A stretch of DNA of 64,000 bases from Amoebophrya sp. A120 (Eukaryota; Protista; Dinoflagellata). The notes beneath the pieces were generated by a model that did no database searches, had not been told where the DNA came from, and saw only the letters and a list, made by a program, of their open reading frames with translations. The DNA lies in NCBI GenBank assembly GCA_905178155.1, contig CAJINV010000002.1, positions 1 through 64,000 on the forward strand. Reading direction: 5' to 3'. Of the stretch, positions 1 to 64,000 are shown piece after piece; positions within the stretch are counted from its first letter, which is position 1; each line of letters starts with the position of its first letter. The position numbers were made by a program, and so were the translations under genes.

Positions 1-1200
1 CCAAGCAGAGCCAGACGCCCTCTCCTGCTCGATTCCTAGCAAATTCCAAGCAGAAAAAAAATCGAGGCCCTGATGTAATTGCGGCCGAAGTGCTGCAAAC
101 ATTGAAAAGCGAACACCAACAAAAGCAACCAAAGCAAAACAACCCCAGACCGCTGACGCGCATTACAAACGGCCGACAGGCGGTCGCTTTTTTGCCGTCT
201 GCAGTTCTAGTAGAAAAGCAACCCCCGGGGCACCAACTTCGGACCCGGCAGACGCATTACAAACGCCCGACAGGTGGTTGCTTTTTTAAAGGTTTGAAAA
301 TTCTAGCAAATTCCAAGCAGAGCCCGGCGCCCTCTCCTGCTCGATTCCTAGCAAATTCCAAGCAGAAAAAAAATCAAGGCCCCGATGTAATTGCGGCCGA
401 AGTGCTGCAACCAGTGAAAAACGAACACCAACAAAAGCAACCAAAGCAAAACAATCCCAGACCGCTGACGCGCATCACAAACGGCCGACAGGTGGTTGCT
501 TTTTTGCCGTCTGAAGTTCTAGCAGAAAAGCAACCCCCGGAGCACCAACTTCGGGCCCGGAAGACGCATTACAAACGCCCGGGAGGTGGTTGCTTTTTTG
601 AAGGTTTGAAAACTCTAGCAAACCCCAAACAGAGCCAGACGCCCTCCCCTGCTCGATTCCTAGCAAATTCCAAGCAGACGAAAAATCGGGGCCCCGACGT
701 AATTGCGGCCGAAGTGCTGAAAACACTGAAAGCGAACACCAACAAAAACAACCAAAGCAAAACAATCCCAGACCGCTGGCGCGCATTACAAACGGCCGAC
801 AGGTGGCTGCTTTTTTGCCGTCTGGAATTCTAGTAGAAAAGCAACCCCCGGGGCAACAACTTCGGACCCGGAAGACGAGCGCTAACTTTCGGAGCAAATT
901 CCAAGCAGGGCCCCGAAACGACACAACAGCAGACCGCTGGCGCGCATTACTTTACAAACGGCCGACAGGTGGCTCGCTGCTTTTTTGCCGTTTGAAGTTC
1001 TAGGAGAAAAGCATCCCCCGGGGTACCAACTTCGGACACGGAGGAAGCAAGACGACCGGCCGGCAGGTGGTTGCTTTTTTGCCGTTTGGTTTGCAGTTCT
1101 AGGAGCAAGGCAGCCCCCCAGGCACAAACTTCGGGCCCGGGACGCGCATCACAAACGGCCGACAGGTGCAGGGCAGCTTTTTTGCAGGTGTGAAAACCAT
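1..1200. repeat. Tandem repeat, ~312-bp unit, about 3 copies plus degenerate partial units; truncated by the window start
   Basis: The unit start ccaagcagagcc recurs at 1, 313 and ~625. The internal sub-repeat GCATTACAAACG(G)CCGACAGG occurs about twice per unit and continues to ~1170. Confidence 0.9.
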
Positions 1201-4200
1201 AGCAAAGCCCGAGCAAGCCAAGGCGCCTCCTCGTCCTCGTGCTCGGCTTCTATAGTGGCGCAAGGTTTGCCTGACGTCTGCGTCGCTCGCAATATTCATA
1301 AAAGCCCCGACGGGCTTTGTCTTTAACAATCCGCGCGACGCGGCCGGGCGGTTTTTCAGTTTTGGTTTGAATATAGTGCGGCCCCATGCCCAAAAAAAGA
1401 ACACGGGCAACGCTCCGCCCCTAGCCTTTTGCGCGGTTTCGTGGAAAAAAAAACACTGGGCACGGAAATGCAGTAGAAAAAGAGAAACTGCGCGCCGAAC
1501 CCTTACCGATTGGCGGGCAAGAAAATTGGCCCGAGTGTTTGCAGGTGCTGCCTGCTATGTCATAGCTGGCCCAAGTGTTTCGTGGGTGCTGCCCGGCGTT
1601 TCCAGGCTCCCCCGGGTGAATCCGCAAAAACAAAGTACCGAAAACCCACATAAAGAAACACGAGAAAACGCGACCGTTGGCGGTTTGTCCACCGAAAAAC
1701 TTAGCCTACGAGGAATGGGCGCAAAATATCACGGCGCCACGACTCTACAAGGAGACGAGGGCAGACAGATTTTTAGATGCGGGCGGCAAACTGCTCCCCG
1801 CCAGTGTTGGACCGAATCAATACGAACGCGAACACGGGCAGCGCAGTGCTTATAATATATTTCAAACAACCCGAAGAGGGCTCACCCACGTTCGTTGAGA
1901 TATTTACAAAAGAAAACCAAATCCCAGCAAGGAGGCTGCCTATCGGTCCGACCGATCGAACATCAGGCGGCAAATTTTGTCCAAGCAGTTCGACCGGGCA
2001 AAGAAACCTGCCTTCACTTGTTGTTCTTCTTGTTGTTCTTCATCTGTTTGGGGGCCTGCGGTTCTGCTGGGGGCAGAACGTCGCCTCCGGCCGCGCCTGC
2101 GTTGCGGTGCCGTGCCTCGCCGGCCCATGGAGGTCGCACGCACTGCCCTTCCCTGTACTCGATCGGCGTGTGGGGGTGGCGCGTGCCATGTATGAAGGTA
2201 GGCCGCGCCCGGGGGGCGATATTGGCGCACCAAATACGCGCGACGAAATCTAACCAACGCGAGGAGCGGCGCCCTTGGTCGTCGGGAAGGCAGGGCTGCG
2301 AGACAAACGCGGCCCATGTCTCTAGGAAAAGCACGCGCCGCACATGGGAGCGCCAACCCTTTTGGGCCGCGACCGCTTCTCGCGGCCCGAGACCCAAGGA
2401 CGGAGGCTCCACGAGGCGACCGGCCGAGGCGCGTTTTCCGTCAGGCCGCGGCTGTGCTCGCGGTATTTTATTTAGCGCCGCGAACGCAGCTTGCGGCAGT
2501 TTGCGCCTCACCAAGTCCCCGCAACCCTGAAGGGCCGCGGAAAGCTACTGCGGTACGCATCGGATGCGAAAATCCGGCCAACTCGCAGCGGGGCAGCCTT
2601 TCTAGCCCCTGCAGGGCAAACTGGCCGTCGGGCCAGGACAATAAATATGTGACCGGGGGGGCAAGCTCCCCACCCACCTCGCGGAGGGGCATCCTTTCTA
2701 GCACCTCCATGACGAGCTGCCTTCCTTGCCAGGATGGAAGCTCAATACTTGGCCGGGGGGGAGGAAAAGCCGCCCCGGACTCCCTTCCCCCCTGCCACTT
2801 CGCAGCAGGGCGCTTGTTCTGGCCCCTGCGTGACAAACTGGCCCCCGGGCCAGGAAGGTCTGGGAAAGCCCATTCGGCCTCGCCACGCGCCTCCCCCCCC
2901 GCCTTCGCCAAGGGGCGTTCTTTCTTGCTGGGCATGAAAAACGGGCCCCCTTGCAAAGGAGGGTATGTGGCCAGGGGGGCGCCCTATTCACCTCCGCAGC
3001 GGGGCATCCTTTCTATGTAGCCCCTGCGCGACAAGCGCGCTGGCCCCCCGGCCGATAAGGTGTTTGTGTGGCCAAGGGGGTCCACCCCCCCGGGCCGCCC
3101 AATCCACCTTCGCAGCGAGGCGTCCTTCCTTTCTGGCCCCCACAATACAAACCGGCCGCCGGGTCATCGGTGGCTGCCGGCTTGCTAATCAGAACACCGG
3201 AAGCCCGCGGGGCCGGCCGGCCGCTCCACCCAAGTTGGCCAATTCGGGCGCGGGGCTTTGCAGGATTTGCGCCCACAATTAACCCAGGGAAAACGGGGCC
3301 TCTGTGACATGCCCCCGCCCGCCTGTAATGCGTTCTGCCTTCGGTAATCTTGGGGGCACGCATGGCACAGGCCACACGCCCCCAAGCCGCCACGGGCGGC
3401 AAGCTTCGTTGTCGGTCTGGCGGGGCAGGGGCTCCTCGGCTTTTGCTATTTTTCCCGCTTTTTGCAGGCATCTAGATGGCCGAAGGGCGCCAGACATTTT
3501 CGCCGCCCAAAGCTTGCTGGCAGTTTTGAAGCCTGCGGGGCGATTGCACTTTTGCGCCGTTTTCTCTTGATTTCTTTCGTGCGCCGACTTCGCAAGCGGC
3601 CCGGGCGATCTGGCAAAAGAGCGGCGCTGGCCTCCCCGGATGTCACAGCGCGTTTTTTTTTCTTCCAAATTGCCAGCCGGCGCAGGGTGGGCGACTGGCC
3701 TCCGAACAGGCCGCGGGCCTGCTCCTCCAACGCAGCTGCCCAGCAGCCGAAGCAAAAAAAAGGCCATCTTTTTTTCGCATACTAAGGCGGCCAAGGCCCA
3801 AAAACGGCTTCCGCGGTTGCCCCATATGGTGGCGGCAACTGCTTCCGCGCCGCGTTTGCTATAGCAATATCGCAGACACGCAGAGGGAGCGCGCGCGCCG
3901 GCTTCGTGGGCCGGCGCGCACTCTGACTGCGCGCACGAATTTGGCTACCAAGTGGGCGGCGACGGGAAAGTCCATCGCAACGCCATATGCAAACCGGCAG
4001 CGCCCAAAGAAATGCAAACGCGGAGCAATGTGGCATCTTGGAGAAAGGCGCCGGCACTGCTCGCCGTTCTTTTTCGTGAAGCGGAGAAGCAAGCACCCCC
4101 GTGGCACCCTTCACGCGGGACAGCTGTGCCGCGCGCATTCTTTTCCGCGCTCACTCTAGTGGGCTCCGGCACACGGACGGGCCGGGCGAAGGAGGTCACA

Positions 4201-4450
4201 GGCGCCGCCCTCCGCTCCCCTTTCTCGTGGCCGAAGCCTGCTACGCAAACGGGCGCGTCTTCGAGCACTTAGCCCCCCCCCCCTCTTATCTATCGAGCAC
4301 AGGACAGGCCGTGCGCTCTCACTCCGATACGCCCGCCCTCGCCCGCTCCTCCCTCGCCCTCCGGCGCTCGTGCTTCCGCTGGGCACCCAACCTCGCGCAT
4401 CAAAGCGAAAGACTTCCTGCGCCAGAAGCACGTCCGTCAGTAGAGTCAGA
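1200..4450. mobile_element. GC-rich, introner-free segment, probably part of a large repeat/TE continuing off the left edge
   Basis: Composition (GC-rich with A/T runs) resembles the TIR elements at 23749-26979 and 45987-54383 and differs from the host gene regions. No termini or recognisable protein found. Confidence 0.35.
2580..3135. repeat. Degenerate ~105-bp periodic repeat
   Basis: Motif CGCAGCGGGGCATCCTTTCT recurs with variants at ~2584, 2680, 2801, 2907, 2995 and 3111; spacers are partly similar. Confidence 0.6.
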
Positions 4451-4459
4451 AGCTTGACC

Positions 4460-7400
4460 CGTGATAAGTGGTGAATAGGTGAACGTCGGAAAATCTTATC
4501 GTGTATGCAAAAATGCCATGACAAAGTAAGTGCTTCTGCGCAGCGGTTTTCCAATTGATACTCCCGCCTCGGCACGACTCAGCTTCCTCTTGTATGCATT
4601 GCAAATATGTCTGGATCTGGAAGAGTCCAAGTTGCTCATGCTAGTTCTCATCATCGGCACAAAAATCTGTATTGCATGACCAGCGAATAAAGCTCGCACT
4701 CTTGGTCCTCACTTCTCATGCGATGTAAGAATTATTGAGGAGCCTTATGCTTATCCAAACTTAAACTTGTGATGCTAGAGCCCGCATTTCAAATCTTCTG
4801 GGTCATGCGAAAGCTGCATGACAACGTACAACAATCTTCCAGACCATGACATATTTGCATTTGATAACTTCGCCCTCGGAGCAACTGGAAGAGGTTGTTG
4901 TAGTATTTGCAAAACTTGTTCTCGTATCCACCGCAAATATATTTTCTGGGTCTGGAAGAGTAGCGGATTTGTCATGCATAGTTGTCACGAGCCAGGAGGT
5001 TTGAACTTTGAGATCCCCCATACCAACCTTTTTTGCATGACAAAGGCCAAAAAAGTTCTTTGTCCTCGTCCTGCTCGCAGAAGTACATATTTTTGCGTCT
5101 ACGAGATTGAGCATCACAAACACGGTTTCTTCCAGATCCAGACTACATATTTGCAATGCATAGTTTAAAGCTGTATCCCGATGAAAAACATCCCCACCGC
5201 AGAGACAAGATTGGCACTCGTCTGCAATCCAAATCGAAGGTTTTCGGGAGTCACGCATGACAAGCTTGCATCTGTATTGTAGTGCAGGCTAGCAAGGACA
5301 GCCGCATCACGGAGCCATCTTGTTATGCTGTTTACAGCATCCCGAACTCCCACTTACAACGAAAAATTCCTCATGGTCATGGCGATGCGCATTACAAATC
5401 TTCTTGCAAGTGCATATCGTGACAACTCTGGGGTGGAGACGTTTTTCCTCAAGATAAGCTGTTGCTCAGGAAGCTTGGTAAGTGAAAAGGAACTACAACT
5501 ACTACCACGGGAGGCGAAGGAATCTTTGCTACTATCGGACAGCCAAGTGGTATTGGAAAATAACAAACAAGTGGTGAGTACTGATGTTATATGGCACGGA
5601 AAAAAGCTAGCCCATCACAATTGTAACGCGAAAGTACTAGATACGCAGAAACATTATAGATCTTGACTGCTTCAGCATCAACCTGCGTGAACGTGCTACG
5701 GGGTTCCCTAACAGATTTTTCTGCGGTCTACATTTGCATTACAAGGGTGGCACACTACAAGATTCTTTCTGTGGGATATACCATTGCTCACGCCCATGTT
5801 GTTGCTGTCGTCGCTGTCGTCATCGACATCGTCATCATCGTCGTCGCCTGTTCCTCCGTTGTATGCACTTCAAAAATATCGGGCCGGGCGGTAGGATTTG
5901 GTTTTGCATCACAAAGTCCGAACACATGAAAAAGGACGGCCGGTGGTTGTGGTCCGTCAGGCTGGGCCATGACAAAAGATCTTTGATGACAAACTGCTGC
6001 GACTCGTGGTAGCAAGTCGATAAATTTGCATGGGATATTCCGCTTTCCTCGGTCGGCGTCGGGTCATCCTGTCGGAAAATGTTGTAGCCACCCCATAGTA
6101 CGCAAGCTGGGACTTCTGCCATGCAAAGAGTTAAAGTCCTTTCCTTTGGCCGTTTTGCATGACAGGCTGGCATCGACGTCCACCGGAGTGTGGGGCCGAA
6201 TAGCTAGTGGAGTTGCAACACAAGACGTAGTATCAAGTGTAAAAATGTCTGGGTCTGGAAGGTTGGAACTTGTAACGCTGTCTCTGGATTCCAAAACTAT
6301 CTGTATTGCATGACCAGCAAGAGGAGCGCAGTTTGTACTACGCGCAGAGGGCATTTCTCATGCGGAATAGGCAACAGGAAACGCTCTAAAAATATGTCAT
6401 GCTAGACCATGCATCACAGACATCACGGCGCATGCATAGCGTGCATGACAAGTCTCAGAACCTTCCAGACCCAGACATTTTTGCATCTGATAAGTAGCTA
6501 TCCAATTTCTCCATTGAGCATCACAAGCTCCTAACCGTGCAAATGCCTGATCTGCACGATAGCACTGGGGTGGGTACTTAGTTACGTTTCTGCGCCGGAT
6601 ACTCGTTCGTGTGGTCGTCGGCTTCTGTTTATATGTGAAGAAACGCGATGGGATGCAACATCGCAAAAGTATCGCGTCAATTGTTCTAAGTACGTATAAA
6701 TTGCATGACAAATAAACTGGTCTCTAAAACCAGGAATGTTGTGAAGCATTGCAACCAAGACTAGGCGCGGAGCTCCTCTTAATAATTGTAAGCAAAACCC
6801 TAAACCTGCGTAGCTACTCAAACAAATATAGCAAAAAAGTGCACCATAGTTCCGGAGGAGGGCCTTTAGTTTATCCTGAGTAAAAACGTCCCTACACCAG
6901 AGTTAGGATGGGGATTTTGCAACACACGCCTAGGAGTTTTGTGCGTCACGCATGACAAGTTGCACTCCGCAGTGTAGTGCAGTTTAGCAAGTGTAGCTGC
7001 GTCACAGATTCATCTGCTCATCCTGTTCACAGAGTCACAAATTCCAAAACACGAGTGAAAATGGCTCTCATGGAGATGCGCACTACGCGTCTTCCTGTCT
7101 TTGCAAATCTGCATCACAACTCTGGCGTGGGGACGTTTTTACTCAGGATATAGCTCGCGATTCTCTTCCGAAAGACGCCGGGCCTTTTCTTCGGCCGCGA
7201 TTCGCTTGGTCTTTTCCTGCTCGTATGCCTTCACAGCGATTCTGTGCTCGTTCCCCCACCAGCGTGCTTCCGCCACATATAGGGGCGTCAAGATCGAAGT
7301 CAACAGATTTGAAATAAAGTGTAATGCGAAAAATCGCTACCAGTTTGTTGGAGAACGAATTTCCAAACGTTGCATGACAAATTTTGAAGGCACCTACATC

Positions 7401-10400
7401 CAGTCTGTCATGCTGTTTGGGCAAAGACGACACCTCTTGTCGTGCTATTTTAGCAGTTTCGCCGCCTCTAAGCCCAAGCAGGCTTCTAATTATCGCCCTC
7501 TTTTGCCTGCTCTGCAAGACAGCGCGTTACTTATGTTGCATGACAAGCTATGACAATATCGCCACTGTGTTGACTTCGATCCTGCGGGTTCCATAAAACG
7601 AGCGCCTCGTGCACGGCATGAGGCATGTGTTCTTCGGCCATGACGTGAGAAGAGTTCTTGGTGGTGAAAAAAGAAAGTTGTAGGTGGAACAAGAAAGTTG
7701 CTGAAAAAAGAAAGTTGTAGGTTCTGCTGAACTCGTTTCCAAAAACTTACGTAACAATACTAATACTTGATTTGTGAACTGACTAAGACATCTGACCCGA
7801 CCCATTCGTTTCCAAATACATAAAAGTAAAAAGTAACGGTCAACCAACGCAATACACCAGTATGTTCATGTTGCTCATGCTCACGAAGACAGGCTTCACG
7901 AAGAAGCAACCAGAGCAAGTTGCGACTCGGATCTTTGGGAATACATGGAAGGACACGTCCCTGAAAAACAGAGACATTACCAAGATCGCTTCCTTAGACG
8001 CTCTACTTCTGAGATCGTTGTGCGGACCTGCTGGTGGAAACTGAGACGTTCCTGAGAAGTGCCTTCACTTTTGTGTCAAGAGCGCGCGCTGGAAAAAAAA
8101 AAACGACGAACAACTTTACACGGTTCTACCATATGCTCTGCTGTGACAGTCGCCGACCAGCTTTGGTCACGTGCGTTCTACTTGTTCCGTCGCCAAACAA
8201 TACAGTAGCTCATTTTCTCTCGTGTTGTTCATGCTTTTGCCTGCAGCTCTCAGGCTTTGCAAGTAGCATCTGTGCATCTAATGGATCCTTCAATCAGCCT
8301 TCTGTTAACTTAGCCATGTAGTAGAATTTCTGCGAGTTTTGTTGTGCATTCAATCGTCATATTTTTTGCTTGTGCTGCTCAAAACGAAAACATCACATGT
8401 CTTACTTAATACTAGCATAATTCTCATCTTCTGTATTCTCGTGGCGTGGATGTTTTGATTTTCATCGCCTCCCTAGTTCTTCTTCTGTCGAAAAGCGCAC
8501 ATTGACTTTCCATGGTGGACCTCCTGCTTGTCACGATTTCACCATACTGCGGCTCCTTTCTGCCGGACCGAACTTGCGACGGCGCTGCCACTGTCAAATA
8601 CAAAAATGTCCGGGTCTAGGACGGGAATGCAACTCCGTGATGGGGAGTTGTGAAGCACTACGGGATCACACTAAAGCTGTTATGAGTGAAACGCAGAAGT
8701 TTTCATTCCTTTTTTTGCGGGATTTGTCATCCGGATTAGGCATGCAGAAGCCTACTTCTGAAAACCTGTGATGCTAAACCCTGCATTTTTCGTCCAGATC
8801 TATATTTATAATGGGACACGCAAAACAAGCTGCATGAGTACATGATCATGCATCTGCAAGGCAATTCTTGTTTCAGACCCAGACACATTTGTATTTCATA
8901 TCCACCCGAGCCCGAGCCTGCATATCCGCACCTGCTGGTCGTTCTACAACTGCCGGCAAGGACGGTGGTGCATTCGATTCTGGGCAGCTATCCACGAACA
9001 AAACTGTCTATTGGGTCACACTGCAGCCCTAAGTACCTTCGTTTTTTTCATGTTTGGAAATGACCGGTCCTTCACGTAATTGCTGTAGTGGGGACCAAGA
9101 TTTTCTCAAGAAAGCGTCACGCTGGAACAAACTCATTTGCATGACATCTTGCGTGAATGTTGTTGAGCACGCATTCTGGGCATGACAAAACACAAGAATC
9201 TAAAACAAACTCTACCTGGGTCAGCCCCCTCCGGTACTACCGGTTTCGTCTTTTCCGAAAAATAGCCCTGCACTTGTCCGGTTGTAGAATCGGCTTTGCT
9301 CGCAAAATGATGACCTCGCATTACTGGTTTAGTACTTGTCGATCTAACCCCATTACTCGTTTTGAAACTCAGGATTATCATTTATGGAAATCCACCTCTG
9401 AAGACCTTGACCACCACCACTTCCACTACTTTTCATGCGAATAAGGGAGAACTGCATGCCATTTGTTTCAAGTTTGACCTTGAGTGACGTTCATGATATC
9501 CAACATGTTGATAGAGAGTGGTCACGGAGGGGAGATGAATTTCACACAGGATATAATGAATTTCTACTGACTCTGTGAAGCATTTCGCAACCACTGCTGT
9601 TGTAGCCCAAACTGTTCGATGACGCTGTTCAAAAAAAAGTCGCGGAATTGATGTACCTGATGGTCGTGATTTACACAGAAGTTTCTCGACATCTAATTCG
9701 GAAAAAATTTGAAAACCGGTCGTGCAAGTAGAAGCATTTCCATTTGTAGTTTCATACCCCGAACTAAAAGAGCTAGAGAGATTTAGCATGCAGGAAAACT
9801 ACACATGACAAAGGTGGACATCGACAACTGTACTTACCCGCATTTTTGTTGGATAATAGCTCTCGATGTAAATCTCTGTTCATCCAGGATAGTTTCGGTG
9901 TAAAAATCGGAATCTTTGTGTTTCTGCACGTCGCCATGCACTGCTGAGCCGACGTGTCTGTGTTTTGTTTTCATTCGCAAGGCCCTGGTCTGATACGACG
10001 AGGGTCGTGCCACGAGGAAGACATTTACTTCTGCATGAAAATGATACTTTTATTTACATGACAGACCAAAAAAAGAATGTTCCCAGAATACCATTTTTTC
10101 TTCCGCTCTTCATCAACGGCTTCTTGTACATTGAAATCAAATGATCTTTGGAAACTGCTTGAATTCTCTGCAACTCTCGACGTCCTTGTAGTTCTGAAAG
10201 TTGTCCTTCCGAACTTGTAGTACTCCTAATAGTACATGAGCGCCGTCAACTCGTTTTGTATGGAGGTGAAAATCACCATCGCGATCAGTTTGTGATGCAC
10301 AGCAGGGAGCTGTTTTTCGAGTTGCTCCTCACATTTGAAAAAAAAAGAGAAAGACATGACTCGTCATGCCAAAACCGCATCACAACTCGTCGATCGCGAT

Positions 10401-11650
10401 GGCGATGGGCATCTTGCAAGGAGTAAAGATACACGATTCTTTAACTTCTAGTCAATTATCGATCCTCAGCTCCTGTGGTAAAAATGTGTTGGGGGTTTCG
10501 ATTGATGAGATTGGACCACCGTTTCTTCACATATGTCTTCTTTTCAGGGCCTACTATTAGCCTTCTCTTCACTTCCTGTAAATACGCATGAAGACATAGA
10601 CACAAAGCAAATCCAACGTAAGTACCTGCTCTAATTTTCCACCCCATCTCCAACACTTGCCTGTGTTGCTTATCGTCCCATTTCCTCCTCTTTTCCATGA
10701 AACTTTCATCGTCACTGTGGCTGTGCTCCACCGCGGTGTTGCCGCTTTGTCCCCACCATCGGGTTTATTTGTGCAGCTGCGGCATCGTCGTCGTCCATGG
10801 GACTGTTTGCTCCGGAGCTGGCGTCGCCTGGGCTCACCGCACTGAATCCCATAAGCGGGATAATCGGCTCTTGTTGGAGGGCATTTCCGGGTGCAGCAGG
10901 AGCCGCTGGGGCCATATCGACATCGACATCCTCGTCGGGAGCAACTGCGGCAGCAGCAGCAGCAGCATCATCTTCCTTTTTTCCGACCTTCTTCTTATCC
11001 TACAGAAAAGTACATACTTCCATACCAGAAAAAAACCATTGTGTTGCTAAAGCCGAATTGCCCTCAGGGGAGGCAATTTCCTGTTTTGCAGACCGCAGCC
11101 TGTAATGCATCACAGAACAAGGTTTGTCATGCTCAACAGGGTTTTAGAAGTGACAGCACGAAATACCGCACCACAAGTTCTTTTTTCTCTGATGTATGTG
11201 TACAACTTTTCTGTAGGGTACGCTGGCTCTTCGTAGTACCAGCACAGCTGCAGATCCGCGCCAGGCGGAGGTTTCATGTAGAGGTGGCCTTCCGGGGATG
11301 CGCCTGAATAGTTACGTTGAAAATTCCGAAATCATGTAGCGTTAATGGTGCATGCAGTGCGATGAATTCAAAGTGTAGCAGCTGTAGGCTGCCAACTTCG
11401 CATGACAGTTCGTAGTTAATAGGTTACCGCGGAGTAGTTGTAGCAAATCCAAATAGAAGATTCACCCACAAAACTGCAGTAAAAAAGTGCCACGCACAGA
11501 AGTAATACTCGCTGCTGGCGTCAGCTTGTAGAACTGCACACCTCCGTGGTCCCCCGTTTCTGTGGTGGTTCCCGTTTCACCCGTTCCCTTAGGATGCGCG
11601 GGAGGCGCCTGGACAGCACCTCCTGCGGGATTTGCCTGGACGAACTGCTG
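4460..11650 (-). CDS. Multi-exon hypothetical protein(s), boundaries unresolved; includes a coiled-coil-like segment
   Basis: Exons ~7859-8089, 7596-7700, 7151-7277 and 6845-6871 join as ...LLWLLLREACLREHEQHEHTATFLFHLQL...MAEEHMPHAVHEALV.AEARWWGNEHRIAVKAYEQEKTKRIAAEEKARRLSEENRELKALLRNY via GT-AG introns and introners. In-frame TAG (8003-8005) and TAA (7994-7996). Confidence 0.45.
4593..4866. mobile_element. Introner, family A (TIR TAT.A.TGCAAATATGTCTGGGTCTGGAAG)
   Basis: TIRs tatgcattgcaaatatgtctggatctggaag / cttccagaccatgacatatttgcatttgata. Confidence 0.8.
4925..5162. mobile_element. Introner, family A
   Basis: tatccaccgcaaatatattttctgggtctggaag ... cttccagatccagactacatatttgcaatgcata. Confidence 0.75.
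5174..5456. mobile_element. Introner, family B (TIR TATCCTGAG.AAAAACGTCCCCACCCC)
   Basis: TIRs present; perfect 5-bp TSD AGCTG. Only 11 nt from the preceding element. Confidence 0.85.
6231..6492. mobile_element. Introner, family A
   Basis: ~30-bp TIRs; TSD CGTAG/AGTAG. Confidence 0.85.
6872..7150. mobile_element. Introner, family B
   Basis: tatcctgagtaaaaacgtccc ... gggacgtttttactcaggata; TSD 4/5. Removal gives ENRELKALLRNY. Confidence 0.9.
7278..7595. mobile_element. Introner, family C (TIR TATGGAAGCGCC...TCGACAAAG)
   Basis: Degenerate TIRs; interior homologous to 22210-22528 and ~34351-34650. Confidence 0.75.
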
Positions 11651-11889
11651 TCTGAGAGGTGCTATGCCCGGAAAGAATGTCGGTGTCAGTGAGTGCGACA
11701 CGCAGACGAGTAGACAGTTGCATACCGTCCTTGCTTCCACTTCCGTGAAACAAATACAAAATAACCATGGCATGCAGACGTCACATCAAAAAAAGCGTAG
11801 AGCGACCTCTGGTAAAGATACCTAAGGCTTGTGATCTTCACTGCAAGAAGGTCGTGAGAAGAGCGTTGTATGGTCATTTTCACAAAATA

Positions 11890-14799
11890 ACTACATCAGC
11901 TGCATCTCGTTGACACCAACCTTCTCGACGTCCATATGCTGCTCCTGTTGTTGTTCCCGAGATGAAGAACTAGAACCCGCGGCATTTATGGCGTTCTCAA
12001 GTGTTACACGCTCAACTGTTGCACAGATTTGTGATGCGAGAACAACAAAAATGAAAGCGGGAAAATTCCGCGTCTTGCATATACAAATTTGGAAGAAATT
12101 GCCATGCTATTTACCCATTCCAGAGTTTGTCATGCTAAACGGGTTGATTGCGTATATGCTGATGACAATTTTGCATGACAGATCATGCAACAGCTGAGCA
12201 TGTAACGTTTGTTGAGAACGCCATATTATTCAAGTTGCTGGTCTGCGTCGTATTAGAAGTAGGCAGTATCCGGACTTCGGACCTCCCGTCACAGTATCGC
12301 AAGAAAAAACTGTTTCTCTGTCTGTGAAATTGTGATGCATACTAGAAGGGAACATAGACCTACTTCGCTTACTCTACTCTTGCAAGACAACGGGTTACTT
12401 TCAAGCAGGGTCATTTTTCTTGGGAGGAGCGCACGGCGAAGAAAAAGAAATCTATTTCCTGTGTCATGCAGACCTGGCAAAGCCATCAGTCGTGAAGCAG
12501 TTTTTTCCTGCGATAAGCAGAACTGCGTTTGCAATGGACTCGCGGCAGGAAATAGCTGCTCCAGATCTGTCGGCGGGGCGAGTTTGATCGCGGGAAAACT
12601 GCTGACGCCACTGGACGAGGTGGACAGGACCCGCGGCTCGTTGACCGAGGCGGACTGCTCGCCCCGGATGATCTCGACGGTGGTCACATCGCGAGAGGAA
12701 GTGTTTTGGTTCGAAGTTGAAAGAAGGTCGGCGTTATTTGTGTGGTCTTGGTGCGGCCTGCTCGGAGCAGATGCAGATGGTTGGTCGTGGTCTACTTGTC
12801 CGATTTCTTTATCGAATGCAAAAACTATGTTTGGGTCTGGAAGGAGCTTGTTTTGCCCGATGAGGACAATTCAATTCTTGACGGCCAGGCATGATAGGAT
12901 TCTGAGTTGCTGGGGTAAAGTCTGTTCCTCATGATGTCAGGGCAACCTGCGTTTTTGAATGACAGAAAAGAAAAGTCAGCACGTTTGGCGTTAACGCGCA
13001 TGACAGAGTTGAAAACTAAGGTTGCCGAGCATGATGAGACCCCTTGCTCTCTTCCTGACCCAAACTACATGCTCGCAATACATAGTCTTGCAAGTCGAAC
13101 ATTTTATATTTTGGCAATTTTATGGCCAGCTCAAGGATGCTGTCGCCAGTCTTCCGCGTGATGGTCTGCAGCGGTGGTGCGTCCGGATTGTGTGGCATCG
13201 TATAGAAAAAATCCCTTCTCCCCATATTCCAAAGAAAATTTCTGATCATGCGCGATTTGTGTACACAAATTTTCGTGCACAAATCAAGTTAGTATTTTGC
13301 TAGGAGCAGCCGAAGACACGCAAATCTTGACTGTCTGCAGGTAGTTTATCATGCTATTCCTGTTCCTGACAGTGTGGTTGCTTCCCCTGGTCATACTGAA
13401 GCCGCACGGCCTTCCCAGCATCACGCCAGCGACCACTAGAGTCCGCATCTCTGCTTCCCGACTTCTAGCATGACAAAACTTGACTTTTCTTGCACACAAG
13501 CCATGCTAGACAGATCTGCGTTCGAATGTGGGGAGGAGGGGAGTTGTCATCTAGTTGTCATCTTGATAGGCTCGTTTATGTATTCGATCACGAACTTCCT
13601 CTCATGGGCTTTTTCGATGTCGCGCAGCTGCTGCGGTGTGTATTCCTCGTGTGCTATGGCGTTCTCCAACGTTACACTCTCAACTGTTGCATGAATTTGC
13701 AATGCAGGAACATAAAAAGTGAAAGGGGAACGGTTCTTGCGCCTTTTGCATTACAGGTTTGGAGCAGATTAGAATCTATCTAGCAAGGCGGGAACTTGAA
13801 CTTCTCGTGCGACGCAGCTTGATCATGTAGATGTTGGTGCCAATTTTATTGCATGACAGATTCATGTATACAGCTGAGAATGTAACGTTTGAGAACTTCA
13901 TATGAACAAGCCTGAAGTTTGTCCGCTCGTTCATCCTGAGGAAAAACGTCACCAGCTCAAAGCCAAGAAGGTATGCATTTTATTGCTACCAGAACCAACG
14001 ACCTTTCTTGCGCGTGGTGCATGACAAGTTTGGGTCTCTAGCGTAATCGTGCTCAGCTATTGAAGTCACACCAAAAACGTCGCTTCTGCTCATGACAATG
14101 CTCCAGACAGCATTGACGAGACGCTTCTCATGGTTTTGCACATGAAACACAGTCTGGGAAGGTCGAGGTGCATGTGAATTTGCATGACAACCTTGGGGTG
14201 GAGACGGTGACGTTTTTACTCAGAATACCACTGTAGCTATCGTTGGGATCCGTCATGGTGTAGGATCGGACCAGTATCACACCGAAAAAAGTTAGAAGGT
14301 GTACTATCGTGTCGTGCAATGCAAAAGTAACCGCCGGCAAGAAAAGTCTATTTGCGTACGGTGCCACAGCTACGTGTACGTGTTGTTTCAAAAGCCATAC
14401 CTTTGTGTTGCGAGCCAAGTCTGTTTTTGCATTTGCAAGTTGAGCATCTTGTACCACCACACTAGCTCTTTCGGTTTGGATACTTCCCTGCACCTTGGTT
14501 GTCGAGCCCGCCACTGTATCGTACATCATGCGGATCTCCGAGCCGGGCGGAAGCTTGTGTTATGGCGCTGGGAAAAAAAAACCACCCCCGTACCCGTTAA
14601 CTACAGGCATTTTAATGCCTGACTTATTGTCACAAATCACCACCGTGACTTCATGCATTGAGCGACTTCAGAGACTTACAAGCCGACGTCGAGAGAGAGG
14701 TACAACTGTAAGAGTCTATAACAAATTGTTCGCCACGACCGTAGTTGCGGCTGTAGGTTCAAACCAACTCCGCTCGTTCGGCTCTATATAGACTTGCAT
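11890..14799 (-). CDS. Multi-exon hypothetical protein (3' end uncertain)
   Basis: ATG at 14799: MQVYIEPNERSWFEPTAATTVVANNLL(TAG)TLTVVPLSRRRL followed by GTAAGT. Continues ...KLPPGSEIRMMYDTVAGSTTKVQGSRSYTMTDPNDSYSG across an introner. Large exon ~12555-12809. Confidence 0.5.
11987..12225. mobile_element. Introner, family E (TIR TATGGCGTTCTCAA.CGTTACA)
   Basis: TIRs present; homologous to 13655-13902, 16369-16584 and 36112-36361. Confidence 0.75.
13655..13902. mobile_element. Introner, family E
   Basis: tatggcgttctccaacgttacac ... tgtaacgtttgagaacttcata. Confidence 0.75.
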
Positions 14800-14876
14800 T
14801 TCGAAACTGCGGCGCAAAGAAGTCTTGTCATGGAAATAAATATCTATGGAAATAAAGGGAGCAGCTTTTCTTTTAT

Positions 14877-17800
14877 TCATTTTGATAGGTTAGGTTGCAA
14901 ATTCATGGCCTTGAGATAGTCGTCTTGCAGCCCTTCGTACGCGAGGTTCTGGATGTGCAGTTTGTGCTCTGCTTTTTTCTTTTCCTTTTCCGCTTCCTCC
15001 GCTCTGCCCCGTGCTTCCTTCGCTCGTGTAGCTTCCCCCTCCGCACGTTTGCGTTCCTGCTCCATTTTTGCCTGGGCGGCTCTTTTTTTCTCTGCTTCGT
15101 CCCTGGCTTGCTTCTCCTGCACCTTGTTCATTTTTGCCGGTTATCAAATGTAAAAATGTCTGGGTCTGGAAATTTCTGAGACTTGTCATGCGCGTTTTGC
15201 ATGGGCCATGGTGTCTGTGATGCATGCCCTAGCATCACAGACTTTTTGAGGGCTTCGCGATGCCTATTTATTCCGCATGACAAATGCCCTCTCCGCGTAG
15301 CCAAAATAATCGCATTCCCTTTTCTGCTTACGCAATACAGATTTTTTTGGAATCCAAATGCAGCATCACAAGTTTGCATTCTTCCAGACCCAGCCATATT
15401 TGCATTTGATACCAGTTCCTTCACCACACGTTCTGACCGTTTGTTAGTGCGCTCGAGCTTGACCTTTTCGACGTTTCGGAGGGCCTGTTCGGCCTCCCGG
15501 CGACGTTCCTCAGCGAGGCGATCCTGTTCCTGCTCTCGTGCTATCCGCAGTCGTTCCGCTCGAGGTCGTATGCATTGCAAACATGGCCGAAAGGACTGGG
15601 ACTCCATGGAAACTTGTCATGCAGAATCTGATGATTGAATCGTGCAAAACCAAAAGACTGTGTAGTTCGGTGGAGCAACAACTGTTGTTGCCCACTTCTT
15701 GCCACGCAAAGGGGGAATCTCTCATGCGAAATAGGAACTAAGAAGCTCTTCTTGCACAATCTATAGTAATGCCTCCGGGTGCAAGTACTTACCTTACCAT
15801 GCTAGACGATCATCTTTGAGCTCCACAAGGAGCTGCGTCATGACAAACCTTTCACATTCTTCCAGACTGAGACACATCATTTGCATTTGATAGCCCGTTA
15901 TGCAGTGCAAAAGTATCGCACTCGTATAAATGCATTACAAATTTCCGCAGCATGAGAAATAAAATTTGGATTTAGGTTCGGAAAAAAATTTGTAATGCAT
16001 GCTTGCAATACGAGTACGATACTTTTGCAAAGGATACCCGTTTTTCTGCCTCTTCACGACGCTCTTCTCGCACTCGTTCTTATCAAATGCAAATATGTGT
16101 GGGTCTGGAGGTTTGTCGTGCGTATTTTGCATGACCCATGATGCCTGTGATGCATGACCTAGCATTGCAGATTTTTATGGGCATGGGGCTTCCTCATTTA
16201 AAATCCGCATGAGAAATACCCTGTCCACCGTGTAGCAGAAACTCGGATCCTCTTGGTAGTGACGCAATACAGATTTTGGACAGCAGCACAAGTTTCAACC
16301 TTCCAGACTCAGATGACATATTTGCATTTGATAGTTCTTGTTCCCGATCAACATCGGCTAATGCTGGTTATGGCGCTCTCAAGCGTTGTTCTTCCATTGT
16401 TCGCTGTTGCAAGAATTTGTGATGCAAGTAGGCGAGCAAAGAACCTAAAAGCATTGCAGATTTTTGCTGCGCGGTGAACCTGTCATGCGAAGTAGCTACC
16501 CAGAGGGTGTTGATACTGATTCTGCATGAGAAATGATGTTAGTAACAGCGAGGATGAATGAACAAACGCGAAGTCACTTCCATACTTGTTGCCGTTTCTC
16601 TTCCTCGCCTCGAATCCGTTCTGATGCGAGCTCGCTGTCGCTGACAATAGTGTCTTTCGACGCAGGGGCAGAAGGGGCATTTTGAACGCGCAGGAGCGCC
16701 TCTGCTCGGACCGAGGCCCCGCTCCGCACGCCGAGGCGCAGCAGAGAATTGTTGGTATTAGACGACGCGCCACCGCCCGGGTTGCCGCTGCTTCCTACAC
16801 CTGATCGCGTTGATTCGGCGACGGGGTCTAAGAATGTGTTGCGGGATGAGGTCATTTTGGAGCTGTTGTTGCTTGTTTGTTGTGCGGTCTGTTCTGACGG
16901 AGACGAAGCGGAGTTACTTGCATTGTGGTTCTGCTCTTCTCGCGCCCGAACTTCTGGTAAAAGTCGGCTAGTACTACCCTTCGCGCGGCCTGATTCCGGT
17001 TCGGCAACCGGATTTTGGTTTTTACCACGTCGTGGTATCAGGCCGGACGGAACATGCTCTTGTTGCGCCGGAGGCTGCAATTTGTGCTGTTCTACCGGGA
17101 CGCCCCCGAGCGGCGGATTCTGCATGTGGGTACTAGCGTGGACCTGCAGTCTGCTCTGCTGTTGTCGCAGCTGCTGGTGCCCTTGTGGCCTGCGCAAAAG
17201 CTGCTGCTCTATGTCGTGTGAAGTCCGGATTTGCTGCTGCTGTTGTCCCAGGAGCTGCTGGTGTTCTAGCGGCCTTGGCAGCGGCTGCTGCTGCTGCTGC
17301 TGCTGCTGTATCCCTTGTGCAGTCCAGATTTGCTGCTGCTGTTGGAGGGGTTGTTGGTGACCGAGTAGCTGCTGTTGCGGTTGCAAGACCGCTCTACTCT
17401 GCTGCGGTGGCACCTGTATTCTGTGTTGCGGTTGCACTTCCACCTGCTGCATATGGTACTGCGGGTGCAGGTGATCATGCTGCTGCTGCTGTTGCCTTTG
17501 TTGCAGGAGCATGTGGTGCTGATTCGGCATCTGCTGCAGCTGTTCCTGGTTCTGTTGTTGCTGCTGCTGCTGCTGCTGTTGGGCATGTCCCTGCAACGAG
17601 GCCCGGTGCTTGAGGGACGGCATATCCGGGCCCCGGTTGTGGTCTCTCATGATGTGTGTCTCGTGCGGTAGTTTCACATGAGCATGAGAACAAATCTACA
17701 GTAGACCAGAACTCCACGAATTGGTTACGATGTGATGGGAAAAAAGCGTACAAGAGGACAAGGCACAGTTGCTCGAACCATGAGTACGTGTACATGGGGC

Positions 17801-17899
17801 AGGTGCTAGTGCCTCCACGTGGTGGTTGTGTCTGAGGAAGTTCTCATCTCCCAGAAAAAAACCCTCCTCACATCTTCACTAGGACTAGGAATGTTGCAT
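14877..17899 (-). CDS. PolyQ/Gln-rich protein with a C-terminal charged coiled coil; five introners
   Basis: Removing 16369-16584, 16081-16333, 15899-16036, 15569-15892 and 15142-15411 (each plus 5 nt) gives the continuous ...EEKRQQALADVDREQERVREERREEAEKRARAERLRIAREQEQ...VVKELAKMNKVQEKQARDE...LQPNLSK, then TGA at 14877. An in-frame ATG at 17899 is reached only through TAG/TGA codons. Confidence 0.8.
15142..15411. mobile_element. Introner, family A
   Basis: TIRs; TSD CCGGT/CCAGT; removal restores the frame. Confidence 0.9.
15569..15892. mobile_element. Introner, family A (degenerate)
   Basis: tatgcattgcaaac ... tttgcatttgata; removal restores the frame. Confidence 0.8.
15899..16036. mobile_element. 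Introner, family D (~140 bp; TIR TAT...TGCAAAAGTATCGTACTCGTAT)
   Basis: Long TIRs; perfect TSD CCCGT. Confidence 0.9.
16081..16333. mobile_element. Introner, family A
   Basis: TIRs; perfect TSD GTTCT. Confidence 0.9.
16369..16584. mobile_element. Introner, family E (degenerate)
   Basis: tatggcgctctcaagcg ... cttccata; TSD 4/5; removal restores the frame. Confidence 0.75.
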
Positions 17900-18318
17900 G
17901 TTTGGAAAATAAACAGAAAGAGAAACAGGACTACAAGACCAAAAATTGATGCAATTTAGAAACGATGAAGTTCTTCTTGGATCAACAATTACAAGTAATT
18001 GACAATACAGTGTACTTCTTTATGTACGCGTCAAACTAGAATAAATATCACTTACTGACTGTGCTCGCAACCCCACTCTCCCTCGACACTTCGCTCTACT
18101 CCCCAGACCTTCCGTACATACGTTGCAGCAAGAGCAACATGTTCGTGCGAAACGATGCGAAACGAGGGGAACATCTCTGGCCCCACCGAACGTCGAGTGG
18201 GGCTCTTGCTCTCCACTACAGGTTGAAGCGCGTGCGAAGGCACGAAGGTTATGGTTTTGCGCGGACGATCTACAATATCAAAGAAAATTTGGACTTTATT
18301 TTGGGATCGGATTTTTTC

Positions 18319-19670
18319 GGAACTATCTAAACTGAGAACGGAACCAACAGCCACCACACCGTGGCGCTTCGCACTTGTCGCCATTCCGTTTCCTTTCGTG
18401 TGTGTTGTTTTTTTTCGTTCTCTTCAGCTTCAGCTTCAAGCTCGTTTTCTTCTTCAAATTTCGTTTTCTGTTTTTCTCTCTTTCCTTCTTCTCTTAGGGG
18501 GGACAAAATTTGCGGGATTTGCGTCCGCCCCGCGCCATTCGTTTGCCACGGCCCCCGCCCCGTCTATGTGTGTTCTTCTTGCTAATGGTTGGCGTCCCGC
18601 GGATATGCGCGGGTGCCAGCGGCGGCGGCAAACTTCCAGGCGTTGCTCCTATTAGAGGCGTAGGCCAGGAAAGTTAGCCCCCTATGTGGGGCTAAAAGGT
18701 CAGACGCCACCTAGCTCCCGATGCTGGGGAGACGCGCGGCGCGCTGTTCTCATGATCGATGGAAGAAGGCCGATGTGGCCCCCCAGTGGCGGAAGTTGGG
18801 GCGCCCTTTTTTGGGCCGATTAGCTTTACAGCAGTGGGGCATAGATACGGCCCTCCGCCCAGCCTTAGCTCCAACGCCGGCAGTTCTTTCGCAGTCTTCC
18901 GTGCCCCAGGGCCCCTTGGATGTGGTTGTCACATCCAAGAGACGAGCCCCTCCTTGGGTGCGGAAGACTGCGGGATAACCGATGGAAAGGCAAACAGCCC
19001 AATTGCCGTGGCAGGCTCTCCATGCAGCGGTTGCTAGACGAGCGCGGGCCAGCAGTGGCAGCTAGAGCGCAGGCTTGGGTGGTTGTATCTATTATACGGC
19101 GGCCGGGCTCATTGTGTTCCTTGCTTCCCGCTGTTGGACGGCCACCGCTAGCCTCATTAGGTTGGTAGGGAGCTCGGCCCTCCTCGCGGGTTGCTGCCGG
19201 TTATTAATTTCATGGCCAGGCCTCTCTGGCAGCAAGCTCCGCCGCGCCTAACTTCGCGGGCGGGCGACCTTCTCTGGCATCCCCGCCCAAGCATCCGGCT
19301 GAGCGCGCAAGCTCGGCCCGTTTGCTGAAGGTGACTCTGCTTGGCTATAGAAACAACATCAAGAAAAACGCCGCGCAGCGACAGGAGGGCGCGCAAGAGA
19401 GGGGCACCACGGGGCTTAGGCCTCCCCCGCTCAGGGATTTGCTTTGCTTCGAAGGTCGCCACGCTTCTAGCAGACAGCCGAGATGGCTCGGCCGCCTGTG
19501 CGCTGGCCGGCCGGGGCTTCTCGGATTTTTCTCCGTTTCCGTTTCCGCACTTGTTTCACGGCTTCGAGTTCCGTTCTCAGTCTCGCCTCTTTTTTTTGAA
19601 AAAACACGAGAACAGGCGGGGAAGGATCCAAGAGTCGCGAAAAAGTTCCGTTCTCAGTTTAGACAGTTCC
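18319..19670. mobile_element. Putative non-autonomous TIR element, 1.35 kb
   Basis: 26-bp inverted repeat GGAACTRTCTAAACTGAGAACGGAAC at 18319-18344 and 19645-19670 (1 mismatch). GC-rich interior; no TSD seen. Confidence 0.6.
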
Positions 19671-19829
19671 AAACAAAGCCATATCCCTTTATTTTCATCG
19701 CTTTGAACCGATTCAGATTTTCGTTCATTTGCCACAAGGGCACTTATTCGAAAAGTTTGTTTTCGTTTATTCTCGTTGTGTTTGCGAAAGGACAGCCAAA
19801 AGGGCGTCTTCCTCTCTGGACCTTTTTCT

Positions 19830-20210
19830 TTCTGCCAAAATGGCGACCGCGATATTTTTTGCCAAAGTGGCAGCTTTATTTTATTTTGCCAAAATGGCAG
19901 GTGAGTGTCTTGTTGCCAAAAGGGCACTATAATTCTGTCGTATACTTTTTGCCAAAGTGGCAGCTTTATTTTTGCCAAAATTATGGCAGGTGCGTGTCTA
20001 CTTGTTGCCAAAAGGGCACTCTAATTCAGTCGTACACTTTTTGCCAAAATGGCAGATTTATTTTTGCCAAAATGGCAGTTGACTGTCTTGTTGCCAAAAG
20101 GGCATTATAATACAGTCGTAGACTTTTTGCCAAAGTGGCAGCTTTATTTTTGCCAAAATGGCAATTGAGTGTCTTATTCTTGCCAAAAGGGAACTATATT
20201 TCAGTCGTGT
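19830..20210. repeat. Satellite, ~88-bp unit x4, built from TTGCCAAA(A/G)TGGCA palindromic sub-units
   Basis: About 13 copies of TGCCAAA, most followed by TGGCA/GGGCA; higher-order unit ends in ...TCGTA.ACTTTT. Confidence 0.85.
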
Positions 20211-20896
20211 TTTCCAGTTTGAAAACAATTACGAAGCAGCACCACGTCTTGGGCGGGGTGACGAAAAAGGAACTATATTCTTTTACAGAGTAGTAGTAGT
20301 GAACTCGTAAGACTGCACCTGGGGGAGGTGCTATCTCTAATCGGTGTTTCCAGCAACATCAGACCTTACTTAGTAGTTGTTCTATGGCTCCACCTTTCCT
20401 ACCTTATCGTAAAAGACCGATCTCCTTCCTGCGGAAAGAATGGCCAACATACGAGGGCTTTTCTTTTTCCAAGCCAGCAGAAAAACTACGTACTACTACT
20501 AGACCACAGCTACTCAGCAGAGACGCGCACAAGAAGCTTGCTGTTCCTGTGCGGGCTGGGACCCCTTAGTAATGTAATTGGTACTGATTAATTATAATTT
20601 CTTCGATGTTTCACCTCCGCAAAGTGATTTCGGACGTGCCATAGCGTGCCGGTTTGGCACACCACAGCCCGCCCCGCTCTTGTGTCGTCATACTACCGTG
20701 TCTTTCTCCTTCTCAAAAGTTCTGTTTATTTGTAGGGAGATAAAATATTCTTCATTTTCTGCTATGAATCGCAGACAGAAGATTCTTGCGTTTTTACGAA
20801 AGTGAGATGCTGCAGCACGGCACTTCTGTCAGAAGCAGAATCAGCAACACAAATGCGAGTTTTGAAGATCGAAAGGTTTTGGGATCACGCTCTACG

Positions 20897-23800
20897 TCAT
20901 GATGTTTGCTTTTTATCGCAATATATGAAAAAGCAAAGTCCTCTATTACTTGGCGGTCTACTTCTTTATGTAGAGAACTCCTCCGAGAACTCTTTCTTTA
21001 TCGGAGCTGCATGGAAAGGAGCCTCCACTTCGTCGTCCTGTTCCTCCTCGACTTCAGCTTCGTAACCGAGTTCCGCCTCCTCCTGCTCTATCCTCAGTAA
21101 AAACGTCCGCACCGAATTGTCAAGATGGTAACTACTTTTTCGTTGTTATTGTCATCAAGATGGTAAGTAACGTAGCTGCTACACAAATCAACAAGCTATG
21201 GCCGTTGCACAAGACAGACTTGGACTCTTCATAGTGTAATCCAAGAAAAGAATTCGTGAAGAAGCAAGATCTCATCCTGATGACAGCATGACAAATTCCG
21301 AAGGAACATCAGAAAATGCTCGCCATCATCGAGCTGCGCATGACAAACTTCCGAGGCTGCATGCAAACTTGCATGACAAATCTAGGGATCAGGACGGTTT
21401 TGCAATAGATACGCTCGTCTTCCTCGAGTTCAGCGCCGAACGCGTTTTCCTCTTCGTGGCCCTCCTCCACGTCGTCCAGGTCGTTTTCATCGCTGAGCAC
21501 GTTTTCCTCTTCGTAGTAGCCCTCCTCCACGTCGTCCAGGTTTCCCTCCACGTCCATCATGTCCCCGTCCTCCACGTCCCCTTCGTAGTAGCCCTCCTCC
21601 TGGCTGTCGGCGGCAACATCGTCTACTTCCGGTTATCAAGTGGCGAAAGACGTGACTTGGGTACTACCCAGTTTTGCAATAGGCACTTTTCACATTTTTC
21701 TTCTGGAAAGCGACATCAACACTTTTGCATTTGTGACAGTGCGTGAGGATCCGGAGGAGGCGGTGGAAACGCGACCGGAAAAATCCGGAGGGCAGCACAA
21801 CCGCGCGCACACATCATGTGTGCTTCCTAGAAAATATTTCGAAAAAGATTACTATCCTACTACCCTGGCAAGCATGACCAACACACACGCTGCGCCATGG
21901 TTTGCATGAGAGAAGTTTAGATACGGGAATACTGGTTTCTTTCTAGTGGTGCTCAAACTATTTGATCGAACGCTAGAAACGCGGCGCCGGGGCCTTGCTT
22001 CTGTAGTTCCCCAGCACGTTCGCACTTGATAGCTCTGCATCTACCGCTGCGCCCGCGAGCTCGACCCCCCTTGCGTTTGGCGCCGCCGCTTCCACCGACG
22101 GAGTAGCTGCGCGGGAGTCTTCGGACTCCTTCTCGGCGTCGTAGGCCTCCGCTGCCGGAGTGGTATCGCCCGCCGCCCGCGGGAACAACCGGTGGGTCTG
22201 CAACACCTTTATGGAAGCGCCAGGTTTGAAATCGACAAAGTTGAAACGATTTGTCATGCATAAAATGCAAGGCATGAAGTGCAAGTGCAGGTCTTGCCGG
22301 GATGGCAAGTAGGGCCGATCATTCTGAGCCTGTTTAGGGTTTGAAATAGAGCTGCTAATGTAGCATGACAAACGCAGTCTTCTGTGCCCAAACAGCATGA
22401 CAAATTGGATTCCGGCGCTCGGAAAATCTGTCATGCGCAGCTTGATAAGTTGGCTTCCGCCTGGCTCGTCCATTTTATGCACGGCAAATCACTTCAGCTT
22501 TGTCGATTTCAATCCTGGCATTCCCATAACCCTCCGCCTGAAGACGCAGTTGGCGTGCTCGATCTTGTTCTTGCTGTTTTTTCGCGGGGCCTGGTATGTC
22601 GCCGCCCGGTTCGATCGCAACTGCGCGAGGGATATGGATTTGTCGCCGCCCGACGCGAACAGCCGCTTTAATCGCAACAGGACCTCTCCACCCGCAACCC
22701 GCGCCTTGTCGACCAGTTCCCGCCAGGCCCTGCCGTTCCGCGCCGCGGCCTCCTCTTATCCAAAAGAGGAAGAAGTTGTGTTTTGGCATGCGCATGAGTA
22801 ATTTTCCCGGTTTACAAGTAGAACGCGAACGGCGAACAGCATTACAATACTTAGTTTATTTACAAGAGCCTATCTTCGGCTGTTCCTCGTCTTTCCATAT
22901 CTGATTTCGCGCACTAGGCTAGTGCGCGACATCGTATTTGGGAACGAAAGAGGCTGCTTCGATAGGTATAAGTACTTAAGCACGACAAACGTATCGTTCT
23001 CCGTCTCCTGTAGTTGTTGCGTGTTCTGCATTACAGATTCACACCGAGATGACACTTCTGTTTCTGTTGGATATCCGCTGTTTTTTCGTGGTTTTATCCT
23101 TGTGGTTGCCCTGCGGAAGCTGAGGTATCCTGTGGAAACAAGACGGCTCCACCCCATCTTGCAGGAGTCCAAAACCTCGAGTAGAGTGAGATTCTGCAAT
23201 ACAAATGAATGCAAATTTGCGGAATTGTGCATTACAAGTTTGGAAGCTCCACCAATCGGTTGCCAGGGCTATCTCACATATTGTATCTACAGTAAGCCAC
23301 CTTCACGTTGTTCGTCACATTCGATTATGAAGAACCCCGATTTTCATGTAAACCCTTTCAAAACTACACACTTCCGGTGGGGTTTGATGCAGATGGTAAC
23401 TTTACTTTTGCACATGCAGGTTTTCGTGACAAGATGGCGTGGGAAGTGCTTTATTCCACAGGATACTGAGGAGGATGATGTCCTTACTCTTGCGGTTGTC
23501 TTCCTTTCGGTTTCTATCCAGTAGCAACAGACGGCCGCAGCTGCGTATGCATTACAGAAGTACTATCGTACCAGTAGTAATTGCATGCACAAATAATTTA
23601 GCTTATCATGCCAGACCCAGAGGAAATTTGTGATGCTGTTGTAGCGCAGGACAGCGATTTGTCATGCATATCCGCAATCACTACGAATGCGAAACTTTTG
23701 CAATTGATACTGCGGACCTAATAAACCAAGAATACATGGATATTTTTGGATGTTGTGCAACAACCTGACCCCTTTCCGCCCGCGGAAAGGGGGGTAGACG

Positions 23801-26800
23801 CCCCTCCAGGCGGGTGGCACCCCCTCCCTCCCCCCCTTTCCGCAATCGTCATCGGCATAAAAAAAAATCGCGCGCGCGCGCTGCGCGCGCGCACGGTATT
23901 ACCGATCCCGCCATAAGAAGACACCTCTTGAATTGTTTGCATGCGCGGCGGGCGTCCGGCTCTTGCCATTTTTTCCATTTATCGACAAGCGGCCCGTGGC
24001 CGGGCGTCGGCGCGTTTTCCCGCGACTACACGCTGCGCGACCACGGCTTTCTTTGGGGCTCGCCCTGCCTGTGGCCAACCAATGCGCGCAGCACAGACAT
24101 CGCCTAACGGCGTGGCGGGCACGCTTGTGCGTGGTTGCGTGTGTGAAGGGGGGAAGGCGCTGCAAACAGGCCGGCCCCGTTGCTTTCCATCCCTTCCTCC
24201 TGGGCAGGCGCAGGCGCCAGGCAAAGTCACGGGCTGCAGAGGAAAGCCCCCTGCCTGCGAAGGCCAGCTAGCTCGTGGCGCCGGAGCCCCACTCTGTTAC
24301 TTTAACTTTGCATGCATGCTCCGCATGAGGCGCCACGCAAACCAAATCACACCAAGCCACCCGCGGGCGCCCTCAGGCTGCCGACCCCGGGCAAGCTACC
24401 CGGTTTCAAATTGGTTTGAAAAGGCATTAATGTAAAAGCGGGAGGCGGGCCAAAGAAATGCGCCAAAATGCCGGCGCGAATGGCCAGGGGGAAGACGCGA
24501 CACATGGCCCAAACAGACCGGGGGCGAACGCAGGCGGTGGCTGCGGCCGCGCGAGGACAACCGGGGCCGACTGCCTGCGGGCCCATCGCGCCCAAGGCTT
24601 CTGCGCCCGATCATGAAACGGAAACAGGACCCGGCAACGAAATAGGGCAAACCAAGACCCCCAGGGGCCCTGTCAAAAATAGGCAAAACACTGGGGCGGC
24701 GCCAAAATAAAACAAACTGGGGGCCCAAGGGAAGCTCCACAAAGAAGCAAGGCAAGACAACACAGGGGCCACAAGGGCTGCGCCACAAAGACATACGCCA
24801 CAAAAACAAAGCCCAAAAACAAAAGCCCCGGGCCACCCCGGTTGTTGTTAGTTTAGCCCGCGCCCAAAACACTGCGAGTTTTCGCGCGTTCCGAGTTTGG
24901 GTCTCCGGCGTGATTATGTTAATTAATTTGTGGTTTAAATTTTGTTTAATTTCTGGTTTAGTTTTGCATTAAAATTTGAATTAATTTGTTGGGGGTGCGA
25001 AATCCCACACGATTCGCCTTGTTTTCAAATTAATGCGAATTTTATTGCAAATATTATTGCACAGATTATTGCAAAAATTGTTGCAGAGGTCAGGCCGCGG
25101 GATCTTGTGAAAAGATTCGCAAGGCCTGTCGCTCCCTCTGCAACAGACCTCGACCCCTGCTGGCCAAAGAGAGCCCCGCTACCAGCCCAAGACCGCCAGG
25201 CTTGGCCGGGCTCGGCTCCCCGGTACCGGCGGGCGACACCCTACCCCCTCAGGCCCGTTGGGGAAAGCAAAGGCAAAACCCAGCCTCTGGGCCGAGAAGC
25301 ACGACCACGAAAGCGCCACCCGAGACGCAACCCGACGAAACCCATCCCCGGCGGTAAGCCGGGGGGCTTCGGAATGGCACATGGCAGGACTGCACCCTCA
25401 CCACGGACACAAAACTCAAACGCGGCAAGCGCTGGCCTAGGGAACAAAAAAGCAGGGCCGCCGGTTTCCATTAATTTCCCCCCCGGGGGCGCCGCGCGGC
25501 GCCCTTCCGGAATTCCAAAAACCAAGCCCCTGGCCAATCAATACACAAAACCAATGGGACAAAACCCGGCGCAGCTTTTTTATTAATGCCTTTTTACGCT
25601 GATTTTATTGGCCCGAATTTGCCTGGGGCTGGCTGGCTGAGCGCCCCTAGATAATGCCGGCCACGGGGGCACACGGACGCACAACCCCGCTCCCTGACCT
25701 GCCTCAGCCACTACATGGCGGGGGCAGCGCCCGCCCGCGCGGCGCCACCTGCCCGCATGCAGCCAGCGTTTGACAGAAGAAACGGGCCCCACCCGCTACC
25801 TAATAGCTTTTGTCGCCGGCGATAGCGAAAGCGCGCGCCGCCTAGTCATGTGGGGCCGGCGAGGGAGGAGGGCACGCCGCCATGCCCCGACGCCTTCGCC
25901 GCGCGGTGGAGCCAAACCATGCACAGGATTCATTGATTTGACTGCGGGAGCGGAGGCTGCGAGCTTGGCCAATGGAGCGCTGCCGGGCGTTCGGTGCGGG
26001 AATGGGGCGCGCACACGGGCGGGGGAAGGGAAAGAACGCGCCGCGGGCGGAAGCCTGCGTGCGCCAGGCAGGCATGTGGCCAGGCGGCCCGCGCCTTTGT
26101 CTTTGGGCAGTTTGCAGGCCTCATTGGCCAGGGCTGTTCTTTCGGGGGCGGGCGCGCTTTTTTTTTTCGGCGCCGCCCTTCTCCACCCTTGCTTGGGTCG
26201 GCGTGGCGGCGCGGCACAAAAAAGGTCGTGGACCGGCGCCGCGCTGCCGGCTTGCAACGCTCGCACCCAGATGCGGCCGGCGCCGAGCCGGCAGGGGCCC
26301 TGCCCCAGTCCCCGCTCGGGCGCGAAAAAATAGCACCCCCCCCCACAACGTTGCCCCCGGTGGACTCCTTACTGGTTTTGGGTGGGCACGTCGAAGGCTG
26401 CGCGCGCAAGAGGTATTCTGGGGGGTCGTGTTTTGATTCCAGCATGCTTCATAAGCTGCGGGGGGTGGGGGCCTGTGTTCAGGGGCCGGCCCATCTTAAG
26501 GGCGGGAAAAAGGGCGAAGAATGCGCGCCGGGCCCGGGCAAGCGCGGCGTGGGCGTGGCTCTCGTTCTTGGCATGCAGTTGCCGGCCGCCGCGGCAGCGG
26601 GGCGGGCCCGGTCGCTTGCAGTCTTGCGCGCGCTTGCGGCGTCTAGGTTCTTAGGCTTTTTGGCCGTATCTGGTCGCGGCGGGCGCATGTGCATGCGCGC
26701 TGTCCGGCCTTGGCGCTGCCTTGCAATTCACGCATGAAACTTGCGCGCGCGAAGCGCGCGCCGCCAAAAAAAATGTACTCGCACCGATACATAGGCCGCG

Positions 26801-29800
26801 TGCGCGGTGCTATGCCCTTCGTTTGCGCGCGCCCCCCCCGCCCCCCGGCCGTCTGACTGGAATGCGAGCGTGCCGGCCCCGGCCGCTTGGCTTTCGGGTC
26901 TCCTGGCCGGAAGGTGGGTGGGGGCCCCCCCCCCCTTTCCGCGGGCGGAAAGGGCGGGGTCAGGTTGTTGCACAGCATCTTGTTCATGTTGACCAACGGC
27001 GAGATAATTAGCATGACAACTTTATTTGTATTTTCCACCTCGCAGTTTAGCTACATGCAAGGAGACGGGTCGATGAAGACGTCCTACATCTGTTCCTCGA
27101 GCAGGGGCGAGCTTTGGTCTCTGCATGGCAAGAAGGGCAGCTTCTTCCAGATGTGCTCCTACACGGCTGCGACGTCTATTTTGCCCTGGATAGGTGTATG
27201 TACGGAGCATGTCCTGGCCCGACAATTTCTTTCCCGACTTGGTTTCGAATTCGAGTTCGGATATCAAGTGAAAAAATACACGCAGTCACGCCATAGTGGA
27301 GTTTCATTTATCTGTCTATTTCAAAAATAAAGCTGAAGTTTTCAACAGTTGAGGCTGTGCTGCTGTATAGAAGTTTATACCGGGTGATCACCGACAACTA
27401 GTACCTGTACCTACCGCGAGTTCCATCTGGCAAAGTGGTGGCAATGTGCAAGTGGTGGCACACTTGCAGGGAATTGGAGATAATAATCGCTGGCTGTACC
27501 GCATTTGTCGCTGCGTGCAGCTCTTTTTTCGCATCACACAATAACAAGGAGTTTGCATCTATTCCAAGCCGGCGCAATGAGCTAGAAGATGGACTCTATG
27601 TCACTGGTGCAGAGTAGTTTTTCACTTGATATCATTCACCTCGCGAGCCGCCGCAGCTTTCTTCGAGGAAGGCCGAGCGACACTCTTCGGAAGCGGAGCG
27701 GCGGGGCCTCGGACTGGCGTGGTTTTGGAGCGCCGTGGCCTCTGCGCTTCCGGAGCGGGGATGCGTCTGTCTCCGCTTTCATCTTCTTCTGAGAGGGAAG
27801 GAAGGAGCGTTTCTTTTTTCTTCTTCTGCGGGACTGCTACTTTCGCTACTTGTGCTGCGCCATCAAGGAGCGTTTCCGGTTTCTCTTTCTTCTTCTGCGG
27901 GACTGCTACTTTCGCTACTTGTGCTGCACCATCCATCGGAGCTCCTCGGCTCGGCAGCCCGCGCACTGGTGCTGGCGGTGGATGCGGTCGTGGTGCCGCT
28001 GCGCTATTATTAGCAGATGGACCGCGTGGTGCTGGTGGTGGTAGTCGTGATGGTGGTGGTGCAGTGCCATCATTACCACCGCTTGCGTTGTTAGGTCGAG
28101 CACCGAGAAATGCAAGCATCGCCGCGCTGGTAAAGTTGATTTCGTATCCGGAAGAAAAATCCTCTCCACAACATCTTCGAGTGAAAATAGCATTCTGACT
28201 GTGGTCCTCATGCAGCAATACAAATTATTGTTCTTCATCAACATGTCTCCCTGACAACTGAAGCCAGATTTTTCTTCCGGATAGGTCATCGCCGTCGAGG
28301 AACAGGTAGCAGCTGGGTTATCCTGAGGAAAATAAACGTTCCCAACCCCGAGTCAAGATGGGGGCTTTGCTACACAAATTTAACAAGAGTTGAATGTTGC
28401 GCATTACAAATTTGGGCTCGTAGGTTTTTAGTCGTGTTTACTAGCTAGAGCGGCTGCATCACAAATCGAATAGCTAATCCTGATTTCAGCATCACAAACT
28501 CCCAGACAGCATTGTAAAATCCAGTTCCGGTTTGCAAATTTGCATCCTAAGAACTCTGGGGAGGTGGGGACGTTTTTGCAGAGGATAATGGCCCCGGTTT
28601 TCTTATCATCAGGGAAAATTCTAGCCCCTCCGCTTACAATGTAACCGATGTTTGCGAGGATTTGTACATCCGCATGACGCGACAGGTGGAAATTTGCTTG
28701 GTACTTATTTGCATGAAGGCAGAGCACGCAACTTTTTTCCTTAAGAACCAACCTTCGCGGGGGGGGGAGATTTCTCATCGTGATAGCCACGTCTGAAAAT
28801 AAAAGTGGTTTATGAAAAGAAGAGGTGCCCCCGTCAGAGTAATTTCTTATTGGAACTAGAAGCGCATGAATTTCATGCATGGGCCATCGCATACTACCAC
28901 TCAGTGCCGCACGCGTGTGCGACGTGGAGTGGGAGCTTCCAAGGCTGTCGCGATGTTCATCCCGATGGCTTCAGCGGCGCGACAGCTGCGCAAAAACGTG
29001 CCGGCTTGCTGTTTCCCTAGAAACTCTGAGTTGGTAGCTATTCACTATCATATTCTCTGCTGTGCTTGATTGTGAAGCCGCCGCCGAATCGCGACCCCGT
29101 GACGCGAATAGCGTCGCCCTCGCGTGGGTCTATGGAAGCGCCAAACCTCAAGTCGACAAAGTTGAAATGATTTGCCACACGCAAAACGGATACAACCACG
29201 AGGAAGACCAATGTCTGAGCGGAGCGTGACAAATCTTCGGAGCAACGGAATTCAATTAGTCATGCTGTTTGGGCGCAGAAAACTGCTTGCGTCGTGCTCT
29301 TAAATAGGCTCGGCAGCCTGTCCTCTATCCCAAGCCCTAAAAAAATAGGCCCACAATCTGCCTCACTTGCCATCCCGGCAAGACAGGCACGCCAGGCCTG
29401 GCATTTTATGCATGGCAAACCATTTCAACGCTGACGACTTCAGTCCTGGCAGATCCCTAGGGCCGTAGTCGTAGCCGAATCCCTGCGCGTGGTCCGGGTC
29501 TTTAGCGTGGAGACCGCGCCGGACTTCGCCAGTAACCGCCTGGCCCAGCTTTTTCGCGACGGCCTCGGAATCGCGCCCGACCACCACGTAGGTCACGTGG
29601 TGGCCGGCACGGGTCACGGCTTCCAGGGCATCCTGGTGGATGCCCATGCGCGCAAAGGCCGCCGCCTGCCCTCGGCCTTTCGGGACGAGGGCGACGTCGG
29701 TCGAGGACCTGGACACGAGGGAGAAGCCCGGCTGTTCGCAGCGGATGACGACCCTCCTCTCCGGAGGCGGCGGAATCTGCTCGCCGCGCATCCGCGCGAA

Positions 29801-32800
29801 AGTGTCGCGAAGTCGCTGCTCAGCCTCGCGGCTGCGGGGCGCTCCTTCTCCGCCCGACTCCTTGCTATGCGTTTCGACGTTGGCCGTGGTCGACTGCAGG
29901 GACGGGAGTTTTTGCTGACGCGGATACTCGCTGCCGCCGTCGTCCGCGGGCGGCTCTATCAATTGCAAAACTCTCGTCGCACACGCGCAAAGACGACAAC
30001 TTTTGCTGACAAGGCCACTTCTGTTTTTGTTCTGCGGTACAAACAAGATGTAGTGGTAGGCCGAACTACAACTACTTGTTCGCGCAACAGAACCATCGCA
30101 CCTTGCCAGTGCCAGTGATGCGCTTTGGACGTGCGCGACAATATTTGCAATGCGTATATTTTTCTGCAGCGACGAGGGGTCGGCCCGTGGTAGCACTCAC
30201 CTCCTCCATCGTTCTGGTGCCCTATCCTGTGCAAAAATGTCCCCACCCCAAAGTTGTCATGCGAGAAATCATCTGCATTTGCATACAATAACAATGTTGC
30301 TCATGCACAACCCCACGAGTAGCATTTTTCCATGCAGTCTCGGACGAAAAATCTGTCATGCTCTAATCAGGGTTAGATGATCGATTTATGAAGATGACGC
30401 TAAGCTAGCTCACACTGACTATGCTTCATGCTCGAGTTTGTCAGGCGTCAGTTCCAAAAGAACCAAAGCTGGTGGATTTATTTGCCGTGCAAACTCTCCT
30501 ATTTTGACTATGGGATGGGGACGTGGTGTAGTTTGCACGGAATATACTTTCTACCGGTGCGATTCCGGCAGTTGCGTCTTCTACCTGTTCTTTATTCTGC
30601 CCGAGAATCGCAGTCGCCGTCACGGTATCCAGTGCAAATGTGTCTGGGTCTGGAACAAAAGTACAAGGTTTGTCATGCATATAAGGGAGACGCAGATGTT
30701 GATCTGGAACGCAGCCAGAAGCACCACTGATTGCGCAAGAGCTTGTTTATGCCTGTTCCGCATGAGAAGATCGCCCGTTGATGCGTGGCAGAATCTGGGT
30801 AGCATTTGCCATTCCTGCAACACAGACTCTAGCACCATCCAGATTTAGCATGGCAGGTTGCAGCGTTCCGCACTCAGCCACATTTGCAATGCATACGCTG
30901 AGGTCTGCTCCACCTGCTGCAGCTGTACGAGATTGCGGCTGGTAGAAGAAGACGGAGCTGCTGTCGCTGGTGCCTGCATTGCGTTCACCTGGTGCATCAC
31001 ACCCGCAGACCCCGCGGAGGTCTGCTCCACCTGCTGCAGCTGTGCGAGATTGTGGTTGGTAGAAGAAGACGGAGTTGCTGTCGCTGGTGCCTGCATTGCG
31101 GTCACCTGGATCACACCCGTAGACCCCGCGGAAGTCTGCTCCACCTGCTGCAGCTGTGCGAGATTGCGGTTGGTAGAAGATGGAGTTGCTGGCGCTGGTG
31201 CCATATCCTGTGCAAAAGTATCGTACTCGTATAAATGCAAGTCTTGATGCATCTTGTTCTCAAGGCAAATCTGCATTATAATTCTATTTCTCATGCTGAG
31301 GAAATTCGTAATGCACTTATACGAGTACGATACTTTTGCAGTTCATATACCACCCGCATTGCGTCCACCTGGATTGCGTCGTCCGCACACCTGTTTAGGG
31401 GTCTTTGTTGCTGCTTGTCATGCGTATCGCCCATTTATGAGGGAAAAAAAAGCACAAAGAGGCACGCAGCGCCTAGGAGGGGGCTGGGCCTGCGGCCTAC
31501 TAAAGTTAAAGTACTTACGTGCAACAACATCATCAACTTCTTCCTCATCCACCACCAGTGGACAATTTGAATTTCTCGTACAGTCGATAATACGGCGAAA
31601 ATGTTGAGAAAAAATTCATCAGTACCTCGTCGTGCGAGCCGCCGCCAGGCGAGCCGCTGCCTCGGCCCGCTCCTCCTCCGTTTCCTCCCTTATTCTGAGC
31701 AAAAACGCCCCCACCCCATAATCAGGTTGGTAAGTCCGCAGTACAAGTCCCTAAGTATTGGGAGCTGTGCATGAGAAGTTTCCAGCACCCTCTGCAGTGT
31801 AGTGCTGGGTAGCAAGGGCAGCCGCATCACCAAAATATTCCCTGCTTATGCTGCATGACAAATCGAAATCCCAGAACGCGACTATAAATTGCTCTCATCA
31901 TTCAGCGAATGCGCATTACAGATATTTCGATGAATCCAAATCTGCATGAAAACTATGAGGTGGGATCGTTTTTACGCAAGATATCCTTAACGTGCCGGGA
32001 CACTACGTATCGGGGCGCCTCACCGTCTCCAGCGTCGGAACGTATCCATTGCAAACGTGTCTGGGTCTGGAAAAACCGTACTTCTGATGCTTGCTTGCCA
32101 TTCGCGCAAGAGCGGCATTGCATGACAGACTAGGAAAATTCACGACGCCTCCCTCGTCATTCAGAGGACATGCAACTTGTAATGCGTACCACGTGCGACG
32201 AAGCGCGACGGAAATTTGTCATGCTTGACAGACCACTGACCCAGCGATCTGCGTCACAACTTTCCAGACCCCGACATCTTTGCAGTGGATATGGTAGATC
32301 AGTTGGTCCGTGTAGCGCTGGCAGTAGAATTGGAGCTGCTTCTCGGCCAGCGGCTCGACCCCGTCGCGGGCCGCGGCGCGGTCCAGTGCCTCGAAAAATG
32401 TCCGGGGGGTGGGCTTCGCCTCCACCCCGAACCCCAGCCCGTGCAGTGTGGGGGCCTCCGAGTTTAGCGCGTCCAATCCGAGCCCCGCCGCTAAGCTCTC
32501 CGAGACGAAAACCCGCAGCAGCTCGAGGTTGTGGCCACTGTCCTCCAATATCACGGAAAAGCTATGCGGGTCGCCTAGTTCTCGCTTGCTGCCTGGATTT
32601 AGCCGCCTCACGCAGCCTTTCTCGTCGTCGAATAAGTCCATGGCCGCCAATCGGAGGTTGGTATCCAGTTTATAAAAAAATACGAAAAAAATGTCGCTTG
32701 ATATCGCTTATCACAAAATAAAAATGTCGTCATTATCACAAAATGTCGTCGTTTTTTATGTCGCTTATCACACAAGAACATATATAGAGTCATTTTTTCT

Positions 32801-33800
32801 TCAGCACGGACTGATCATTAGAATCGGAAATATCGTCTTAACGTCGTGGAGTTACGGTCCCATGACGACGAGAGTCTATGCGCGAACAGAAAATAAAAAT
32901 ACGACACCTGTTTGCACGGCTTAGGGAATGCCTCCGCGCAGTGGCCGCAGATGGTGCTGACAAGTACCTCTCTACCACGGGTAACAACGCCGTGGTTGGT
33001 AACGAGAGCATTTATACTGCATATTCATAAAACTTGCACATCGCCTGTGCCGCCACCATTCCAAACCTCCATCTGACCATCCGGCCTTCCACACAGCCGA
33101 TAGTACCTTTCCATCCTGTACTCCTCTTTTTTTCGCGCGCGGAGTCCTCCTTTTTTCGCGCGCCCAAAAACCACCAATAGCCTAGAGCCGCCAGCCACGC
33201 GCCCACCTCAGTGCCTAGAGCTGGGCCATAGAAGCGGCGGCCACTAGCTCTTGGTCCTCACGCTTTCGCCCGTGCAATTCAAAATGATGGCCACTGGTAG
33301 TAGCCAGCACCCCTCGCCATCACCTCTGGCCATCACTTTGCCCGCGCGAAAAAGTCACGGCAAAAAGTGACGACCAGAAGCTATTGGCCATCCATCGCGC
33401 CTCAGGCCGGGCAAGGTGGTCGGAGGTGGTCGCCCGCCCCAGGCCGGGCAAGGTGGTCGTCCTTTGCCATCACTTTTTGGTCGGCCAAAAGCGATGGCCA
33501 AAAGTAGTCCCCTGGCCATCACGTTTGGCCATCACTTTCTGGTCGGCCAAAAGTGATGGCCAAGAGCCCCTTGGCCATCACATTTGGCCATCGCTTTCTG
33601 GTCGGCCAAAAGTGATGGCCACAAGAAGCCCCTTGGCCATCACTTTCTGGTCGGCCAAAAGTGATGGACAGGACGTCCTTCTTGGCCATCACAAGTGATG
33701 ACCCCTGATTTTGTCGCACGCGGTCCGGCGAAACCTCCATCTGACCATCCGGCCTTCCACACAGCCGATAGTACCTTTCCATCCTGTCCATACAGATCTC
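20897..33800 (-). CDS. Large multi-exon hypothetical protein with an acidic C-terminus (5' end further upstream, unresolved)
   Basis: Frame-consistent joins include ...AQAMCKFYELRLAAMDLFDDEKG..., ...GFGYDYGPREGDAIRV..., ...SCYLFLDGDDLNFTSAAML..., ...AAREVNELEFETKSGKK..., ...WRELVDKARVAGG...FRRRVLQTHR...APAPRF*RSIK*FEHH*KETSIPEVDDVAADSQEEGYYE...DEREEAELGYE. Not every intervening junction was resolved. Ends at TAA 20966 or TGA 20897. Confidence 0.55.
21089..21411. mobile_element. Introner, family B
   Basis: TIRs; TSD TGCTC/CGCTC; removal restores the frame. Confidence 0.8.
22210..22528. mobile_element. Introner, family C
   Basis: tatggaagcgccaggtttgaaatcgacaaag ... ctttgtcgatttcaatcctggcattcccata; TSD ACCTT/ACCCT. 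Confidence 0.9.
23126..23465. mobile_element. Introner, family B-like, 6-bp TSD
   Basis: tatcctgtggaa ... ttccacaggata flanked by CTGAGG on both sides. Confidence 0.8.
23546..23709. mobile_element. Introner, family D-like
   Basis: TAT...ATA ends; perfect TSD CTGCG. Confidence 0.8.
23749..26979. mobile_element. Non-autonomous TIR element, 3.2 kb, inside a GT-AG intron (23718-27038)
   Basis: ~45-bp TIR GATG(T/C)TGTGCAACAACCTGACCCC(GCCC)TTTCCGCCCGCGGAAAGGGGGG; possible 3-bp TSD TTG. GC-rich, no credible ORF. Confidence 0.8.
27262..27631. mobile_element. Introner (TIR TATCAAGTGAAAAA)
   Basis: 14-bp perfect TIR; removal plus 5 nt joins AAREVN to ELEFETK. Confidence 0.8.
30896..31203 (-). repeat. 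Coding minisatellite, ~120-bp unit x2.5, within an exon
   Basis: Repeats of APATA.PSSSTNxNLAQLQQVEQTSAGS.GV. Confidence 0.85.
31204..31347. mobile_element. Introner, family D
   Basis: Long TIR; TSD TGCCA/TACCA. Confidence 0.9.
33063..33787. repeat. 57-bp perfect direct repeat (33063-33119 and 33731-33787) flanking a 611-bp hairpin-rich insert
   Basis: Identical AAACCTCCATCTGACC...TTTCCATCCTGT copies. The insert holds tandem TGGCCATCACTTT.TGGTCGGCCAAAAGTGATGGCCA palindromes. Confidence 0.9.
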
Positions 33801-35899
33801 TGTTTTTTTCTATCTTTCGTGTAGCAGCCGAGATCGCCCACTTGCGAGTGCTCCGTAATGAGATCTTAAGCGTCAGATGCTTTCTGCTCTCACCACAATA
33901 GCTTGGAGATCTTTGCCGAAAGAAAAATCGGCGAAACCACAGCAGAAGTGTGATGTAATATCGGGTGGAAATTATTGGCAGAAAGAACCGCTGTTCTGTG
34001 ACACAAGAAACACTCTAGCCTTAGTCCAGAAGAAAAAACCTTTTGTGTGGGTTGATAGACCGGTCTTTAGCCCTTGCCAAAAACGGTCGGAACAGGATGA
34101 CTTTCTTTTCCAAGCGCACGAAGCACAAGGCAAACACTTATTCTCGAATCGGCGCAATAGTACGGTAGCCTATTTTATTCTTGTCCTCGTCGTTCGAGCG
34201 CACAACTTTCAGTTGCAATGTGCTGAAGTGTGCTGAAGCTGCGTCACGTCGTAGTAGCTACTAAGTCACAGCAGCCTATGTTTTCCAAACTGGAGTCTCT
34301 TCTTTTTTCGATGTGTTGCTCCGGATCTTGTATAACAAGAGTCGCTTCATTATGGAAACGCCAGCATCGCAATCGATATCAAAGTTGTAATGCATAAAAT
34401 CCATACCAATGAATTGCAAACTCAAAAATCTCTGAACGGCGCATGACAAATTCCCCTGACGTGCCTTAATTCAAGAATTTGTCATGCTGTTTATGCAAAG
34501 AAGGCGTCTTTTGTCATGCTATTTTGGCAGCTCTGTCTCAGTCGCTCTCCTTTGCCTGCTCTGCAAGACAGGCAATCTGCAAGCTGCATTTTATGCTTCG
34601 CAAATTTTATTTTGAACCTTGTCGATATTGCAGCTCCTGACGCTTCCATATTCGTTGACGGTAGTACAATTTACCTTGGTGAACGATCATTCTTGCTTGT
34701 TGCACGCACCAGCGCATTGACTTCATCACCTCGCAACGCCAGAAGCCTCAGTGGGCACGACCCCAATAACATCTCCTTCGTCAACCCAGCTCGGAGGGAG
34801 TTCGCGATCGGCATCAGCTTTCTTCAGCACTTCCAATCGGCGTCTCACAACAACCCACGACGCTACGATGATCATGATTTTCTCATTGTCGTCAAAAAGG
34901 TGAACGAAATATTCGGGATAATAGATAACACACCATGATAAAGATCATGAAGTGAAAAAGAAAAAATTTGCAGTATAGAAGTTCAGCTCGTCGGTGGGAA
35001 TTCTACTTACGGAGAGCCTATACGTCAGTAAACACAGCGGCTTAGAGTAGAGCTCCCGCTCTTCATCAAGGCCTACCACCAGGGGCTGGCAGCGTGTTTT
35101 CCGAACTTCAGTACCACCTTACTACTTGCATTTTAGTACGCTTTGTTCGCATAACAGAAAATATTATTTAATGATTGTTTTTGACAATGACAATAAATCG
35201 GTCCAAGGAGCGAATGCGAAAGACACGACGACGACAGTCGCTGCGCCGACGCTTGGTTGGAGGGCTCACAGCTGCAACAGTGTTTCCAACAACGACACGA
35301 AACGGGTTCCCTGAGGAGGTAGGCGAGCCTCAAATATTTAATCACTGGCTGAGTAGAACCGATGCTTTTCGTCCAGCGCATGAATAACCGAGTAGTAGAA
35401 AAGCATGGAAGACCACCGAAACAAGCCACGCTTGGATCATAGGTCGTTGCGATAAAATTATTATACAGGTCATTTTTACTGAGCAGCGGATCCAGATTTG
35501 TTTCACAGAGAATTATCCACCCTTCAGCACCTAGAATCGGCGAAAGTGAAAGACAAATGAGTCCTCACAGAAACTGGAGTAGCAGCAGTTTCGATGAGGG
35601 CACGAGCGCCGAAAACTGGCAAACACGTCTACTCAGCCAAAAAATAAAATAGACACCAGATTTTCTGTATCGTCGCAGCGGAGACGCGTGTCGCTTGAGG
35701 TTATTCTCTTTCTGTACACACAAATCTGAAAATCAGGAAGGTTTCTTTCGTTGCGTTTGTCGAAAAGGCAAAGTACATGTCTCTGCTCACCATTGCGAGC
35801 TGTGAGTGTTTTCTGCAACGCCGGCCGTGCTCAAGGTTGCGTCTCTTTTGGCGCTAAAACTCTACACATTTCGTCTCTCGAAAGAGTATCTAGAAAAAC

Positions 35900-38800
35900 T
35901 CCTAGAAGAGTGCGACAAACGAAGTAGTAGAGGGCGTTGGTTTTATTTGCGGTCGAAAAAGTAGATGCTCTTTTCTCGCGAATCAAAAGTCACTTCCACC
36001 AAGCTATCAAAGATAAAAAACACATCGGCCGCACTAGCGGTAGAGAAGGCTCGCCTCTTCCTCCTCCGCTTCCTGTGCGTCTCCCTCCTCCTCCACCTCC
36101 TCCTCTTCTTGTATGGGGGTTCTCAAGCGTTACACTGATTGCTGTACACGTCATTTGTCATGGAAAATCTACCAGCCTCCAAAGGTTCAAGCTACCTTGA
36201 ATGGCAGGCAGTTCTCAAAGCGCAAAACGGCATGGACATCCGACGTTCCAGATTTTTCGCGCATGGCGCGCAATCCCCCTCCTTCAATTTTGCAATTTTG
36301 GAATAGCAAACTCATCATGCGTTAGCCGATATCATTCAATGCAACGCTTGAGAATTTCATATCAACATCTGCTTCCTCTTGATCTTTCTTTTCTTCAGCA
36401 TCACCCTCCTCAAATATGACAGTGCACAACTCCCCCTCCTCCTCATTTGTAATTGCAAAATCCCAAATCCAGCTGCTGCCTTCGCCTTGCAGCACTGTTT
36501 GCATGACAAGTCCTGGAAGCCCAAACAGCACTATTATCCAGCGCAAATCTGTCATGCAAAACCGGCACTCTTGCTGATGTTTGTATTGCCGTTCATGCTA
36601 TACAAATGAGGGGGAGGGGGAGTTGTGTACTGTCATATCAGCCTGCCTTTGTAGTTTCAGCCAGTTGGATGCCCGGTGCTTCTGCGCGATTTCGTATCAA
36701 AACAAAAAATCCCCGCTCGTCCCGGTGCTGAAGTGGAAATCTTGTGACAATGCAGATTTGTTCTTGTTGGCATGTTCTTGTAGTGTCATAAGTCAAAGTG
36801 CAGATTTGTGTTGCGCCAGGACAGCTACAACATCACAGGCTCCTACTATCTGCTCTGTTCAGGAGGTGTACTAAAACAGCACCAGTCCAGGCATCGGGCA
36901 TGACAGAGGAGGACGTGGTGGCCGGGCGGTCCCCACCTCTGCTGTGGCTCACACGCAACACAAATTGCCGATAAAATACTGGTGTTGTATGCAAGACGAA
37001 ACTGTGTGAACAAGTTAGGTTTTGCGCCCACAAAGTCGCTTCGTTGGTAACCTATTCCACTCTGAGTACTACAACTATCATGGAGAGAGAGGATTTTTTT
37101 CTCGCCATACCTGTGTGTTTGAGTATTCATGAAGATGCCGCTCGGTACCAGTTTGGAACAGAACACTATTTCCCATATAACTAAGACGCAAACTAAAATC
37201 AATGAACAAGGTCAAAGGTTGAAGGGAAGGCCAGGAGGTAGTATTGACCGATCGAGCAAGATGAAAAAGATTCGAAATTATACCAAAGAAAAGTCCTGCC
37301 AGGGAATTTGGTAATATTTTTCCGGCTCGCCGACGAAGACTATGCTCACTTCCTTCTTGTCAATATCCTGAGCGAAAAGAACGTTTGTACCCCAGCAGTG
37401 TTGTCATGCATATTTCATCCCCGACGTGCATGCCCAGGCTGTCGTGTCTCATGCGCAGGACGAGTCCCATGAAGAGCATTCATTTCTCATGCTGCCTGCT
37501 GGATCTGGCAGGACTTCTCATGCTCTAATCAGACTTTAAGGAACTTTTACGATATTTGTGATGTGACTTCAACAGCCAACCACGACTACACTTGTATGCT
37601 TCACCAGAGCACAAGCGAGTGGATTTGTGCAGGGGGATTCCCATCTCGCCTCTGGGGTGGAGACGTTATTATTCCAGAGGATAGCTGTGGTCACTGTCCG
37701 CGACGTGAAACTCCTTGGTGAGCATCCAATCTTCCACCTTTCCCGTTGGGCCTTTTTTGTCGACCATGCAATCGGGTAATTTGACGAAACATTTGCCGTT
37801 TTCGTAGGCTTCTTCCTCCTTGTCCTCGCGCTCCTTGTCCCTCAGGGCCCGCTCTGGTTGTTTCGGCCAGTAGAGGCTCTGGCGCAACTTGCTGCTAATG
37901 TCGACCTCCAAAATAAAGTCTTCATCCGTTGCGCTCTCGGTGGCCGACTGCTGCACCGGCTGTCCCTGGACCGGCGGCTGGGTTTCTTGCAGCGGTTGTG
38001 GCGTCCCCGTGTCGTCCAGGCCGAAAATTCGGACGTGCTGGAGATCCGGTTCATCCGCAACCAAATTTGACAGCAAGGCCTCGCGGGTCTCGTACGGGTG
38101 ATCTTGTTTCAGGTCGGTTGTCCAGAACTCTTCCAGCGCAGTATCGTTTGCCAGCGAGTAGTCCGCTGCGATTCCGTATCAACTGCAACTATGTCTGTGT
38201 CTCTGGAATAAAAACGTAAACGAGTGGAACCACATGTTTTGGTTGTCTTGCATTTCGCGTGCCAAATCTTTATTGCATGTAGGATAAACAACAAGAAGAT
38301 GAAAAGTAGTGTCGCCTGTTTTGTCATGCAAGAATACAGTTTGTAGTGTGTGTGAAACACCACGAGAAAGCTACGTGCTACGAATTCGTCATGCTTGAAT
38401 GCTCTACAGAGGTTGTTCAAAAAATAAGTACTCCCATTCCGCATCACAAATTTCCAGACCCAGCCATTTTTGCGTTTGATAGCTGGATGCCCGGCTCCTC
38501 ATCCTGCACCGACTCGCCGACGTCCTCCGCCTCCTCCCCGACGTCCTATGAACTGCAAAAGTATCGTACTCGTATAGAGGCATTACAAATTTTCTCAGCA
38601 TGAGTTGAAATGAAATTTGTAATGCGGATTTAGCTTCAGAATCAGAAAAAAAATTGTCATGCATTTATACGAGTACGATACTTTTGCACAGGATACGTCC
38701 TCCTCCTCGACAAAATCCAGATCTTCATCCCGTCCCGGGCTTATGCATTGCAAACATGTTGGCCTCTGAGTCGGATAGAGAAGTGGGATGAACCTGTGAT

Positions 38801-41800
38801 GCGCATTTTTCCGAATGAAGCACGCATTTGTCATGCATGACACAACGGTTGATCCTCGGCATAATATATTACTGTGTTTCAAAAAGTGTCTTCTCACGAC
38901 AGCACTAGTGACGTACGATTGCCGGCTTCTAGTTGCAAGCTTCAATTTGTCATGCGTTGCACGGCAGTGCAGTTTGCTACCGCTTTATCTTTAGTGTCAT
39001 TGAGCCAGTGCCAGCATGAAAAGCATCCAGTAGACCCAGAGCACTACACGTTTGTAATGCGTATGGCCGTTGTACGCAACGCCACCCACCTCGCCCGGCG
39101 CCGGGGCACTTACGTTGTCGTCCTGGTGCTGCAGGACACTCCCCTCGTCCTCCAGGTTCTGATCCTCGTCCTCCAGGTTCTGATCTTCTTCTTTTTCGGG
39201 GGAGGGCGTGAGCTCCAGGTTGTTGCCGTGGTCGTATCGTGAGAAGAAATTCCCCAATCCCATGGTACCCAAAAGCAAAATTTGTGATGCAGATTTGCGG
39301 CAAGAAATCCGTTCTGTCTTGCAAGAAGGCAAGTGCAGAGGTGCGCCCCGAATCATGGAGGCTGTTCGTCATGCTGTTGGGCTCGTCACAGGGGAAGCGT
39401 TTGTCATGCTAAACAACTAGGTCCTGACGCCCGTGAGCAGGATAACGATCTGGCTGCAGGTCCTTACAGCAAGACAGACCCTATCTGTGTACGCAAATCC
39501 AGCATCACAAACTCTTTTTTTTGTTTGACATGGGGAGGGGGAATTCGTTTTCATCTTGATAGGTCGTTGATAATAGCTTGCGCACGAGCCGGTAACATAT
39601 CCCTTGGAAAGAACACGTCCCCCACTCCAGATTTGTGATGCAAATCGGCATATCGAAAATGGTTCTTAGCCTCAACGTGCGCAAGAGAATTAATTTTCTA
39701 TATCCAAGCTGGGAACATCAACTACAATTTGTCATGCACTAATTAGAACAAGATATATTGATGGATTTGTGATGCGGCTAACCTTGTCATGCACCAGTTG
39801 CAAAACGTCCGGATTTGTCTAGCAGGGTCGGTTGGGGGCGTCTTTACAAAGAATATGGCAATGCAGTCTGTTGTCGAACTGAAAGAAGGTGCTCGCCTTC
39901 CAGAAAAATAGCAAAGTGTTTTTTTGTATTGCGAAACCTCCGTATGGAATATCACTCCTTCTCTATCGGCGGGTTTCATCCGCATTTTAAAGTACAAACG
40001 TGTGACTTGGAATGATAAAAATGCTGCACACGGAGTTCTTTCCATGTAGGAAATTTAGCAAGACATCAAACACTTTCCCTTGCTGAGGCAGGAGCAGGTT
40101 TCAGTTACATACCCTTTGGAAGCTATCCATTTTATACTTATTGTACACAGAAGATGAAGATCAGGGAGTTTTACAATGGTAGTAGTATCAACAAGTAGAA
40201 ATCATACACGAAGAGAGCAAACAAGTAGTATCAACAAGTAGAAATACACGAGAAGGGTGCGTATTTTGTAAGACAATATAGAGATTACACCGCAGAACCG
40301 AAGATAATGTACTCAAGAAGAAGATATGAGACAATCGCAGAAGAGGATGTGAGACAATCACAAAAGATATGCGAGCTTTGACTTCAATCCCTGAATTCAG
40401 TCGTAGTTTTAACAAGCAACATCATGCCCCGCGTCGTGGTGCACAACCAGTGTTGGAAACTCAATCGTCAAGATGAAACACAGGGTTCTACCTGCGACTG
40501 CAGGAGGCAAGAGCATATACAACTGAAGGCATACACTATACTCGTTGCTCCTTGCGCCGCGCAACACAAATATCCGGTAGTACAAGCAAGTACTTAATAT
40601 CTTCCTCACGCCCGCTTCTATTGTCGAATAGATCCTTTCGCACATCATCATCGTAAACCGTTTCTGTGGGGGGGGAAGCATCCTCAGACTAGATCCTTTT
40701 CTCCTGTGGAGAGTCAACAACTACGTAGATCTTTTTCTCCTCATCTTCTCCAGGTTTACAGCCCATGTGGATTGGGAAACAGAGATCTTTTTTTCTTGTC
40801 AAGCCGCTCGTGTGAGGCAGAAGATCAGGTGGCGGAAAATGTAACAACTCTGCGAGAAATTGAAATATTAAGTACTTCGGACTTGAACTGTACGCATCGC
40901 CCGTTAGTACGTTCATTTTTCCTGTTTCACAGTGGAGAACAAAGACCACTAAGAGGGCCCACGGACTTCACTCCAATGCCACCTTCCTCTTCCCATGTAT
41001 TCACAAGCTCACGCAGCCACCGGTCAGGCGATTGCTTTATTTTCCTTTTGAAAAGTTGTCTCCTTCAGTCTACAGCATAGCGCATTTTATCTTGCCGTTG
41101 TAGTTTGTTGATTTCAGTAGCGAGGCGGTAGTAGGATCACTTTGTGGAAGCTGTGAAAAGCTGACACTATCCTTGTTTCGTAAATCAAGTGTTGAAAAAA
41201 AAGAAGGCGACTCTGCCCGGATGTGAAAAAAAAGAAAGCGAATCTTCGCACGTTGGGACTTTCACCCGGGCGAGAGAGTTTCTTGCAAGCATCATCGTCA
41301 TCATTTATCCTGCACTAGGGGGGGACGTGCGGAGGGCCAGACCCGTTGGATCTGGTTTTTGGTCTTCTTCCACTTCTCCTCTTCTTCTTCTTGTCTTTCT
41401 CCAGTCCTCCACAATGCCTTCAGATCCTCCAGACGTCCCCTGTAACGTGGAAAAGTCCCGCCCTCGTACACTGCATGCAGCAGAAAACCCTGTGTAGAAG
41501 CAAGTACCAAGACATTAGTATGCCACGCAATCCTTTTTCGAAACAAAAGAAATTAGTGTGCCAAAACTCTGCCACCTCCGTCCTAGCGATATCAATACCA
41601 TTTATCCCTATCTAGAATATTACAGCTGTTGGCTTGGATTACACATGCAAGGTAGATACAGCATCCCCTTAATATCGACAGTGCTTCCGTAACATGCTGC
41701 GGGACAAGAGCAAGTTTAGCAGTCTGGATATTTTCCTTGTGTCGCCGGTATGCACCGAAATAAATATATCTGGGTCCGGCAGGATGCAAACTTGCGATGC

Positions 41801-43920
41801 CGCATCTAAATTCTAAAAAAAAGAATCTGTGTTGCATGAGCAGCACGTGGGGGTCAGGTTTTCTCTACGAAGAGGGGATTTCTCATGCGGGAGAAACATC
41901 AAAAATACATCAAGAAATCTGTGCCACGACGGCACGCATCATAGTCATGCGCCTCATGGAAAACATGCATGGCAGTCGTCGCACTTTTCCCGACCCAGAG
42001 ACATTTGCGATTGATACCCGTCTCGATGAGTTTTTTCAGTTGGTCCAGGTTGTGCTCTCTATACCGCTTCTGGTCCGCCGATTCCTGTTGTGGTTTCGTT
42101 TGCCGAAAGACGATGATCTCGCCCGGTCGGGTTTCGTCCTTTTTCGTTTGCAGTCGTGTGTAGGAGCGCAGGAGCTCGCGCTCCGCAACCTTCTTACTAT
42201 GGAACGAAAAAAGTTTGTCACGGCCACTCGTACGCATTTTTGCAATACAAAAATGTTTGTCATGCGTAGAAAGACATGCATCATGGTCCAACTGCATTTA
42301 TACGGGACGTATCTTGTGTTTGTGCAATCCAAGAAAAATCTGCCATGCTAAAAGGTTCACTCATAAAAAGCCTGCTAGTCAGTGACTGCTACGAAGAACT
42401 TTTTCCACTCCATACCTACCCGCCTGGGTGTAGTACGACTTCGACAGCAGCGCTGTCGGTTTTGGAGTCGAGACGCTTCGTCTGGCTTGATTGTCCTTCC
42501 CCTTTCCGTTGTTCTCGTCCTTTTTCGAATTCTTATTCTTTTTTTTCTCCTGCTCCTTACCTTTCAGTTTCAAGTCCTTATTGCTCAGGTTGTTATCGTC
42601 ATGATCAGCGACACATGCATTGCAAATGTGTCTGGGCCGACTTGAAACTTGTCATACTATGTGGGGAATCCGAATCGGAATCACACGGAGAGCTTCAGTG
42701 ATAGCCAAGCATGACAAATTGTTGTTCAAAAAACTTGCCAGGCAAGATAGAAAACATGCGTCTTGCATTACAGAGAAGCGTGGCTTTGAGTTGAGAACCG
42801 TGCTAGCACTGCATGACAAGCCTTTCACTCTTCCAGCCCTAGACATATTTGCTTTTGATAGTACAGCTGCAGTCCTGGACTGGTTCTGCACTGCCGCGCT
42901 CGAGGACTGGTTCTGCACTGCCGCTCTCGGTTCCGGGGGTCGTGCCGGTGCACTGCGGGAACGGAAGCTGTGCAATGTAAAAGCTGTGCTAGTGCAGGTT
43001 TCATCTACTTGGTGTGAGAGCATCTGTCTTAATGGCACAGGTTTAATCTGTGATGCTCTGTTTGACAGAGAAAAGCCTGTGGCGTAAAAACAAGTAGCTA
43101 GTATGTGAAGCCCAAAACATAGCGGGTGAAGAGATCATTTTCCAAAAGGTACTAGCGAGCATGACAAGGGTGTTGCTACATGTTCGCGTTGCTACAATCT
43201 GCATTACAGACGAGGTCGCAGTTTACTCTAGAACAACTTTTTTTCTTGCATAAGGAGGTGCGTCGTCCGCCAGAAGATCATCTTCTTCGTCCTCGACCGG
43301 AGTTTATGAACGCGACAATTGCTTCACTGAAATAAACTTGTAAATGCAAAGAACGGCACACAGAAGCATGTGTCTTCTAGCTACGCATGCTACACCTTGT
43401 CCTTGAGTATCTAGCTACGTTTCTCCCCGGGGGAAACGCACATCATGGCAAGTTTTCTCACTTTCATTTCCTGGTGAAGAACAACCTTCGTCGATGCAAA
43501 ACTTGTATAAAGCCTTGCAGTGAAACACTTTTTTCGTACGATAGAGTGGAGGACGACTTTTCACCGGCGGGAGAGGACTTGTTGGTACACTTACCCGGCT
43601 ATCAACTGCAAATAGGTCTGGGATGCTAGAAATAAAAAGGAGGTGAAGATGCTGCTATTTCTTGGAGATTCACAAGGACCCCTCAGAAACAAGAGGGAAA
43701 GCAATACAAAAATGTGAATTGCTCCTGGTAGCTGCAGCTGTTGTTGATCATTATTGCACATAACACGTTGCATTTCTGCATCATAGTATCTATTAAAGTT
43801 GGGCCCGCGTCGTGACAAGCACAACCTGATGGCCCATGCTTTCATCATCCCCATGACAAATTCTTCCTGACCGCCTGGACTGATTTGCAGATCGTACTGG
43901 CGTGCTGGCCGTGGGTTTAG
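35900..43920 (-). CDS. Multi-exon hypothetical protein(s), unresolved
   Basis: Protein-like minus-strand exons between introners, e.g. ~37675-38176 (LLSNLVADEPDLQHVRIFGLDD...), ~39063-39234 (acidic) and ~42017-42200 (KVAERELLRSYTRLQTKK...). Confidence 0.4.
36415..36637. mobile_element. Introner, family F (~37-bp TIR TATGACAGT.CACAACTCCCCCTCC.CCTCATTTGTA)
   Basis: Near-perfect long TIR; TSD TCAAA/TCAGC. Confidence 0.85.
38547..38695. mobile_element. Introner, family D
   Basis: Long TIR; perfect TSD CGTCC. Confidence 0.9.
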
Positions 43921-43929
43921 GGTTGCTAG

Positions 43930-44191
43930 TATCAAATGCAAATGTGTCTGGGTCTGGAAGAGTGCCAGACTTGTCATGCAGGTTTTCCATGGCCCATGCG
44001 GTCTGGTATGTAGGACATAGCATGACAGATTCTGTGAGAGGTGTATCATGGCTATCCTGCATGAGAAACCGCCTCTCGATGAGGTCAAAAGTGGCCAGCT
44101 TTCGGTAATCATGCAACACAGATTTTTGCATGATTCAGATTTAGCATAACAAGTTACCTTCTTCCAGACCCAGACATTTTTGGATTTGATA
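43930..44191. mobile_element. Introner, family A (close paralogue of 63041-63307)
   Basis: TIRs; interior nearly collinear with 63041-63307. Confidence 0.9.
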
Positions 44192-47100
44192 TATTGCGGA
44201 GCTGAACATCAGCATCTGGTCGTCGTCGTCGTCGTTTCCATCTTGGCGGTATCAAATGTAAAAATGTCTGGGTCTGGAAGGTTACAAGGTTTGTCATGCA
44301 TATTTTGCATGAGTCAGGATGTCTGTAATGCATGATCTAGCATCACATATTTTTAGAGGCCTTCCTGATGCCTCTCCCGCATGACAAATGCCCTCCCCGC
44401 GCAGCACAACCTGGGCTCCTCTTGCTGGTCATGCAATACAGATTTTCTTAGCGTCCAAAGCTAGCATCACAAGTTCCAACCTTCCAGACCCAGACATTTT
44501 TACATGTGATAGGCGGTCCAACAGCGGCTTCTTCGTCGTCGGTCCGGGCCTTGTCGCGCAGGAAAAATGCTGTAGTCCCGCGGTCCGGCGGAAATCAAAC
44601 GCTGTTCTCGTGCGGGAAAGATAGAGGACTTTCTAAACGGTATGTTTTGGATGAACTCGACATATTTTTAGCGAGGACCACGATTCGCATTTTTTCTCAA
44701 AGAACAACTATTCGCATGACAAATCTGATAAATGCGATTTTATGAACATCCAAACCTGCGTTTGATTTGGTTTTCGTCACGGGAAGACTAGAGTTGTTTC
44801 TATGGTGGATAAAAACCGCATGCGATGACGACGACGCTGCTCCCGGCGGCGAGCGCTGTAGCAAAGAACCTGACGGAACGGAAGTTTAGTATTTCAATAA
44901 GCCCAGGATCGGGTCGTTTATCCTTAAGACGAAAATAAATTAAAGAAAATTATAGCTTACTGCACATGCGATGCACTGCCTGATAGGGATGCTTTCATTT
45001 TCCTCGAACCACAAACACCAAAGAATCTGCGATTTCTGCTGGAGTACTTCGATATACAATGGTGAGTACATAATAACTATTGCAATTGGTAAAAAGAAAG
45101 TACTTCTATACGTTTAATCACATTGCTCTTCCCGGTCCCAGGCCCACTGCTGACGTCGCCCGGCGGTGGCGCTGGCGGTGGGTCCACTTCCTCTGCGATG
45201 GTCTCTTCCTGGCGCAGCGAGCGAAATGTGGCGAGTATCACATTGAAAAGTCCACCCGCCTCACAATGTGAAAGCCTTTGCAGTGCAGAAGTGCCAAGGG
45301 AAACACTTTTTTTATGTATCAGCAGGGCGGAAAATAATATGAAATTTGCAAGCCATGGCAGCAAAGGGCTGCGTTGCTGCACAGCGCCGCAGCGCAAGCA
45401 ATTTCTGTAGTCATTTTGACATTGCATTACAAAGATAACGTAGTTCCGGTGCTAAAATAAAGTGCGCCGCGTTCGTGTCTTGCAGGGGAAAATAGTTTCC
45501 CATGTGGAAAGCTCACGCGATGCAACCTGTTCGGCATTCTGGTAGAGGGGCATTTTTCAGTGTGATAGCGAACGGCTTCACCAAGTTTTCCTCAAAGTCG
45601 TCCTGGAGATCCGGGGACAACGGTTCGTCGATTATCAAGTGCAAATGTGCCTGGGTCTGGAAGGTTGCAACCTGTCATGCACATTTTAGATCATACAAAA
45701 ATTTGTCTTGCATAAACAGGCAGCGTCGTGGCCTCTTTTTTGCCAGCACGGGGAGAGCGGGCTTCTGATGCAGAGGAGGTCTCGTGAGGCTCTCGAAGAA
45801 CCTGTGACGCTGGTCCCTGCATGCCAGAAGATGCTCTGGGTCTTTCAAAACCTGCATTACAAACGTTTACACCCACCCAGACCCAGACATATTTGCAGTT
45901 GATATCTTTGCCAGGCGACAGTGCGCGGAGGTAGACCCTGGTATCCTACGGAAAAATATTAGCACGACCCCACTTCTTTAATTATGTGAACCAGTAACGA
46001 CTGATACCCCCATAATATATTTGTATGCCAGTACACGAAGGACCCTGCCCCTTCCTGTCCTAGAACAAACGCCGCATAAAAATCGCCAGTGCATATAAAG
46101 TGGCCATTTTGTCTGGCCCCTTCTGGTCCCGCCGGACCCTTCCAGCACTGGCCCGGCCGTCAAGTACGGGGCCCCCTGTAACTACTGGGGGCCCCGTACG
46201 CAACTGGTCCTACGATGCCCCTGCGCCCTCGTTTTATATTGCCCTGGTTTTGTCCGACTGCGACACGCAGCTGCGTAACCAAAACAAAACAACCACTCAG
46301 TGAAAAACATTGAAGAAGAGCTACGCCTCGGTCCTCTCCACTTTAAATCAGTAGACTCAGCAGCAAGAGCGCTAAGGAGCGAGAGAGTTCTGTTAGCTAC
46401 CAAATCGCGCACGCGAAACACCCTCGGTCCCTGTATGTTTTCACTCGAAACGCCGCCTGCAAGCGCAGCCCCGCCGCCTGCTAACAAAATATCGATCCGC
46501 AAGAGGTCTCCACCGCGCGCGCGCCGCTAGTTTTGATCACGCTACTGCTGGTGGAATACACAACGCAGCCAGGTCCCAAGCGTAGCACACAGCTATCAGA
46601 GAGCAACAGCTCGCAACCCACAGCTATCAAGCATAATTTTTCTCGCGCACCCGTAGACAAGGAAAGTAGACACACATTTTAAAAGCAAGCACTGGAGGTG
46701 AAAAATAGGCAGTATTTCATACACAGCTAGTATCTACGTATCTATACACAAGCAAGGTCTTATACACAGGCAGCACTCACATCGATCAGAACTTACGCAT
46801 ACAAGCTTTGCACATCGGCACCGATATACCAGCGCCGACGTCGTATCTGAAGGCGTTATTAATTAGCATTAAGTGGCAGCAATAGAAATATCGTGAAAAA
46901 AGCAACTATTCAGAGGGAAGCAGCAGAAGCAAAAAAAGTATAATCTTTGGGCGGGACAGCACACACAGGAAAAACATTTTGGGAAGGGGTGCACACCCAT
47001 ATTTTTTGCATCTGAGCAGTAGTGGAGTATCAGCAAAATGACTACTGCAAACGAAATGAACCAGCAGGAGGTCGCGGAAGGCCTCCAGGAATGGGCCGCG

Positions 47101-50100
47101 AGCCCGCTCGCGTCGTTCATGACCGAGTTTGAAGAAAATTTTCTAGGTGACCGCGCCGGCCCGGGCGCGTGGGAGGGGGAAAACCCCCCGCCGGCCACGC
47201 CGGCAACGGGGAAGGTTTTGCTAGAGATGCAGCGGAAGTGGGAGGGCTTGCAGGCCTCGGCCACAGCCCACGCCATCGCCGCGGACGCGTCCTTTTCGGA
47301 TGCCGAGCGGTCCGCCTGGGCGCGGGTTGAGTTTGCCGGCCCCGGGGCGGCGGTTTCCGCTCGGCTGCAGGCTTTCGCAGCCCGCGTGCGGGAAAAGGCT
47401 GCTTGGGCAGTCACCGTAGACGGCCTCAGCGGGGCGGGCTACGCACGAGATTTTCTCGTGCGGGCCCCGTGGCTGCGCTCCTTGTCGGAGCGCCAGAGCA
47501 GCTGGTTAGAAAAACTGCGGGCGCAATTTAGCCTGCAGCTACCGGAGCCCACTCCTTTCCCGGACGAGGCGCCGGGAGGAGCGGTGGTTCCGGTTGGAGG
47601 TAGCAGCAGCGGCGACGCCGGGCCGCCCGGCGCCTCTTTGGCGTCTGCCGTTTCGGCTGCGCCGGCTCCGGCCCCGCCGGTTGCGCCACCAGTGCCCGCC
47701 CACGACGCCAGCAACTGGGACTGGGCGGAGATTTACAGATTGCGCGCTGGGGTTGCCGCCGGCCACCTACTCACGGCGTTTCCGGAGGCGACGAGCTTCG
47801 CCTTCACCGTCAAGGTGGCTGGCCGGCAGGGCTACCGCCGCGAGGTCCAGCGGGGGGACCTCGGCGCGGCCCTACCGCGTTTGGCTGTGGACGCGCAGCA
47901 GCAGGGCGCGCATCTGTTCTTCTTGCCATTAGCGGCAGCAAAAGCGTTTGTCATGATAGACATCGACCACGCCGGCGCGCCGGCTCCCCCGGGTTTTCCG
48001 GCCGGCGCCGGGGAGCCGCGGCTGGTCACCGAGACCAGCGCGCAAAGGTTTCAGTTTTGGTATGTGGTTGACGCGCCGCCAGGGGAAGCCGTCGAACAGG
48101 TTCGGCGGCAGGTGTATGCTGACACAGCTGGCGTGGACGCCTCCGCCTGCCAGCGGGGGCAGGCCGGTCGCGTCCCGCTGACCACAAACCCAAAGCCCGC
48201 GGCGGGCGGCTTTGTCTGCCGGGTGCGAGTGGCGCAGGGCGCGGGCGAGATCGAAGCAGCGGGCTACCTTCGTTCTCGCCGCGGGTTCACGCCCGGCCAA
48301 CTCGCCATCTACGCCGCCCTCGGACAGGTTCCGCCGGCAGTTCCTACGGAGGCGCCGCCGCACAGTGGGGCCGCGGCGGCGGGTGTTTTGGTGGCTTCCG
48401 TTTCGCCCCCCGTTGTGCCCGCGGTGGTTCCGGGTGCGGCCAGTAGCCAGTCTGTTTTGCCGGTGGGAGGCCAGGCCGGGCCTCCGCCGGGCAAGGAGCC
48501 TGCAACAGACGTTGCGGATCTGTTGAGCGACGACCAAGACCCCGTCGCGAATGGCGACAGCCTGTCCCCGTCCACCAAGCGTCGGCGGACGGAAGCTGGC
48601 CTCGTTGCTGCTGTCAACGCGGCAGCCGGGGCTGCGAATGTCGCGGGCGCCCCGGCCGCAACTTCTTCGTCCGCGGGCCCGGCTGCCGTAGCGGCGGCTG
48701 CGGTAGCAAGCGAGGACTCCGTCGCAACACCGCCCTCCGCGCACGGGGGCGTGGGAGAGCAGTTGAGCGACGAGGGCGGGGAAGACGACAGTTGCAGTGT
48801 GGGACCAGATGAAGAGCTCGTTGCCGGCACCAAGCGTGCCCCCCGGGCTCTGAGCTGGCAGGAGATCGGGGACGCCCTCCGGGGAGAGCGCGCCGGGCAG
48901 CCATTGGTGCTGTCGCTCCGCACCAAAAAAAAGCGGTTTTGGTGGCGGAAGAACCGGCGCTGCTACCGCCTCAAGGTCGGGGCGTCCGCCGCGGACGCCG
49001 GCCAAGAGCGCGTGGAAATTCTCCGTGAGCCCACGGGCTGGCTCACCGTGCTGGAGAGCCCCGAGGAAGCGGCCGCCGCCGCAACAAAAATTCATGAAAT
49101 CGCGCACCGGGGGCGCGATGCCACGCATGCCGCCTTGCTGGAGGCTGGCTACTACGCGCCCAACGCCGCGCGGGTGTGCGGCGAGGTCGTCGCGCGTTGC
49201 CGCGTCTGTGCGGCGCGCGCGGTGGTCCCCGCCGCGCCGCCGCCGTACAGCGCTGCTGCACTTACGGCGGAGCACGGATCACTTTCCGATAAAGTTTATC
49301 GCAAGATCCACATAGATCGGAAAGTGATGCCCCGCTGCACGGTTTCCCCCACTGCCACAAACCCCACCCCCGGCCAGGCGGTTGCCATTTGTGGCGCCGT
49401 CTGTGCCGTCGGTGGGGAATTGTGGGCGGCCCCGGCAGCCAACAACTCCGCGGCTTGTACGCTTTTGGCGTACTCGCCGCTGGAGAGCAGCTGGGGGCTG
49501 CCGGAGCATGTGGTTTGCGACAACGGCACTGAGTGGGGTCTCCTCCTTTCGGAGTGGGGCTGCTCGGTGTCGTTTACGGAGCCGGGGCGGCCACAGGGCA
49601 ACGGGGCCATGGAGGTGGTTTGGGTCTCGTTGTCCAAAATCCTTTCGGCGTTGGCCCTGGAGTTTCCGGGGCAGTCGTGGGCTGACCTGCTTCCGCGGGC
49701 GGTGTTTCGGTATAATACCGCCCCAAAACCGTGGAAGCATGGTCAGTCCCCCTGGACATTCGTCCGGGGGTGTGCGCCGCACACACGACAGGCGCGGGCG
49801 GTGGCGGAGGCGCTCGCGCTTCCGCAGCCGCCGGCCTCGCCGGAGGCCCCGGCTGCCGCCGCAGCTGGGGAGGAGGTGCCGCCCGACGCGGGCGCGGCGC
49901 TCGCCGCTCGCCCGCCCGCAAGCAGCTCCCCGCCGGCAGCTGCCCCACTGCGGGCGCCTTCGCCTCCGGTGGTTGTCGCTCCCGCGGCGCCGCCAAGCCC
50001 GGTGCCGCAGGCGGTGCCGCCGCGGTCCGCGGCGTTGGCGGCGTTGCGGGACGTCGCCAACGAGCGGGCCATGGCTGAGGCGGAGAGGCGCGTGCGCAGG

Positions 50101-59490: not shown

Positions 59491-61899
59491 TTTAGAGATG
59501 AGTAGGGCCGGAAAATAAAACTCTAGAATTACAGTTGTCGCTGAAGAATAGTAATCTTTACGTGTCGCTAAAGAATCACAACCGTGCTGTCACATCCTGT
59601 GCAAAAACGTTTCATCCGCCCTAGATTTGTCATGCAAATTTGCATGCTGAGGATGTAGTGTAGCATGACAGAAGCCATTTTCTCCTTCTGGTTGGATAAG
59701 AGGGCAGCGGATCTGTGGCGCATTAGCTAGGAACGTCTAGTACACTGCATACCCACCAAACTTGTCATGCGTCAGCTTCACTAGAACTTCATGACTGTGG
59801 GGTCGAAACGTTTTCACACAGGATATGTCGCTGTAGAAAAAAAATACCACTGTATCATGCAAAAAATTCTTACAATTCACCACTCGTCGCAGATTAACAA
59901 CCACTAGAACAAAATGGACAGTCGCAATATCATTTTTGTCATTTCTTACGTACTAACACCTGGCTTAAGAGGACTGATGTGGAAAAAAAGAAGCAACTTG
60001 AGGATTCACAAAACCCGGGTCGCGTTCTTGGGCTCTTTTAATATCGAGATGTCTTTACTCGATTCGCGTTCTTGCTTGCTGAGTTAATACAGAGACCACC
60101 CTCAGAAGAAAAAGGCTGATATGCTCGCTGGACGACTTCTTGCTCTTTCAGGCTAGAAATACTAGGACCCGCAAGTAGAGCGGCGTGCTGAAGTTTGGAT
60201 CTTGCCTTGTGCTGCAACAGAAGATCGACCTATCGGGATGAAAGTGTAGAAGTTACTCTTTCGCGTTTAGGACAAAATACTGTCTGTGTGCCTTTGCTCG
60301 CTTTGAGCCAAAGGTTTTGCACAATTAGTTTGGATCTTCATCTTCTTCAAATAAATCAGCTTGATATTCGTGATTCCGGGCTCAAGAATCCGAGTGCTCT
60401 AGAAGATGCTAATCTTCCCTCCACCTTGACCTGTGAACCAAAACTGGCTCGATTGAAACGTGTCTACACCTCTGCATTTGTCATGCGCTCCTTCGAGGAT
60501 TCATCTATATATGGGTTTTGGTGACACTACCCTTACTCGCAAGGTATGAAAAAAAAACAAGCTCTTGATGCGTGTGAAAAAACATGCTCTTCTGAAGAAA
60601 CAAGATCTTGACCGATGATCCAGTGGTGCGAAGACGACCACACTGTGACGAAGAACAAGCGTCGTGTAGTCAGACTGCTCTCTCTCTCTCTCTCTCACTC
60701 GGCCCTTAGAGGCAAAAAAAGACAGGTATGTACAAAAACCTGAGTTGACAACAAAAACTGCTTTTCCTCCCCGCCGGAGGTGATACCGATCGTGTATTCG
60801 ATACGACGAGTAACCGACCGCCCACAACTAAAAGTTGTAGATCCTGGATGCAACACGGATAGAACAGAAGATCCCAATATAGTGGCTGAGAATTACATTG
60901 AGATGGTACAACTAGAACGGTCCACAGCCCAATTGTTACACACCATGAGATGGAACGGTGCTTGAGATTTCGGTGCGATTCTAGTGGCAGAGAGCCTTCA
61001 CGATTCTAGTGGCAGGTCTTAACGGTGCTCGTACGCATGCAGTGCGTTATTTTCAGCGTTTTTCTCAACAGTGTTTTCAGTTTTTGTAGTTTTCTCGGTG
61101 TTCTTAGTATACAGTAAAACAATATTTGTATTTCTACGACCTTGAATACAGTCTCGTTTGTACAGTACTTGAATAAGTAAATATCTCTTGTTCATCTGTA
61201 GTCTCACATCGGACGGCACTAGCGCCCGAAACGCGGGGGCTGAAGTTGGTATCTGTCATCTGCTATACTGTTAGCGGTCTGGTTCTTTGCTAGATGCATT
61301 GCTGTGCTCGTTTACGCAAACGGAGGAGGACGAGGTAGGGGAAAATTATTGCTCGGGGTCACTTCTTATTTTTGTACATTAATGTTTAATTTTACAACAG
61401 CCTATAATAAATTGGATACGTCCTCTGCTCGAGAAGCGCAGCTTCTTTGGTGTATTAGTGTATTCAAGTTTAATTTGACAGCTGAGCTTGGTGCTTTGTA
61501 CGTTGAATTGTAATATTAAAGTCGTCGAAATCGAATACGAGTAAGTGCCAGGTCTGCATTGTAATGAGATGTTGTTCAACATGATTTGAAATAAACCGGA
61601 GTTTTACGTGCTGATGGAGTGTTGAGACTCCACTACTTTTTTCGATAAAAGTCTCTTTAGCTGTAAAACAGCGGCTATCGTGAGGAAAAATCCCCCCTCC
61701 CCATATTGACGCGGTAGGTTTTCGAAAATTTCTTGTGTTGCTGATTTGTGGCCACAAATCGCGTCTGTCTTGCAAGACGGCAACTCCACCGGCTCTGCCG
61801 CATTATGCAGGCGGTTTGTCATGCTGCTAGGCCTACAGTACGGACGTTTTCCATGCTAGGTGCCTGGGTTAAAGCTTCTCTGTCTCTACTCAGGTTGGA

Positions 61900-63700
61900 T
61901 ATGGGTCTGCAGTGGTCTCTAGCAAGACAAGTCTCTTTTGTGTACTCAAATCCAGCATCAGAAACTTCGTTTTGATATGGGGAGGGAGGATTTGTCCTTT
62001 TGATAGCGGCCTCCCCGCCTCGTCCGAGAGGTTCATCGTCGCCCCGCTGTCCAGAGTCATGCCGTTCCCCGCCGCCGGTTTACTGCCGAATAGCTGTACC
62101 AGGGAAAGACGTCACGCTAGTATGTCGCACAATTGTCAATTGCACTTCTGGCACCGAGGCGTACATGTCGTTCTGCATGACAAATTCCGTCGTCTTCGCA
62201 CGACAGCAGCAAAAGGAACATGATCACGTCAACTTTCGTCCTAGACGCGGGCACAGTTGCAATGCATATCTAAGACTTAGCCCAGTCAACGTGCAAATTG
62301 TATCAAACGGGAGAGCGCAGTTGTTGTACAAAAAGCATGACGGTTTTATTTTGGTTCCTTTCTCGTAAAATTCGTTTCTGGATTTTGGACAAAAAACCAG
62401 ATTTTTCCGCGATGGGTTCCTTCTTGGCCCCGATCAGCTGCTGTTGTGTTTTCGGAAAAGTACTCTTATGTTTCAGAATGAATCATACCACTTTTTGTTT
62501 CTCATGCATAACTAGTACTGACAAATAGGTCGGTGAAGAGATGAATCTAAGGGATTTACCTTCTGTGCGTTCAGGTTCATCTGCATCAGAAAGAATGGAA
62601 CATCACGAAGACGCTTTCTCATGATGAGAATGGAAATTTTCTTGGACACTAAGTAATTATACACACTGCACTTACCACCTGCGGATGCTGATGCTGCTTC
62701 ATGGTCCAGGCGTGGTATTCCGACTTTATCCACTGCAAGGAGGTCTGGGTGTGGGGGACTGCGGAACTGCATTGCACATTTGGAATGAAGCCAAAATGTG
62801 TGATGCACGAAGCAGAGGAGCGGCAGTTGTCTGTCATGCAAGAGCGCGATTTCCCATTTTCAAGCAAGCTGTCGAATCTTTTGTGCTATTCATCAAAAAA
62901 GTCCTCCTCTTTCGCTAGGTGCGAAAATTCGCATTTCGTGGAGCAATTCTTCACATATAAGTAAAACGCGCTTATCCCAAACCCAGGCGTATTTTCAGTC
63001 GATATAGATGCTGGAGAAGTTGTGGCCTTTCGGCGGGGAATATCAACTGCAAATATGTCTGGGCCTGGAAGAGTGCTAGACTTGTCATGCAGGTTTTTCA
63101 TGACCCATGAGGTCTGGTATGTAGGACATAGCATGACAGATTCTGTGATAGATCTATGATGCCTGTTCTGCATGAGAACAAACTGCGACGTCTCGCTTAG
63201 GTCACAAGTGCTTTTGGTAAATCAAGCAACACAGATTTTTACATGATTCAGATTTAGCATGACAAGTTCCAACCTTGTTCCAGACCCAGAGATATTTGCA
63301 ATGCATAGGGAACTCTGGATCCCGCCATACTTCTTGTTTCCGCCGAAGCCCGAAGCAGAAGAGGTACCTGTTTGAAGTCAAATTTGACTTTATTCATGAT
63401 GAGTTTGTCATGCAGGAATGCTGCTTTTTTGAATCCTACTCAGATGTCCGAAAATAAAACGATTCCGGCTACAACGGCCTCTAGCAGCTTAGTACCGGTG
63501 TGGTGCGCTCCGGCTTGCGCAAAATTCGACGAGTGGCCATTGTACGAGTGGGAGGAAAAAGTGGTCTTCCCGTGCGGCACCATCGTCGCTGAAGGAATAT
63601 CGTTGTTGCAGGTATACTTATACTTGACTGTATCCGATTCCAGTTGATCGACAAGTTCGCACTTGTTGGTACAATGGAGCGCCAACTTCTTTTCGCTATG
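61900..63700 (-). CDS. Multi-exon hypothetical protein fragment(s), unresolved
   Basis: Protein-like exon ~63445-63665 (ELVDQLESDTVKYKYTCNNDIPSATMVPHGK...) and short exons between introners. Confidence 0.3.
63041..63307. mobile_element. Introner, family A
   Basis: TIRs; perfect TSD GGGAA. Confidence 0.9.
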
Positions 63701-64000
63701 TGCAAAGTAGTACGGTGCTATCACAATCACAACAAGAACGGGCATAATATTGTAAACATTACATGATGAAAGAATGCTAAAATATTGCTTAAAGCGTATC
63801 GATCTGCGTCTCGTGCTTTGTGACTGTGTGATATAAAAGTTCTTCTTCTTTCCCAGAAAATAATAGATGCGGGAGAAAATACCGGAATTGGTGTGCAGCT
63901 CCTTTTGCTCGGGAATTCGTTGTAAAAGTGCAAAAATCTTCCACTCTCCCCACCTACAAGCCTTCTGTTGGCTAAGTAATTGGCTATGTATAATACCTAG

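Follow-up and report, generated by a model that had tools for sequence, protein, structure and literature searches.

The locus examined here, from the marine parasite Amoebophrya, carries genes interrupted by dozens of short transposon-like elements and raises the question of what tells the cell where to cut them out. The window is the whole stretch of DNA that was analysed (64,000 nt). Elements of this kind are known from strain A120, but their splicing mode was left open and their borders were earlier termed variable.

Introner identity, families and host genes

Exon queries matched Amoebophrya sp. A120 proteins at 100%, and the window elements are non-canonical introner elements of this organism, a class already known. 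Because two window genes match A120 proteins, we equate the elements with the introners of Farhat et al. (2021), with which they share the host, the TIR motif, a direct repeat at the border, removal from RNA without GT-AG and an organization in families. The first-pass annotation had also recognized Amoebophrya-type introners, an assignment now backed by near-complete identity to two A120 proteins (870/871 and 571/571 residues) and by removal of the element plus 5 nt at the RNA level. It had invoked an alternative genetic code as well, but the standard code suffices in the two genes checked.

A scan of the window for TIR pairs found 52 non-overlapping pairs with a score of at least 24, versus 0–2 in each of 10 composition-matched shuffles. 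Hand curation yielded 79 TAT...ATA elements (range 4593-63307), of which 42 are backed by RNA or annotated proteins and 37 were placed by end motifs, many with the frame open across them; the invariance of TAT and ATA is partly built in by this procedure. The 77 short elements formed six multi-copy clusters (17, 11, 4, 3, 3 and 2 members) and 37 singletons, in agreement with the earlier description of more than 40 short elements in at least six TIR families. A relaxed form of the A120-type TIR motif (TAT, seven variable nucleotides, AAA) is present at 37 of 42 donor ends and 34 of 42 acceptor ends.

The flanks point to a transposon ancestry. Perfect 5-bp TSDs border 12 of the 79 elements, including all ten repeats named previously and two more, and perfect repeats of 3, 4, 6 and 7 bp border 1, 0, 1 and 0 elements, respectively. 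The 6-bp repeat CTGAGG reported earlier is real and belongs to element 23126-23465. Mean flank identity is 0.56 at 5 bp versus 0.21-0.28 at other lengths. The TAT...ATA elements probably originated as non-autonomous TIR transposons with a 5-bp target duplication. Elements of the hAT5 type carry a hAT transposase and a 5-bp TSD; no hAT-type match was found among 13 window ORFs scanned, and Rfam gave no match in the window. The suggestion of an IS3EU-like mobiliser agrees with the termini but not with the target duplication: IS3EU/GingerRoot elements are defined by TA..TA termini, which match TAT...ATA, a DDE transposase lacking HHCC and a 6-bp TSD (PMC10045372), versus 12 perfect 5-bp repeats and one perfect 6-bp repeat in 79 elements.

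Three host genes and two further groups of elements provide the material for the analysis:

41330..59830, minus strand: host gene 1, encoding an 871-aa protein (P0084; 870/871 identity), with RNA contigs whose record indices were reproduced exactly
41441-41730, 41749-42016, 42198-42414, 42614-42860, 42969-43252, 43305-43543, 43600-43896, 43930-44191, 44250-44511, 44552-44811, 45236-45567, 45633-45904, 45942-54575, 54642-54904, 54984-55116, 55156-55527, 55619-55970, 56080-56433, 56767-57034, 57384-57651, 57668-57847, 57897-58169, 58186-58437, 58596-58895, 58997-59317, minus strand: TAT-type introns of gene 1
59593-59825, minus strand: TAT-type intron of gene 1 upstream of the ORF
44870-45111, minus strand: sole GT-AG intron of gene 1
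20969..29647, minus strand: host gene 2, encoding a 571-aa protein (P0085; 571/571 identity), with 12 TAT-type introns
21089-21411, 21634-22031, 22210-22528, 22757-23073, 23126-23465, 23515-27192, 27262-27631, 28145-28283, 28319-28587, 28604-28785, 28811-29052, 29131-29459, minus strand: TAT-type introns of gene 2
60976..63900, minus strand: host gene 3, all introns removed in one RNA contig (runs X3, X8)
61676-62005, 62095-62367, 62727-63004, 63041-63307, minus strand: TAT-type introns of gene 3
62441-62675, 63368-63495, 63589-63882, minus strand: the three GT-AG introns of gene 3
4593-4866, 4925-5162, 5174-5456, 5590-5778, 6231-6492, 6872-7150, 7278-7595, 8592-8900, 10996-11220, 11663-11936, 11987-12225, 12295-12515, 12810-13084, 13196-13568, 13655-13902, 13932-14227, 14275-14482, 15142-15411, 15569-15892, 15899-16036, 16081-16333, minus strand: elements in 4593..16333, placed by their end motifs and in part by open frames
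29957-30156, 30223-30544, 30626-30895, 31204-31347, 31691-31983, 32043-32291, 36112-36361, 36415-36637, 36695-37109, 37364-37683, 38177-38481, 38547-38695, 38742-39063, 39235-39561, 39598-39855, minus strand: elements in 29957..39855, several of which have a +5 junction that leaves the frame open

A single 507-nt intron at 44603-45109 of gene 1 was considered and rejected, as contig ends at 44547 and 44813 indicate two introns.

Splice register and the bases at the element ends

The elements are removed from RNA in one register that is independent of family, orientation and TSD sequence and does not use GT-AG. In the sense of the transcript, the intron consists of 1 nt, the TAT...ATA element and 4 nt (1+4); for minus-strand elements, the span removed runs from start-4 to end+1 in window coordinates. 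This register holds at 36 of the 37 junctions in the two annotated proteins and is compatible with 15 of 16 RNA-contig junctions, three of which (57384, 42614 and 44552) admit no other. Deleting the element plus 5 nt restores proteins, as had been claimed: identity to P0084 is 870/871 at 1+4, whereas the five alternative registers give 8, 8, 12, 14 and 19 mismatches, and P0085 is recovered in full at 1+4 only (5, 7 or 7 mismatches or a premature stop elsewhere). All family members in opposite orientation (43930 versus 45633 and 42614; 22210 versus 29131) exclude a flipped register. The backed genes are three in all, every one on the minus strand of one window, and the annotated proteins, whose construction used transcript alignments possibly from the same RNA, are not independent of the RNA runs. 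For several gene-1 junctions the check used only contig pieces and P0084, with 15 of 143 joints listed in a second alignment. Raw RNA runs X9 and X10 contributed 86 and 3 partial reads at the locus, consistent with other copies and uninformative on junctions.

The register is kept at copies with decayed TSDs as well: in 19 of the 42 backed introns, two or fewer of the five TSD positions match. The notion that one TSD is removed along with the element did not hold as such, since the element with the 6-bp repeat (23126-23465) loses 5 nt only. At the 1+4 register, GT is the donor in 18 of 79 elements and AG the acceptor in 8, and none has both. The first-pass annotation saw no fixed dinucleotide, but a fixed signal does exist because intron position +2 is always T and +3 is always A. 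One intron departs from the rule: 57897-58169 (minus strand) has the length of the element plus 5 nt and is cut at least one base off 1+4 according to P0084 and one RNA joint. This intron adjoins an 11-nt micro-exon. No statement of a fixed 1+4 register was found in the literature searched.

Donor U+2/A+3 and acceptor A-7 never vary in the 79 elements. Seventeen ends are variant, with changes at TIR positions 1-2 confined to acceptors (10 versus 0 at donors) and changes at position 3 confined to donors (7 versus 0 at acceptors). This asymmetry (Fisher p 5e-5 for the 79 elements, 0.003 for the 42 backed) is the informative part and resides in 11 (or 17) variant ends, four degenerate acceptor boundaries having been placed with the register in mind. 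Given this asymmetry, recognition likely involves base identity in addition to the stem. Furthermore, no variant end is compensated and 12 of the 17 do not pair. The GT-AG introns examined (4/4) begin with GTA, and only one of these four has an A at -7. The first exon base after the 79 elements is A in 29, C in 26, G in 18 and T in 6, which indicates no purine rule. One family-A TIR (58500..58533, minus strand) lies within the coding sequence of gene 1, in an exon; the annotated protein retains it, and in donor orientation it reads CAT, not TAT.

Pairing of the ends appears to matter in another way. The 3' end of an intron outpairs the next 3' end downstream in 38 of 39 cases. Unused motifs resembling a donor number 4 in exons and 40 in intron interiors. 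G.U pairs are not in excess over A.C in the stems (104:91, p 0.39), so that selection on the stem at the RNA level is not apparent. Introns 44552 and 62095 are cut precisely despite end pairing at background level.

We consider it probable that A120 introners are removed as 1+4 by a machine that recognizes donor U+2/A+3 together with A-7 on the acceptor side, with the TIRs pairing the two ends of the intron. The stem would then serve partner choice, and the cuts would fall at fixed distances from terminal triplets that are read base by base. The fixed offsets likely reveal a rule that the splicing machine follows. The 1+4 = 5 geometry could also act as a filter for elements with 5-bp TSDs, and elements with other TSD lengths would therefore persist only when nested in introns. 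The same geometry also predicts which transposons are tolerable in the exons of this genome.

An unlikely alternative is that both cuts are set by distance from the stem end, blind to the bases, through an endonuclease/ligase or some different machinery outside the spliceosome, as proposed for the nonconventional introns of euglenids. The offsets from the TIR ends are indeed fixed, most introns have strong pairing of their own ends, the long nested introns are joined end to end and there is neither G+1 nor AG. In addition, U1 snRNA was undetected in A120 according to the available part of one genome report (PMC7789003), and the Euglena code, as partially accessed, likewise has a longer 3' spacer (PMC12501133). 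A base-blind ruler does not account for the strand asymmetry and lack of compensation of the variant ends, for stems without a G.U excess or for the two precise cuts without end pairing. The view of the first-pass annotation that a constant distance separates the cuts from the TIR ends is supported; its view that sequence goes unread is not supported as stated.

For the catalyst of the base-reading mechanism, we favour a U2-type spliceosome that is relaxed and lacks U1, the candidate branch point being A-7, at slightly less than an even chance; a separate Euglena-like machinery is a distinct possibility. We tentatively extend the first of these to a third nuclear splicing code, 5'-N/UA...A-Y-R-N4/, which may be in use in A120. 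A U1-less spliceosome would operate without G+1 and AG and would cut six bases past a candidate branch A located in the transposon end. Whichever way round it lies, any TAT transposon with a 5-bp TSD would then make a perfect intron, and it could safely shelter larger elements, among them a primase-integrase DNA transposon not described before. With one register and three bases that appear to be required, the splicing question becomes directly testable. Introns of the U2 type form a 2'-5' branch at an adenosine, whereas those of the Euglena type leave as full-length circles with no lariat. Should A-7 prove to be the branch point, neither G+1 nor AG nor U1 would be indispensable to a spliceosome; should circles turn up instead, the euglenid solution would have arisen a second time independently.

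Long introns and a nested primase-integrase element

Two of the introns owe their length to nested insertions:

45938..54576, minus strand: TAT-type intron of 8,639 nt, in which an 8.4-kb element is nested in what is left (233 nt) of the host introner
45987..54383: nested DNA element with TG..CA ends, a 10-bp perfect TIR, the 4-bp TSD TATG and a repeated subterminal motif (boundaries inferred from one copy)
47038..51198, plus strand: intronless ORF of 1,386 aa (P0001)
23511..27193, minus strand: TAT-type intron of 3,683 nt, with two inserts in some 275 nt of host introner
23546-23709: nested TAT element with perfect TSD CTGCG, in the 3,683-nt intron
23749-26979: foreign 3.2-kb TIR element with the 3-bp TSD TTG, in the 3,683-nt intron

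The 8,639-nt intron is bridged by an RNA contig (X4 record 18) with record indices reproduced by the model, and P0084 allows registers 4-5 only. P0001 has a RepB-like primase domain (about aa 296-400) and an H2C2 plus DDE integrase of the Gypsy/retroviral type (about aa 678-900), with HHCC present and a D-30-E spacing assigned by eye. This is the sole integrase in the window, and Pfam detected neither RT nor RNase H in P0001. The integrase match is weak and below cut-off in Pfam, reaches 0.95 in the atlas and has an E value of 1.4e-4 against PFV integrase; the closest proteins among ten scanned are mostly Gypsy-type pols. A word-index homolog search with the integrase region found nothing, and the primase region gave no tblastn match in phage records and a poor single-sequence fold (pLDDT 53). 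No RNA contig covers 46370-53706 at 98%, which is consistent with splicing and no proof of a silent ORF. The literature searched contained no TIR element combining a primase and an integrase.

The first-pass annotation held that the mobiliser of the TAT elements is absent from the window. An integrase ORF is present, yet the element carrying it ends differently (TG..CA, 4-bp TSD); this element is likely a passenger rather than the mobiliser. The reverse, that it mobilises the TAT introners autonomously and truly extends over 45942-54575, seems quite improbable. The TAT ends around it do pair, ranking second of 42, retroviral-type integrases produce 3-6-bp TSDs and Ginger2 4-5 bp (PMC10045372), and Farhat et al., in the part of their report available, analysed introns of 40-1000 bp only and found no A120 transposase (PMC7789003). 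However, discovery of the inner TG..CA boundary makes the 8.6-kb unit less likely as a TAT transposon: what remains without the inner unit, its 10-bp perfect TIR and its 4-bp TSD is a typical introner of 233 nt. Furthermore, similar nesting occurs at 23515-27192, and the outer 5-bp flanks match at one of five positions.

Level of removal and comparison with known systems

Removal had been predicted to take place in RNA and not in DNA, and this was borne out by RNA contigs that are spliced and DNA contigs that retain the elements. Programmed or somatic excision from DNA, with RNA copied from the excised template, would suit the transposon anatomy, and rare events would be compatible with the 15 of 143 joints listed. 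This reading is nonetheless very improbable, as the DNA contigs (X1) run ungapped through the elements at flank depth, the register tracks transcript direction, one RNA contig retains one element with its neighbour removed and the spliced contigs have lost their GT-AG introns too. Strong hairpins with short direct repeats, as in the window elements, are a classic setting for template-switch artefacts and an aligner slip might explain the 57897 junction, but reverse-transcriptase or aligner artefacts are just as improbable given a register that stays fixed despite decayed repeats (19 of 42), long open frames only once the elements are removed and spliced contigs that are deeper where both forms occur (about 41 versus 10 beside 42614).

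The nested element is closest in design to Ginger1/Ginger2, which, as far as the available text describes them, share the H2C2 plus DDE Gypsy-like integrase without RT, the TG..CA ends and the 4-bp TSD (PMC2836005). Ginger termini are TGTNR with TIRs of 40-270 bp, whereas the nested element has TGA ends and a 10-bp perfect TIR. Ginger proteins carry C-terminal OTU/Ulp1 domains (PMC2836005); P0001 has an N-terminal RepB-like primase domain instead.

Among splicing systems, the nonconventional introns of Euglena, as outlined in the part of the source available, share with the window the lack of GT-AG, inverted ends, fixed spacers with a longer 3' one and a likely MITE origin (PMC12501133). Their code is N3CDG...CH'GN5-6 followed by a purine, whereas the window follows N1-UA...A-Y-R-N4 with no purine rule at exon +1 (PMC12501133). 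Thus, the window elements carry neither the Euglena signature N3CDG...CH'GN5-6/R nor the GT donor plus AG acceptor of U2 introns (0/79). Fritillaria borealis also has transposon-derived introns with TIR and TSD, processed there by an altered U2 spliceosome. From the portions of these reports available, AG-AC/AG-AT ends are preferred and U1 is retained in F. borealis, in contrast to N-T...N-N ends and a U1 reported as undetected in A120 (PMC13326754, PMC11282704).

For A120 itself, the accessible text of Gozashti et al. (2025) describes many families of TIR DNA introners with splice sites often co-opted from the flank and one family with Gypsy/Copia homology between the TIRs (PMC12130899). In the 23 of 58 A120 rows seen, its labels (co-opt both, co-opt/carry) and TSD calls of 2-5 vary by family with no common rule (PMC12130899). 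The available sections of Farhat et al. (2021) describe RNA-supported, MITE-like introners of about 240 nt with an inverted repeat of TAT, 7 nt and AAA and border direct repeats of 3-5 nt (5 bp in the Fig. S19 legend). The splice site is given there as variable or unknown relative to the hairpin, with the inverted repeat 1-5 nt away, for introns of 40-1000 bp (PMC7789003). The window elements are alike in organism, inverted repeat, border repeats and RNA support. They differ in a register fixed at 1+4, in the asymmetric constraint on their ends and in members that reach 3.7 and 8.6 kb through nesting.

TAT...ATA elements and their removal from transcripts

A pair scan recovered 52 TAT...ATA inverted-repeat pairs in the window, compared with 0–2 pairs per shuffle at the same score (10 shuffles), and hand curation brought the set to 79 elements, in agreement with the more than 40 proposed in the first-pass annotation. 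RNA contigs or an annotated protein supported 42 of these (hereafter, backed elements), while the other 37 were identified by their end motifs, many with an open frame across them. The 77 short elements separated into six multi-copy clusters and 37 singletons, consistent with the minimum of six TIR families claimed earlier. Perfect flanking repeats were concentrated at 5 bp (12 of the 79, versus 1, 0, 1 and 0 at 3, 4, 6 and 7 bp), and every direct repeat listed in that annotation, including its 6-bp case, was located. The TAT elements are therefore confirmed as real.

Each of two exon queries matched one protein, and the two matches, at 100% identity, belong to Amoebophrya sp. A120. The element class is already known in this strain, because Farhat et al. 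(2021) and Gozashti et al. (2025) cover A120 elements. The accessible text of the former (PMC7789003) describes inverted repeats that open with TAT, seven nucleotides and AAA, 3–5-nt direct repeats, over 60% non-canonical introns, no detected U1, no transposase in A120 and a splice site whose position relative to the hairpin is variable or unknown; its intron analysis was restricted to 40–1000 bp. The 23 of 58 A120 rows covered from the family table of the latter (PMC12130899) carry splice-site and TSD labels that vary from row to row. The alternative genetic code invoked earlier for translation is, in the available text of PMC12005148, a feature of another strain, and was unnecessary here.

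Elements are removed at the RNA level. Single contig records from RNA runs X3 and X8 lack both TAT elements and GT-AG introns, and contigs from DNA run X1 read through elements without gaps (e.g., 41307–43957). A single RNA contig contains 41441–41730 and lacks 41749–42016. This agrees with the earlier claim that elements leave transcripts, rather than the chromosome; rare excision from DNA may also occur, the joint listing having shown 15 of 143 joints. Intron-retaining RNA contigs, shallower than the spliced ones, were also present at 41407–41747 and 42580–42891, one of which kept an element after losing its neighbor.

Cut register at the element ends

We defined k as the number of bases lost on the element's left side (window coordinates), the right side losing 5-k. 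For gene 1 (41330..59830, minus strand; 25 elements), k=4 yielded 870/871 identity to the annotated protein P0084, whereas k values of 3, 5, 2, 1 and 0 introduced 8, 8, 12, 14 and 19 mismatches. For gene 2 (20969..29647, minus strand; 12 elements), k=4 reproduced P0085 in full (571/571), versus 5, 7 and 7 mismatches at k=3, 5 and 2 and premature stops at k=0 or 1. Removal of an element plus 5 nt thus restores the protein even where the TSD has decayed, as anticipated. Based on these mismatch counts, k=4 is permitted at 36 of the 37 junctions, in a comparison with proteins that derive from transcript alignments and may share an RNA source with the runs. RNA contigs permitted k=4 at 15 of 16 junctions and left it as the sole option at three: 57384 (fixed by the letters between joints), 42614 (contig end at 42609) and 44552 (reproduced contig ends 44547 and 44813). 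Read along the transcript, each removed stretch comprises one base, TAT...ATA and four bases (1+4 register), in three backed genes, all on the minus strand of one window. The flipped register was ruled out in all family members of opposite orientation (43930 versus 45633 and 42614; 22210 versus 29131).

Geometry, not the flanking repeat, sets the cut: the TSD matches at no more than two positions in 19 of the 42 backed introns, and five bases are still removed where the repeat is 6 bp long. At the one exception (57897–58169, adjoining an 11-nt exon), both P0084 and the RNA joint indicate k<=3, which may reflect an aligner effect or a true departure. Micro-exons of 11–13 nt separate neighboring introners where RNA or protein backs them (41732–41744, 57653–57663, 58171–58181 and 28589–28599), and a 1-nt exon is predicted at 15894. 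Gene 1 also has a weak kinase-like stretch (57038–57379, minus strand; Pfam AceK_kinase E 0.047, below cut-off), for which an exon search matched only the A120 protein itself.

Base identity and pairing at the element ends

None of the 79 introns is GT-AG at the 1+4 register (GT starts 18, AG ends 8), as expected from the first-pass annotation. Its proposal that no dinucleotide is fixed did not hold: T at +2, A at +3 and A at -7 each occur in 79/79, partly by construction. For this reason, the 17 variant ends are the informative part. TIR positions 1–2 were altered in 0 donors and 10 acceptors, and position 3 in 7 donors and 0 acceptors (Fisher p 5e-5; 0.003 for the 11 variants within the 42 backed elements); the boundaries of four degenerate acceptor ends were set with the register in mind, and a downstream A run concurs. 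Strand bias is unlikely to account for the asymmetry, since identical T-to-C and A-to-G substitutions are seen where change is tolerated. A family-A TIR carrying CAT in donor orientation (58500–58533) lies within a coding exon; this exonised TIR now codes for part of the gene-1 protein. All four canonical donors checked begin with GTA, and one of the four introns has A at -7. With a pyrimidine after it, the A at -7 resembles a branch site, as we read it, and is a candidate branch point.

The first-pass annotation had cuts measured from the TIR stem rather than read from sequence. The fixed TIR offsets agree with measurement, but the asymmetric variants are uncompensated (0/17; 12/17 non-pairing), and cutting is precise at 44552 and 62095, where end pairing does not exceed background. 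Stem mismatches were G.U in 104 cases and A.C in 91 (p 0.39). Nor is the motif sufficient by itself, because donor-like decoys occur in exons (4 in 4,305 bases) and intron interiors (40 in 9,975 bases) and, in 38 of 39 comparisons, an element's own 3' end pairs better than the 3' end that follows. The simplest reading is a hybrid, in which terminal pairing would help select partner ends and specific bases at set distances would fix the cut sites. By analogy, the catalyst may be a relaxed spliceosome, with a precedent in tunicates (available text of PMC13326754), or a separate system as described for Euglena (available text of PMC12501133).

Long introns with nested elements

Orphan ends at 45942 (left) and 54575 (right) delimit an 8,639-nt intron bridged by one RNA contig, whose record indices the model matches exactly. 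Within it and within TAT intron 23515–27192, which P0085 skips whole, lie:

45987–54383, nested element with TG..CA ends, a 10-bp perfect TIR and a 4-bp TSD; one copy only
23749–26979, nested GC-rich element of 3.2 kb, bounded by TIRs of its own and flanked by a 3-bp TSD, without a long ORF

The coordinates 45987–54383 appear to be the first element's own boundaries, and its removal leaves a 233-nt host introner. The long intron holds a 1,386-aa ORF in which a RepB-like primase region is combined with an H2C2-DDE integrase; retroelement-type integrase domains were present in 10/10 of the nearest proteins scanned. The primase scored 0.96 in the atlas (Pfam E 7e-4, below cut-off), and the integrase is Gypsy-type. 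Run X3 contains diverged relatives (~93% at 46005–46344, with a match near 47053–47170), and an X5 contig matches from 54326, its left part being foreign. A nested TAT element adjoins 23749–26979.

Elsewhere, a strong orphan TAT-type end lies at 4560, with a 312-bp tandem array (1–1240) and GC-rich DNA before it, and 1–4560 may be part of a further long nested intron that extends past the window edge. Long GC-rich or repetitive inserts occupy 17620–20920 and 32662–34350 and include a ~90-bp tandem at 19850–20210, a palindromic array at 33300–33700 and a 57-bp direct repeat at 33063/33731; orphan TAT ends lie close to 20923 and 32662.

The literature searched contained no mention of a fixed 1+4 register, of asymmetric constraint on the end bases or of the nested element that combines primase and integrase, parts of which PMC7789003 may nevertheless show in its figures. 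Drawn from three genes of one window, the evidence makes the splice-site question directly testable.

We read 45987–54383 as a Ginger-like passenger, although its termini differ from those that define Ginger. As for the IS3EU-like mobiliser proposed earlier for the TAT elements, their ends match the TA..TA ends of IS3EU/GingerRoot, but the usual TSD of that group is 6 bp in the available text of PMC10045372.

Follow-up and report, generated by a model that had tools for sequence, protein, structure and literature searches.

A probable one-base exon between two adjoining introner-type elements in Amoebophrya sp. A120

The introner elements of Amoebophrya A120, also treated in PMC12130899, are described in the main text and legends of PMC7789003 as carrying terminal inverted repeats of 8-20 nt with the signature TAT-N7-AAA, with direct repeats of 3-5 nt at the exon/intron border, as having ends other than GT-AG, as being removed with RNA support, and as forming repeated families. 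The same text calls the splice sites variable (legends of Fig. 3 and S23), places the inverted repeat 1-5 nt from them, leaves the position of the cut open, and states the recognition of the non-canonical introns as an open question, with no U1 snRNA found and the borders termed 'unknown'. Among other lineages, the available text on the introners of Polarella and Symbiodinium (Roy et al., bioRxiv 2020.10.14.339549) describes elements with terminal inverted repeats, target duplications and a consistent splice-site position relative to the element, with GT, GC or GA donors depending on the class and AG acceptors, where stated, supplied by the element or the duplication. The non-conventional introns of euglenids and Fritillaria, as presented in PMC11282704, derive from MITEs and have hairpin ends whose offsets from the non-canonical junctions are fixed. 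Compound sequences that leave in two steps and are easily annotated as a single intron are reported in the fungal stwintrons (PMC8469720) and in recursive splicing with a zero-length exon (PMC5126111). Finally, the texts consulted report single-nucleotide exons in Arabidopsis APC11 (PMC4674806), where the exon was proven by mutation and sequential removal was proposed, in Fusarium CYP621A (PMC12940212), in plants as 1-nt microexons (PMC8831610), and in placozoan cox1 (PMC5436844).

The locus described here combines features of these systems. As in APC11-type cases, a single coding base would lie between two introns and be required for the frame. In contrast to the APC11 base, which is flanked by AG and GT and visibly foreign to both neighboring exons (PMC4674806), the base proposed here would be the remnant of a target duplication between two transposon-derived introns with non-AG acceptors, is hidden in alignments, and is deduced from the splice register of the surrounding elements. 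Unlike in Polarella and Symbiodinium, neither the first base of the donor nor the acceptor dinucleotide appears to be constrained; compared with the euglenid and Fritillaria introns the motifs and offsets are different, and the covered text of PMC11282704 does not mention a one-base exon. With respect to the A120 elements themselves, we propose a fixed register where PMC7789003 leaves the cut open. The main text of that paper has no match for microexon, micro-exon, small or short exon, or nested. Across it (supplementary figures as legends), PMC12130899 and a wider literature that leaves out most subscription journals, we found neither a microexon between introners of Amoebophrya nor such a register described. 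Thus, A120 introners and one-base exons are both already known, and it is the one-base exon between non-canonical introners, together with the register, that we did not find reported.

Two elements six nucleotides apart

The window, by which we mean the whole 64-kb stretch of DNA analyzed, is intron-rich eukaryotic DNA strewn with elements of 140-370 nt whose ends read TAT-N7-AAA and its complement; judged by this repeat signature, they are likely to be introners of the Amoebophrya A120 type. When the flanks of 44 element pairs in the window were compared, identity reached 0.55 at a length of 5 nt, where 7 of the 44 pairs were perfect, and lay at 0.21-0.32 for the remaining lengths between 2 and 9 nt, which indicates that the target duplication measures 5 nt and that the peak is not due to chance. 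Two of the elements, A and B, lie on the minus strand in a single gene, where B precedes A in the transcript, and the 6 nt between them form the shortest of the 43 spacers separating successive listed elements. The features of this locus are as follows (registers are explained in the next section; X1 to X5 are contig sets).

8187-17861, minus strand: host transcript, from contig pieces; record 13 of X4 runs 8187-17269
17650 to 10712, minus strand: modelled coding sequence of 923 codons, with a Q-rich start and a charged, coiled-coil-like middle
16038-16076, minus strand: exon of 39 nt upstream of B, from the joints 16075->16334 and 15564->16037, with bounds in the -1/+4 register
16037-16041, minus strand: upstream copy of the B duplication, a perfect match to 15894-15898; its last base is G16037
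15899-16036, minus strand: introner B (138 nt), probably the younger of the two, with 10/13 in its terminal inverted repeat, which extends to about 30 nt
15893-15898, minus strand: spacer of 6 nt, in which the downstream duplication of B (15898-15894) overlaps the upstream duplication of A (15897-15893)
15569-15892, minus strand: introner A (324 nt), probably the older of the two, with 10/13 in its terminal inverted repeat
15564-15568, minus strand: downstream copy of the A duplication, 3/5 matching 15893-15897, both mismatches lying in the spliced-out part
15413-15564, minus strand: exon of 152 nt downstream of A (contig pieces 15412-15564 in X1 and X4)
15895-16037, minus strand: putative intron B, 143 nt, GT..GG, delimited by the -1/+4 register rather than by a separate joint
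15565-15893, minus strand: putative intron A, 329 nt, CT..AC, with the 3' end fixed by the joint at 15564 and the 5' end taken from the register
15894, minus strand: putative 1-nt exon, G on the transcribed strand, the only base to remain after excision of both elements in the -1/+4 register
10091-9958, minus strand: predicted GT-AG intron of 134 nt, a length required by the contig record coordinates
31204-31347 and 38547-38695: full-length relatives of B within the window, at about 78%

The two elements and the spacer have exactly the coordinates given in the first-pass annotation, which had also read the spacer as overlapping duplications of both; this holds in full for B (5/5), whereas the A copies agree at only three of five positions, a mismatch that the annotation did not mention. 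Both elements are complementary at 10 of 13 positions of their repeats, all four ends conform to TAT-N7-AAA, and their flanking repeats fall within the 3-5 nt described for A120. B belongs to a repeated family by virtue of its two full-length relatives, whereas A shares termini only, with nothing beyond terminal or short matches elsewhere in the window. The perfect duplication, long repeat and close relatives of B, set against the drifted duplication and terminal matches of A, suggest that B is the younger insertion. An assembly artefact was considered and rejected: record 20 of X5, a DNA-like contig that runs through introns, covers 15382-15925 with no other letters and no gaps, and hence A, both of its flanks, the spacer and the first 27 nt of B are not assembly errors, with the qualification that X5 may be the source of the window itself.

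The first-pass annotation had allowed for the host gene being silent; contigs of X1-X4 cover it, these sets being taken as RNA by guess as their contigs skip GT-AG introns that X5 runs through, and X1 and X4 being two samples of one study. Our model of the transcript comprises 18 introner-type elements and five GT-AG introns, and agrees with the contig record coordinates at 7/7 checkpoints if the one unlisted intron of 134 nt is allowed; introners G, H and I are supported in it by a length sum of 220 nt and the open frame rather than by joints. None of five exon translations of the host protein matched Pfam, and a search of metagenome contigs for related loci with a 22-nt exon pattern yielded no match. 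About 1.4 kb of transcript lies 3' of the modelled stop codon (10712-8187, minus strand) and contains seven introns, three of them introners and four GT-AG. Further short exons of 24-42 nt occur between introners of the same gene at 13904-13927, 16335-16364 and 14229-14270.

The splice register of the introners

We denote a register by the number of nucleotides removed before the opening TAT and after the closing ATA; where the copies of a target duplication have drifted apart, they reveal which bases the mRNA kept. Joints are listed for eight single elements (C, D, E, N, O, Q, R and S). Each of these loses the element plus 5 nt, and a single register, (1,4), is compatible with all of them: the donor cut falls 1 nt ahead of TAT and the acceptor cut 4 nt past the closing ATA. 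No duplication similarity is left at Q and R, and both allow (1,4) alone. If a loss of element plus 5 nt is assumed, four further elements seen through contig piece ends (F, K, L and M) and one in a retained-intron unitig (J) all allow (1,4) and none allows (0,5), with L and M fixing (1,4) exactly. Thus, every one of the 13 introners with RNA information in the host transcript fits an intron of 1 nt + element + 4 nt with an N-TA donor; the ends of Q are weak (4/13), and those of J, F and Q were chosen partly from the joints, so that these are not independent. The register derives from this one gene and one compatible joint in its neighbor. It is not a product of selection for frame, as three of the elements (Q, R and S) are located 3' of the stop codon.

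The donor side can be examined without assuming element plus 5 nt. The base before TAT is missing from the mRNA at six of 11 junctions (F, L, N, Q, R and S); the duplication masks it at four others (C, D, E and O), and the remaining junction is that of B itself. In the six direct cases the base is C, T or A and never G; of the elements preceded by G, O, D and E are ambiguous and G and H have no listed joint. Hence, a cut before G-TAT would follow from the GT donor that it creates and from Table S4 of PMC7789003 rather than from direct junctions. In the portion of that table covered, the second intron position is T in all nine predominant non-canonical A120 types, none of which starts with TA; these nine cover only about 20% of introns and perhaps carry annotation bias. 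The canonical donors in our transcripts begin with GTA in all six examined, and with GTAT in three, so that the T and A of N-TAT fall where positions 2 and 3 of a canonical donor would be.

Applied to the A/B locus, the register would make G16037 the first base of intron B, which would then begin with a GT donor, and would place the B acceptor at 15895/15894 and the A donor at 15894/15893, neither of which has the usual AG or GT. Taken as one unit, A+B instead loses the element plus 4 nt in the register (0,4) only, which no other element matches. Predicted folding is weak evidence and does not discriminate for A: the ends of B pair with each other at a probability of 1.0 at repeat positions 9-13 and outer B-A pairing has 0.0, while the stem of A is given 0.39 alone and 0.0 in context or after removal of B. 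Four elements (F, J, K and Q) lack a predicted stem and yet fit the register, which, with the unstable stem of A, suggests that, if the predictions hold, the end sequence may matter as much as the hairpin.

Several side observations concern the intron ends. The closing repeat of the elements is often TTGATA, with its A 7 nt before the acceptor (e.g., 15892-15880 read on the plus strand, and 15142-15154). The branch-point motif is YTRAY; judged by its letters, TTGATA is branch-point-like and could be a ruler for the 3' cut. Intron J is retained in contigs of X2 and X3 (13163-13599; window 13192-13569) and intron S in one of X2 (8562-8882; window 8588-8901), both having a non-GT donor in register. 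Non-GT donors are possibly spliced more slowly, the level being something that contigs cannot show.

Joint removal of A and B and its explanation

Contigs in X1 and X4 carry the joint 15564->16037, across which both A and B are missing, 472 nt being skipped with no slide and without GT-AG ends. By the record coordinates, the next listed piece follows at exactly 69 nt (39+30), so that the junction contains no extra letters; the records of X2 and X3 have the same layout as in X1 (piece 16585 onward at record position 691). The junction lies inside the frame of 923 codons, while removal of A alone, of B alone or of 473 nt ends the frame at 383-399 codons (385 for the last). Both the net single nucleotide that had been predicted to remain and the mature junction built on it are thus borne out in the transcript contigs, and exon skipping or use of another frame is rejected. 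The same annotation, which offered a 1-nt exon and a composite intron as its two options, had proposed this junction as a check. The junction is as predicted, but it does not separate them: the extra G could derive from 16037 or from the spacer, G15894 and G16037 being indistinguishable in mRNA, and one cut of 472 nt as well as twelve combinations of two cuts reproduce the same message. The G also fits 16037 and is foreign to the upstream exon, in the manner of APC11, only if the -1 donor register holds.

What we favor, at a probability of roughly three in four (0.77), is that A and B are two hairpin introners, each cut separately in the -1/+4 register, with G15894 kept as a 1-nt exon. One in-register cut would remove 473 nt and shift the frame, and therefore the observed 472 nt need either two in-register cuts or an off-register donor. 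The latter would be supplied by one composite intron of 472 nt (16036-15565, TA..AC), with its donor at the TAT of B, the G taken from 16037 and no middle exon. This gives the exact mRNA with a single joint, and none of the 15 joints listed is a singly spliced form, either B-only (143 nt) or A-only (329 nt), rare forms being dropped by contigs; moreover, the outer ends in isolation can form a short duplex predicted at -6.1 kcal/mol over 13 nt, a value similar to those of the self pairs, and the direct register tests include no element preceded by G. Against this stand an acceptor in register but a donor 1 nt downstream of the normal one, a loss of element plus 4 nt seen in none of the eight single elements, the need to pass over a GT donor lying 1 nt upstream, and the absence of TA-starting types from the nine predominant ones in the covered part of Table S4 of PMC7789003. 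We accordingly regard the composite intron, one of the two branches originally offered, as improbable. An in-register composite of 473 nt is rejected, as it shifts the frame and does not occur among the 15 joints listed.

Among the twelve two-cut combinations, those in which the cuts are not both in the standard register would leave a middle piece of 0 nt, with B cut at TAT and a ratchet-like re-splice, or of 2-6 nt. The perfect duplication of B hides its cut, and so does not distinguish them. Nevertheless, only (1,4)+(1,4) and (0,5)+(0,5) apply one register to both elements, and (0,5) is excluded at N, Q, R and S and at F, J, K, L and M, which makes such mixed cuts still less probable than the composite. 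In recursive splicing an acceptor is directly followed by a regenerated donor, the AG-GT ratchet, and no base is kept. No AG-GT occurs in the spacer 15893-15898, and a zero-length middle needs B at (0,5), which is excluded at nine other elements; recursive splicing therefore does not fit the locus. A stwintron is rejected, as B in register ends one base before the A donor and leaves the splice elements of A uninterrupted, and an A intron that starts at the middle G with element plus 5 nt is not among the compatible combinations. In both known kinds of compound intron, as far as described in the texts consulted, no base survives as it would here. A last alternative, a single in-register cut of 473 nt followed by a non-templated G from editing or repair, is formally compatible with the mRNA, and section 10 of PMC7789003 allows possible editing at 2-4% of intron boundaries. 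It appears very improbable, given that a templated G sits exactly where the register predicts it and that element joints with given ends need no added base.

Under separate excision, the locus may have arisen as follows. A would already have been an intron when B inserted at the last exonic bases before the A donor and duplicated 5 nt, and splicing of B would remove all of this duplication except its final G. A spliceosome with a relaxed first donor base might read N-TAT as GTA, with the acceptor set by distance from the end of the element and not by AG. The two cuts would be sequential, with B first slightly favored, in which case the single base would never need to be recognized as an exon.

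Two low-depth contigs of X1 lie inside A (15554-15713 and 15701-15871, depth 2.4-2.6), the bins inside introns C, E and F having no cover. Removal of A as the last step would fit, but we do not count these contigs: neither reaches the 5' end of A, they may stem from carried-over DNA, and contig depth does not measure level. Raw reads of X7 and X8 match only the shared repeat end near 15142-15171 and nothing of the host gene; the X7 reads do so at >=99% (at least 99%) inside other sequence context, and this repeat end thus occurs in another locus or lineage.

Extending the favored reading, we would give even odds to a more general proposal: a ruler tied to the ends of A120-type introners (N-TAT donor, acceptor 4 nt past ATA, GT and AG unneeded) would let exonic insertions, even against an existing splice site, be removed cleanly, hundreds of hidden exons of 1-5 nt would be annotated as single odd introns, and much of the apparent chaos of splice dinucleotides would reduce to one rule plus alignment slippage. 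The figure of hundreds multiplies 1/114 per exon (22 internal exons here) by about 66,000 introns and presupposes that insertions occur uniformly and are tolerated. The drifted target duplications of one transcript fix the position of the cut, and the A/B locus offers a sharp test of recognition. It also offers a concrete origin for a one-base exon, namely insertion beside a splice site already in place, and one would expect from it a class of misannotated introns.

A second spacer and other features of the window

An 11-nt spacer at 5163-5173 had been cited as a similar case, but it is not comparable. It lies in the neighboring gene within the following features.

4885-5781, minus strand: GT-AG intron of 897 nt, from the X4 joint 4591->5782 with 14 letters that correspond to 4871-4884; the frame is open across it
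4925-5162, 5174-5456 and 5590-5778: three elements inside this intron, the third beginning 3 nt inside the GT donor

The spacer is present as sequence and is intronic in the one contig crossing it, that of X4, which skips it within the 897 nt; X2-X4 have no cover at 5066-5676. Use of 5163-5173 as an exon is rejected, as the spacers read as exons give stops in all three frames, with stops in 5585-5459. This intron counts against separate removal of A and B insofar as neighboring elements can leave together, though here with GT-AG ends.

Short spacers are also present elsewhere in the window at 43897-43929 (33 nt) and 63005-63040 (36 nt). On the plus strand, 47023-51198 holds a stop-to-stop frame of 1391 codons whose GC content is about 70% and within which no element ends were called. 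Tandem repeats occur at 1-1180 (unit of 312 nt), 19878-20159 (about 90 nt) and 30896-31223 (about 115 nt).
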